DNA of 33,712 bases from a virus. Below are positions 1-33,712 of the stretch, piece by piece. The stretch lies in the IMG/VR virus record IMGVR_UViG_3300005838_000003; one strand, 5' to 3'. The notes below the pieces were generated by a model. That model was not told the origin of the DNA, made no database searches, and worked only from the letters and a program-made list of their open reading frames with translations. A program made the translations under genes and the position numbers. Position 1 is the stretch's first letter. Every line of letters begins with the position of its first letter.

Positions 1-120
1 ATACCGTATCATTCATTATATAATACATATAGAAAAGTAATAGAAAGATTAAAAAAAATATTATGATAGAAAAATTATTAAGCAGAGTAGGAATTGAAGT
101 TTGGAAGGACATACCAGAAT
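1..120. repeat. Left copy of an exact 120-bp terminal direct repeat (identical to 33593-33712). It is either the assembly overlap of a circular/permuted genome or a true terminal redundancy.
   Basis: Compared base by base: both copies read ATACCGTATCATTCATTATATAATACATATAG...GGAAGGACATACCAGAAT. The repeat spans the 3' end of the sigma-like ORF and the 5' end of the HNH ORF, so the unique unit is 33592 bp. Confidence 0.95.
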
Positions 121-563
121 ACGAAGGACGTTATCAAGTAAGCAATTTAGGCAGGATTAAAAACATAAATTATCGTGGAACTAATAGAACTAAATATTTA
201 AAATCTAATACTAAAAGAAAATCAGTATGTCTATATAAAAATAAAATTTCTAAAAAAACTTCAATTGCTGTTTGGATGGCGATTGCTTTTTTAAATTTTA
301 AACCTAATCGTTATTCAATAGTAGTTGACCATATTGATAATGATGCAACAAATGATTGTTTATATAATTTGCAAGTAATAAGCCATAGGGAAAACATATC
401 TAAAGATATTAAAAACAAAGTTGGATATACTGGTGTAAGAAAAAATGGAAAAAAATGGAATGCAAAAATTGATATTAATCATAAAAGAATTTATTTAGGA
501 ACTTTTGAAACACCTCAAGAAGCCTCACAAGCATATCAAACTGAATTAAATAAAATACAATGA
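63..563 (+). CDS. HNH homing endonuclease with a NUMOD4-like N-terminus and an AP2-type DNA-binding C-terminus
   Basis: WKDIPEYEGRYQVSNLGRIK is NUMOD4-like. VDHIDNDATNDCLYNLQVISHRENISK is the HNH core. GVRKNGKKWNAKIDINHKRIYLGTFETPQEASQAYQ is AP2-like. On the circular map its ATG overlaps the stop of the sigma-like ORF (ATGA). Confidence 0.9.
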   Translation: MIEKLLSRVGIEVWKDIPEYEGRYQVSNLGRIKNINYRGTNRTKYLKSNTKRKSVCLYKNKISKKTSIAVWMAIAFLNFKPNRYSIVVDHIDNDATNDCLYNLQVISHRENISKDIKNKVGYTGVRKNGKKWNAKIDINHKRIYLGTFETPQEASQAYQTELNKIQ

Positions 564-694
564 AATTAGGAGATTTAGTTTATTACTTTACATACTATAC
601 AGGAATTAAATATATTTGGAAAAAGATTAATCCTAACTGTAAGTGTGATAAACGTAGAAAGGATTGGAATAAAATAAAAATTAAAAGATGGTAA
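560..694 (+). CDS. Mini-ORF, 44 aa (MKLGDLVYYFTYYTGIKYIWKKINPNCKCDKRRKDWNKIKIKRW), hypothetical
   Basis: Translated manually; it is below the track cutoff. Its ATG overlaps the HNH stop (ATGA at 560-563) and its stop overlaps the next ATG (688). Hydrophobic N-terminus, basic CxC tail. Confidence 0.45.
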   Translation: MKLGDLVYYFTYYTGIKYIWKKINPNCKCDKRRKDWNKIKIKRW

Positions 695-900
695 AATTTA
701 ATGACTATGACTATAAACTTTGGAAAGCCTTTAGAATTTCAAAATCAGACACTATCCTTAGAACAGAATATAGAATGGTATGTCTCCTCCACTCACAATA
801 TTACAAGCATAAATACACAGAACCTTGTGTATGTAATCCCAAAAAAATAAATAAATGGATAAAAGATTTAAATATTATTTGGGATAATGGCAGTAAGTAA
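688..900 (+). CDS. Hypothetical protein, 70 aa
   Basis: ORF track. It is chained by overlaps to both neighbours. No recognisable motif. Confidence 0.6.
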   Translation: MVKFNDYDYKLWKAFRISKSDTILRTEYRMVCLLHSQYYKHKYTEPCVCNPKKINKWIKDLNIIWDNGSK

Positions 901-1300
901 AATTCATAAACTTGAGAAAGCATTAATAAACTTTTTAAATTTTGATGGTTGGGAGCTTGAATGGACTGGTGAGGGTTATACGCATTACGATGCTAAAGGC
1001 AAAACCCCTAAAGGTTTTGACTGCGTTATTGAAATGAAATTTAGAAATAAATATTATGAAAAGAAAATGATAGAAAAGTATAAGTATGACCAATTAATGA
1101 AAATAGATAAAAATATAATAAAACTTTATTTTGTAAATGACCCAAAAGGAAATTTTTTATATTGGTTGAATAATTTAATAATGCCTGAAGCAGAGCCAAT
1201 GTATTGCCCAGATACTACTCTATGGACAAAAAAAAGAGTACTCAAGCCTGTTTATCTTTTAGAAGAAAAAGAAGCCACAAAAATAAATTTAAATGTTTGA
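887..1300 (+). CDS. Hypothetical protein, 137 aa; possible PD-(D/E)xK nuclease fold
   Basis: HYDAKGKTPKGFDCVIEMKFR gives a D...E-x-K-like arrangement. This is a weak assignment from the motif only. Confidence 0.5.
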   Translation: MAVSKIHKLEKALINFLNFDGWELEWTGEGYTHYDAKGKTPKGFDCVIEMKFRNKYYEKKMIEKYKYDQLMKIDKNIIKLYFVNDPKGNFLYWLNNLIMPEAEPMYCPDTTLWTKKRVLKPVYLLEEKEATKINLNV

Positions 1301-1712
1301 TGTAGGAATAACTTTTAGCACCTTTGATTTATTTCATATAGGACATATTAAAATGCTTGAAGAAGCAAAAAGTAAATGCGAATATTTAATTGTAGGATTA
1401 CAACTTGACCCAAGTTTAGAGCGAAAAGAAAAAAATAAACCAATACAAAATATAATAGAAAGATACACACAATTAAAAGCCTGTAAATATGTAGATGAAA
1501 TTATTCCTTATATTTATGAAGATGAAATTTTAGATATATTAAGTACTTATAAAATAAATATTAGAATTATAGGTGAAGAATACAAAAATAAAACTTATAC
1601 AGGTAAAAAATATTGTCAACAAAATAATATTAAAATATATTATAATAGTCGTAAACATAGATTTTCTTCATCCCTATTAAGAAAACAACTATATAATTCA
1701 AATAAAACATAA
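1293..1712 (+). CDS. HIGH-motif nucleotidyltransferase (cytidylyl/adenylyltransferase, TagD or RfaE-domain-II-like)
   Basis: STFDLFHIGHIKMLEEAK carries the HxGH motif. CEYLIVGL, KYVDEIIP and the C-terminal RFSSSLLRK parallel glycerol-3-phosphate cytidylyltransferase and heptose-1-P adenylyltransferase as I recall them. Confidence 0.85.
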   Translation: MFDVGITFSTFDLFHIGHIKMLEEAKSKCEYLIVGLQLDPSLERKEKNKPIQNIIERYTQLKACKYVDEIIPYIYEDEILDILSTYKINIRIIGEEYKNKTYTGKKYCQQNNIKIYYNSRKHRFSSSLLRKQLYNSNKT

Positions 1713-1743
1713 ATATACATTTTTTTATTAATTATAATTTATA

Positions 1744-1751
1744 TATATTTG
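1744..1751 (+). promoter_or_regulatory. TATATTTG box (Bacteroidota sigma-A type -7 element TAnnTTTG), putative early/middle promoter
   Basis: Intergenic, 22 nt upstream of ATG 1773, embedded in ATATATATTTGTTATATAAT. The same octamer occurs at five other intergenic sites. Confidence 0.5.
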
Positions 1752-1772
1752 TTATATAATAAAATAAATATT

Positions 1773-2033
1773 ATGTATGAAATAAAAAATTATATTAAAG
1801 AATTTTATATAAATGGCAAATTAATTGGTAAAATTATTTTAGAAAAACCTGACAGAGAAAAATTAGGTTACTCTGGTAAAAGATTAGAAATATTATCTGA
1901 GGATATAAAATTTAAAAAATTATATAAAAAGGGCACAGAGGTTTATACAGAAACATCTCCTATTTGTGGTAAAGTACTGGGAACACAAAAAGAAAAATTT
2001 CAAATATTAGCAAACTCAAGAATAAAATTTTAA
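1773..2033 (+). CDS. Hypothetical protein, 86 aa from ATG 1773
   Basis: The track ORF starts at TTG 1749, which lies inside the TATATTTG box. The first in-frame ATG (1773, MYEIKNY...) is a more plausible start. Confidence 0.65.
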   Translation: MYEIKNYIKEFYINGKLIGKIILEKPDREKLGYSGKRLEILSEDIKFKKLYKKGTEVYTETSPICGKVLGTQKEKFQILANSRIKF

Positions 2034-2035
2034 TT

Positions 2036-2218
2036 ATGTACAAACTAGACAAATACAAACAGAACTTAGCCATACAAGGAAATAAAGTATGGAGTTACAC
2101 AACTAATGTAGCAACAATAGAAGGTAACAAATTAATTCAACACGGATGGTGGAGTGTTACTACACAAAAGCACATCAACTATGTTGCTAAAGAACTAAAC
2201 TTAACATTAGTTAAATGA
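2036..2218 (+). CDS. Hypothetical small phage protein, 60 aa
   Basis: ORF track. VWSYTTNVATIEGNKLIQHGWWSVTTQKHINYV looks like a globular conserved small protein. Its stop overlaps the next start (ATGA). Confidence 0.65.
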   Translation: MYKLDKYKQNLAIQGNKVWSYTTNVATIEGNKLIQHGWWSVTTQKHINYVAKELNLTLVK

Positions 2219-2568
2219 AATATAATTCTGATTTTAAATATGATTTAGATTTAGGTTTATTAGGGGAAAAATTAGTAGTTGATATTTTGACTAATAAAAA
2301 AATTGAAGTTAAAACAGATTATAAAGCATTACAAACAGGAAATGTTTTTGTTGAATATTTTAGCAGAGGAAAAGAAAGTGGAATTTCTGTATCAAAAAGT
2401 GATTGGTATTGTTTTATCATATCAAATGATAATATAATTTTTATTAAAACACAAAAACTTAAAGACTTATGCAGAAAATATCTCAACACTACAAAAGATG
2501 TATTAGGTGGGGATAACAATACAAGTGCAGGTATTTTATTATCTTTAAAAGAATTAATATGTATATAA
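2215..2568 (+). CDS. Hypothetical protein, 117 aa; possible PD-(D/E)xK nuclease fold
   Basis: GEKLVVDILTNKKIEVKTD gives D-x9-E-V-K, followed by FVEY. Motif-level guess only. Confidence 0.5.
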   Translation: MKYNSDFKYDLDLGLLGEKLVVDILTNKKIEVKTDYKALQTGNVFVEYFSRGKESGISVSKSDWYCFIISNDNIIFIKTQKLKDLCRKYLNTTKDVLGGDNNTSAGILLSLKELICI

Positions 2569-2720
2569 AACCAAATCCATTTGAAAGTGAAATATTTGAA
2601 TATCACAGAATACAAGAAAAAACAAAAGCAATTAAAAATTCAATAGAAGTTTTAACCTTTCACGGATATACTATTTTAGACTTAGAAGGCAAAATAATAC
2701 GTAAAGAAATAAAAGAATGA
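2559..2720 (+). CDS. Mini-ORF, 53 aa (MYIKPNPFESEIFEYHRIQEKTKAIKNSIEVLTFHGYTILDLEGKIIRKEIKE)
   Basis: Translated manually. It fills the otherwise non-coding gap 2569-2716, and its stop overlaps the exonuclease ATG (ATGA at 2717-2720). Confidence 0.45.
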   Translation: MYIKPNPFESEIFEYHRIQEKTKAIKNSIEVLTFHGYTILDLEGKIIRKEIKE

Positions 2721-3430
2721 TATTATTAGTAGATGCAGATAGTTTAGTTTTTGCAAGTTGTTGTAGAACTAAAAACACTCCAGATGAATTTCCTTATTAT
2801 ACAAAAATTAATGATTCAATAAATAAGTTTGATGAACAGTTTATGAAAATTGTAAATGATTTAGAACAAAAATATGATATTGAAAAGGTGATTACGTTTA
2901 ATGGGTGTAAAGGTAATTTTAGAAAACAATTAACAAGAGATTACAAAGCTAATAGAAGAAATCAACCACTACCTCCATTGCTACACGATATACACCAGTA
3001 TGTAAAAGATACTTATAATAGTAAATTTGCTTTTGGTATTGAAACAGATGATATGGTTGCTAGATATTGGAAAACCTTAAGCCAAGAATTTGGTAGAGAT
3101 AATGTAATGATAGTCAGTATTGACAAAGATTACAAGCAGTTTCCTTGTTTAATGTATAATTATCACTATAAACATCAAGTAGTATTAGATATAAGCGAAC
3201 AAGAAGCATTATATAATTTCTATGAACAAATGATAATGGGAGATGTTGCTGACAATGTTAACTACTTTAAAGGAAAAGGTAAAAAATTTGCTGAAAAATA
3301 TTACAAAAATTGTACAACTAAGTATCAATATACAAAAAAACTTTACGAATTATTTAAACAAAAATATAAAAGTAAAGCTAAATTAAAGTATATTGAATGT
3401 TATAATTTACTAAAACTTAGGACAAGTTGA
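2717..3430 (+). CDS. 5'-3' exonuclease / flap endonuclease (PIN-like; T5 D15 / T4 RNase H / Pol I 5'-nuclease class)
   Basis: ILLVDADSLVF, FRKQLTRDYKANR, GIETDDMVA, IVSIDKDYKQ and MGDVADNV match the ordered acidic motifs of FEN-family 5' nucleases. Confidence 0.88.
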   Translation: MILLVDADSLVFASCCRTKNTPDEFPYYTKINDSINKFDEQFMKIVNDLEQKYDIEKVITFNGCKGNFRKQLTRDYKANRRNQPLPPLLHDIHQYVKDTYNSKFAFGIETDDMVARYWKTLSQEFGRDNVMIVSIDKDYKQFPCLMYNYHYKHQVVLDISEQEALYNFYEQMIMGDVADNVNYFKGKGKKFAEKYYKNCTTKYQYTKKLYELFKQKYKSKAKLKYIECYNLLKLRTS

Positions 3431-3431
3431 A

Positions 3432-3620
3432 ATGGATATTGAAGATTATTCTTATTATGTTAGATATAGAAATAATCTAACACAATTCATTATTCATAAC
3501 TGTAGTTATGCTAAAAACAAGAAAAGACTTAATAGAGTTAATTTTAATGAAAGAGAGTTATTATCTCTTTTAAAAGAATTAACAGAAATTAGTTTGTATA
3601 TTGAGAAAATAAATAAATAA
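3432..3620 (+). CDS. Hypothetical protein, 62 aa
   Basis: ORF track; starts 2 nt after the upstream stop. No motif. Confidence 0.6.
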   Translation: MDIEDYSYYVRYRNNLTQFIIHNCSYAKNKKRLNRVNFNERELLSLLKELTEISLYIEKINK

Positions 3621-3626
3621 TAAAAA

Positions 3627-3637
3627 TACGTTATATA
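3627..3637 (+). promoter_or_regulatory. Late box TACGTTATATA (copy 1 of 5), putative phage-sigma-dependent promoter core
   Basis: ACG at 3628 lies 13 nt before ATG 3641 (ParB-like gene). This copy has no TACAAAAT upstream half. Confidence 0.45.
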
Positions 3638-3640
3638 GTT

Positions 3641-4357
3641 ATGATACACCTAGTTAAGACTAATAAAATAAAAACAAACCCAAACAATCCAAGAATCATA
3701 AAGGACAATAAATTTAAAAAATTAGTTAAAAGTATTAAATATTTTCCTGAAATGTTAAAATTAAGACCTATTGTAGTCAACAAAGAAATGGTAGTACTTG
3801 GTGGGAATATGAGATTAAAGGCTTGTATTGATGCTGGACTAAAAGAAATCTGGGTAGCTAAGGCTGAGGATTTAACACCAGAACAAGAACAAGAATTTAT
3901 TATAAAAGATAATGTAAGTTTTGGAGAATGGGATTGGGATATAATTGCTAATGATTGGGACACTCAAGAAATAGAGGATTGGGGAGTTGATTTAATATTT
4001 TTTGACAAAAAAGAAGATGAATTAGATGAGAAATATTCTGAAAAAATAGGTCAAGTTACTTATGAACCTAAAGAATCAAATCATATACCAACTGATTTAT
4101 TTATAAAAGAAACTAAATTTGATAATGATATTGAAAAAATACAAAATAAAGAAATAAAAGAATTGTTAAAATTAAGAACTGCTTTTTTTACTAAGTTTAA
4201 ATTTTCAAAAATAGCTGACTATTATGCTTATCAAGCTAATGAGGAAGAAAAAAGAATATTTGAAAAGTTAGCATTAGTTTTATTAGATAAACATCAACTA
4301 ATAGAGAATGGATTTTCAGATTTAATAGAGGAACTAGGACATAAAGACTATGAATAA
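3641..4357 (+). CDS. ParB/Srx-fold N-terminal domain protein, 238 aa
   Basis: KTNPNNPRII and LRPIVVNKEMVVLGGNMRLKACIDAGLKEIWV match the NPR and GGxxR boxes. A W/D/E-rich linker FGEWDWDIIANDWDTQEIEDWGVD follows, like the linker preceding the methylase in ParB-methyltransferase fusions (recalled, not searched). No methylase domain is present. Confidence 0.85.
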   Translation: MIHLVKTNKIKTNPNNPRIIKDNKFKKLVKSIKYFPEMLKLRPIVVNKEMVVLGGNMRLKACIDAGLKEIWVAKAEDLTPEQEQEFIIKDNVSFGEWDWDIIANDWDTQEIEDWGVDLIFFDKKEDELDEKYSEKIGQVTYEPKESNHIPTDLFIKETKFDNDIEKIQNKEIKELLKLRTAFFTKFKFSKIADYYAYQANEEEKRIFEKLALVLLDKHQLIENGFSDLIEELGHKDYE

Positions 4358-5186
4358 AAAAATAAATACAATTTATATAATATCAAAAGGCAGACCAAAT
4401 TGTCGTACTGCTAAAACATTAACCAAAATGAATTATAAGGGTGATTGGTTTATTGTTTGTGGCAATAATGATGAAACTATTGAAAAATACAAATCAAACT
4501 GGGGAGAAGATAGAATTTTAATTTTCGATTGGTATGATGAAGTAAAAAAAAGTGATTTATTAGATAATTTTGGAGTAGAAAAAATGTCAAGTGGAGCTGT
4601 GCCTGTAAGAAATGCAACAAGAACTATTGCAGAAAATAGAGGAGAAATAAGACATTGGCAATTTGATGATGATTATAGTTCATTTTATCATATTAAAGAT
4701 AATAAGAAAAATTGGTTTAAATTAAATGGAGAACAATTTGAAAAGGAAATATATAAATTAGCAGAGTATGCAGATAGATGCAAATTAGCAAATATAGGTT
4801 TTGCAGTTGCTTCTGATACAAGACCTGAAATGATACATAATGTAGGACACAGAGTTTTTAATGCTCATAATATGCCAACAGATTTAAACTTATTTACTGA
4901 GTGGAAAAGCAGAATGAATGATGATTTAATAAATGCTATTGAAACTTATAGAAAAGGTGATTACGAATTATTTGTAAAATATATGAATATACAAATGCCA
5001 CCAACTCAATCTGAAGGTGGAGGAAATACAGATATATATTTATTAGATGGTACTGTAAGAAAAGCTGCGTATGCTATTATGATAGAACCTAAAAATGTTA
5101 AGTTAACTATAATGCACGGAAGGTATCATCATAGAGCAAATTGGTCAGGAATCATTCCTAAAGTTATACACAGCAAATATGCTTAA
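4350..5186 (+). CDS. Hypothetical protein, 278 aa; candidate GT-A-type glycosyltransferase
   Basis: N-terminal strand-like TIYIISKGRPN and an acidic WQFDDDYSSF (DxD-like) about 100 aa later. It overlaps both neighbours by 8 nt. The fold assignment is a guess; the ORF itself is solid. Confidence 0.35.
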   Translation: MNKKINTIYIISKGRPNCRTAKTLTKMNYKGDWFIVCGNNDETIEKYKSNWGEDRILIFDWYDEVKKSDLLDNFGVEKMSSGAVPVRNATRTIAENRGEIRHWQFDDDYSSFYHIKDNKKNWFKLNGEQFEKEIYKLAEYADRCKLANIGFAVASDTRPEMIHNVGHRVFNAHNMPTDLNLFTEWKSRMNDDLINAIETYRKGDYELFVKYMNIQMPPTQSEGGGNTDIYLLDGTVRKAAYAIMIEPKNVKLTIMHGRYHHRANWSGIIPKVIHSKYA

Positions 5187-6279
5187 AGTAGATTATTTAA
5201 TTGTAGGTGCAGGATTTTATGGTTCTATTTTAGCTTATAATGCTAAAAAAAAAGGATATAAATGCTTAGTAATAGATAAAAGAAATCATATTGCAGGTAA
5301 TTGCTATACCTTTACTAAAGATAATATTGATTTCCATAAATATGGTCCTCATATATTTCATACAGATGACAAAGAAGTCTGGGAATTTATAAATAAGTTT
5401 ACCGATTTTAATAATTATATTAATTCTCCGTTAGCAGTATATAAAAAAAAATTATATAATTTGCCATTTAATATGAATACGTTTTATCAATTATTTAATA
5501 CATACAATATTGATGAAATAAATAATATTTTAATTAAAGAAAAAGAAAAATATAAAAATATAAATCCAAGCAATTTAGAAGAACAAGCATTAAAATTAGT
5601 TGGTGATACTGTTTATAATACTTTAATAAAAGGATATACAGAAAAACAATGGGGTAGAAACTGCACTGATTTACCTGCTTTTATAATTAAAAGATTGCCA
5701 GTTAGATACACATTTGACAATAATTATTTTAATGATAGGTTTCAAGGAATCCCAATAAATGGATACACCCCTATATTTAAAAAACTATTAGAAGGAATAG
5801 AAGTAAAATTAGACACAAGTTATAAAGAAATAAAAGATAAGATTCAATATAAAAAATTAATTTATACAGGAATGATAGATGAATTCTATGATTTTTGTTT
5901 TGGTAAATTAGAGTATAGAAGTTTAAACTTTAAACATAAGACATTAGATACTAAAAATTATCAAGGCAATGCAGTAATAAATTATACAGAAAAATCAATA
6001 CCTTACACAAGAATTATTGAACATAAACATTTTAATAAAACTAAAGAATCAGATAAAACAATAATAAGTTACGAATACTCTGAAGAATATAATGGAACTA
6101 ATGATGCTTACTATCCTATTGGATTAAATAAAAATAAAATAATATATAATAAATACAAAGAATTATCTAAAGAAAATCCTAATATTATATTTGGAGGTAG
6201 ATTAGGAGATTATGCTTACTATGATATGGATGATATTATTAAAAAAGCATTAGATAAATCTAAAGAAATATTAAATTAA
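5179..6279 (+). CDS. glf: UDP-galactopyranose mutase
   Basis: DYLIVGAGFYGS (FAD Rossmann), GPHIFHT, SPLAVYKKKLYNLPFNMNTF, IKGYTEKQWGR, LPAFIIKRLPVRYTFDNNYFNDRFQGIP, LEYRSL, QGNAVINYT..PYTRIIEHKHF and FGGRLGDYAYYDMDD are co-linear with bacterial Glf as I recall it. Confidence 0.95.
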   Translation: MLKVDYLIVGAGFYGSILAYNAKKKGYKCLVIDKRNHIAGNCYTFTKDNIDFHKYGPHIFHTDDKEVWEFINKFTDFNNYINSPLAVYKKKLYNLPFNMNTFYQLFNTYNIDEINNILIKEKEKYKNINPSNLEEQALKLVGDTVYNTLIKGYTEKQWGRNCTDLPAFIIKRLPVRYTFDNNYFNDRFQGIPINGYTPIFKKLLEGIEVKLDTSYKEIKDKIQYKKLIYTGMIDEFYDFCFGKLEYRSLNFKHKTLDTKNYQGNAVINYTEKSIPYTRIIEHKHFNKTKESDKTIISYEYSEEYNGTNDAYYPIGLNKNKIIYNKYKELSKENPNIIFGGRLGDYAYYDMDDIIKKALDKSKEILN

Positions 6280-6281
6280 CT

Positions 6282-6653
6282 ATGAACAAAACCGAACACC
6301 ATAAAAAAGCATTATTAGAAGCACTTAGAAAAAGTTTAGGAATAGTAACAAATGCCTGTGAAAGAGTAGATGTAGGAAGAACAACATATTATGAATGGTA
6401 TAATAATGATGAGGATTTTAGAACTAAAGTAGATGATTTACAAAATATAGCTTTAGACTTTGCTGAAAGCCAACTACATAAACAGATAGCAAAACAATCA
6501 ACTGCAGCTACTATTTTTTATTTAAAAACAAAAGGAAAGAAAAGAGGATATATAGAACGTCAAGAAATCACAGGAGCAGATGGAGTGCCTACTAATTTTA
6601 AAATTGAGATAATTGACAAAACAGAAGATGTCCGAACTCCCGATACAGACTAA
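6282..6653 (+). CDS. terS: Terminase small subunit (HTH type)
   Basis: LGIVTNACERVDVGRTTYYEWYNNDEDFRTKVDDLQNIALDFAESQL...AATIFYLKTKGKKRGY is the typical HTH small-terminase pattern. It sits directly upstream of, and overlaps, terL. Confidence 0.75.
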   Translation: MNKTEHHKKALLEALRKSLGIVTNACERVDVGRTTYYEWYNNDEDFRTKVDDLQNIALDFAESQLHKQIAKQSTAATIFYLKTKGKKRGYIERQEITGADGVPTNFKIEIIDKTEDVRTPDTD

Positions 6654-7791
6654 TATTGTTTATAAACATCTTGTAAATAGTAATAAAAAAATAGTTGTAG
6701 AACAAGGGGGTACTCGTTCAGGTAAAACATATAATATTCTTTTATTTATAATATTTTACTATTGTTTTAATAATACAGGTAAAATTATAACTATCTGTCG
6801 TAAAACATTTCCAAGTTTACGAGCAACAGTATTAAGAGATTTTTTACAGATACTTAGAAATAAAAAAATATACAAAGAGCAATTTCATAATAAATCAAAT
6901 TCAGAATATAATTTATTTGGAAACCTTATTGAGTTTACTTCACTTGACCAATCACAAAAGATTAGAGGAAGGAAAAGGGATTTACTTTTTATTAATGAAG
7001 CTAACGAACTTTACTGGGAAGACTGGCAGCAGCTTATCTTTAGAACTCAAGAGAGAGTAATATTAGATTTCAACCCATCAGATGAGTACCATTGGATATA
7101 CGATAAGATATTACCAAGAGAAGACTGTGAGTTTCATAAAACAACTTACTTAGACAATCCTTTTATAGAAGATGTAATAAGACAAGAAATTGAAAGACTA
7201 AAAGAAACAGACGACCAATATTGGCAGATTTATGGATTAGGAGAAAGGGCATCAAGTATTAATACAATATTTAAATATGTTGAGATTAAACAAATACCTA
7301 TTGATGCTAAGTTAATAGCATACGGAATGGACTTTGGTTACTCAACTGACCCAACTACCCTTGTATCAGTTCATAAGAGTAATTATGACCTGTATATAAA
7401 AGAATATTTATACAGAACGCAAATGACAACGCAAGACATTAATGTATTTCTAAAAGAACAAAACCTATTAAGAAATCCTATCTATGCTGATTCTGCTGAA
7501 CCTCGTTTAATTGCTGAACTTAGAAGAATGGGTCATAATATATTTCCAAGTTTAAAAGGACCAGATTCAATAAGAGCAGGAATTGATTTATTAAAAAGAT
7601 ATAAATTACACATCACATCCGACTCAACAAATGCTATACTTGAATTTAGAAACTATAAATGGAAAGAAGATAGAAGTGGCAAATTAATTAACGTTCCTGA
7701 AGATAAACATAATCATATAATCGACCCTTGTCGCTATGCTACTTACTCTTTATTATCAAGACCAAACTTTGGGAAGTATGCCATACAATAA
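6628..7791 (+). CDS. terL: Terminase large subunit (PBSX/Terminase_3-like)
   Basis: Walker A GGTRSGKT and Walker B LLFINEANE. Nuclease acidic motifs GMDFGYSTDPT, IYADSAEPRLI and HIIDPCRYA. ATG 6628 preferred over the track's TTG 6613. Confidence 0.93.
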   Translation: MSELPIQTNIVYKHLVNSNKKIVVEQGGTRSGKTYNILLFIIFYYCFNNTGKIITICRKTFPSLRATVLRDFLQILRNKKIYKEQFHNKSNSEYNLFGNLIEFTSLDQSQKIRGRKRDLLFINEANELYWEDWQQLIFRTQERVILDFNPSDEYHWIYDKILPREDCEFHKTTYLDNPFIEDVIRQEIERLKETDDQYWQIYGLGERASSINTIFKYVEIKQIPIDAKLIAYGMDFGYSTDPTTLVSVHKSNYDLYIKEYLYRTQMTTQDINVFLKEQNLLRNPIYADSAEPRLIAELRRMGHNIFPSLKGPDSIRAGIDLLKRYKLHITSDSTNAILEFRNYKWKEDRSGKLINVPEDKHNHIIDPCRYATYSLLSRPNFGKYAIQ

Positions 7792-7903
7792 AACTTGTAA
7801 AAAATGTAATAATGAGTATAGTTATATAGGTTCAGCACAGAATGGTTTTATGTGGTATTGTAGAAAATGTAACCATATAGAGTGGGCACCTAACAAAAAA
7901 TAA
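7778..7903 (+). CDS. Mini-ORF, 41 aa, zinc-ribbon-like (CKKC...CRKC)
   Basis: Translated manually: MPYNKTCKKCNNEYSYIGSAQNGFMWYCRKCNHIEWAPNKK. Its ATG lies 14 nt inside the terL 3' end in another frame. Two CxxC pairs. Confidence 0.45.
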   Translation: MPYNKTCKKCNNEYSYIGSAQNGFMWYCRKCNHIEWAPNKK

Positions 7904-7910
7904 CCAATAT

Positions 7911-7983
7911 ATTTTTTAGTTTAATATATTTTATATATATTTGTTGTATATCAATAATTAAGTTAATATAAAAAACAAACAAA
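7911..7983 (+). promoter_or_regulatory. Promoter-leader repeat, copy A (contains TATATTTG at 7936-7943)
   Basis: Aligns by eye with 8861-8932. Shared blocks are TTTAGTTTAATATAT, TATATTTG and AGTTAATATAAAA..AACAAACAAA immediately before the ATG. Confidence 0.6.
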
Positions 7984-8145
7984 ATGGATGTATATAAAAA
8001 CGCAAAGTTAATTGGAAAAGCAATAGGGAATTTAGAATCTCTTAAAAAATATGCTGACTTACCAGCTTATCAAAAAGAGTGGCTAAAAGACGCTTTAAAT
8101 GCTATTAAGTTAGTTGATTATATTAACCTACAAGATAATTTTTAA
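7984..8145 (+). CDS. Mini-ORF, 53 aa (MDVYKNAKLIGKAIGNLESLKKYADLPAYQKEWLKDALNAIKLVDYINLQDNF)
   Basis: Translated manually. It is the first ORF after promoter-leader copy A and ends 1 nt before ATG 8147. Confidence 0.55.
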   Translation: MDVYKNAKLIGKAIGNLESLKKYADLPAYQKEWLKDALNAIKLVDYINLQDNF

Positions 8146-8146
8146 A

Positions 8147-8419
8147 ATGACAGATAAAAAACAAATTGAAGAATTAGAAAAACAATTAGCAGCAGCTAAA
8201 AAACACCATTACGTTTATGATACTCATTCATTACATTGCTCAGATGGTGAACTCTATATGTATCATAGCGGATTTGAAGATGAGGAGAAGTGCCTTGTAA
8301 TTAACGTAGAGCAGCTTTTTAAAGACTTACCCTTCATTGTGAGCCAAGTAACTAAAGAGAACGCAAAGATGCAGGAGATGTACTTAAACAGCCTTAAAGA
8401 ATCATTAAAAGAATTATGA
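8147..8419 (+). CDS. Hypothetical protein, 90 aa from ATG 8147
   Basis: The track ORF starts at TTG 8114, inside the preceding mini-ORF. The in-frame ATG 8147 (MTDKKQIEE...) fits the gene packing. Confidence 0.65.
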   Translation: MTDKKQIEELEKQLAAAKKHHYVYDTHSLHCSDGELYMYHSGFEDEEKCLVINVEQLFKDLPFIVSQVTKENAKMQEMYLNSLKESLKEL

Positions 8420-8601
8420 GACCAATGAGAGAAATAGGGAGATTAATAACAGCATTTTTTAATCCTTCACCTTCTGGTAATTTTTGGATAAGGGTAAACA
8501 AAAAAATGAAAACCCAAGAAGATAAAAATAATTTTATATATTCAACTATTGAATTATTAAATTTAGAAATTGAGGTAGATGAACAAAATACAGAATACTA
8601 A
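8416..8601 (+). CDS. Hypothetical protein, 61 aa
   Basis: ORF track; ATGA overlap with the upstream gene. Confidence 0.55.
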   Translation: MRPMREIGRLITAFFNPSPSGNFWIRVNKKMKTQEDKNNFIYSTIELLNLEIEVDEQNTEY

Positions 8602-8860
8602 AGACCTTTCGTTTTATAATAATGCTATATTATTTACTGAATTAATTAATAAAAAAGTAAATGATAATATTGATGATGAGGAATTAAAGCTAATGCAAAC
8701 TTTAATAATAGACATATTCTTTTATGTCAATAACCTACAAACTCATTTAGCTAATATCAAAATACAAAATAGTAAGTTGAGGGAATTAAGAAATGATGCA
8801 TTATTAAGAGTAAATGAATTAACTGAAGAAATTGAATGGATAGAAAATAATGTTATTTAA
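8579..8860 (+). CDS. Hypothetical coiled-coil protein, 93 aa
   Basis: ORF track. Heptad-like LRELRNDALLRVNELTEEIEWIE. Confidence 0.6.
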   Translation: MNKIQNTKDLSFYNNAILFTELINKKVNDNIDDEELKLMQTLIIDIFFYVNNLQTHLANIKIQNSKLRELRNDALLRVNELTEEIEWIENNVI

Positions 8861-8932
8861 ATTGTTTAGTTTAATATATATTTTGTATATTTGATATATA
8901 TTACTAATAAGTTAATATAAAATAACAAACAA
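8861..8932 (+). promoter_or_regulatory. Promoter-leader repeat, copy B (contains TATATTTG at 8886-8893)
   Basis: See copy A. The distance from the TATATTTG start to the ATG is 47 nt here and 48 nt in copy A. Confidence 0.6.
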
Positions 8933-9103
8933 ATGAAAGAAATAGATTATATTAAAAGAGATATTAAAACTCTTAAAAAGCATTTAAAGAATTGTATAAC
9001 AAATAATACAATGTACTTAATACCTGTTCTTAAAAATCAATTAGAAAGATTAGAACAAACAAAATTTAATTTAGAAGTAGAACAATATAAAGATTTTTTC
9101 TAA
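8933..9103 (+). CDS. Mini-ORF, 56 aa (MKEIDYIKRDIKTLKKHLKNCITNNTMYLIPVLKNQLERLEQTKFNLEVEQYKDFF)
   Basis: Translated manually. It is the first ORF after promoter-leader copy B, and its stop overlaps the next ATG (TAATG). Confidence 0.55.
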   Translation: MKEIDYIKRDIKTLKKHLKNCITNNTMYLIPVLKNQLERLEQTKFNLEVEQYKDFF

Positions 9104-9207
9104 TGATTAATAAATTTTTAAATCAAAATCCAAATAATTGGAAGTGGCTAATCAGCTTTTATGCTGTAGCCGCTTTATTAATAATCCTTTTAACAATTAA
9201 GATATAA
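9103..9207 (+). CDS. Mini-ORF, 34 aa, single-pass membrane peptide (MINKFLNQNPNNWKWLISFYAVAALLIILLTIKI)
   Basis: Translated manually. TAATG coupling upstream; ends 2 nt before ATG 9210. Hydrophobic C-terminal helix. Confidence 0.4.
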   Translation: MINKFLNQNPNNWKWLISFYAVAALLIILLTIKI

Positions 9208-9209
9208 TT

Positions 9210-9491
9210 ATGGAAATATATAATTTAGAAAATCCTGCATACTTAGAAGCTAAAGGATTAAGTAAAGTTTGGAAAGCTTATTACAAATTCTGTACAAGAG
9301 AAGATATAATGTCAGTAGGGTTTAATGAAAATAGTGGATATGTTTATATTGCTTTGGAAAGTGGTATTTCTATTGCGTCTGCTTTTGGTCAGTCAGTTGA
9401 TTATTTAGTAACTGATATGGATGATGGAGAGGAGTTTTTTTATGATACTATTGAAGAAGCAGAAAATAAATTAAATAAATTAAATGTATAA
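9210..9491 (+). CDS. Hypothetical acidic protein, 93 aa
   Basis: ORF track. By manual count there are about 17 D/E against 7 K/R, with an acidic tail TDMDDGEEFFYDTIEEAE. Confidence 0.65.
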   Translation: MEIYNLENPAYLEAKGLSKVWKAYYKFCTREDIMSVGFNENSGYVYIALESGISIASAFGQSVDYLVTDMDDGEEFFYDTIEEAENKLNKLNV

Positions 9492-9494
9492 AAT

Positions 9495-9722
9495 ATGAAA
9501 AATTCAAAAGAATACGACCGATTATATGCTTTAAAAAATAAAGAGTCTATAAAAGAAAGAAGGAAAAAGGATTATATAGAAAAAAAATTCTATATTTTAA
9601 AGCAACAAAGAGAATATTATCAACTTAATAAAGAAAAGAAATTAGAAAAGGCAAGAGAATATTATCAAAAAAATAAAGTAGAAATTTATAAAAAAGAAAA
9701 ATTAAGAAAACAAAATGGATAA
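9495..9722 (+). CDS. Hypothetical K/E-rich protein, 75 aa, with an internal REYYQxNK duplication
   Basis: ORF track. The 15-nt direct repeat AGAGAATATTATCAA at about 9610 and about 9655 encodes the duplicated REYYQ motif. Confidence 0.55.
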   Translation: MKNSKEYDRLYALKNKESIKERRKKDYIEKKFYILKQQREYYQLNKEKKLEKAREYYQKNKVEIYKKEKLRKQNG

Positions 9723-9843
9723 TCACTGGTTATATACTACACCTCCTTGGGATGAGCCACAGCACGAATGTGATGAGTGTGGTAAACCAATCTATAAACA
9801 AGGACACTGCTCTTATAATTGTTGGGAAGCAAGTCAGTTGTAA
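9715..9843 (+). CDS. Mini-ORF, 42 aa, Cys-rich zinc-binding-like (CDEC...C...C)
   Basis: Translated manually: MDNHWLYTTPPWDEPQHECDECGKPIYKQGHCSYNCWEASQL. It overlaps the upstream gene end by 8 nt, is locally GC-richer, and is followed by a strong terminator. Confidence 0.5.
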   Translation: MDNHWLYTTPPWDEPQHECDECGKPIYKQGHCSYNCWEASQL

Positions 9844-9866
9844 AATTACTTTTGTTTGTTTAAATT

Positions 9867-9896
9867 AGGTGCTTAGAAATAAGCACCTTTTTTTTT
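9867..9896 (+). terminator. Rho-independent terminator
   Basis: AGGTGCTTA-GAAA-TAAGCACCT forms a perfect 9-bp stem with a GAAA loop, followed by a run of T to 9896. Confidence 0.9.
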
Positions 9897-9928
9897 ACAT
9901 TAAATTCTCTAATTAAATACGTTATATA
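9896..9928 (+). promoter_or_regulatory. Late box copy 2: TACATTAA-N15-ACGTTATATA
   Basis: ACG at 9919 lies 13 nt before ATG 9932, immediately downstream of the terminator. The upstream half is degenerate and spaced 15 rather than 12 nt. Confidence 0.5.
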
Positions 9929-9931
9929 AAT

Positions 9932-10582
9932 ATGGAAGTTAAATTAACAATACCAAATAATTTAAGTGAGATTACACTTAAGCAATATAAAAAATACCTA
10001 ATAATAGGTGAACAAAATGATGATGTTAATTTCATACAAGCTAAGATGATTGAAATATTCTGTGGTATTAGTCATAAACTTGCAACGATGATGAAATACT
10101 CAGACGTTGAAGAAATTACAGGAACCATTAATAAAATGTTTTTACAAAAACCTAAATTAGTAACCACATTTAAAATGAATGGAAAAGAATATGGTTTTAT
10201 TCCTGATTTAGATGATATGACTTTAGGAGAATATATTGATTTGGATTCTTATTCAGGTGATTATGAAAATATAGAAGTTGCAATGAATGTTTTATATAGA
10301 CCTATTGAAGCAAAACTAAATGGCAAATATTCAATTAAGAAATATAATCCTGAAACAAAAAATGAAATGTTAGAGATGCCAATGGATGCAGTTATTAGTT
10401 CTTTGTTTTTTTTTCTGAATTTAGGACTGGAATTGTCGGAAATTACCCTGAACTCTTTGGCGAAGCCACAAATAACACAGTTGGAGGAGTACAAGCATTT
10501 TCAGCAAAATATGGATGGTATCAAAGCCTTTTTGCCTTATCTGCAGGAGACATTATCAGATTTAAAGATATCACTCAACTAA
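9932..10582 (+). CDS. Frame-0 product (216 aa) of a putative tail assembly chaperone-like gene
   Basis: ORF track. First gene of a late unit. It contains a T9 run at 10406-10414 where a second frame opens. Stopping at 10582 leaves an atypical 82-nt gap before the next gene. Confidence 0.6.
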   Translation: MEVKLTIPNNLSEITLKQYKKYLIIGEQNDDVNFIQAKMIEIFCGISHKLATMMKYSDVEEITGTINKMFLQKPKLVTTFKMNGKEYGFIPDLDDMTLGEYIDLDSYSGDYENIEVAMNVLYRPIEAKLNGKYSIKKYNPETKNEMLEMPMDAVISSLFFFLNLGLELSEITLNSLAKPQITQLEEYKHFQQNMDGIKAFLPYLQETLSDLKISLN

Positions 10583-10668
10583 AATTTCACGAATGTTTTT
10601 TAATGTTAGCATTTATGAAAGACAAAAATGAATTAGAAGCACAACAAATAAAAAAGAATTTTAAATGA
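9932..10668 (+). CDS. Predicted -1 frameshift (or T10-corrected) fusion product, about 245 aa (9932..10414 joined to 10414..10668)
   Basis: The -1 frame opens at 10399, right after a TAG at 10396-98. It has no start codon of its own. It reads ...SEFRTGIVGNYPELFGEATNNTVGGVQAFSAKYGWYQSLFALSAGDIIRFKDITQLKFHECFLMLAFMKDKNELEAQQIKKNFK and ends in an ATGA overlap with ATG 10665. Confidence 0.55.
10406..10414 (+). other. T9 homopolymer; candidate slippery site for ribosomal -1 frameshifting or transcriptional slippage
   Basis: Read directly: TTG TTT TTT TTT CTG in frame 0. Confidence 0.6.
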
Positions 10669-11135
10669 GCCAAGAAGGTACAAGAGCATTTTATCAAGTC
10701 ACAGAAACTTTAAAAGCACAGCTATTATTAGACGTTAATGTACACACAGTAACAACAGGAGATATAAGCGAAGTTGATTTACAAAAGCAAACTATATTTC
10801 CACTTTCTCATATAATTATAAATAATGTAGGTCAAGAAGATGGTGTGTTAAGATTTAATGTTTCAGTACTTGCTATGGATATTGTACATCAATCAAAAGA
10901 AATAACAATAGACCAGTTTGAAGGTAATAACGATTTACAAGATATTTTAAATACTCAGTTATCAGTTTTAAATAAACTCATTCAAGTATTAAGAAAAGGT
11001 ACTTTACATTTTGATAAATACCAATTAGATGGGAATCCAAATATCGAACCGTTTTATGATAGATTTGAAAATGAATTAGCAGGATGGACTGCAACAATGG
11101 ATATATTGATTTATAACGATATAAGTATTTGCTAA
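10665..11135 (+). CDS. Virion protein, 156 aa; possible head-tail joining or tail completion protein
   Basis: ORF track. Its position in the late structural unit, its size and the pattern FPLSHIIINNVGQEDGVLRFNVSVLAMD resemble small neck/tail-terminator proteins. The function is a guess. Confidence 0.45.
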   Translation: MSQEGTRAFYQVTETLKAQLLLDVNVHTVTTGDISEVDLQKQTIFPLSHIIINNVGQEDGVLRFNVSVLAMDIVHQSKEITIDQFEGNNDLQDILNTQLSVLNKLIQVLRKGTLHFDKYQLDGNPNIEPFYDRFENELAGWTATMDILIYNDISIC

Positions 11136-11731
11136 TGAAATTAGAAGAACTAAATAAAATGTTTAATGACTTTGGTAAATATATGGTTAGTCAATCTAAA
11201 AATAACCTAAAAGATTTAGGCAAAGGAGGAGGACCACTTGAGAATTCTATTACTTATGATGTTGATGATAAACAAAAAGGAAAAGTAATATTTGAATTTT
11301 TAATGCAAGATTATGGAGAGTTTCAAGACAAAGGAGTAAAAGGAGCAGACCCAAATAATTTATCTCCTAATGCAAAGTTAACAGGACAACAAGCACCAAA
11401 TTCTCCTTATAAATATGGAAGTGGAAGTTCAAAAGGTAAATGGAAAGATTTTGTAAGAAGCATTTCTGCTTGGGCGCAAATGAAAAACATAAGATTAAGG
11501 CAATATAAAATGGTAGATGGAAAGTCAGTTGCTACTGGAAAATTTGCAAAAGGAAATTATGAATCAATAGGTTATGTGATTGCAAGTAATATTTATAATA
11601 GAGGATTAAAACCTTCTTTCTTTTACACTAAACCTTTTAATAAAGCATTTGAAAATTTACCTGATGACCTTTTTGAATCATTTGCAGTAGATATAGAACA
11701 CGGATTAATAGAACAAACAACTAAAAAATAA
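11135..11731 (+). CDS. Putative HK97 gp10-like head-tail connector protein, 198 aa from ATG 11135
   Basis: The N-terminus FGKYMVSQSKNNLKDLGKGGGPLENSITYDV resembles the gp10-family pattern (...ak.n....tG.L..si). TAATG coupling at 11133-11137. The track start is TTG 11129. Confidence 0.4.
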   Translation: MKLEELNKMFNDFGKYMVSQSKNNLKDLGKGGGPLENSITYDVDDKQKGKVIFEFLMQDYGEFQDKGVKGADPNNLSPNAKLTGQQAPNSPYKYGSGSSKGKWKDFVRSISAWAQMKNIRLRQYKMVDGKSVATGKFAKGNYESIGYVIASNIYNRGLKPSFFYTKPFNKAFENLPDDLFESFAVDIEHGLIEQTTKK

Positions 11732-12741
11732 TGGCAGGAATACTCTTAAGAAGTCCAGTTTATAAAACAGCAACAGCAGGTGCAGGAACTTTTTCAACTA
11801 AATGTACTATCACAATAGATGGAACATTAAGATATACACTTGTTAAATCAACTTCAGCAGGAGCTACAATACTCTGGGAGATTTCAGAATTATGTAGAGA
11901 TTATATAGAAACAAATCCCACGCTACGACCTGTTGGAACGTTTCTTCCAGTAGTTACAGTTGTAACCTCTCACGTAGCTACAGATGGAAGTGGTGCAGCA
12001 GTTGCTACTGACACTTTCACAGATGTTGGATATGATGGTTATGGAACTTTTTTAGAAGGAGCAAGTCCATCTGTTTCAGCAGATGGCACAGCTCCTCCAG
12101 GATGGTTAGTATCTGGTAAATCTCCAAATGAAGGAACTAATAATTATTTTTACTCTTATGTGCCTACTGGTGCTATTGGTTGGGTTCCTTATATAGATTC
12201 AAGCAGTGAATTATTTTATCAGCAATACACCATTTCTAATGACGAAAGTACTCCGATAGCACTTGCAGGTTCTTATAATATGAATTTTGTCCGAATTGAT
12301 TGTACCAAATACGGAACAGGAAACAGAATATTATTCACTAATAAATTTGGAGCATTACAAGAGATATGGTTCTTTTTAAAAGAAGTTAATGAAACTGCAA
12401 GAAAACAAAAAACATTCCAAAGAAATATAATAAGTCCTACAGGAACTTACAGTACAATCGAACACACTAAACAAGTTTTTAATACAACTGCTACTAATAC
12501 ACTAACATTAAGCTCTGGATATTATCCTGAATGGGCAAACGACTGGTTTGAACAATTAATGCTTTCCGAGTCTGTATGGCTTATTAATTCAGCTATTGGT
12601 GTAAACCCTACTTCAGCTAATTATATACCGTTAAACGTTAAGAAAAGCAGTATGACACGCAAGACATCACTAAACAATAGGCTTATTGAATATGAATTTG
12701 ACTTTGATATGTCTTATGATTATATAAATAACATAAGATAA
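11731..12741 (+). CDS. Virion structural protein, 336 aa (tail-associated, function unassigned)
   Basis: ORF track. TAATG coupling. Thr/Ser/Gly-rich beta-type composition typical of tail or baseplate components. Confidence 0.6.
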   Translation: MAGILLRSPVYKTATAGAGTFSTKCTITIDGTLRYTLVKSTSAGATILWEISELCRDYIETNPTLRPVGTFLPVVTVVTSHVATDGSGAAVATDTFTDVGYDGYGTFLEGASPSVSADGTAPPGWLVSGKSPNEGTNNYFYSYVPTGAIGWVPYIDSSSELFYQQYTISNDESTPIALAGSYNMNFVRIDCTKYGTGNRILFTNKFGALQEIWFFLKEVNETARKQKTFQRNIISPTGTYSTIEHTKQVFNTTATNTLTLSSGYYPEWANDWFEQLMLSESVWLINSAIGVNPTSANYIPLNVKKSSMTRKTSLNNRLIEYEFDFDMSYDYINNIR

Positions 12742-12756
12742 CATAGAATAACATAG

Positions 12757-14850
12757 ATGCAAAAACTACAGTTATATATAGCAACTGAAAGAATCGACTT
12801 ATTTAAAGATGAACAGGTTTCTATAAGTTTATCTCAACAAGATGTAAAAGACCCAAAAAAGATATTTGCTGAGTTTACTAAAACTTTTACAATACCTGCA
12901 AGTGCTACAAATAATAAAATCTTTGACCATTATTATAATTATGATATAATAAACGGATTTGATGCTAGAGATAAAGTAGAAGCATCAATAGAATTAAATA
13001 ACATTCCTTATAAAGATGGCTTTGTTGCTTTAAATGGAGTTCAGTTAAAACAAAACAAACCTTATGCGTATAAGATTACTTTCTATGGTAAGACAATTAA
13101 TCTTACTAAAACATTTGGTGAAGATGATTTAACTGTATTGAGTGGAGAATTAGATGCTGCTTATGGATTAGATTATACTGCTGCGAATGTTCAAACAAAA
13201 TTTCAAGGAGCTGTAGGTGATGTTATTATTGCTCCTCTAATTACTCATACCGAACAACTTTATTATGATTCTGGAACTCACGTTTTAGAAGATGGCAATG
13301 TGTATTATAATTCAGGTGTAGGACATTCTCACGGAGTTATGTGGGATGAATTAAAATTTGCTATTAAAATAGATACAATAGTTTCAGCTATTGCTACTCA
13401 TTATTCATTAACTTTTTCAGATGATTTTTTTAGCAACGCTACTAATTATCAATTCAATACTCTTTATCTATGGATGCATAGAAAAAAAGGCAAGGTAGAA
13501 CCAACTCAACAGATTGCAAATTACTCAACTCAAGTTGATGGATTTACTCTAACTTCCTCCTCTGGTAATTCAGGTGCTACAATAATGTCAGGCACCACGA
13601 CCTTAGAAATAATTCCAGGTTCTGATGACTTAATACAAAATGACTTAGAGCTTGATGTAAATGCTTCTTATACTACCATTCCTTATAGTGTTCGTTTATA
13701 TCAAAATGGCTCATTGTGGTGGACTTCAACTGAAGTAGCAAACGATAGAACTTTAGATAATTCAGATTTTGGTTATTTGCCTGTTGGTACTTATTATGTA
13801 GAAATCGTTACAGCAACAGCTATGACGTTTGATAATGTGATGTGGAGTATAGCAGGTAACCCTCAATTACCTGTTAACGTAACAGGATGGACTGCAGTAT
13901 ATGAATCAGGGTCTTTCAATGCTACAACTATATTTGAGTTTTTACCATCTGCTCAATTACCTACAATTAAAGTAATTGACTTTATGAACGGCTTGTTTAA
14001 TATGTTCAATCTAACTGCATATTATGACAATCAAAAACTATTAGTAAATGGAAGCGTAAATCCAGATTATGGGAATATAAAAATTCAAACCTTAGATTCC
14101 TTTTATGCTAATAATTTTAATACTTGGGATATTTCAGAATATATTGCAATAGATACAAGCGAAGTAAATGTAGGATTACCATACAATGAAATCTCCTTTG
14201 GATATGAAGGAGTTGAAACTTTACTCGCTCAAACTTTTTCACAGGAACAGAGTATGGCGTGGGGTGCTTTAAAATATTCAGGAGGCACAAGATTAACAGG
14301 TCCAAACACTTCTTATACAATTAGTTTACCTTTTGAGCATATGCAATATGAAAGACTTGTAAACCAATTCAATAATGGAACAACAACTATTCAATATGGT
14401 AGATTTGTAGATGATAATTTTGATTCTTATTTAGGTAAGCCATTAATATTTTATCCTATTAAACAAACAAGTGGTACAGCAATATCATTTTTAACAACTG
14501 CTACCTCTCACGTTTCTTTAGTGGATTATATCATTCCATCAAATACCAGAGCGATAGCAACTGCTACAAGTACTGACAGTATTAATTTCAATGATGACGT
14601 AAACGAATATACAGGAGCATCTGGGTTTACTGGAACGTTATTTAATAATTACTACAGCACCTATATAACTGATGTCTTTAATACAAAAAGAAGAATTACA
14701 AGAATATCCGCTTTTTTACCCTTAAAGATTATATATAAATTACAAATGAATGATGTAATAACTATCAATAATCAAAATTATAATATAAATAGTGCAAACA
14801 TCAATCTAATTACAGGGAAAACTAAATTAGAATTATTAAATAAGGTATGA
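12757..14850 (+). CDS. Large virion structural protein, 697 aa (tail tip/baseplate-like, function unassigned)
   Basis: ORF track. Assigned from size, position upstream of the tape-measure-like gene, and beta-rich composition. Confidence 0.6.
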   Translation: MQKLQLYIATERIDLFKDEQVSISLSQQDVKDPKKIFAEFTKTFTIPASATNNKIFDHYYNYDIINGFDARDKVEASIELNNIPYKDGFVALNGVQLKQNKPYAYKITFYGKTINLTKTFGEDDLTVLSGELDAAYGLDYTAANVQTKFQGAVGDVIIAPLITHTEQLYYDSGTHVLEDGNVYYNSGVGHSHGVMWDELKFAIKIDTIVSAIATHYSLTFSDDFFSNATNYQFNTLYLWMHRKKGKVEPTQQIANYSTQVDGFTLTSSSGNSGATIMSGTTTLEIIPGSDDLIQNDLELDVNASYTTIPYSVRLYQNGSLWWTSTEVANDRTLDNSDFGYLPVGTYYVEIVTATAMTFDNVMWSIAGNPQLPVNVTGWTAVYESGSFNATTIFEFLPSAQLPTIKVIDFMNGLFNMFNLTAYYDNQKLLVNGSVNPDYGNIKIQTLDSFYANNFNTWDISEYIAIDTSEVNVGLPYNEISFGYEGVETLLAQTFSQEQSMAWGALKYSGGTRLTGPNTSYTISLPFEHMQYERLVNQFNNGTTTIQYGRFVDDNFDSYLGKPLIFYPIKQTSGTAISFLTTATSHVSLVDYIIPSNTRAIATATSTDSINFNDDVNEYTGASGFTGTLFNNYYSTYITDVFNTKRRITRISAFLPLKIIYKLQMNDVITINNQNYNINSANINLITGKTKLELLNKV

Positions 14851-14990
14851 TAAAAGATATAATAAGTTTACTTAAAACAGTAAATAATGAAACAGAAAAC
14901 ATTAGAATAGCTAAAGGCAAAAATAAACTTGCTACCAGTTGGTCTGAAGCATTTAAACAAATAAAAGATTCATATAATGGCAATAACTAA
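14847..14990 (+). CDS. Mini-ORF, 47 aa (MIKDIISLLKTVNNETENIRIAKGKNKLATSWSEAFKQIKDSYNGNN)
   Basis: Translated manually. ATGA overlap with the 697-aa gene. It covers the gap 14851-14976 and overlaps the next gene's start by 14 nt. Confidence 0.45.
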   Translation: MIKDIISLLKTVNNETENIRIAKGKNKLATSWSEAFKQIKDSYNGNN

Positions 14991-16920
14991 AGTAATAGTA
15001 ATTAGTGCAGATACTAAAGCAGCACAAAAAGCCCTTGAAGAAGTCAATTTAACTATTGAACAGCAAGAGGATTTATTAAAAGATACTCAAAGACAACTCG
15101 AAAAGCTAGAAGATTTAAGAGATAAAACAAGTAAAAAAGATTTAAATAAAATAAAACAATACAACGAAAAAATAGCTGAAACTAATAAGCATTTAAAAAG
15201 AACTAAAACAAGACTACAAGAAAATAAACAAGAAAGAATTAAATCAAATAAAGTAATAAAAGAATCAGTAAAAGAACAAAGAGAATATACAGGTGTTCTT
15301 GGAATAATTGACAAACAAACTGGTGGTGCTATTTCAGGGTTTCAAGGGTTTACTAAGAGTATAGGTGGTGCAACTAAAGGAATGAAGCTACTTAGAGTGG
15401 CTATTATTGCTACAGGGATTGGAGCTTTAGTTATTGTAATTACATCTTTAATTGCAGCATTTACACAAAGCGAAAAGGGACAGGAAAAACTACAAGTAGG
15501 TTTAAAAATGCTTGGAGCAGTAGTAAAACAAATAATGGATTCATTTGCTGCTTTAGGAGAAGGAATTATAGAAGCAGTTACAAATCCTAAAAAGGCTATA
15601 GAAGACTTGGGTTCTAGTATATTAAAATTTTTAAAAAATCCTATTGACACTGTTGTAGGAGCTTTTAAAGATGCAAAAGAATCAGCAACTAATTTTATAG
15701 AAGAAACAAAAAAAGAAATAAATACAATCGGAGAAGTAACAAAGGCAAGACAAAAGGCACATCATATAGAAAGAGATTTACAAGTTGAAAGAGCAGAGGC
15801 TAACAGAGAAATAAACGACATAAGATTACAAGCTGAAGATAGGGAAAAAAATACTGCTGCTCAAAGAATTGTTTTATTAAGAAAAGCACAAAAGATTGAA
15901 GAAGAAATTACTCAAAAAGAAATTTTAGCTAAAAAACTTTTAGTAGATGCTCAAATTCTTGAAATGGAGCAAGGTTTAAATACTATTGAGGCGAAAGATA
16001 AACTTGCTAAAATGCAAGCAGAGTTAATAAACTTAGATACTAAAAAACTTAGAAGTCAAAGATTATTACAAACACAAATTACAACAGCATTAAATGAAGA
16101 AAAAGCAGCAGCAGCAGAAAAGAAAAAAATTGCTGATAAAAAAATAGAAGATGATGCAATAGCAGCACAAAAAGTTATAGATGATGCTAAAACTAAAGAA
16201 CAAGAAAGGTTAGATGGTATAAAAGAAATACAAGATGCATTTAAAGAAGCTGAAGCTGAAAGAAACGCAATAACAGAAGAAGAAAAAGCAACTTTAGAAG
16301 CAGAAAAAGCAATAGCTGATTTAGATAAATTAAATGCAACAGAAGAACAGAAAGCTAAAATTGTTGCTTATTGGAATGGACAAATACAAATAGGCAAAAA
16401 TAAAGATGCTAAAAATGATGAAGCAAGAGATAAGGCAGTTTCTAATGCTAAGTTAGCTATAGCACAACAATCAATGGCATTAATTGGAGAGATTGCAGGT
16501 AGAGGTTCAGCAATAGGAAAAGCTATGGCAATAGGTCAAGCCACAATTTCAGGGATTCAGGGGGTGCAAAACACTTTTGCAACAGCAAATCTAAGTCCTA
16601 TTACCGCAGTATTCCCTGCCTATCCTTATATTCAAGCCTCCATTTCTGGAATATTTAGTGCATTACAAATTAGAAAAATAGCATCTACTAAAGCAGATGG
16701 CAAAGGCGCAACACCAAGTCCAACAGTTAGTGGTGGTGGTGGTGCTGCCCCTATAACCCCATCATTACCTCCTGCATTTAATACTGTTGGAGCAAGTAAT
16801 ACAAATCAATTAGCTTCTGCAATAAGTGGTCAAGCACCTGCTAGAGCATACGTAGTAAGCAATGATGTTACTACTGCACAAGGATTAGAAAGAAATATTG
16901 TTGAAGGAGCAACGATATAA
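14977..16920 (+). CDS. Tape measure-like protein, 647 aa
   Basis: Long K/E-rich coiled-coil stretches. A hydrophobic block LLRVAIIATGIGALVIVITSLIAAF. A Gly/Ala-rich C-terminal part. This is the typical tape-measure architecture. Confidence 0.7.
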   Translation: MAITKVIVISADTKAAQKALEEVNLTIEQQEDLLKDTQRQLEKLEDLRDKTSKKDLNKIKQYNEKIAETNKHLKRTKTRLQENKQERIKSNKVIKESVKEQREYTGVLGIIDKQTGGAISGFQGFTKSIGGATKGMKLLRVAIIATGIGALVIVITSLIAAFTQSEKGQEKLQVGLKMLGAVVKQIMDSFAALGEGIIEAVTNPKKAIEDLGSSILKFLKNPIDTVVGAFKDAKESATNFIEETKKEINTIGEVTKARQKAHHIERDLQVERAEANREINDIRLQAEDREKNTAAQRIVLLRKAQKIEEEITQKEILAKKLLVDAQILEMEQGLNTIEAKDKLAKMQAELINLDTKKLRSQRLLQTQITTALNEEKAAAAEKKKIADKKIEDDAIAAQKVIDDAKTKEQERLDGIKEIQDAFKEAEAERNAITEEEKATLEAEKAIADLDKLNATEEQKAKIVAYWNGQIQIGKNKDAKNDEARDKAVSNAKLAIAQQSMALIGEIAGRGSAIGKAMAIGQATISGIQGVQNTFATANLSPITAVFPAYPYIQASISGIFSALQIRKIASTKADGKGATPSPTVSGGGGAAPITPSLPPAFNTVGASNTNQLASAISGQAPARAYVVSNDVTTAQGLERNIVEGATI

Positions 16921-16921
16921 A

Positions 16922-16951
16922 TACAAAATTAAATTTTAAATACGTTATATT
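16922..16951 (+). promoter_or_regulatory. Late box copy 3: TACAAAAT-N12-ACGTTATATT
   Basis: ACG at 16942 lies 13 nt before ATG 16955 (protease). Confidence 0.55.
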
Positions 16952-16954
16952 ATT

Positions 16955-17554
16955 ATGAGAATTATTGAATTAATCTTAGATGAAGAAGAAGAAGACGCAG
17001 GAATTGAAGCAATAAGCATAGTAGAATCTCCTGCAATAGAGGAGGATTTTATTGCTTTAAATTCTAAAGAAATTAAACTTGCTGAAATCTCAAAAGATAA
17101 AAAATTATTAATGGGTGCTTTGCTTGTTCCTAATAAACCAATATATAGAAAGTCAGGAGAGGATGAGTATTATATATATTTCTCAAAAGATACTATATCA
17201 AAAGCATCTCAATTATATTTAAAAAATGGTAATCAAAACAATTCGACTTTAGAACATCAACATTCTTTAAGTGGATTAACACTTGTAGAATCGTGGATAG
17301 TAGAAGATAAAGAAAAAGATAAAAGTCGTCTATATAATTTAAATGTTCCTGTAGGAACTTGGATGGGCACTGTAAAAGTGAACAACGATGAAGTATGGAA
17401 CGAATACGTTAAGACAAATAAAGTTAAGGGTTTCAGTATCGAAGGATATTTTGCTGATAAAATGGAATCTCCTAAAGAGTCGGTGGAAGAAAAAATGGAG
17501 ACTGAAAATAATAAATTACTTAAATCGATAAAAGAAATCCTTAATGCCAATTAG
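16955..17554 (+). CDS. Prohead protease, XkdF-like
   Basis: ISIVESPAIEEDFIAL, LLVPNKPIYR, STLEHQH and KGFSIEGYF resemble the XkdF-type putative serine protease family. It lies upstream of the scaffold and capsid genes. Confidence 0.65.
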   Translation: MRIIELILDEEEEDAGIEAISIVESPAIEEDFIALNSKEIKLAEISKDKKLLMGALLVPNKPIYRKSGEDEYYIYFSKDTISKASQLYLKNGNQNNSTLEHQHSLSGLTLVESWIVEDKEKDKSRLYNLNVPVGTWMGTVKVNNDEVWNEYVKTNKVKGFSIEGYFADKMESPKESVEEKMETENNKLLKSIKEILNAN

Positions 17555-17726
17555 AAAAATTAGAAGAAATATAGGACCTGGAAGTCAAGGGTATATTCCT
17601 GCTCGTAGTTCTCAAAATGGAGGGCGAAAGGCTTGTTTATGTCCTAACGAAAATACTTATGCACGTGAATGTTGTGATGGTTCTATATGGGCTCAAGGCA
17701 TTGGTGTAATAACTAGAATAAGTTGA
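17544..17726 (+). CDS. Small Cys-rich basic protein, 60 aa, hypothetical
   Basis: ORF track: ...GRKACLCPNENTYARECCDGSIWAQGIG. It overlaps the protease end by 11 nt and is locally GC-richer than its surroundings. Confidence 0.45.
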   Translation: MPIRKIRRNIGPGSQGYIPARSSQNGGRKACLCPNENTYARECCDGSIWAQGIGVITRIS

Positions 17727-17729
17727 AAA

Positions 17730-17759
17730 TACAAAATTTAAAATTAATCACGTTATATA
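17730..17759 (+). promoter_or_regulatory. Late box copy 4: TACAAAAT-N12-ACGTTATATA
   Basis: ACG at 17750 lies 17 nt before ATG 17767 (scaffold). Confidence 0.55.
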
Positions 17760-17766
17760 AATAATT

Positions 17767-18387
17767 ATGAAATCTACTGAAATGTTAAACCAAATCAAGA
17801 CACTTTTAAATATAGAAGTAAAACTTGAAGAAATGAAATTAGAAAACGGTACAAGAGTTGAAGCTGAATCTTTTGAAAAAGGAAAAGAAGTTTTTATCCT
17901 TACAGATGATGAGCGTGTTGCTTTACCTGTAGGGGAATATATTCTTGAAGACTCAAGATTATTAGTTGTAGAAGAAGAAGGAATTATTGGTGATGTTAGA
18001 GAAGTATCTGACGAAGTGCCAGAAAAAGAAGATGAAGAAATTACTTCTGACTTAGAAGAAAAAGAAGCAGAGGTTGGAGATTGGGCAGGAATGGAAAAAA
18101 GAATCCAGAACCTTGAAGATGCAATCGCAGACTTAAAAGGTGATAAAGAAAGTAAAATGGAAGAAGACCTTGAAGAAGAAGTTGAAGGAGTTTTAAAATC
18201 AAGAACAGTAAAAGAAGAATTTACTGAAGTTGAAGAAAAAGTAAAAGAAGAATTATCTCAACCATCTTCACAACCAATTAAACATAGTCCAGAATCTAAA
18301 AAATCAGAAAAGCCAAGAGGATTTTTATATTCTCAAAATAGAACAGGAACAGCTTTAGATAGAGTTTTATCAAGATTAAACAAATAA
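17767..18387 (+). CDS. Scaffolding protein (acidic, helical)
   Basis: Very E/D-rich, for example EVPEKEDEEITSDLEEKEAE and EEDLEEEVEG. It lies between the protease and the major capsid gene. Confidence 0.65.
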   Translation: MKSTEMLNQIKTLLNIEVKLEEMKLENGTRVEAESFEKGKEVFILTDDERVALPVGEYILEDSRLLVVEEEGIIGDVREVSDEVPEKEDEEITSDLEEKEAEVGDWAGMEKRIQNLEDAIADLKGDKESKMEEDLEEEVEGVLKSRTVKEEFTEVEEKVKEELSQPSSQPIKHSPESKKSEKPRGFLYSQNRTGTALDRVLSRLNK

Positions 18388-18408
18388 TTAATAAATAAAT
18401 TTAAAAAA

Positions 18409-18828
18409 ATGAGTACGTACAAATATTTATCAAATGATGAAGTCCGCAACCAAGTTGCACAATCTTATTATACTGCTACAGGAGACATTTCTGAAGCAGA
18501 GTTAGGGAATGACCACAATGTAGCAACAGATGCTTTAACCATCGGTCTACCTTTAATCACATCAGGAAACTTAGGTTGCACTGTTTTCTTTAGAAATACA
18601 GGTGCAGACGCTAACAATACAGTTGCAATTTCACCAAATGCTGCTAATAAAATAATTGGGTCAATTACTTTAGCTGCTTCAGTCGTTGCATCAGGTGGTG
18701 TTTTAGATAAAGATTTTATCAATACAAAAGCAACATCTTTAAAAGGTGATTGGTGTCTTTTAAGAGCAGTTTCATTGACTGAATGGTATATAATTGGAGC
18801 ACAAGGAATTTGGGCATCAGAAGCATAA
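18409..18828 (+). CDS. Small virion protein, 139 aa; possible head decoration or capsid accessory protein
   Basis: It sits immediately upstream of the capsid gene and has a beta-rich Ala/Gly/Thr composition. The function is inferred from position only. Confidence 0.45.
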   Translation: MSTYKYLSNDEVRNQVAQSYYTATGDISEAELGNDHNVATDALTIGLPLITSGNLGCTVFFRNTGADANNTVAISPNAANKIIGSITLAASVVASGGVLDKDFINTKATSLKGDWCLLRAVSLTEWYIIGAQGIWASEA

Positions 18829-18854
18829 TAATTAATTAAATAAAAAATAAAAAA

Positions 18855-19829
18855 ATGAGTAATTTAAAAAAAGTAAATCTTGCGACTGCGGTAAACATCA
18901 CGACTACTTACGCAGGTGAATTTGCAGGTGATTATATCGCTGCTGCTTTACTAAGTGCAAGTACTATCAATGATGGTGGTTTAACTGTAAAAGCAAATAT
19001 TGGGTATAAAGAAGTAATTAAAAAATTAGCTACAAGTGGATTAGTACAGGCTGCAACTTGTGATTTTGACCCAACATCAAATATTACATTAACTGAAAGA
19101 ATTATACAACCAACTGAATTACAAGTTAATTTACAACTTTGTAAAAAAGACTTCGTAAATGACTGGGAAAGTCAGCAAATGGGATTTGGATTAAGTCAAT
19201 CACTTCCTCCAAAATTTTCTGATTTCTTAATTGCTCACGTTGCTGCTGAAGTTGCACAATCTACAGAATTAAATATATGGCAAGGTGATACTGCTGCAGT
19301 TTCTAATAATTCATTTGATGGATTTGAGAAACTAATTGCTGCTGCTGCTGCTGCAGGGGATATTCCTGCAGGTCAACAAATTGCTGCTGCTGCTGTAACT
19401 GCTGCTAATGTCGTTGCTCAATTACATTTAGTTGTAGATGCTATTCCAGATGCTCTTTATGGAAAAGATGGATTAAGAATCTATGTACCAAGTTCAATCG
19501 CTAAATTCTATGTACAAGCGTTAGGTGGATTCTCTGTTGCTGCTACTGCAAATTCAGGGGTTGATGCTAAAGGTACACAATGGTGGAACAATGGTTCTTT
19601 AACTGTTGATGGAGTACAAATCTTTGTTTGTCCAGGAATGAGCGACAATACAATGTATGCTGCCGAAGTTAGTAACCTGTACTTTGGAACTGGTTTATTA
19701 AATAATAACCAAGAAATTAGAGTACTTGATATGGTAGATTTAGATGGAAGCGATAATGTAAGAATGATTATGAGATTTACATCAGGAGTTCAGTTCGGAA
19801 TTGCTTCTGACATCGTTGAATACGCTTAA
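18855..19829 (+). CDS. Major capsid protein
   Basis: 324 aa, placed after protease, scaffold and the small accessory gene. Ala-rich with GC-richer codon usage, and followed by a hairpin. The assignment rests on context and composition. Confidence 0.75.
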   Translation: MSNLKKVNLATAVNITTTYAGEFAGDYIAAALLSASTINDGGLTVKANIGYKEVIKKLATSGLVQAATCDFDPTSNITLTERIIQPTELQVNLQLCKKDFVNDWESQQMGFGLSQSLPPKFSDFLIAHVAAEVAQSTELNIWQGDTAAVSNNSFDGFEKLIAAAAAAGDIPAGQQIAAAAVTAANVVAQLHLVVDAIPDALYGKDGLRIYVPSSIAKFYVQALGGFSVAATANSGVDAKGTQWWNNGSLTVDGVQIFVCPGMSDNTMYAAEVSNLYFGTGLLNNNQEIRVLDMVDLDGSDNVRMIMRFTSGVQFGIASDIVEYA

Positions 19830-19843
19830 TATTAACTAAAATT

Positions 19844-19880
19844 AGGGTAAGTGGGATGAAACTTACTTGCCCTTATTTAT
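19844..19880 (+). terminator. Hairpin after the capsid gene (terminator, attenuator or mRNA-stabilising structure)
   Basis: AGGGTAAGT pairs with ACTTGCCCT (9 bp including one G-U) across a 12-nt loop. The following TATTTAT is only moderately T-rich. Confidence 0.5.
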
Positions 19881-19897
19881 AAATAAAATAAATAACT

Positions 19898-20425
19898 ATG
19901 GCTTGTACATTATCAACAGGGAGAACAGTACCTTGTAAATCAGCCTTCGGTGGCATAAAAACCGTATATTTTGCAGATTTCGGAGCATTAACTGCTGTAA
20001 CTATCGATGCAACAACTAAACAAGTAACTGCTTTAACAGGCAGTCCAACTTGGTATGAATATGATGTAAAAGGAAATTCATCTCTTGAAACTACTGTAAC
20101 AAGTTCAAGAGAAAATGGAACAACTTTTTATACTCAAACTTTAAATTTAACTTTAACTTATTTAGATGCAAAAACTCAAGCAGAAATTCAAGTGCTTGCA
20201 GTTTCGAGACCATATATTGTAGTTGAAGATTATTATGGAAATCAATTCTTATGTGGCTTTGAAAATGGATGTGAACTTATGAGTGGAACTTCTGTTACAG
20301 GAGCTGCTGCAGGAGACCTTTCAGGCTTCACAATGGTGTTTGAAGGAATGGAGGAAACAGCACCATATTTCTTAAATGCTGGATTAGTAACAGGGGCGGT
20401 TACACAAATAGACCCTACTGCATAA
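19898..20425 (+). CDS. Putative major tail (tube) protein, 175 aa
   Basis: The N-terminus CTLSTGRTVPCKSAFGGIKTVYFADF and the size resemble siphophage tube proteins of Bacteroidota phages as I recall them. It is flanked by hairpins, which would fit high expression. Confidence 0.45.
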   Translation: MACTLSTGRTVPCKSAFGGIKTVYFADFGALTAVTIDATTKQVTALTGSPTWYEYDVKGNSSLETTVTSSRENGTTFYTQTLNLTLTYLDAKTQAEIQVLAVSRPYIVVEDYYGNQFLCGFENGCELMSGTSVTGAAAGDLSGFTMVFEGMEETAPYFLNAGLVTGAVTQIDPTA

Positions 20426-20448
20426 TCATATATTATATATTTAAAATT

Positions 20449-20476
20449 AAGCACTCTTATGGGGTGCTTTTTTTTT
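20449..20476 (+). terminator. Rho-independent terminator
   Basis: AAGCACTC-TTATG-GGGTGCTT forms an 8-bp stem with one G-U, followed by a T-run to 20476. Confidence 0.85.
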
Positions 20477-20489
20477 ACCTTTATGTTTG

Positions 20490-20519
20490 TACAAAATAAC
20501 TTATTTAATACGTTATATA
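20490..20519 (+). promoter_or_regulatory. Late box copy 5: TACAAAAT-N12-ACGTTATATA
   Basis: ACG at 20510 lies 14 nt before ATG 20524. Confidence 0.55.
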
Positions 20520-20523
20520 AGTA

Positions 20524-20952
20524 ATGATTGTTTTTACAACTGCTGCAACAGCACAAACGTTTAATATTATACCACGAACTTATGAGAGTGAGTTTACTAT
20601 GTCAATTACTGATGACAGTACTAACATTCCAGTATATTATGACATTACAACAGCAACAACTGATGTAAATTATCTTACATTTAATCAAATATTTAATCCT
20701 GTATTAATTGAAGGACATTTTTATGATATTAGATTATATTCTGATTATAATTATTGGAATACAAATTATCAACTATGGGAAAATGATAATAGCTTTTGGA
20801 ATATAGATAGAACAACAGATGCAACATTATTCAGGGATAGAATTTTCTGTACAGACCAAGAAATTGACCAAATAGAAGACGAATATTATAATATGAATTT
20901 AGGAGTTTATCAGACATTCGACTCTGACGGTAATACATATAAGGTTTTTTAA
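20524..20952 (+). CDS. Hypothetical virion-module protein, 142 aa
   Basis: ORF track. First gene of the portal/fibre late unit. Rich in Y/N/W. No motif. Confidence 0.6.
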   Translation: MIVFTTAATAQTFNIIPRTYESEFTMSITDDSTNIPVYYDITTATTDVNYLTFNQIFNPVLIEGHFYDIRLYSDYNYWNTNYQLWENDNSFWNIDRTTDATLFRDRIFCTDQEIDQIEDEYYNMNLGVYQTFDSDGNTYKVF

Positions 20953-20954
20953 TT

Positions 20955-22865
20955 ATGAGAAAAAATATAAAAAGAGATAATCAAGGAAGGTTTGCTAAGA
21001 ACAGGTCAGAATTTAGTTTTGTTAATTTAGCAACTTATACAAGTCCAGAAATTGTTGAAATTAAAAACAGAGATTGGGTTCAGTATGGTGCTGATAATAA
21101 TTATTTTCAATTTCTTATAGACCGATACAATGGTTCTCCTACAAATAATGCTGCAATTAATGGAATTTCACAAGCAATTTATGGAAAAGGCTTAAATGCT
21201 ACAGATTCAAGCAGTAAACCAAATGAATATGCACAAATGATTACACTTTTAAAGCCTGATATGGTTCAAAAAGTTTGTTATGATTTAAAATTAATGGGTC
21301 AAGCTGCTATACAAGTAATTTATAATAAAGGAAGAACTAAAATTGCAATGTGTGAACATTTTCCTATTGAAACATTAAGAGCAGAAAAAGCAAATGATGA
21401 TGGAGATATAGAAGGATATTATTATTGGAATGATTGGACTACTATAAAGCCTTCAGATAAACCATTACGTATCCCTGCTTATGGTACAAGCAAAGAAGGA
21501 ATTGAGATTTATTATATTAAACCTTACAAGGCAGGATTTTATTATTATTCTCCTGTAGATTATCAAGGAGGATTACAATATGCTGAACTTGAGGAGGAGA
21601 TTAGCAACTACCACTTAAATAATATAATGAATGGTCTGGCACCGTCAATGCTTATTAACTTTAACAATGGAACTCCAAATCAAGAACAAAGAGAATTAAT
21701 AGAACAAAGAATAGCACAGAAATTTTCTGGTTCCAGTAATGCAGGGAAATTCATACTTGCGTTTAACGATAATAAAGAAAGTCAAGCAGAAATTACTCCT
21801 GTTCAATTAAGTGATGCTCATTCGCAATATCAATTTTTAAGTGATGAATCTACAAGAAAAATATTAGTAGCACATAGAGTTGTAAGCCCTATGCTATTAG
21901 GTATTAAAGATTCAACAGGATTAGGAAACAATGCTGATGAGATTAAAACAGCATCTTTGTTAATGGATAACACAGTTATAAGACCGTTTCAGGAGCTTTT
22001 AATAGGTTGCTTTGATAAACTACTTGCTTACAACGATATCGCCTTAAAACTATACTTTATAACCTTACAGCCACTAGAATTTACTGAAGTTGATACTGAA
22101 ATACAAAATGATGAAGATATTGAGGAAGAAACTGGAGTTGAAATGGAAAAATTATGTGATGTTAGTTTATCCAAAGAAAATGATGATAAAATAGCGCAAG
22201 AATTAATCTCTTTAGGTGAAGATATAGATTTAGATACTTGGGAAGTCATTGATGAAATAGATGTTGATTATGAAAATGAAGATAAATATGATGCTATTGT
22301 TGATGTTTTAAATTCTGAAAATGAAAAAAAAGCCACTACACTTAGTAAAATAATAAACTTAGTTAGTACAGGTAGAGCCTTTCCAAATGCAAGAAGCAGT
22401 CAAGATGAAAAAATAAAAGAAAATTATTTTAAAGTTCGTTATTATTATTTTCCTAAAAATAATGCAGGTGGTGAAACAAAAAGTCCAAGAAAATTTTGTG
22501 TAGCTATGGTAAGTGCAAATAAATTATATAGAAAGGAAGATATAATTAGAATGACTAATAGACCTGTAAATGCAGGATGGGGACCTAAAGGTGATTCTGA
22601 AACTTATTCAATTTGGAAGTACAAAGGCGGTGGTAATTGTCATCATTCTTGGAGAAGGGTTACGTTTAAAAGTAAAGATGCAAATATAAATGTTAAAACA
22701 TCTAAAGATATAATTGGAACAAGAGCAGCCGAAATTGATGGTTATAAAGTAAGAAATGATTGGCAAGTTTCTATTCAACCCAGAAGTATGGATTACCGTG
22801 GATTTATGCCTGACAACCCTTGGTATAAAAAAGATGGAAGTTTAATAAATCCAAAAAATAAATAA
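20955..22865 (+). CDS. Portal protein fused to a MuF/SPP1 gp7-like head morphogenesis domain
   Basis: Residues 1 to about 375 look like a portal (YGADNNYFQFLIDRYNGSPTNNAAINGISQAIYGKGL; FSGSSNAGKFILAF; ILVAHRVVSPMLLGI). An acidic linker follows at about 376-455. The C-terminus SPRKFCVAMVSANKLYRKEDI...WKYKGGGNCHHSWRR resembles the Cys/His end motif of MuF-family proteins. Confidence 0.75.
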   Translation: MRKNIKRDNQGRFAKNRSEFSFVNLATYTSPEIVEIKNRDWVQYGADNNYFQFLIDRYNGSPTNNAAINGISQAIYGKGLNATDSSSKPNEYAQMITLLKPDMVQKVCYDLKLMGQAAIQVIYNKGRTKIAMCEHFPIETLRAEKANDDGDIEGYYYWNDWTTIKPSDKPLRIPAYGTSKEGIEIYYIKPYKAGFYYYSPVDYQGGLQYAELEEEISNYHLNNIMNGLAPSMLINFNNGTPNQEQRELIEQRIAQKFSGSSNAGKFILAFNDNKESQAEITPVQLSDAHSQYQFLSDESTRKILVAHRVVSPMLLGIKDSTGLGNNADEIKTASLLMDNTVIRPFQELLIGCFDKLLAYNDIALKLYFITLQPLEFTEVDTEIQNDEDIEEETGVEMEKLCDVSLSKENDDKIAQELISLGEDIDLDTWEVIDEIDVDYENEDKYDAIVDVLNSENEKKATTLSKIINLVSTGRAFPNARSSQDEKIKENYFKVRYYYFPKNNAGGETKSPRKFCVAMVSANKLYRKEDIIRMTNRPVNAGWGPKGDSETYSIWKYKGGGNCHHSWRRVTFKSKDANINVKTSKDIIGTRAAEIDGYKVRNDWQVSIQPRSMDYRGFMPDNPWYKKDGSLINPKNK

Positions 22866-22867
22866 TT

Positions 22868-23380
22868 ATGGCAACACCACTTTTTATAAATAGAACCGAC
22901 CTTGTTCGCAATAGTATCATTGATGGTAATGTTGATACAAATAAATTTATATACTTCATTCGTATTTCTCAAACTATACACATACAAAACTATTTAGGTA
23001 CAGATTTATATCAAGAATTTGAAGGAATGATAACAGCAGGAACATTAACAGTAGCGGCAAATCCAAATCATTATAATTTAATGGTAGATTATATTCAACC
23101 AATGTTAATATGGTATGCTCAAGTTGATTATATCCCCTTTGCAGCGTACCAAATAAAAAATGGAGGTGTATTTAAGCATACTTCTGAAAATAGCGAAAGT
23201 GCTACAAAAGAGGAATTAGATTATTTAGTAGCAAAAGCTAGAGAATATGCAGAATATTATTCAAGAAGATTTATAGATTATATGAATTTTAATCAAGCAA
23301 CTTTTCCTACATATTATTCTAATACTAATGACGATATCGACCCAAGTCAAGACGCAATTTTTAATGGATGGGTATTATGA
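22868..23380 (+). CDS. Hypothetical virion protein, 170 aa; possible head-tail adaptor
   Basis: ORF track. The guess rests on its position after the portal and on the pattern ISQTIHIQNYLGTDLYQEF...IQPMLIWYA, reminiscent of gp6-like connector proteins. Confidence 0.4.
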   Translation: MATPLFINRTDLVRNSIIDGNVDTNKFIYFIRISQTIHIQNYLGTDLYQEFEGMITAGTLTVAANPNHYNLMVDYIQPMLIWYAQVDYIPFAAYQIKNGGVFKHTSENSESATKEELDYLVAKAREYAEYYSRRFIDYMNFNQATFPTYYSNTNDDIDPSQDAIFNGWVL

Positions 23381-23456
23381 GATATAAACCAAAAGAAAAA
23401 AATGTAAAAAAATTAAAAATGTTTTTAAGAAAACAACAGAAAAATAACAAATAATT

Positions 23457-26400
23457 ATGGCTACTTTATATAATACTAAAATATCAGCTACTTATCCAGG
23501 TTTAATTAAGACAATAGATAATATTGCAATAACTGCTGCACTTAAACAACTTACTGATGGTTCAGGAAACGCTACTGGTTTATACGTTAATACAGCAGGA
23601 GATTTTAAAGTTACTTCTATTTTAGAGTGGGGTTCTTTAAAGGACACAGGAACAGGCGTTACTATCACTCAATTTGTAACAGCAGCAAATGGTATTGAAA
23701 ACTTTAATAATGATACTACAGTGCCAACAAGTGCAGCAGTGAAAACCTATGTTGATGCAGTTGTAACAGCATCAGATTTAGATTTCTTAGGAGATTCAAA
23801 CGTAGGGACACCTGCAGTTGATTTAGATTCTCAAAACTTTAGTATTTTAGGAACAGCAAATGAAATAGAAACAAGTGGAAACGCTCAAACCTTAACAATA
23901 GGATTACCAAATAATGTTACTATTAGTGGAATTTTTACAGGAACAACTTTTAGTGGAGATTTAAATGGAACTATAAACACAGCGACAACAGCAACAACTC
24001 AAGTAGCAGGAAACAACTCAACTAAGGTAGCAACGACTGCCTATGTCGATACTTTAGATGCAGCAAGTGACTTAGATTTTTCAGGAGATAGTGGTACAGG
24101 AGATGTAAATTTAAACACTCAAGTATTTGCAATAACAGGAACTACAAATCAAATTACTACTGCTGCTGCAAGTCAAGGATTAAGTTTAAGTTTACCAGCT
24201 ACTGTTCATAGAAATTTACAAGGTAATGTCACAGGAAATGTAACAGGAAACGTAGCAGGAGATTTAACTGGAAATGTTACTGCTACTTCTGTCTTAGCAA
24301 ATGGCGTTACAGGCACAACTCAAACGGCAAGTGACAATAGTACAAAAATAGCAACTACTGCATATGTAGATGTTTTAGACGCAGCTTCTGATTTAGATAT
24401 AACAGGAGATACTGGAACTGGTGATGTTAATCTTAACACACAAACACTAAACATTTTAGGTACTACAAATGAAATAACAACTGCCGTAGTAAATCAAACT
24501 GCTACAATAAGTTTGCCGAGTAATATTAGTGTAGATGTCACTGGAGATTTAACAGGAAATGCAGATACATCTACAGCGTGGCAAACAGCAAGAGATATTT
24601 CATTAACTGGCGAAGCAACTACAACAATATCAAGCGTTAATGGAAGTGCAAATGTAAGTGGAGCAGTAACTTTAGATAACAACTCAGTAACTGGAAAAGT
24701 ATTAACAGGATTACCAACACCTGCTGCGGCAAGTGTTTTACCTGCAGATTCTATTTTAGATGGTATTGGAAAACTCCAATCACAAATAAATGGATTAGCA
24801 GGTGGATTAAGATTTATGGGTTCTTGGAATGCTACAACAAACGTACCATCCTTAAGTTCTGGTGGAGGTGAAGCAACAAGCGGAACGACAACAGGAACGA
24901 CAGTAAATAAATTAGTAGATAGTGCTGCTAACTTTAGTGCGACAGTAACAGTAGGTGACCAAGTAGTTAATCAAGTAGACGGACAAACTGCTTTAGTAAC
25001 AAATATAGACAGCTCTACAACGCTTTCGTTAGATGCTGATATTATGTTAACAGGTGAAGCATATACAATAGATAATACTCCATTTTTAACACAAGGACAT
25101 TATTATGTTGTTAGTGTAGGTGGAACAACAAGTTTAAATGGAATTGCTAACTGGTCAGTAGGTGACTGGGCTATAGTAGGCGCAAATAACGAGTGGACAC
25201 AACTTGACCATACAGATGTTGAAGGAGTTGGAACAGTTGGAAACATTCCTAAATGGTCAGCTACTGGAACTATTGCTGATTCTATAATGGCAGAAGCAGG
25301 TACAGAAATAACAGTTTCAGGAATTTTAAGCACCACTACAAATTTAAACTCAGGAAGTAATTTTGCAGTAGCTACTAATAAATTCACAGCTAACGCAACA
25401 ACAGGAAACGTAGCTTTTCCTGGCGATTTAGCTATCAATACTAATAAGTTTACAGTAAATGCTACAAGTGGAGCTACAGCAGCAGCAGGAACAATAACTG
25501 CACCTACTTTTTCAGGAGATTTAAATGGTACAATAAACACTTTAACTACTGCCGTAACTCAAGCAGCAAGTAATAATTCTACTCTTGTAGCAACGACTGC
25601 TTATGTAGATACTTCAGCAGGTTTATATTTACCACTTGCAGGGGGAACACTTACAGGCGGTTTAACAGGAACAACAGCAACTTTTACAGGAACTGTTGCT
25701 ACAACTTTAACTGTAGCAGGTGCAGCTTATACTGCTAACATATCAGGAGCAAGTAATATTTATAGTCAATACAGTAATAATAGTTTAGCAAATAATGTTT
25801 ATATAGGATTAGTAGGAAATAATGGTGTAATACAATCTAATAATGATGTAGTGCTTTACTCAGGTGCTTCTTATACAGAAGGGTATAGATTAGACAGTTC
25901 AGGAAACTCAACTTTTGCAGGAACTGTAACTGCTGCTCAATATTATAAATCAAGTACAGCATTTAATGTAATTGGAACAGGTTCAAGTGGAGAAGTTTTA
26001 TTACGACCTACTGCTTGGAATTTGTCAACTGCTCAATCTTCATTTACAACAACTTTAGCAACTATTGGAACAGACGCAACTTTTGCAGGAACTTTAGACA
26101 CTGCGGGAAACATTACAGCAACTACAGCAAGTACTACACAAATTGAAATAGAAACCAGTGTTGGTAGTGCTAATACACAACTTTTATTTAGAAATCCAAC
26201 TTATACGCAGGACTTATATATGGATGCTGTTGGAGATTTCCATATATATAAAAGTGCAGCCAATCAATTCACATTTAAGCAAAATGGAAATGTAGGAATA
26301 GGAACGGCTTCGCCTGATGCTAAATTTCAAGTTGAAGGAAATGTAAAAGTTGGTTCTGCTTCAGGTGCTTCTTGGACAGATGCTAAAGATGATGTAGGGG

Positions 26401-27998
26401 GATTAGATGTTTTTGTTGGGTCAGGTAGTTATGCTTTGCAATTATGGGATGATAATGACCAAACCAATCCAAGATTTGTTGTAGAAAGGGCAGGAAATGT
26501 AGGAATTGGAACAAGCGATATTGATTTTGAATTACAAGTTGGTGGAACTGATGTATCTGGAACTGCAAGTTTTACATCTCAATTTGCTGTTTTATCAGAA
26601 GCAACAACAGGTTATCCTAGTGGATTTATATTTAAAGCACCTAGAGTAGCAACTAGTTCTAATAGAGTATTGTTATTTGAAGATTTTGAAACATATTTTA
26701 GTATGCAAGTTCACGCTACTTCAACTGCTGGTGCTCAATCAGATATACCTATTGTTTTAGCTCCACAAGGAGGAAACGTAGGAATAGGAACTGCTTCGCC
26801 TCCGTCTGACCATAAATTACAAATACACAATGCAGCCGCCTATGCAAGATTTGCTTTAACAAATTCTTCTACTGGCGTAGCAAGTGGAGATGGTTTAATA
26901 TTTCAAATGGAGACGCTAAATAGTATTATTAAGAACCAAGAAGCTGGTTATTTAACTTTTGGTACGAGTGGTAGAGAAACTGACTTAAAAATTGACAGTT
27001 CTGGAAACGTAGGAATTAACACCTCTGGAGCGAGTCCGATAAGTGCTACTTTATCTGTAACACAAGAAACCACATTAACAACTTACGCATCACCTGCTAT
27101 TATAGCGGGTGGTTATGGCGTTGATGGTTATGCGATTGGCGCTAAACATCTTATCGGATTTAGTTATGACCAACAAAGTTTAGCAAACGTTGTAATAGGT
27201 TCAGAAATAACATCAAGTGCAGGATATACAATTTCTGATATGGTTTTTGCAACAAGAGCGTTATCAACAAATACAGTACCGATTGAAAGAATGCGTATAG
27301 AAAGTGGGGGAAATGTAAGAGTAAATTTCAACCAATCTGGTAGTTCTGGAAATCTATATTTTCAGGATATTGACAATGGAGCTTCAATGCTTTATATTCA
27401 ACCTGCACAATATGTGGGAACAGCACCTTATAATACTAACTATATAAATGCAGCTAATAGTAGTAATATTGGATTTATAGCAGGTGGTTCAGAAAGAATG
27501 AGTATTACAAGTGGGGGGAATGTTTTAATGGGTGTTACAAGCATTACGGATGCAACGAGTAGGGGTTTTGGTAACGCCTTTTCAGGTTCAGGTGCTTATG
27601 GCAATTGGACTTCTTGGGGAAATGGTTCTCATACTCACGCTATATTTAGAAATGCCACAAACATTGTTGGTACAATAACTACAAGCAGTTCTGCAACTGC
27701 ATATAACACATCTTCAGATTATAGATTAAAAGAAGATTTACAAGATTTTGCAGGTTTAGATATGGTTTCTAAAATACCTGTTTATGACTTTAAATGGAAG
27801 GTAGATGAAAGCAGAAGTTATGGTGTTATGGCTCACGAACTTCAAGAAGTTTTACCTGATGCAGTTGGTGGAGAAAAAGATGCAGAAGAAATGCAGCAAG
27901 TTGATTATTCTAAAATAGTTCCATTATTAGTTAAGTCAATACAAGAACTAAAAGCAGAAGTTGACTTGTTGAAACAAAATTGTAATTGTAAAAATTAG
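23457..27998 (+). CDS. Tail fibre, 1513 aa, with a C-terminal S74 intramolecular chaperone (auto-cleaving) domain
   Basis: Repeated NSTK[VI]ATTAYVD fibre motifs, a GNVTG pentapeptide run, and several GNVGIGT(A/S) repeats. The C-terminus SSDYRLKEDL...YDFKW...YGVMAHELQEV...VDYSKIVPLLVKSIQELK matches the S74 chaperone domain. Confidence 0.9.
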   Translation: MATLYNTKISATYPGLIKTIDNIAITAALKQLTDGSGNATGLYVNTAGDFKVTSILEWGSLKDTGTGVTITQFVTAANGIENFNNDTTVPTSAAVKTYVDAVVTASDLDFLGDSNVGTPAVDLDSQNFSILGTANEIETSGNAQTLTIGLPNNVTISGIFTGTTFSGDLNGTINTATTATTQVAGNNSTKVATTAYVDTLDAASDLDFSGDSGTGDVNLNTQVFAITGTTNQITTAAASQGLSLSLPATVHRNLQGNVTGNVTGNVAGDLTGNVTATSVLANGVTGTTQTASDNSTKIATTAYVDVLDAASDLDITGDTGTGDVNLNTQTLNILGTTNEITTAVVNQTATISLPSNISVDVTGDLTGNADTSTAWQTARDISLTGEATTTISSVNGSANVSGAVTLDNNSVTGKVLTGLPTPAAASVLPADSILDGIGKLQSQINGLAGGLRFMGSWNATTNVPSLSSGGGEATSGTTTGTTVNKLVDSAANFSATVTVGDQVVNQVDGQTALVTNIDSSTTLSLDADIMLTGEAYTIDNTPFLTQGHYYVVSVGGTTSLNGIANWSVGDWAIVGANNEWTQLDHTDVEGVGTVGNIPKWSATGTIADSIMAEAGTEITVSGILSTTTNLNSGSNFAVATNKFTANATTGNVAFPGDLAINTNKFTVNATSGATAAAGTITAPTFSGDLNGTINTLTTAVTQAASNNSTLVATTAYVDTSAGLYLPLAGGTLTGGLTGTTATFTGTVATTLTVAGAAYTANISGASNIYSQYSNNSLANNVYIGLVGNNGVIQSNNDVVLYSGASYTEGYRLDSSGNSTFAGTVTAAQYYKSSTAFNVIGTGSSGEVLLRPTAWNLSTAQSSFTTTLATIGTDATFAGTLDTAGNITATTASTTQIEIETSVGSANTQLLFRNPTYTQDLYMDAVGDFHIYKSAANQFTFKQNGNVGIGTASPDAKFQVEGNVKVGSASGASWTDAKDDVGGLDVFVGSGSYALQLWDDNDQTNPRFVVERAGNVGIGTSDIDFELQVGGTDVSGTASFTSQFAVLSEATTGYPSGFIFKAPRVATSSNRVLLFEDFETYFSMQVHATSTAGAQSDIPIVLAPQGGNVGIGTASPPSDHKLQIHNAAAYARFALTNSSTGVASGDGLIFQMETLNSIIKNQEAGYLTFGTSGRETDLKIDSSGNVGINTSGASPISATLSVTQETTLTTYASPAIIAGGYGVDGYAIGAKHLIGFSYDQQSLANVVIGSEITSSAGYTISDMVFATRALSTNTVPIERMRIESGGNVRVNFNQSGSSGNLYFQDIDNGASMLYIQPAQYVGTAPYNTNYINAANSSNIGFIAGGSERMSITSGGNVLMGVTSITDATSRGFGNAFSGSGAYGNWTSWGNGSHTHAIFRNATNIVGTITTSSSATAYNTSSDYRLKEDLQDFAGLDMVSKIPVYDFKWKVDESRSYGVMAHELQEVLPDAVGGEKDAEEMQQVDYSKIVPLLVKSIQELKAEVDLLKQNCNCKN
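23949..24053 (+). repeat. Intragenic 105-nt direct repeat, copy 1 (FSGDLNGTINTATTATTQVAGNNSTKVATTAYVDT)
   Basis: Aligns without gaps to 25509-25613, both in frame. Many identical runs, for example GGAGATTTAAATGG and GTAGCAACGACTGC. Confidence 0.85.
25509..25613 (+). repeat. Intragenic 105-nt direct repeat, copy 2 (FSGDLNGTINTLTTAVTQAASNNSTLVATTAYVDT)
   Basis: See copy 1. The two copies are 1560 nt apart within the fibre gene. Confidence 0.85.
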
Positions 27999-28006
27999 TA
28001 TATTTG
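27999..28006 (+). promoter_or_regulatory. TATATTTG box ahead of the lysis cassette
   Basis: It follows the fibre stop codon directly and lies 25 nt upstream of ATG 28031. Confidence 0.45.
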
Positions 28007-28030
28007 AATTTAATCATAAATTAAAATAAA

Positions 28031-28273
28031 ATGTCAAAAATTAAAAAAGAAGAATTAAAAAACTTACAAGAACAAACAGGAAAATTAAATGCTATTAAGC
28101 ACGACCTTGGTTTATTACAAACTCAAATACATAGTTTAAATCATATGTATGCTGAGTTAATGGTAGAACAAGAAAAATCTAAAAAAGAACTTGAAGAATC
28201 TTATGGTAAGATTAATATTGATTTAAAAGATGGTTCTTATGAATTAATACCAGAAAAAGATGAAAAAAATTAG
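28031..28273 (+). CDS. Hypothetical coiled-coil protein, 80 aa
   Basis: ORF track. Heptad-rich. It overlaps the endolysin start by 14 nt. Confidence 0.6.
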   Translation: MSKIKKEELKNLQEQTGKLNAIKHDLGLLQTQIHSLNHMYAELMVEQEKSKKELEESYGKINIDLKDGSYELIPEKDEKN

Positions 28274-28715
28274 CGACCACATAAGCTTTAAAGAAGCAAC
28301 GTATAGTAAAACAGCTCAGCAATTAGGTTTACAAAATAAACCAAAAGCTGAACACCTTAAAAATATGGAATTGTTAGGTGAAAAAGTATTTGAACCTTTA
28401 AGAGAATGGGTAGGAGGACCAATACAAGTTAATAGCTTTTATCGTTCTAAGGAATTAAACTCAAGAATTGGCGGAGCATTAAGCTCTGCCCATCTATCAG
28501 GACAAGCAATAGATATTACTACTATGGGTGGAAAGTCAAACCTTGAAATGTTTCATTACATAATTGAAAATTTAGATTTTGACCAAGTAATTTCTGAATA
28601 TCCAACTGACGGTGAACCACGATGGATTCACGTTTCTTATAAAAGTAAAAAAGATAATAGAAAACAAGCTTTAGAGATTAAAAGAAAAGGAAGATATTTT
28701 ACTTATAATATATGA
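28260..28715 (+). CDS. Endolysin, peptidase M15 (zinc D-Ala-D-Ala carboxypeptidase / L-Ala-D-Glu peptidase-like)
   Basis: VNSFYRSKELNSRIGGALSSAHLSGQAIDI and RWIHVSY match the M15 H..D..H zinc-ligand layout (SxHxxGxAxD ... H). Confidence 0.85.
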   Translation: MKKISDHISFKEATYSKTAQQLGLQNKPKAEHLKNMELLGEKVFEPLREWVGGPIQVNSFYRSKELNSRIGGALSSAHLSGQAIDITTMGGKSNLEMFHYIIENLDFDQVISEYPTDGEPRWIHVSYKSKKDNRKQALEIKRKGRYFTYNI

Positions 28716-28855
28716 AATGGGAATTAGCTATTATAGAAAGATTCACAGTTGGTTTAATGATTGGTTTTAGTTATTATCCAAAAGAAGATGAAAAGGATTT
28801 TACTGAATTAAATTTTTTTTTAATCTTTTTCGCATTACATTTTAAATTTTATTAA
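28712..28855 (+). CDS. Mini-ORF, 47 aa, hydrophobic (MKWELAIIERFTVGLMIGFSYYPKEDEKDFTELNFFLIFFALHFKFY)
   Basis: Translated manually. ATGA overlap with the endolysin stop. The next ATG follows the stop directly. Confidence 0.4.
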   Translation: MKWELAIIERFTVGLMIGFSYYPKEDEKDFTELNFFLIFFALHFKFY

Positions 28856-28984
28856 ATGCCTATACCTAAAAAAAAACCAAACGAGAAACAATCTGATTTT
28901 ATGATTAGATGTGTTCCACAGTTAATGAAATATCATCCAAAAAATGAAGCAATCGCTATTTGTTATGATACTTATAAGAAATGA
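28856..28984 (+). CDS. Mini-ORF, 42 aa (MPIPKKKPNEKQSDFMIRCVPQLMKYHPKNEAIAICYDTYKK)
   Basis: Translated manually. ATGA overlap with the next gene. The pattern E..sDFi.rC......e..a.AICy is one I recall from small conserved phage proteins. Confidence 0.5.
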   Translation: MPIPKKKPNEKQSDFMIRCVPQLMKYHPKNEAIAICYDTYKK

Positions 28985-29268
28985 AAAGAAAAGTAGGAAT
29001 AGATATAGACAATGATGGGAACCCTGATTTGCATTTTGATATAAAGACAATAATTCTAATTGTAGGGGGATTGATAAGTATTACAATGACTTACTCAGCG
29101 TTAACTAAACAAATAGAAGCAAACAGACAGGAAATTGAGATAGCAAAACAATTACCTCCTGCGCTTTCACACGATATAATAGACCAAAAAATACTATTCT
29201 TAGAAAATAAAATTGATTCAGAATCTAAACGGTTAGATAAAATAGAAGATAAAATTTATAAAAGATGA
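28981..29268 (+). CDS. Membrane-anchored coiled-coil protein, 95 aa; i-spanin-like (or holin-like)
   Basis: One TM helix IILIVGGLISITMTYSAL followed by a helical, charged periplasmic-type tail. ATGA overlap with a downstream lipoprotein gene. Confidence 0.4.
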   Translation: MKRKVGIDIDNDGNPDLHFDIKTIILIVGGLISITMTYSALTKQIEANRQEIEIAKQLPPALSHDIIDQKILFLENKIDSESKRLDKIEDKIYKR

Positions 29269-29633
29269 AAGATTATATAAGTGTTTTACTCATTCCTGTT
29301 ATTATTATAATATTTTTTTTATTATTAATAGGTTGTGGCACTTATACCAAACCACCTATTGCATCTCACGTTTTAGCCGTAACGCTTCAGGGTGATACGA
29401 TTTTAGTAGCAATAGATAAAATTCGACCTAATCAATTTTATTATCCTTTATACAGTCAACCTTATTATCGACCATACTATTATAACCAATACGATTATCA
29501 ATGGAGATACCCAGACAATAGAGGAAAAAATAATTTAGGTTCTACTGGAACTAACAATTCAAATAAATCTAATAGTGCACCAGATATTGTAACACGACCA
29601 AGTTCTGATGTACTAATTAAAAATAAAAAGTAA
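29265..29633 (+). CDS. Lipoprotein, 122 aa; o-spanin-like
   Basis: Signal peptide VLLIPVIIIIFFLLLIGC with an L-I-G-C lipobox. The mature part is Tyr/Pro-rich (YYPLYSQPYYRPYYYNQYDYQWRYP). Confidence 0.5.
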   Translation: MKDYISVLLIPVIIIIFFLLLIGCGTYTKPPIASHVLAVTLQGDTILVAIDKIRPNQFYYPLYSQPYYRPYYYNQYDYQWRYPDNRGKNNLGSTGTNNSNKSNSAPDIVTRPSSDVLIKNKK

Positions 29634-29777
29634 ATGTTTAATTTAGATATGAAAATATACTTATTTAATACAATAGCTTTGAGCATTTCAATGACTGAGA
29701 TTGAAATTTCATTAAAAATTATATTGCTTCTATGCACTATAATTTATACAATAAAGAAAATAATAGAAAAAAAATAA
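29634..29777 (+). CDS. Mini-ORF, 47 aa, one hydrophobic helix (…ISLKIILLLCTIIYTIKKIIEKK); possible holin/antiholin partner
   Basis: Translated manually. It starts 1 nt after the upstream stop, and its stop overlaps ATG 29777 (TAATG). It competes with the track's alternative upstream start, 29732. Confidence 0.35.
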   Translation: MFNLDMKIYLFNTIALSISMTEIEISLKIILLLCTIIYTIKKIIEKK

Positions 29778-30172
29778 TGGAAAAAATATTAGTTAAATTA
29801 TTTGGAGGAGTTGGCACAAGTATTGTAGAAAAAATTAGTGGTGTTATTGATAAACACACTTTTAGTAAAGTAGAAAAAGCACAAGTTGAAAAAGAAATGA
29901 CTCAAATCTTCATAGATGCAGAAGCTAAAATACAAGAGAGTGTAACAGAAAGATGGAAAACTGATATGAATAGCGATTCTTATTTATCTAAGAATGTACG
30001 TCCTATTGTGTTGATTTTTTTAGTTATATCTACAGTTTTAATGGTTTTTATTGATGCAGGAGCAATTAATTTTAATGTTGATAATGAATGGAAAGAACTT
30101 TTAAAATTGCTTTTAATGACTACGGTTGCTGCTTATTTTGGAGGTCGTAGCTATGAAAAAGTAAAAAGATAA
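29777..30172 (+). CDS. Holin-like membrane protein, 131 aa from ATG 29777
   Basis: Amphipathic N-terminal half, then RPIVLIFLVISTVLMVFIDAG and LLKLLLMTTVAAYFGG as TM helices. The layout resembles the GTA-type holin family as recalled. It is the last gene of the lysis cassette. Confidence 0.5.
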   Translation: MEKILVKLFGGVGTSIVEKISGVIDKHTFSKVEKAQVEKEMTQIFIDAEAKIQESVTERWKTDMNSDSYLSKNVRPIVLIFLVISTVLMVFIDAGAINFNVDNEWKELLKLLLMTTVAAYFGGRSYEKVKR

Positions 30173-30183
30173 AATATTTTTTA

Positions 30184-30191
30184 TATATTTG
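30184..30191 (+). promoter_or_regulatory. TATATTTG box at the late-to-early junction
   Basis: It lies in the 180-nt intergenic region after the holin-like gene, 162 nt upstream of ATG 30353. Confidence 0.45.
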
Positions 30192-30274
30192 ATAATGCTA
30201 ATAGCAAAACTTGCACAACCTAATAAAGATGGAAGGTGCTTGGAACAGGTACTTAAAAATTTTCTTTTTGTAGG

Positions 30275-30321
30275 CTTTTTCTTTTCTTTTCTTTTTACTC
30301 TTTTTCTTTTCTTTTCTTTTA
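30275..30321 (+). repeat. Polypyrimidine tandem repeat: CTTTTTCTTTTCTTTTCTTTTTA, then CT, then CTTTTTCTTTTCTTTTCTTTTA
   Basis: Read directly. Positions 30275-30320 contain a single purine (A at 30297). The unit period is 25 nt, built from CTTTT pentamers. Confidence 0.9.
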
Positions 30322-30352
30322 GTTATAAATTATTATATTTAAAATAAAAATT

Positions 30353-30580
30353 ATGTTAAATTATCTTATTGAAAAAATATTAAACTATAAAACATATTCT
30401 ATTAGAAGAAAAATTAATTCTCTATTAGAAATGGATGCAGAGATATATTGCAACTTAGGCTCGGACAGCTCTAAGGCTGAAAGAGCCGAAGCTAAGAAAC
30501 AAAGTAAAGCTATTTATAGAGCTATTAGAAAACTCGATAAAAATACAGGAGATAGGTTTTTATACCATATGGATAAGTGA
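30353..30580 (+). CDS. Hypothetical protein, 75 aa (first gene of the early block)
   Basis: ORF track. Basic and helical. No motif. Confidence 0.6.
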   Translation: MLNYLIEKILNYKTYSIRRKINSLLEMDAEIYCNLGSDSSKAERAEAKKQSKAIYRAIRKLDKNTGDRFLYHMDK

Positions 30581-30966
30581 AAAAAAAATCCAGAAAAAGT
30601 ATAGTTAAACGTCTTGATATAGTTTTCTCTTTATATATCAGACTTAGATATTCCTCTAATGAAATAGCAGAATGTTTTACTTGTGGTAAACAAAGTCATT
30701 TTAAAAAAGGAATGCAGTGCGGACATTTTATGTCTCGTAAACATTATGCAACAAGATGGGATGCTACTAATTGTCAAGTCCAATGCTATGCTTGTAATGT
30801 AATGAGATACGGAGAACAGTATAAATTTGGTTTAAAACTTGAAGATTTATTTGGAAAAGGAATAGCTGAAGAATTACTTATAAAATCAAGAACAACAGTT
30901 AAATATTCTAATGACGATTTAGAGGCTATGATATTATACTATAATAATTTGGTTAATCAATTATAA
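30577..30966 (+). CDS. ninG: NinG/Rap-like recombination endonuclease
   Basis: LDIVFSLYIRLR, CFTCGK, MQCGHFMSRKHYATRWDATNCQVQCYACN and GEQYKF follow the lambda NinG family Cys/His pattern. GTG start in a GTGA overlap; there is no nearby ATG. Confidence 0.72.
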   Translation: MKKKSRKSIVKRLDIVFSLYIRLRYSSNEIAECFTCGKQSHFKKGMQCGHFMSRKHYATRWDATNCQVQCYACNVMRYGEQYKFGLKLEDLFGKGIAEELLIKSRTTVKYSNDDLEAMILYYNNLVNQL

Positions 30967-31003
30967 TTATTATCTTTGAAAGTCTTGTTTCGTTTGTCTT
31001 TGT

Positions 31004-31039
31004 AAAAAGGGGTTAATTAATTTTAGCCCTTTTTTTTTT
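31004..31039 (+). terminator. Weak terminator-like hairpin plus a T10 run
   Basis: AAAAAGGG pairs with CCCTTTTT around a 15-nt loop. Only three G-C pairs. The T run spans 31030-31039. Confidence 0.35.
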
Positions 31040-31056
31040 ATATTAAATATTTTTTG

Positions 31057-31064
31057 TATATTTG
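31057..31064 (+). promoter_or_regulatory. TATATTTG box
   Basis: Intergenic, 23 nt upstream of ATG 31087. The context TTTTTGTATATTTGTTTTAAATATA resembles the 8886 copy. Confidence 0.5.
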
Positions 31065-31086
31065 TTTTAAATATAAAATATATATT

Positions 31087-31281
31087 ATGCCCAAAGACAG
31101 AACAATAAGTTATCAAGAACATTACGTTCAAGTTGGATTCTATCAAAACTTCATTAAAGAAAAAGAAGCAGAAATCCAAAATTTAAAAAAACAATTACAA
31201 TTTACTTTAGAAGCTAAAGATGTTTTAGAAGCTAAATTAGAAGTTGAACAAATAAACTCTAATAAATATAACGAAATATGA
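31087..31281 (+). CDS. Hypothetical coiled-coil protein, 64 aa from ATG 31087
   Basis: The track ORF starts at TTG 31054, inside the promoter box. The in-frame ATG 31087 (MPKDRT...) is preferred. Confidence 0.6.
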   Translation: MPKDRTISYQEHYVQVGFYQNFIKEKEAEIQNLKKQLQFTLEAKDVLEAKLEVEQINSNKYNEI

Positions 31282-31781
31282 AAGACAATATCTATAATAA
31301 ACTCTTTACGTTACAAAACGAATTAGGAGCAATAAGCAAAGACGCTACAAACCCATTTTATAAATCAAAATACTTTGACATTAATTCACTTATAGGTCAA
31401 CTTAAACCATTATTACAAAAACATAATTTGGTTTTATTACAACCAATTAATAACAATCAAGTGCGAAGTGTAATTTATGATTTAGATGGAGGTTCAGTAG
31501 AATCATCTATTGAATTACCAACAAATTTAGATGCACAAAAATTAGGAAGTGCTATTACTTATTTTAGAAGATATACCTTAACATCTCTATTAGCTTTACA
31601 AGCAATAGATGATGATGGTAATTTAGCAGTAAAAACAACTAAACCTAAATTAATTGAAAATACACCACAATTTAAAAATGCACAAGAAGCAATTAAAAAA
31701 GGTAAAACAATAAATGATATAAAAGAACATTATATTATAAATAAAGAAATTGAAAAACAATTATTAAATTATAAAATATGA
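31278..31781 (+). CDS. erf: ERF-family single-strand annealing protein
   Basis: ISKDATNPFYKSKYFDINSL, LGSAITYFRRYTLTSLLAL and IDDDGN match the hallmark ERF motifs. Confidence 0.85.
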   Translation: MKDNIYNKLFTLQNELGAISKDATNPFYKSKYFDINSLIGQLKPLLQKHNLVLLQPINNNQVRSVIYDLDGGSVESSIELPTNLDAQKLGSAITYFRRYTLTSLLALQAIDDDGNLAVKTTKPKLIENTPQFKNAQEAIKKGKTINDIKEHYIINKEIEKQLLNYKI

Positions 31782-31906
31782 ATAAATTAGAAACTGCAAT
31801 TTTATTAAGATTAACAAATCAAGATAAAAAATTACTACAAAAAAAAGCAAGAAACAAAAGAATGACCTTAACAGGTTATATAAGAAATGAATTATTAAAC
31901 ACTTAA
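31778..31906 (+). CDS. Mini-ORF, 42 aa, ribbon-helix-helix (CopG/Arc-like) DNA-binding protein
   Basis: Translated manually: MNKLETAILLRLTNQDKKLLQKKARNKRMTLTGYIRNELLNT. This reads as beta strand ILLRLT, helix, then MTLTGYIRNELL helix. ATGA overlap with erf. Confidence 0.55.
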   Translation: MNKLETAILLRLTNQDKKLLQKKARNKRMTLTGYIRNELLNT

Positions 31907-31917
31907 ATATATAAATT

Positions 31918-32208
31918 ATGGGAGCAATTATTACAGCAAGTATTAGGGTAGATAAACTACCTAAAGAAAAATTCATCAAAGGTAAAGATGGTGCAGTTTA
32001 TTATAATCTTACTATTTCAGTAAATGATGAAACAAGATATGGAAACAATGTTTCAATTCAAGATTCACAAACTAAAGAAGAGCGAGAAGCTAAAGCACAA
32101 AGAAATTATTTAGGTAATGGAAAGGTGGTTTGGACTAACAATCAAATTAATGTAGCAGAACAACCTGTAGCAGTAGCAAAAGCTATTTCAGATGATTTGC
32201 CTTTTTAA
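31918..32208 (+). CDS. ssb: Single-stranded DNA-binding protein-like, 96 aa
   Basis: The C-terminal tip SDDLPF mimics the bacterial SSB acidic tail (DDDIPF). It sits next to erf, and the N-terminal part is beta-rich. An OB fold is not verifiable by eye. Confidence 0.55.
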   Translation: MGAIITASIRVDKLPKEKFIKGKDGAVYYNLTISVNDETRYGNNVSIQDSQTKEEREAKAQRNYLGNGKVVWTNNQINVAEQPVAVAKAISDDLPF

Positions 32209-32252
32209 AAATGTAAAGTTATAGGCGTATATCAAAATATTATTTACATTTT
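32208..32252. repeat. Perfect 10-bp inverted repeat AAAATGTAAA ... TTTACATTTT with a 25-nt spacer
   Basis: Read directly: 32208-32217 and 32243-32252. It begins at the ssb-like stop codon. Confidence 0.8.
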
Positions 32253-32257
32253 AATTT

Positions 32258-32287
32258 AGGAGGATTTTAAAAGTCCTCCTTTTTTTT
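32258..32287 (+). terminator. Rho-independent terminator
   Basis: AGGAGGA pairs with TCCTCCT (a 7-bp G-C-rich stem, extendable by T-A pairs). A T-run follows at 32280-32287. Confidence 0.88.
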
Positions 32288-32302
32288 ATATATATTTAAA
32301 GT

Positions 32303-33151
32303 ATGACAAACAAAATGAATGATGAACAAACTGTTCAGTATCTAGTAATGCAAGCACTTGAAGAAGATTGTATTATTAATGCAAAAGAAAAAATAGAATA
32401 TCCACCAGTTGCAATTTCTTTAGGAGAAAAATTAATTAAAAATATTAAAGGAGATTTATTATTGCCCATTCCAATAGGAACTTATGGTAATTTTAGTTTT
32501 GTACAAGCACCACCTAAAACTAAAAAGACATTTTTTATATCGTTATTAGCATCTGTTTATCTAGGTAATAAAAATAATTTTGGTGGTAATATTAAAGGAC
32601 ATAGAGAAAATAAAAATGTTATTCACATAGATACTGAACAAGGTAAATGGCACGCTCAAAAAGTATTTAAAAGAGTTTTAGATATGAACGCTATTGATTA
32701 TTCAGAATTTTATCATACTTTTGGATTAAGGACATTAAATTATAAGACTAGAATTGAGTTCATTGAATACTGTTTAGAACATAAAGTAAATGATACAGGA
32801 CTTTTAATTATAGATGGTATTGCTGATTTAGTTGGTGATGTTAATAATATTGAAGAAAGCAATGCTTGTATTCAAAAAATTATGGAATGGTCGGAAAATT
32901 ATAAATGTCATATAATTTGTGTAATACATTCAAATTTTGGTTCAGACAAACCAACAGGACATCTTGGTAGTTTTCTAGAGAAAAAAACAGAAACACAAAT
33001 ACAATTAGAAGCAAACACAGTAAACAAAGAATGGGTAACAGTTAAGTGTAGAAGAAGTAGAGGTTATTCATTTGAGACATTTAGTTTTAAGGTAAACGAA
33101 ATAGGACTACCTGAAATTGTGGGGAATTTATATGACCCATTAAAAAACTAA
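32303..33151 (+). CDS. RecA/DnaB-fold replication ATPase (RepA/DnaB-C-terminal-like helicase candidate)
   Basis: Deviant Walker A QAPPKTKKTFF, then VIHIDTEQG, Walker B LLIIDGIADL and sensor-like IICVIHSNFG. This layout is typical of AAA_25/RepA-like phage helicases. Confidence 0.65.
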   Translation: MTNKMNDEQTVQYLVMQALEEDCIINAKEKIEYPPVAISLGEKLIKNIKGDLLLPIPIGTYGNFSFVQAPPKTKKTFFISLLASVYLGNKNNFGGNIKGHRENKNVIHIDTEQGKWHAQKVFKRVLDMNAIDYSEFYHTFGLRTLNYKTRIEFIEYCLEHKVNDTGLLIIDGIADLVGDVNNIEESNACIQKIMEWSENYKCHIICVIHSNFGSDKPTGHLGSFLEKKTETQIQLEANTVNKEWVTVKCRRSRGYSFETFSFKVNEIGLPEIVGNLYDPLKN

Positions 33152-33160
33152 ATATGAATT

Positions 33161-33658
33161 GTGTTATCGAAAATATTTAAAAAACATAAAATTTGGATTA
33201 ATATTGTTTCATCTTTTGGCTGTAATAAAGATACAGCAGAAGATATTGTTCAAGAAATGTATATTAAAATTCAAAAAAATATTAATAATGGTTTAGACAT
33301 AACTTATGATGATGACTATAATTATTTTTATATTTTTAAAACATTAAAAAGTATGTTTTTGGATTTAAAAAGAAAAGAAAGCAAAATACAAATAATTAGT
33401 ATTGATGATATAAATCAAAAAAACACTTTAAAAAATACAGGGAAAACAAAAGAAAATGAAAACCCTATTAAATATAGTTATTATTATAATGAAGTATTAA
33501 AAGAATTAAATAAAATGTATTGGTACGATAAAAAGGTTTTTGAATTAATAGATGATGGAACATCAATAGCACAATTATCTAGAAAAACTAAAATACCGTA
33601 TCATTCATTATATAATACATATAGAAAAGTAATAGAAAGATTAAAAAAAATATTATGA
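33161..33658 (+). CDS. ECF-like sigma-70 family factor, 165 aa, GTG start
   Basis: Region 2-like DTAEDIVQEMYIKIQKN...YFYIFKTLKSMFLDLKRKE. Region 4 HTH-like VFELIDDGTSIAQLSRKTKIPYHSLYNTYRKVIERLKKIL. Its last 66 nt lie in the terminal repeat. Confidence 0.6.
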   Translation: MLSKIFKKHKIWINIVSSFGCNKDTAEDIVQEMYIKIQKNINNGLDITYDDDYNYFYIFKTLKSMFLDLKRKESKIQIISIDDINQKNTLKNTGKTKENENPIKYSYYYNEVLKELNKMYWYDKKVFELIDDGTSIAQLSRKTKIPYHSLYNTYRKVIERLKKIL

Positions 33659-33712
33659 TAGAAAAATTATTAAGCAGAGTAGGAATTGAAGTTTGGAAGG
33701 ACATACCAGAAT
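33593..33712. repeat. Right copy of the exact 120-bp terminal direct repeat (identical to 1-120)
   Basis: See the left copy. The window ends at the point corresponding to base 120. Confidence 0.95.

What the first reader, a model, noticed from the sequence alone, without database searches (positions are those of the whole stretch)
3627..20519. Bipartite late motif TACAAAAT-N12-ACGTTATATA at a fixed 13-17 nt from five late start codons; candidate regulon of the phage ECF-like sigma factor
Seen: ACGTTATAT(A/T) occurs at 3628, 9919, 16942, 17750 and 20510. Each copy directly precedes the first gene of a packaging or morphogenesis block: ParB-Glf-terminase, tail/assembly, protease, scaffold-capsid, and portal-fibre. 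The distance from the A of ACG to the A of ATG is 13, 13, 13, 17 and 14 nt.

Three copies (16922, 17730, 20490) also have TACAAAAT exactly 12 nt upstream of ACG. The 9896 copy has TACATTAA at 15 nt. The 3627 copy has no upstream half. Two copies sit immediately after strong terminators, so the layout is terminator then motif then gene. Early genes do not have this motif.

Established: ECF sigma promoters typically combine an AAC-type -35 element with a CGT-containing -10 element. Inference: the sigma-like protein encoded in the early block (33161..33658) redirects host core RNAP to these sites, giving a simple early-to-late cascade. The tiny motif-to-ATG distance implies nearly leaderless late mRNAs. 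Alternatively, the conserved box doubles as an RNA-level translation signal.
Basis: partly seen in the sequence, partly recalled or inferred. Interest (0 to 1): 0.65.

Follow-up and report, generated by a model that had tools for sequence, protein, structure and literature searches.

The report
Phage sigma-factor late promoters abutting start codons
A marine flavobacterial phage carries five copies of a strict two-part promoter placed 12-16 bases before the first gene of each packaging or virion block, most likely read by the phage's own small ECF-type sigma factor, so the late messages probably have almost no leader.

Summary
ACGTTATAT(A/T) occurs five times, all on the + strand (0.14 expected). 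Each copy lies 13-17 nt before the ATG that opens a late block, and a position-weight scan finds no sixth site.

In more than 100 related IMG/VR phage contigs, CGTTATAT and an upstream (A/G)CAAA or TAAAAT element stay fixed while the spacer sequence drifts. I counted 168 copies on the gene strand and none on the other.

ORF 33161-33658 is a divergent two-domain ECF-type sigma factor. Its predicted fold matches about 30 solved ECF sigmas, although it scores below curated Pfam and TIGRFAM cut-offs.

One relative has TGTTATAT at all five late sites. Its sigma differs from the family consensus almost only in the helix expected to read the upstream edge of the -10 box (D68N, K70Q, R71K).

The cultured Nonlabens phage P12024S has a sigma only 21% identical. 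It uses ACAAA-N14-CGTTA with the C exactly 12 nt before the ATG at six of seven sites.

With ECF geometry (C at -12), transcription would start on or within 4 nt of the start codon.

Verdict: a phage sigma/late-promoter regulon, which is a known kind. The sigma family and the consensus are new. The late mRNAs are predicted, not shown, to be leaderless.

The parts
3608..3643 (+). Late promoter P1. It has a degenerate -35-like AATAAATA (3608-3615), a 12-nt spacer, the box ACGTTATATA (3628-3637, C of CGT at 3629) and the ATG at 3641. It drives the ParB-like gene, the TAGT-type glycosyltransferase, UDP-galactopyranose mutase, TerS (6282) and TerL (6613).
   Evidence: Exact match. PWM score 18.8 bits, although the matrix was built from other promoter classes. 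The orthologous P1 sites in relatives keep CGTTATAT.
9867..9897 (+). Intrinsic-terminator-like hairpin (9867-9888) with a T-run, ending the preceding small-gene unit just upstream of P2.
   Evidence: Terminator scan. The hairpin and T-run are conserved in relatives.
9899..9934 (+). Late promoter P2. It has the -35-like ATTAAATT (9899-9906), the box ACGTTATATA (9919-9928, C at 9920) and the ATG at 9932. It drives the tail/assembly block through the tape-measure gene (14977-16920).
   Evidence: (22.9 bits). The C-to-ATG distance is 12 nt in 14 of 14 distinct orthologous upstream regions.
16922..16957 (+). Late promoter P3. It has TACAAAAT (16922-16929), a 12-nt spacer, the box ACGTTATATT (16942-16951, C at 16943) and the ATG at 16955. 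It drives the prohead protease gene.
   Evidence: (36.0 bits). The protease assignment is Pfam Peptidase_S78_2.
17730..17769 (+). Late promoter P4. It has TACAAAAT (17730-17737), a 12-nt spacer, the box ACGTTATATA (17750-17759, C at 17751) and the ATG at 17767, which is 16 nt from the C. It drives the scaffold-like gene, ORF 18409 and the major capsid gene 18855.
   Evidence: (37.2 bits).
20449..20478 (+). Intrinsic-terminator-like hairpin (20449-20469) with a T-run, immediately upstream of P5.
   Evidence: Terminator scan. It is conserved in relatives.
20490..20526 (+). Late promoter P5. It has TACAAAAT (20490-20497), a 12-nt spacer, the box ACGTTATATA (20510-20519, C at 20511) and the ATG at 20524, which is 13 nt from the C. 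It drives ORF 20524, the portal gene (20955), ORF 22868 and the tail fibre gene (23457).
   Evidence: (33.0 bits).
33161..33658 (+). Gene for a 165-aa two-domain (sigma2 plus sigma4) ECF-type sigma factor, the proposed reader of P1-P5. It is the last gene of the replication/early block. Its stop codon overlaps the start of the HNH gene, which appears at 63-563 because the window is circular.
   Evidence: There are 1139 homologs, aligned. The AF2 model has mean pLDDT 81. The top ~30 Foldseek PDB hits are all ECF sigmas. TIGR02937 matches at E=5e-6, below its cut-off. Pfam Sigma70_r2 is also below its cut-off.
32258..33151 (+). Upstream part of the operon that contains the sigma gene. It comprises a terminator-like hairpin (32258-32280), a sigmaA-like box TATATTTA (32291-32298) ending 4 nt before the ATG, and the AAA_25 helicase-like gene (32303-33151). 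This is the likely source of sigma expression from host RNA polymerase.
   Evidence: The hairpin, the box and the 4-5 nt gap to the ATG recur in most of the 44 distinct upstream regions recovered from relatives.

Best explanation
The five sites are late promoters of a roughly 33.6-kb circular phage of marine Flavobacteriaceae.

Proposed cascade. Host RNA polymerase with the host primary sigma transcribes the early and replication genes from TATATTTG-type promoters. One of these units ends with a small phage-encoded ECF-type sigma factor (33161-33658). This sigma then binds host core polymerase and directs it to a stringent two-part promoter. The promoter has a -35-like (T)ACAAAAT, or a weaker ATAAAT, about 15 nt upstream of CGTTATAT. 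It occurs only in front of the packaging, tail, protease, scaffold/capsid and portal/fibre blocks.

Predicted start sites. In solved ECF open complexes the cGTT of the -10 box occupies positions -12 to -9. On that geometry transcription would start 12 nt after the C. That is the A of the ATG at P1, P2 and P3, one base before it at P5, and four bases before it at P4. The first cistron of each late operon would therefore be translated from a leaderless or nearly leaderless mRNA.

What is shown: the motif, its conservation, its position, the sigma fold, and the covariation between sigma and box. What is inferred: that this sigma reads the box, where transcription starts, and that expression is late.
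For: Motif statistics and exclusivity.
- There are 5 copies against 0.14 expected, all on the + strand.
- The PWM separates the five sites (18.8-37.2 bits) from everything else (at most 3.2 bits).

Phylogenetic footprint.
- In 80 loci of capsid relatives, ACGTTATAT occurs 168 times on the gene strand and 0 times on the other.
- In 132 distinct upstream regions of four orthologous genes, CGTTATAT is exact in 126.
- (A/G)CAAA stays 19 nt upstream of the C while the spacer varies.

A promoter is needed at these positions. Terminators end 10-20 nt upstream of the -35-like box at P2 and P5.

The sites are not host sigmaA promoters. Seven intergenic TATATTTG boxes with 25- to 285-nt gaps to the next listed ORF start serve other genes. 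The host consensus TAnnTTTG lies at -12 to -5 (PMC9723704).

Sigma identity.
- The AF2 model has pLDDT 81 with two helical domains.
- The top ~30 PDB matches are ECF sigmas at probability 1.0, aligned over 160-182 columns for the 165-aa query.
- All 15 NCBIfam hits are ECF or sigma-70-family sigma models.
- The motif AEDIVQEMYIKI and a C-terminal helix-turn-helix are conserved in the alignment. I read these as sigma region 2.2 and sigma4.

Architecture matches ECF promoters. Mtb sigmaH uses GGAACA-N17-GTT with G-11, T-10 and T-9 (PMC6411747). Flavobacterial ECF promoters carry CGT in the -10 region (PMC9723704).

Covariation.
- Relative L364/L002 has TGTTATAT at all five late sites and no promoter-type CGTTATAT.
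- Its sigma departs from residues shared by at least 90% of 118 other distinct sigmas only at D68N and R71K.
- At the 80% level, 5 of its 6 departures lie in residues 60-71 (hypergeometric P = 0.0007).
- By motif alignment, D68 corresponds to sigmaH N92, which contacts the -11 base pair.
- Sigmas with D68 and R71 have a CG-type site within 10 kb downstream in 80 of 95 loci. Sigmas with other residues there have one in 0 of 8 loci (Fisher P = 2e-6, not corrected for relatedness).

Distant replication.
- Cultured Nonlabens phage P12024S has a homologous sigma, gp33 (HHalign 93%, 21% identity).
- It has ACAAA-N13/14-CGTTA at six sites found by pattern search, against 0.96 expected. Seven late gene starts carry a CGTTA box.

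Geometry.
- Over all distinct CGTTATA sites in the fetched loci, the C-to-ATG distance is 12 nt in 126, 13 in 35, 14 in 8, 15 in 19 and 16 in 26. The opposite strand has one such site.
- In P12024S the distance is 12 nt at 6 of 7 sites.

Family specificity.
- Of 109 IMG/VR loci with the exact bipartite pattern, 96 are relatives.
- The 84 hits in 596 Gb of cellular genomes are scattered single copies in many unrelated taxa. By my own rough estimate that is about the number expected by chance.
- All 23 TerL loci with at least 7 kb of upstream sequence carry the sigma gene.
Against: - There is no transcript-level evidence of any kind. No start site, timing or dependence on the sigma has been measured.
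- The sigma scores below the curated thresholds of Pfam Sigma70_r2 (16.5 against 24 bits) and TIGR02937 (26.2 against 42.9 bits). It has no significant sequence match in the PDB.
- The -35-like element lacks the canonical GGAAC, and at P1 and P2 it is only ATAAAT-like.
- The invariant box is 8 nt long, longer than usual ECF -10 elements, and this is unexplained.
- The covariation rests on a single lineage, and the residue equivalence to sigmaH is a motif alignment rather than a structure of the complex.
- Co-occurrence of sigma and motif within one phage family is expected for any pair of core features.
- Leaderless mRNAs are only 5.5% of mapped mRNAs in a flavobacterium (PMC9723704).
- P4-class sites have 15-16 nt rather than 12 nt between the box and the ATG, so strict leaderlessness cannot hold for all sites.
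- A host-type box, TATGTTTG, lies at 20482-20489 next to P5. It is not conserved in relatives.
Confidence: 0.75

Rival explanations
1. The boxes are promoters, but a host ECF sigma factor reads them rather than the phage protein. The phage ORF would then do something else, for example act as a decoy or anti-sigma antagonist.
For: Flavobacterial hosts have several ECF sigmas. One mapped host motif class has CGT in the -10 region (PMC9723704).
Against: - The exact bipartite motif is not enriched in cellular genomes. The 84 hits in 596 Gb are scattered single copies in unrelated taxa.
- It is concentrated in this phage family.
- The box variant TGTTATAT goes with substitutions in the phage sigma's predicted DNA-reading helix.
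- Every sufficiently covered relative keeps the sigma gene.
Confidence: 0.07
2. The conserved box acts in the RNA, as a translation-initiation or processing signal in a short 5' UTR. Transcription would start further upstream.
For: - The box is strand-specific and keeps a tight distance to the ATG.
- These genomes lack Shine-Dalgarno sequences, so other upstream signals could matter.
Against: - More than 40 other genes in the window are presumably translated without the box.
- A second element at a fixed distance upstream with a free spacer is promoter-like, not UTR-like.
- At P2 and P5 a terminator leaves no room for another promoter upstream.
- The regions have no RNA structure (z-scores -0.85 to +1.5) and no Rfam match.
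- The box covaries with a DNA-binding sigma helix.
Confidence: 0.07
3. The bipartite element is the binding site of a different phage-encoded late activator, one of the unannotated small ORFs, which recruits host sigmaA polymerase.
For: Many small early ORFs have no recognised family. Activator-dependent late promoters are common in phages (own knowledge).
Against: - Four of the five sites have no TAnnTTTG host -7 box. P5 has an adjacent TATGTTTG, which is not conserved in relatives.
- The element is asymmetric and strictly oriented, and the CGT lies at the position of an ECF -10 box.
- The only recognisable transcription protein in the window is the sigma.
- The distant Nonlabens phage shares the sigma and the architecture.
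Confidence: 0.08
4. The motif is a chance or compositional repeat in an AT-rich genome.
For: The genome is 29% G+C. Matches with two mismatches are at chance level (89 against 73 expected).
Against: - Exact copies number 5 against 0.14 expected.
- All lie on one strand and all precede operon-initial ATGs.
- The motif is conserved in more than 100 relatives while the flanks drift.
Confidence: 0.01

Closest known systems
Late sigma of Salmonella phage 7-11 (SaPh711_gp47) and sigma gp36 of coliphage phiEco32, with their cognate promoters
   Same: In both cases a phage-encoded divergent sigma-70-family protein combines with host core polymerase. It reads a phage-specific consensus found only upstream of middle or late genes. 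Phage 7-11 has eight bipartite sites, GTAAtg-N16-aCTA. PhiEco32 has the single element tAATGTAtA. Start sites lie 6-9 bp from the element (PMC8948821). The phiEco32 holoenzyme structure 9m7y_F is a weak Foldseek match of the model (E=0.03).
   Different: - The host phylum differs: Bacteroidota rather than Enterobacteria.
- There is no detectable sequence similarity. tblastn of the sigma against 50,697 phage genomes finds nothing.
- The consensus is different (ACAAA-N15-CGTTATAT).
- No gp79-like partner was recognised.
- Here the promoter abuts the start codon, so that no 5' UTR is predicted.
Cellular ECF (group 4) sigma factors such as M. tuberculosis SigH/SigE/SigL, E. coli sigmaE and B. subtilis SigW
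   Same: - The architecture is the same two-domain sigma2-sigma4.
- Both use a stringent bipartite promoter with a rigid spacer and a cGTT-type -10 box. SigH uses GGAACA-N17-GTT (PMC6411747).
- The helix ...FLDLKRK aligns with the SigH helix ...FINTYRK that contacts positions -11 to -14 (inference).
   Different: - The protein is phage-encoded.
- It scores below curated family thresholds.
- No anti-sigma partner is evident.
- The -35 element is ACAAA or TAAAAT rather than GGAAC.
- The invariant -10 region is 8 nt long.
Nonlabens (Persicivirga) phages P12024S/L, gp33 annotated only as 'hypothetical protein containing Sigma-70 region 2'
   Same: - The sigma is homologous (HHalign 93%), and the gene sits at the same place, just before the packaging genes.
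- The same architecture, ACAAA-N14-CGTTA with the C 12 nt before the ATG, precedes seven late genes.
   Different: - The capsid is only about 25% identical and the sigma 21%.
- The box is CGTTAATA rather than CGTTATAT.
- I found no published promoter analysis for these phages.
Leaderless mRNAs (for example lambda cI from PRM, and many actinobacterial and archaeal genes; own knowledge)
   Same: The promoter's -10 element lies so close to the ATG that the transcript is expected to begin at or next to the start codon.
   Different: - Here the arrangement is predicted for the first gene of every late operon of a phage.
- In the host family, leaderless mRNAs are about 5.5% of mapped transcripts (PMC9723704).
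- No 5' ends have been mapped.

Membership tests
ECF (group 4) sigma-70-family sigma factors | Two-domain architecture: sigma2 and sigma4 joined by a linker, without regions 1.1 and 3. | tested here: met
   The protein is 165 aa. The AF2 model (pLDDT 81) has two helical domains, 1-75 and 105-164, with a disordered linker. The top ~30 Foldseek PDB hits are ECF sigmas aligned over 160-182 columns at probability 1.0. TM-scores are only about 0.38, probably because the relative orientation of the two domains differs.
ECF (group 4) sigma-70-family sigma factors | Scores above the curated thresholds of the family profiles (Pfam Sigma70_r2 and r4_2; TIGR02937 sigma70-ECF). | tested here: not met
   Sigma70_r2 scores 16.5 bits against a cut-off of 24. 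It matches 12 of 26 homologs, all below the cut-off, and there is no region-4 hit. TIGR02937 scores 26.2 bits against 42.9, at E=5e-6 over the full model length. The profile search against PDB sequences is not significant.
ECF (group 4) sigma-70-family sigma factors | Conserved region 2.2 core-binding motif and a C-terminal helix-turn-helix. | tested here: met
   The alignment of 26 homologs shows the conserved motif AEDIVQEMYIKI, the helix YNYFYIFKTLKSMFLDLKRKE, and the C-terminal segment G.S.A.LSRKT.IPYHSLYNTYRKV. This was judged by inspection against the ECF pattern known from the literature.
ECF (group 4) sigma-70-family sigma factors | Cognate promoter with an AAC-type -35 and a CGT-type -10 at a rigid spacing of about 16-18 bp. 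| tested here: inconclusive
   The -10 CGTT is invariant and the spacing is rigid at 15 +/- 1 nt between ACAAA and CGTT. The -35 is (T/G)ACAAA or ATAAAT, not GGAAC. The Nonlabens phage does have AACAAA. That this protein reads the sites is inferred from covariation.
ECF (group 4) sigma-70-family sigma factors | Co-encoded anti-sigma factor (typical, but not universal). | tested here: inconclusive
   The neighbours are an AAA_25 helicase-like gene upstream and an HNH endonuclease downstream. No anti-sigma domain was recognised in the ORFs scanned. Small unannotated ORFs remain.
ECF (group 4) sigma-70-family sigma factors | Binds core RNA polymerase and confers promoter-specific initiation. | not testable with these tools
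   This needs purified protein and flavobacterial core enzyme.
Phage sigma / late-promoter regulons (phiEco32 and 7-11 type) | The sigma gene lies in the early or middle block, and the consensus element is found only upstream of late (packaging and morphogenesis) genes. | tested here: met
   The sigma gene lies at the end of the replication block. The five sites precede the terminase, tail, protease, capsid and portal blocks and occur nowhere else. The same layout is seen in relatives and in P12024S.
Phage sigma / late-promoter regulons (phiEco32 and 7-11 type) | Late-appearing transcripts start a few bp downstream of the element and depend on the phage sigma. | not testable with these tools
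   No expression data are available for this phage or for P12024S in the library searched.
Leaderless mRNAs | The transcription start coincides with the first base of the start codon. | not testable with these tools
   Only the geometry could be examined. The C of CGT lies 12 nt before the ATG at P1-P3, in 126 of 235 family sites that have a downstream ATG, and in 6 of 7 P12024S sites. In the Mtb sigmaH complex, G, T and T of the -10 box are at -11, -10 and -9.
Bacteroidota sigmaA promoters (-7 box TAnnTTTG) | A TAnnTTTG box 5 nt upstream of the start site, usually with TTTG near -33. | tested here: not met
   Four of the five late sites have no such box, and P5 has only an adjacent, unconserved TATGTTTG at 20482-20489. 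Seven exact TATATTTG boxes lie in other intergenic regions. The consensus position is taken from PMC9723704.

The most novel reading that the evidence does not exclude
The late regulon may consist of truly leaderless mRNAs. The phage sigma's promoter and the start codon would form one fused transcription-translation signal with a fixed 12-nt register. This register is conserved between phage lineages whose capsids are only about 25% identical. The helicase-sigma operon shows the same fusion to a host-type box. If so, this abundant group of marine flavobacterial phages depends on, or actively favours, leaderless translation during infection, in a phylum that already initiates without Shine-Dalgarno pairing. 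The sigma/box pair, including a natural D68N/R71K and C-to-T specificity switch, would also be a ready-made orthogonal expression system for Bacteroidota.
Probability: 0.35. Interest if true: 0.7.

Novelty: new variant of a known kind. Interest (0 to 1): 0.55.

Why it matters
Flavobacteriia are major degraders of algal-bloom carbon, yet almost nothing is known about how their phages time gene expression. This finding gives a complete, testable regulatory circuit for a phage family that is very common in marine metagenomes. The family has more than 1100 sigma clusters and hundreds of IMG/VR contigs.

The circuit has three parts: host-type early promoters, a phage ECF-like sigma, and five late promoters.

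The finding also predicts that the first gene of every late operon is translated without a leader. That would be unusual for the host phylum, and it can be tested directly in the cultured Nonlabens phage P12024S system.

The stringent sigma/promoter pair and its natural specificity variant could serve as orthogonal genetic parts for Bacteroidota, where expression tools are scarce.

Tried and rejected
- Megablast of 25 kb of the window against 50,697 phage genomes found nothing. tblastn of the sigma against the same set also found nothing.
- Profile and single-sequence searches of the sigma against PDB sequences were not significant. The fold comparison was needed to identify the protein.
- The E. 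coli-type -35/-10 scan is at shuffle level (122 against 125, and 73 against 81), as expected for a Bacteroidota host.
- An RNA element was rejected. There is no Rfam match and no structure beyond shuffles.
- I considered a parS-like or other symmetric DNA-binding site. I rejected it because the box is not palindromic and is strictly strand-specific.
- Three routes to the sigma of the TG-variant phage failed. These were two exact-pattern scans of IMG/VR, a TerL-based locus search and the single metagenome scan. A search with one of that contig's own proteins succeeded.
- I looked for an alternative box in MAG-derived contigs whose sigma lacks D68/R71. The candidate hexamer GTAAAT gave no convincing motif.
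- The 13 IMG/VR hits outside the family and the 84 hits in cellular genomes are single sites. The 13 are not followed by an ATG, so they look like chance matches.
- CGTTATAT inside the sigma genes of relatives is only the codons Ser-Leu-Tyr.
- Literature searches found no description of late promoters or sigma function in flavobacterial siphophages.

Full report
**1. The observation**

ACGTTATATW occurs exactly five times, at 3628, 9919, 16942, 17750 and 20510. All copies are on the + strand. The expectation is 0.14, and 0 of 100 dinucleotide-preserving shuffles reach five.

Copies with one or two mismatches are at chance level (89 against 73). The signal is therefore a small set of near-perfect sites, not a compositional bias. 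TACAAAAT alone is not enriched (13 against 8.3), but three copies lie exactly 12 nt upstream of ACG.

The A-to-A distances to the following ATG are 13, 13, 13, 17 and 14 nt. A position-weight matrix built from orthologous sites in relatives scores the five sites at 18.8-37.2 bits. The next best position on either strand scores 3.2 bits.

**2. The genome**

The window is 29% G+C, with all genes on the + strand and no Shine-Dalgarno sequences. Its first 120 nt repeat at its end, so it is a circular or terminally redundant genome of 33,592 bp.

The gene order, is:
- HNH endonuclease (63), small ORFs, exonuclease (2717)
- P1, then ParB-like, TAGT-type glycosyltransferase, UDP-galactopyranose mutase, TerS, TerL
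- small ORFs
- P2, then tail genes up to the tape measure (14977)
- P3, then prohead protease
- P4, then scaffold-like protein, ORF 18409 and the capsid gene (18855)
- P5, then ORF 20524, portal (20955), ORF 22868 and tail fibre (23457)
- endolysin, holin, NinG-like, Erf, an AAA_25 helicase-like gene (32303) and the sigma-like ORF (33161)

The only cultured relatives are Nonlabens phages P12024S/L, with a capsid about 25% identical. Sigma homologs in genome collections lie mostly on short contigs binned with Flavobacteriaceae. The host is therefore inferred to be a marine flavobacterium.

Seven intergenic TATATTTG boxes (611, 1744, 7936, 8886, 27999, 30184, 31057) match the Bacteroidota sigmaA -7 consensus TAnnTTTG. 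They lie 25-285 nt upstream of the next listed ORF start (consensus from PMC9723704). Two distinct promoter types therefore divide the genome.

**3. Conservation**

IMG/VR holds at least 119 contigs with a capsid relative. More than 119 stretches contain the exact bipartite pattern. Of the 109 new loci fetched by that pattern, 96 encode relatives of this phage. The other 13 are single sites not followed by an ATG.

In the 80 capsid loci, ACGTTATAT occurs 168 times on the gene strand and never on the other. I extracted the upstream regions of four orthologous genes without reference to the motif. This gave 132 distinct sequences. CGTTATAT is exact in 126 and has one mismatch in 6. (A/G)CAAA stays 19 nt upstream of the C, while the spacer and flanks drift.

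More distant phages have sigmas only 50-60% identical, yet they keep CGTTATAT (115 copies on the gene strand against 20 on the other). In those phages the upstream element is TAAAAT, ATAAAT or ACAAAAT at the same distance. The weak upstream halves of P1 (AATAAATA, 3608-3615) and P2 (ATTAAATT, 9899-9906) fit that form.

In 596 Gb of bacterial and archaeal genomes, the exact pattern gives 84 scattered single hits in unrelated taxa. By my own rough estimate that is about what chance predicts. The motif therefore does not mark a host regulon.

**4. Why it is a promoter**

Terminator-like hairpins with T-runs end 10-20 nt upstream of the -35-like element at P2 (9867-9888) and P5 (20449-20469). These hairpins are conserved in relatives. 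Transcription of these blocks must therefore restart within about 50 nt, and the only conserved elements there are the two boxes.

Two boxes at a rigid distance with a free spacer, strictly oriented, are the anatomy of a bipartite promoter. The regions have no RNA structure beyond shuffles and no Rfam match. The box is also absent from the more than 40 other genes, which presumably are translated without it. This argues against an RNA-level translation signal.

**5. The sigma**

ORF 33161-33658 has 1139 homologs of 155-173 aa in the metagenomic protein set. JGI names some of them sigma-24 family proteins.

Curated profiles see it only weakly. Pfam Sigma70_r2 scores 16.5 bits against a cut-off of 24. 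TIGR02937 sigma70-ECF scores 26.2 against 42.9 bits, at E=5e-6 over the full model length. All 15 weak NCBIfam hits are ECF or sigma-70-family sigma models. PDB sequence searches are not significant.

The alignment shows AEDIVQEMYIKI, the helix YNYFYIFKTLKSMFLDLKRKE and a C-terminal helix-turn-helix. I read these as sigma region 2.2, region 2.3/2.4 and sigma4. The AlphaFold2 model (pLDDT 81) has two helical domains joined by a disordered linker. Its best ~30 PDB matches are all ECF sigmas: Mtb SigE, SigH and SigL, E. coli sigmaE, AlgU and SigW. They align over 160-182 columns at probability 1.0.

The protein is therefore a divergent ECF-type sigma. No other transcription protein was recognised in the window.

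The sigma gene follows the helicase-like gene. That gene is preceded by a terminator and a sigmaA-like box, TATATTTA. Host polymerase can thus plausibly express the sigma. All 23 TerL loci with at least 7 kb of upstream sequence carry the sigma gene 2.8-6.8 kb upstream of TerL.

**6. Linking the sigma to the box**

One relative (contig IMGVR_UViG_3300035162_000891, loci L002 and L364) has TGTTATAT instead of CGTTATAT at all five late promoters. It has no promoter-type CGTTATAT.

Its sigma is 58% identical to the window's. Among 32 columns conserved in at least 90% of 118 other distinct sigmas, it differs only at D68N and R71K. Among 56 columns conserved in at least 80%, it differs at six. Five of these (K60L, F66Y, D68N, K70Q, R71K) lie in the helix 57-72. 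That helix holds 11 of the 56 conserved columns (hypergeometric P = 0.0007).

I aligned FYIFKTLKSMFLDLKRK with the Mtb SigH segment WLYRITTNTFINTYRKKQR. I recalled that segment from memory, and its numbering agrees with the residues named in PMC6411747. The alignment puts D68 at SigH N92, which hydrogen-bonds to the -11 G:C pair. L67 falls at I91 and K72 at K96, which contacts the -14 phosphate. The substitutions thus sit where the sigma should read the upstream edge of the box, next to the base that changed. This residue equivalence is an inference.

A coarser comparison points the same way. Sigmas with D68 and R71 have a CG-type site within 10 kb downstream in 80 of 95 loci. Most of the exceptions use a TTG start that my pattern missed. 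Sigmas with other residues at these positions have such a site in 0 of 8 loci (Fisher P = 2e-6, not corrected for relatedness).

**7. Independent replication**

Nonlabens phage P12024S encodes gp33 (20595-21074), annotated only as containing Sigma-70 region 2. It is a full-length homolog at 21% identity (HHalign 93%, E=3e-7).

Its genome has ACAAA-N13/14-CGTTA at six sites against 0.96 expected, all on the + strand. Seven gene starts in its capsid, portal, tail and terminase regions carry a CGTTA box.

**8. Predicted start site**

In the SigH open complex the -10 element is G-11, T-10, T-9, after a 17-bp spacer from GGAACA (PMC6411747). The C of cGTT is then at -12, and +1 lies 12 nt after it. 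Flavobacterial ECF-type promoters also carry CGT in the -10 region (PMC9723704).

In the window the C-to-ATG distance is 12 nt at P1, P2 and P3, 13 nt at P5 and 16 nt at P4. Over all distinct CGTTATA sites in the fetched loci, the distance is 12 nt in 126, 13 in 35, 14 in 8, 15 in 19 and 16 in 26. The opposite strand has one such site. In P12024S it is 12 nt at six of seven sites and 11 nt at one.

A register conserved this tightly across such divergence is what one expects if the A of the ATG is the initiating nucleotide. The predicted leaders are 0, 0, 0, 1 and 4 nt. In F. psychrophilum only 5.5% of mapped mRNAs are leaderless, and the median 5' UTR is 24 nt (PMC9723704). This would therefore be a distinctive feature of the phage. 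It remains a prediction.

**9. Comparison with known systems**

The closest validated systems are Salmonella phage 7-11 and coliphage phiEco32. In 7-11, sigma gp47 reads eight bipartite late promoters, GTAAtg-N16-aCTA. In phiEco32, sigma gp36 reads the single element tAATGTAtA. Starts lie 6-9 bp from the element (PMC8948821).

The present case works like these but differs in four ways. The host belongs to a different phylum. The sigma family has no detectable sequence similarity to any sequenced phage outside the Nonlabens pair. The consensus is different. The promoter is fused to the start codon.

I found no paper describing late promoters or sigma function in flavobacterial siphophages.

**10. 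Verdict**

- Confidence that these are late promoters read by the phage sigma: about 0.75.
- Confidence that at least three of the five first cistrons are translated from leaders of 0-1 nt: about 0.5.

The finding is a new variant of a known kind. The cultured P12024S system offers a direct experimental test.

Noticed in passing
window 3641-6279 and 1293-1712: The first late operon begins with a ParB-like protein, a TET-associated-glycosyltransferase-family enzyme (PF20691, E=2e-16) and UDP-galactopyranose mutase (PF03275, E=2e-78), ahead of TerS and TerL. A cytidylyltransferase-like ORF lies in the early region. This looks like a DNA sugar-hypermodification module, possibly using galactofuranose. 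No TET/JBP enzyme or hydroxymethylase was recognised.
   Followed up: no
window 611, 1744, 7936, 8886, 27999, 30184, 31057 (+ strand): Seven intergenic exact TATATTTG boxes match the host sigmaA -7 consensus and serve early genes, small-gene units and the lysis genes. In relatives they lie in a roughly 35-nt cassette..TATATATATTTGTTATATAAT.., that shares GTTATAT with the late box. The 7936 and 8886 copies are duplicates, including their leaders.
   Followed up: partly
window 32258-32305: The helicase-sigma operon is preceded by a terminator and a box, TATATTTA, that ends 4 nt before the ATG. The hairpin, the box and a 4-5 nt gap recur in most of the 44 distinct upstream regions from relatives. 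With the host box at -12 to -5, this operon would also be leaderless.
   Followed up: partly
window 1-120 and 33593-33712: The two ends are identical over 120 nt, so the contig is a circular or terminally redundant genome of 33,592 bp. The sigma stop codon overlaps the HNH endonuclease start codon as ATGA.
   Followed up: yes
L364 (IMGVR_UViG_3300035162_000891, contig 3573-23854): 4234, 11349, 18409, 19222; L002: 11661: This is a natural variant phage with TGTTATAT at all five late promoters. Its sigma carries D68N, K70Q and R71K, a candidate specificity switch.
   Followed up: yes
L271, L273, L274, L276, L278, L280, L370 (mostly MAG-binned contigs): Sigma homologs with FLQMKNK, FLTICKK or FYSKKSK in place of FLDLKRK come from loci with no CGTTATA site at all. 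Their promoter motif was not found.
   Followed up: partly
L190 2563, L193 4855, L216 1708 and others (inside sigma genes of relatives); window 33605 has TCATTATATA: CGTTATAT recurs inside the sigma gene of many relatives. There it is only the codons Ser-Leu-Tyr of the conserved sigma4 helix YSLYNTY, with no -35-like element. It is a coding coincidence.
   Followed up: yes
window 20482-20489: A host-type box, TATGTTTG, lies directly upstream of the -35-like element of P5. It is not conserved in relatives, so it is probably a chance match.
   Followed up: partly
window 1749-2033, 30189-30347, 31054-31281: Three mechanically listed TTG-start ORFs begin inside, or immediately before, TATATTTG promoter boxes. 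They are probably not genes as listed, and the real starts lie downstream.
   Followed up: no

Follow-up and report, generated by a model that had tools for sequence, protein, structure and literature searches.

A ParB-like protein, a TAGT-family glycosyltransferase and a UDP-galactopyranose mutase ahead of the terminase genes of a small marine phage: a candidate cassette for late galactofuranosylation of phage DNA

We identified a three-gene cassette, encoding a ParB-like protein, a TAGT-family glycosyltransferase (GT) and a UDP-galactopyranose mutase (Glf), in a small marine phage, a siphovirus of the Flavobacteriaceae type, and consider late, ParB-assisted galactofuranosylation of phage DNA to be its best explanation, at a probability of about one half. 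Hypermodification of phage DNA governs escape from particular restriction and CRISPR systems and is a source of biotechnological enzymes. Here, a 33.6-kb genome unites a GT of a DNA-glycosyltransferase family, a dedicated enzyme for the galactofuranose (Galf) donor and a ParB-type partner, with no known enzyme that would make a hydroxyl handle for the sugar.

Results

The window (the whole stretch of DNA analysed, 33,712 nucleotides) is a complete, closed circular genome of ~33.6 kb. Its three overlapping cassette genes lead straight into terS and terL (Table 1), with two 8-nt overlaps (ATGAATAA and ATGCTTAA), then a 2-nt gap, then a 26-nt overlap at the successive junctions; these match the open reading frames and the chain from 3641 to 7791 given in the original prediction. 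The ORF at 6282..6653 showed weak matches only (phrog_4044, 5e-8; Pfam HTH_Tnp_1_2 and Sf6_terminase, both under their cutoffs) and was assigned as TerS because it lies directly before TerL. For TerL, the start at 6628 was taken from the gene calls of sister contigs, while the longest-ORF rule gives a TTG at 6613.

Table 1 Features of the cassette, the terminase genes and the late boxes.
Feature	Coordinates	Strand	Remarks
Late box copy 1	3628..3636	+	Core ACGTTATAT; ends 4 nt before the ATG of the ParB-like gene
ParB/Srx-fold protein	3641..4357	+	238 aa; proposed GT activator or DNA-loading partner
TAGT-family GT-A glycosyltransferase	4350..5186	+	278 aa; proposed galactofuranosyltransferase
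UDP-galactopyranose mutase (Glf)	5179..6279	+	366 aa; putative UDP-Galf supply from host UDP-Galp
Probable small terminase subunit (TerS)	6282..6653	+	123 aa; weak matches and position directly before TerL
Large terminase subunit (TerL)	6628..7791	+	Terminase_3 1.8e-22, Terminase_3C 3.3e-22, phrog_2 2.9e-42
Intrinsic-terminator-like hairpin	9867..9888	+	9-bp stem, then T run; first on the + strand downstream of the cassette
Late box copy 2	9919..9927	+	Before ORF 9932-10582, first gene of the virion-gene half
Late box copy 3	16942..16950	+	Before the prohead protease gene (16955)
Late box copy 4	17750..17758	+	Before ORF 17767-18387
Late box copy 5	20510..20518	+	Before ORF 20524, which precedes the portal gene

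The "late box" predicted at 3628 proved to be enriched in the genome. Its consensus is (A/T)AAT(A/C)ACGTTATAT, and the core ACGTTATAT occurs in 5 exact copies against 0.31 expected, a count reached in 0/100 shuffles. All 5 copies are on the + strand, each ending 4–8 nt before an ATG; besides the cassette, just four gene starts have the box, all in the virion-gene half. The copy at 3628 is the sole one ahead of 3641-7903, an interval in which we found no further ACGTTATAT copy and no + strand terminator; as the first terminator downstream, the hairpin in Table 1 bounds the longest possible transcription unit from 3628. We infer that the box acts as a promoter, rather than as a translational or RNA-processing signal. 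The E. coli version of the cassette is located in the late operon, after the lysis genes, and in temperate E. coli phages it is not expressed from the lysogen.

The mutase matched PF03275 (1.7e-78) and NAD_binding_8, passed the NCBIfam equivalog TIGR00031 (397.5 bits against a cutoff of 303.75) and aligned over its full length (residues 4–365) to the solved UDP-galactopyranose mutases (UGMs) 4mo2 (2.6e-132) and 1i8t (4.5e-130), in agreement with the full-length, conserved Glf that had been predicted. The N-terminal FAD-binding GxGxxG motif reads VGAGFYG (residues 9–15), and GC3 of the gene resembles the rest of the genome. At two positions that may set GalNAc specificity in the C. jejuni enzyme, 4mo2 has Arg both times, whereas the window protein resembles E. 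coli UGM, with a His within HIFHT and a Lys within FIIKRLPVR. The expectation that a mutase needs a transferase partner also stood up, as Glf in other viral contigs is nearly always beside a GT. Most of these viral Glf genes adjoin transferases of the GT2, GT11, GT17 or GT25 types, as in polysaccharide loci, and a ParB-like gene is nearby in only 6/76 other viral Glf loci. The nearest Glf relatives outside cassettes are cellular (~60% identity).

The 278-aa protein had been singled out as a GT-A-like candidate and the only possible transferase, and both points were confirmed and sharpened. It is the sole glycosyltransferase in the complete genome, it matches phrog_842 (3e-29) and, over residues 8–216, Pfam PF20691 TAGT (TET-associated glycosyltransferase; JGT-GREB1-like), which takes in the T6-type and TET-linked DNA glycosyltransferases (60.8 bits, cutoff 27.5; E 2.3e-16), and 120/120 of the homologues listed carry PF20691. 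For its predicted model (pLDDT 88.9, pTM 0.89), all PDB glycosyltransferase neighbours listed have the GT-A fold, and it is similar to viral TAGT proteins (TM 0.8, E 3e-22) and to the T6-type beta-glucosyl-HMC alpha-glucosyltransferase of Klebsiella phage PKO111 (TM 0.67). The IYIISKGR strand and FDDDY motif of the original prediction turned out to be invariant family motifs. R87, D106, D107, N190, D192, R258 and H261 are each kept in 39/39 aligned homologues, D108 is invariant inside the window's own clade, and the core residues are conserved with or without an adjacent ParB gene, including in the copy of the T4-like Aeromonas phage Aeh1. The third motif reads N190-D191-D192-L instead of the EDY/F of the published R...DDD...EDY/F, so this element is only approximately matched. 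The GT has a pI of 8.9 and no membrane segment, and its family is phage-restricted: a survey of 185,579 species genomes gave 6 loci, so that, prophages apart, it is nearly absent from cellular genomes.

With a pI of 5.1, the ParB-like protein is acidic, and its predicted model comprises a nucleotide-binding-type N-domain (residues 1–120), an acidic W/D-rich segment, a disordered linker (122–138) and a helical C-domain (~140–222). The predicted ParB/Srx N-domain was supported by profile and fold: Pfam ParB_N on the single sequence stayed under its cutoff (19.7 against 26.3 bits), the PHROG matches were phrog_620 (7e-27) and phrog_498 (2e-25), the profile matched ParB 7bnk (E 2.5e-6), and the model superposed on CTP-bound ParB 7bnr at 2.6 Å over 100 residues. 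Counterparts of ParB boxes I/II/III are NPxNPR / GGNMRLKA / KDN, aligned to QPR / GERRWRA / ENLQ. Past residue ~130, the model gave no structural match and no recognisable DNA-binding domain, and Y141 and P143 are conserved within the otherwise variable linker. The architecture named in the original prediction, a ParB N-domain and W/D-rich linker before a DNA methylase, is real: phrog_498 aligns to residues 2–138, ParB-N::N6_N4_Mtase fusions are present in two loci (L046 and L069), and ParB-N::PAPS-reductase fusions also occur in loci of this kind. A canonical partition ParB (ParABS) was considered and rejected, as there is no HTH parS-binding domain, no parS-like palindrome in 3300-8000 and no ParA-type gene across the complete genome. 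The protein shows the structural features of phage ParB activators, namely a nucleotide-binding domain (NBD) and C-terminal domain, no DNA-binding domain and an adjoining client gene, the client here being the GT (8-nt gene overlap) and not a dioxygenase. By analogy with these activators, we propose that it would be an obligate partner that activates the GT or holds it on dsDNA.

The original prediction had named ParB/GT/Glf/terminase synteny as a point to check, and a neighbourhood search upheld it. In 40/56 non-redundant GT clusters, including 17/17 clusters of the window's own clade, the gene immediately before the GT encodes a ParB-like protein. This adjacency is seen in archaeal HHTV-2, in Lactobacillus phages and in E. 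coli Rac-type prophages; it persists at GT identities as low as 22% and beside terminases of unrelated types, with ParB/GT start-stop overlaps of 3–34 nt in most loci. Glf is an accessory that recurs without being obligatory: it is part of the cassette in 12/61 clusters, with two gene orders, and is gained or lost without accompanying changes in GT residues. Sequence identity of the GT co-varies with that of ParB (rho 0.65) and of Glf (rho 0.81), TerL is often unrelated among cassette-bearing phages, and the closest isolated phage has no cassette. The cassettes adjoin the terminase, not capsid or tail genes, in phages with unrelated structural modules; the pre-terminase slot hosts methylases too. 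Tandem GT arrays behind one ParB were seen, a radical-SAM/SPASM enzyme abuts ParB-GT in 4 distant cassettes, and a search for ParB-GT fusions found none. Full-length ynaK-type pairs are present in 889/5,426 complete E. coli genomes (16%).

The caveat that no hydroxymethylase or TET-like gene is present now holds for the complete closed genome, in which we found no TET/5mYOX, ThyA-type hydroxylase, dCMP-hydroxymethylase homologue, C5-methylase or DNA polymerase. Among the 148 genes neighbouring ParB-GT cassettes, the families matched by at least two of these genes included no TET, thymidylate-synthase homologue or C5-methylase. Without acceptor-making enzymes or a DNA polymerase in the genome, the phage DNA should be canonical. 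We know of no Leloir glycosyltransferase that glycosylates canonical DNA, and to our knowledge every characterised DNA glycosylation pathway installs a hydroxyl handle first (5hmC, 5hmU or 5hoC). Of the components of known pathways, a GT (at the family level) and a sugar-supply gene, an optional component, are present and the acceptor maker is absent genome-wide. The mode of action may resemble that of known pathways of phage DNA O-glycosylation, but because the acceptor-making enzyme is absent, the cassette was not classed with the T-even 5hmC, RB69/DLP3 5hoC-Ara, RL38J1 5hoC-Gal or TET-GT pathways.

Discussion

We picture the three genes as a glycosylation cassette that is mobile, expressed late and inserted immediately ahead of terS/terL. 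Glf, identified at the family level, would turn host UDP-galactopyranose into UDP-galactofuranose; the GT, assigned by family and fold, would use this presumed donor to galactofuranosylate a polymer, its putative acceptor; and the ParB-like partner would activate the GT or keep it on dsDNA, by analogy with ParB-dependent thymine dioxygenases. The likeliest target would be phage DNA fresh from replication, modified just before it is packaged or in the course of packaging; this may protect it from host nucleases. Among the three options in the original prediction, the evidence most favours this one, in which a ParB module assists a Galf-transferase acting on phage DNA around the time of packaging. 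The GT belongs to the DNA-glycosyltransferase family TAGT, the adjacency of ParB and GT is conserved over great distances, other loci have ParB-N fused to DNA methylases, and experiments on a phage ParB-like protein demonstrated that it activates a DNA-modifying enzyme on dsDNA (PMC13229309). The co-varying identities, the recurrence of Glf inside the cassette, the box shared with virion-half genes and the tandem GT arrays behind one ParB also favour this option. The weak point of that option is that the genome has no known route to a hydroxylated base, and protein glycosylation is therefore kept as an option and is the main rival. Counting against a DNA target as well are the acidic ParB-like protein without a DNA-binding domain, the small share of other viral Glf loci with a ParB-like gene nearby (6/76), the absence of ParB-GT fusions, the radical-SAM/SPASM neighbours and the protein-directed GREB1 (PMC7968844).

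In that rival, which we consider unlikely, the cassette puts Galf on Ser/Thr/Tyr of a protein late in infection (a virion, packaging or ParB-like protein), with the ParB-like protein as adaptor, chaperone or substrate. SPASM enzymes are often peptide modifiers, and the radical-SAM/SPASM genes abutting ParB-GT in 4 distant loci would fit a protein target, as would the absence of a DNA acceptor-making enzyme from the complete genome, the box shared with virion-region genes, the conserved Y141 and P143 of the ParB linker and the many ordinary GT families, with DNA targets unlikely, that viral Glf pairs with elsewhere. GREB1, an O-GlcNAc transferase of the same GT superfamily, also acts on protein (PMC7968844). 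However, the partner's ParB fold recurs fused to or paired with DNA-acting enzymes (PMC13229309), the phage TAGT members with a characterised or proposed role have groups linked to DNA as their targets (PMC13390438), the cassette has no co-varying candidate for an acceptor protein, and it keeps its place beside the terminase, away from capsid and tail genes, while the structural modules are unrelated. It is very unlikely, in our judgement, that GT and Glf are an auxiliary metabolic pair, remodelling a glycan or small molecule of the host (such as cell envelope precursors) late in infection and altering the host surface or metabolism, with the ParB-like gene a mere neighbour. The classical roles of Glf are in the cell wall and the O-antigen, and both the cellular nearest relatives outside cassettes and the polysaccharide-type neighbours of most viral Glf genes point that way, as does the reading given for Glf in phage Atu_ph04 (PMC6630229). 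Against this stand a soluble GT with no membrane segment, from a phage-restricted family, and an E. coli cassette that is silent in the lysogen; the tight, deeply conserved ParB overlap and the co-variation would also be left unexplained.

The overlap and co-variation also weigh against a highly improbable reading in which the ParB-like protein assists packaging or partition (as a pac-site/terminase helper or nuclease, for example), independent of the GT and merely sharing a pre-terminase insertion hotspot for accessory genes with it. ParB-like genes are common beside terminases, methylases occupy the same slot, and the protein's PHROG matches include phrog_940 ("nuclease") and further ParB-like nucleases; yet the adjacency outlasts changes of terminase type, ParA and parS-like sequences were not found in the regions searched, and such ParBs experimentally serve the adjacent enzyme (PMC13229309).

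Returning to galactofuranosylation of phage DNA, a 2023 preprint deemed GT-A contigs without acceptor-making partners less obviously DNA-directed, and left the ~65% of phage GT-A/GT-B contigs that have no such partner unexplained (bioRxiv 10.1101/2023.12.21.572611). We regard it as unlikely that ParB-TAGT cassettes without a hydroxylase glycosylate unmodified DNA directly, here through a ParB-activated enzyme placing Galf on a canonical base or other native DNA group that has not first been hydroxylated or hydroxymethylated. If true, direct glycosylation of canonical DNA would add a new class to DNA modification chemistry, and the same chemistry, with other sugars, would extend to the E. coli ynaK cassettes (~16% of complete genomes) and to Lactobacillus and archaeal viruses. 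For such "orphan" GTs, action on canonical DNA would thus be new chemistry, and action on protein would redefine the family. If ParB-assisted galactofuranosylation is correct, the ParB-activator principle would extend from dioxygenases to glycosyltransferases, and this would be the first Galf-based modification system in a small phage.

Comparison with known systems

The original prediction knew of no characterised phage system using Galf in any of its three ways; that needs amending, as the Glf of Rhizobium phage RL38J1 has been proposed to feed Gal-first glycosylation of 5-hydroxycytosine (PMC13326640). ParB directing DNA-modification machinery at packaging was likewise proposed in 2013 (Iyer et al., as cited in PMC8256090), and with these two precedents the cassette is less unprecedented than first presented. 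In RL38J1 and other Pootjesviridae, as here, a phage mutase is clustered with DNA glycosylation genes, and galactose is base-proximal with UDP-Galf supply proposed; however, RL38J1 is a ~158-kb contractile-tail phage in which a ThyA-homologue 5hodCMP synthase makes the acceptor, its GTs were identified by other structural matches and a ParB partner is not described (PMC13326640). The window phage has 33.6 kb, no ThyA homologue or DNA polymerase, and a TAGT GT overlapped by a ParB-like gene.

The closest parallel for the partner is ParB176, a phage ParB-like protein shown in 2026 to be required for 5mYOX176 activity on dsDNA (PMC13229309). It is also a small ParB with an NBD and C-domain, no DNA-binding domain and a DNA-modifying enzyme beside it, and ParB genes of this type are often near GT and terminase genes (PMC13229309). 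Its mutated residues N14, R16, S29 and R56 correspond by numbering (+2 offset) to N16, R18, S31 and R58 in the window, which are invariant in our alignment (A2). The partner of ParB176 is an Fe/2OG dioxygenase making 5hmU, whereas here it is a GT and no dioxygenase is present (PMC13229309).

The TET/5mYOX-linked GT-As share Pfam TAGT, the GT-A fold and the R...DDD motif with the window GT; they modify DNA post-replicatively, with ParB and terminase neighbours noted (PMC8256090; bioRxiv 10.1101/2023.12.21.572611). In those clusters, a C5-methylase plus TET, or ThyS, makes the hydroxyl acceptor, and the window has neither; their donors were tested from the E. coli nucleotide-sugar pool, whereas the window cassette carries its own Galf-donor gene. 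The T2/T6-type beta-glucosyl-HMC alpha-glucosyltransferase (Tequatrovirus TAGT), the classical functionally assigned member of phrog_842, acts on DNA-linked glucose (PMC13390438), but it uses UDP-glucose on glucosyl-5hmC made via the T-even dCMP hydroxymethylase, has no ParB partner and shows low sequence identity to the window GT.

In E. coli Rac-type lambdoid prophages, ynaK and the "GREB1-related protein" gene repeat the arrangement of a ParB/Srx-N gene overlapping a TAGT-like GT directly upstream of terS/terL, although that GT is only ~26% identical to ours and Glf is missing. E. coli K-12 itself keeps just a truncated remnant of the cassette (ynaK, ydaY). Finally, the phage ParB-N::DNA methyltransferase fusions (phrog_498) combine the same ParB module and W/D-rich segment (residues 2–138) with a late DNA-modifying enzyme, but there the link is covalent and methyl groups are transferred to canonical bases, whereas the window ParB is a separate polypeptide paired with a GT.

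Genome structure and gene layout

Window positions 1-120 repeat 33593-33712, and the circular junction is spanned by three independent metagenomic contigs at 98.6% identity or more; the window is therefore a complete genome, a closed circular assembly of ~33,592 bp whose genes all lie on the same strand. The first 62 nt are the 3' end of the ORF at 33161-33658, and variants of the NUMOD4/HNH-like gene of 166 aa and 171 aa occur on sister contigs. All ORFs named in the original prediction were found in place (Table), as was their chaining: between 3641 and the gene for the large terminase (TerL), which starts at 6628 according to the gene calls of sister contigs, two 8-nt start/stop overlaps are followed by a 2-nt gap and a 26-nt overlap.

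Among 50,697 phage records, the only portal relatives were those of the Nonlabens (marine Flavobacteriaceae) siphoviruses P12024S/L (36% identity), and close homologues came from Tara and other metagenome assemblies, so the host is likely a marine Bacteroidota. Megablast of 3641-7791 against the same 50,697 records gave zero matches, so relatives are detectable at the protein level only. The 139-aa PF01467 protein resembles TagD and RfaE domain II, scoring below both equivalog cutoffs, and no matching transferase was found in the window genome. The same family also occurs 332 nt upstream of a TAGT-family glycosyltransferase gene in L039/L040 (from a 177-kb contig).

Table. Coordinates of features in the window and, where an L-number is given, in comparison loci with glycosyltransferase or mutase homologues
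Feature	Position	Strand	Remarks
NUMOD4/HNH homing-endonuclease-like gene	63-563		Overlaps end of sigma-like gene at circular junction
Cytidylyltransferase-like gene (PF01467)	1293-1712		139 aa; upstream of cassette
ACGTTATAT	3628	+	Precedes ParB-like gene
ParB-like gene	3641-4357	+	238 aa
Glycosyltransferase (GT) gene	4350-5186	+	278 aa
UDP-galactopyranose mutase (Glf) gene	5179-6279	+	366 aa
ORF	6282-6653	+	123 aa; TerL gene next
Intergenic elements	7904-7983, 8861-8932		~75 nt, 86% identical; downstream of TerL
ACGTTATAT	9919	+	Precedes ORF 9932 (function unassigned), first gene of virion-gene half
ACGTTATAT	16942	+	Precedes prohead protease gene
ACGTTATAT	17750	+	Precedes ORF 17767 (function unassigned)
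ACGTTATAT	20510	+	Precedes gene just before portal gene
ECF-type sigma-factor-like gene	33161-33658		TIGR02937 26 bits, below cutoff (weak)
ParB-N fusions	L046:341-1570, L069:797-2062, L069:3785-5107		Two to N6/N4 DNA methylase, one to PAPS-reductase (DndC/IbrA-like)
Radical-SAM + SPASM enzymes	L044:4989-5981, L069:6809-7819, L076:3713-4891, L080:2662-3765		330-392 aa

Family assignment of the cassette proteins

The 278-aa protein, originally proposed as a GT-A-like candidate, belongs to Pfam TAGT (TET-associated glycosyltransferases; 60.8 bits, cutoff 27.5) and to phrog_842. A model built from 42 homologues was confident (pLDDT 88.9, pTM 0.89), and its glycosyltransferase neighbours in the PDB all have the GT-A fold (TM 0.4-0.5). 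They include LH3, ColGalT1, GnT-I and mimivirus R699 as well as the galactofuranosyltransferases GlfT2 and GfsA, with no close solved structure among them. Against viral predicted structures, the model matched TAGT proteins at TM ~0.8 (E 3e-22) and, less closely (TM 0.67), a T6-type beta-glucosyl-HMC alpha-glucosyltransferase. Both motifs picked out in the original prediction, IYIISKGR and FDDDY, are invariant across the family, and R87, D106, D107, N190, D192, R258 and H261 are kept in 39/39 aligned homologues, which were taken with or without an adjoining ParB gene and include the copy of the T4-like Aeromonas phage Aeh1. The profile and the predicted structure establish, at family and fold level, a TAGT-family GT-A enzyme. 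It is basic (pI 8.9), lacks a membrane segment and is the sole GT of the genome.

The assignment of ORF 5179-6279 as a full-length Glf was upheld by its matches to PF03275 (1.7e-78) and the NCBIfam UDP-galactopyranose mutase equivalog (397.5 bits, cutoff 303.75) and by an end-to-end alignment to solved mutases; judged from sequence, it is a bona fide Glf at family level. Its composition is like that of the remainder of the genome.

For the 238-aa protein, a single-sequence Pfam search gave 19.7 bits, below cutoff. The proposed ParB/Srx N-domain was recovered by a match to phrog_620 (7e-27), by a match of the family profile to the CTP-binding ParB 7bnk (2.5e-6) and by superposition of the model on CTP-gamma-S-bound ParB 7bnr (2.6 Å over 100 residues), with NPxNPR, GGNMRLKA and KDN aligning to ParB boxes I, II and III. 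Beyond this domain lie an acidic W/D-rich segment, a disordered linker (122-138) and a confident helical C-domain that had no structural match. A partition ParB was rejected, as there is neither a helix-turn-helix domain in the protein nor a ParA gene in the genome, and the search for parS-like sites near the cassette returned two trivial AT-rich palindromes only. At family and fold level, the modelled protein has a ParB fold of "activator" architecture. The arrangement named in the original prediction, a ParB N-domain and W/D-rich linker ahead of a methylase, also proved real: residues 2-138 align to the N-terminus of phrog_498 ("DNA methyltransferase"), and related loci encode ParB-N fusions to N6/N4-methylases and one to a PAPS-reductase. 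Both fusion-bearing loci, L046 and L069, also hold a separate ParB-GT pair.

Conservation and mobility of the cassette

We gathered 79 IMG/VR loci, 10 public phage/metagenome loci and 6 loci of cellular genome assemblies; the first two sets (89 loci) were scored with iterated profiles and grouped at 90% identity, which left 61 GT clusters. This neighbourhood search, suggested with the original prediction, showed that the ParB-GT order recurs and that Glf is optional. The ParB-like gene lies directly upstream of the GT gene in 40 of the 56 clusters having upstream sequence and within 2 kb in 47/56; adjacency is 17/17 in the window's clade (GT at least 48% identical). The two genes usually overlap by 3-34 nt. 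ParB-GT or GT-Glf fusions were not found, and no ORF was matched by both ParB and GT profiles; long "Glf" matches considered as fusions (P0242-P0245) contained internal duplications of Glf that probably arose in assembly. Levels of identity to the window proteins co-vary (GT-ParB rho 0.65; GT-Glf rho 0.81), cassette phages have a wide variety of TerL and portal types, and the backbone order is the same in the nearest isolated phage, which lacks the cassette. The cassette is mobile and consists of a ParB-GT core to which accessories may be added.

The pair is also present in archaeal virus HHTV-2, Lactobacillus phages c5 and phi-jlb1, and E. coli Rac-type prophages, where the ParB-like gene is ynaK, located after the lysis genes within the late operon. 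There, ynaK (ParB/Srx-N) and a "GREB1-related protein" gene precede terS/terL (e.g. NZ_CP033378.1 2597963-2599679; L090:6196-7912). Of 5,426 complete E. coli genomes, 889 carry this pair at full length; in K-12 strains it is cut down to ynaK+ydaY. We found no functional literature on ynaK.

Glf is part of the cassette in 12/61 clusters and in 11/18 of the window's clade, ordered GT-Glf in 10 clusters and Glf-ParB-GT in 2. On the tree, GTs whose cassette includes Glf interleave with those whose cassette lacks it, and no alignment columns or GT residues segregate with Glf, so donor specificity is not readable from sequence. The interleaving fits Glf as a donor-supply gene, dispensable where the host makes UDP-Galf. 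Cellular Glfs at ~60% identity are as close as those of other cassettes, so Glf was probably recruited more than once. In the reverse direction, genes within 5 kb were scored on 76 further viral contigs carrying the closest Glf relatives: a ParB-like gene was present in 6/76 and a TAGT-like GT in 4/76, and the other 70 were flanked mostly by GT2 variants, GT11, GT17, GT25, GT92, DUF4422, epimerases and methyltransferases. Phage Glf as a diagnostic of the cassette was therefore dropped, as ParB/TAGT do not adjoin most viral Glf genes. The argument that a mutase needs a transferase held in that viral Glf nearly always sits beside one, but cassettes of this kind are not its only setting. Together with the TAGT protein being the genome's sole GT, this pattern supports its being the Galf-transferase. 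In L099, L102, L111, L112 and L130, Glf (~5000-6100) is directly followed by a ParB-like gene (~6100-7200), with a TAGT-like GT weakly detected 1-2 kb downstream or undetected. Aeromonas phage Aeh1 has no annotated Glf within ~8 kb of its TAGT gene, leaving co-occurrence at genome level only.

Further accessories beside the core include DNA N6/N4 methylases. A radical-SAM/SPASM enzyme, not present in the window, abuts ParB-GT in four distant loci (ParB-rSAM-GT, ParB-GT-rSAM or rSAM-ParB-GT) and could be an acceptor maker, sugar tailor or peptide modifier. Two ORFs neighbouring ParB-GT cassettes (alignment A3) match Pfam RGP (PF03214), to which plant UDP-arabinopyranose mutases belong, and may represent a further furanose-donor accessory or divergent GTs. 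In L042, L077, L062, L061, L050 and L053 (~position 6000), one ParB-like gene is followed by a tandem array of two to four TAGT-like paralogues, which suggests stepwise oligosaccharide building.

A signal shared with virion genes

The ACGTTATAT motif occurs in 5 copies against 0.31 expected by chance (0/100 shuffles reached five), always on the + strand and ending 4-8 nt 5' of an ATG. No further copy and no + strand terminator lie between 3641 and 7903, the nearest + strand terminator downstream of the cassette being 9867-9888. The cassette and terS/terL thus have a cis-signal in common with virion genes. The single "late box" at 3628 is real, whereas late expression would follow from the company that the motif keeps. 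Lying so near the ATG, the motif may act as a promoter of nearly leaderless mRNAs, or else as a signal for translation or RNA processing; the sigma-like protein is a candidate reader. A Sigma70_r2 protein is encoded at the corresponding site, upstream of TerL, in Nonlabens phage P12024S. Both ~75-nt intergenic elements contain TATATTTG, which resembles the Bacteroidota -7 promoter box, and end with AAGTTAATATAAAA...AACAAACAA immediately 5' of a small ORF. These elements are likely promoters of host type that drive small ORFs in the block from TerL to the virion genes.

Absence of a known acceptor-making enzyme

Over the complete genome, scanning the main ORFs (at least ~70 aa) with Pfam, PHROG and NCBIfam revealed no TET/5mYOX, thymidylate-synthase/dCMP-hydroxymethylase homologue, C5-methylase or DNA polymerase, in line with the caveat of the original prediction. 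A dioxygenase/hydroxylase hidden among unassigned ORFs was rejected on the Pfam/PHROG scans; ORFs outside these are all 75 aa or shorter, too short for such an enzyme. Among the 148 genes flanking ParB-GT cassettes, TET, thymidylate-synthase homologues and C5-methylases were absent from families with at least two members, the range covered by this survey (21 singleton families lie outside it). Given these absences, the phage should replicate canonical DNA from host pools.

Interpretation

The cassette is conserved, mobile and co-signalled with virion genes, in a genome without a known acceptor-making enzyme. We propose that Glf would supply the GT with UDP-Galf and that the ParB-like protein may assist the GT, the target being phage DNA ahead of packaging. 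We put the probability that the three proteins form one functional glycosylation unit at roughly 70%; that DNA is its target is about an even bet. A role of the ParB-like protein unrelated to the GT, or remodelling of host glycans, fits less well with the conserved coupling and with a late, soluble, phage-restricted GT.

The main rival to a DNA target is protein glycosylation, which we consider unlikely; it draws support from the missing acceptor-making enzyme and the SPASM-enzyme neighbours, and has a precedent in GREB1, a eukaryotic relative of the TAGT family that O-GlcNAcylates a protein (PMC7968844). If DNA is the target, the sugar might be added directly. ADP-ribosyltransferases such as DarT and pierisin attach sugars to canonical DNA bases, but no Leloir glycosyltransferase is known to do so; direct galactofuranosylation of canonical DNA appears quite improbable.

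In known systems, TET-linked GT-A enzymes glycosylate 5hmC (PMC8256090; bioRxiv 10.1101/2023.12.21.572611), and the second glucosylation step, on glucosyl-5hmC, is attributed to TAGT in T6-like phages (PMC13390438). A TET or ThyS neighbour is reported to be lacking in about 65% of phage GT-A/GT-B contigs, whose acceptors were left open (bioRxiv 10.1101/2023.12.21.572611). The original prediction was aware of no characterised phage system using Galf in the ways it proposed; this calls for correction, as the Glf of Rhizobium phage RL38J1 has been proposed to provide UDP-Galf for Gal-first 5-hydroxycytosine glycosylation (Lee et al. 2026, PMC13326640). Taken singly, the TAGT family, its ParB association, activation by a ParB and a phage Glf that supplies DNA glycosylation are already known or predicted; we found no description in the searchable literature of ParB-TAGT-Glf combined in a minimal genome without a hydroxylase. 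The cassette is a compact test case for what "orphan" TAGT enzymes glycosylate and for whether ParB activation extends to glycosyltransferases. A role for ParB in directing the DNA-modification machinery at packaging was put forward by Iyer et al. 2013 (as cited in PMC8256090). The thymine dioxygenase 5mYOX176 requires a phage ParB-like protein to act on dsDNA (O'Toole et al. 2026, PMC13229309), and this activator has nucleotide-binding and C-terminal domains and no DNA-binding domain. Its mutated residues N14, R16, S29 and R56 correspond, with an offset of +2, to N16, R18, S31 and R58 of the window's ParB-like protein, which are invariant here.
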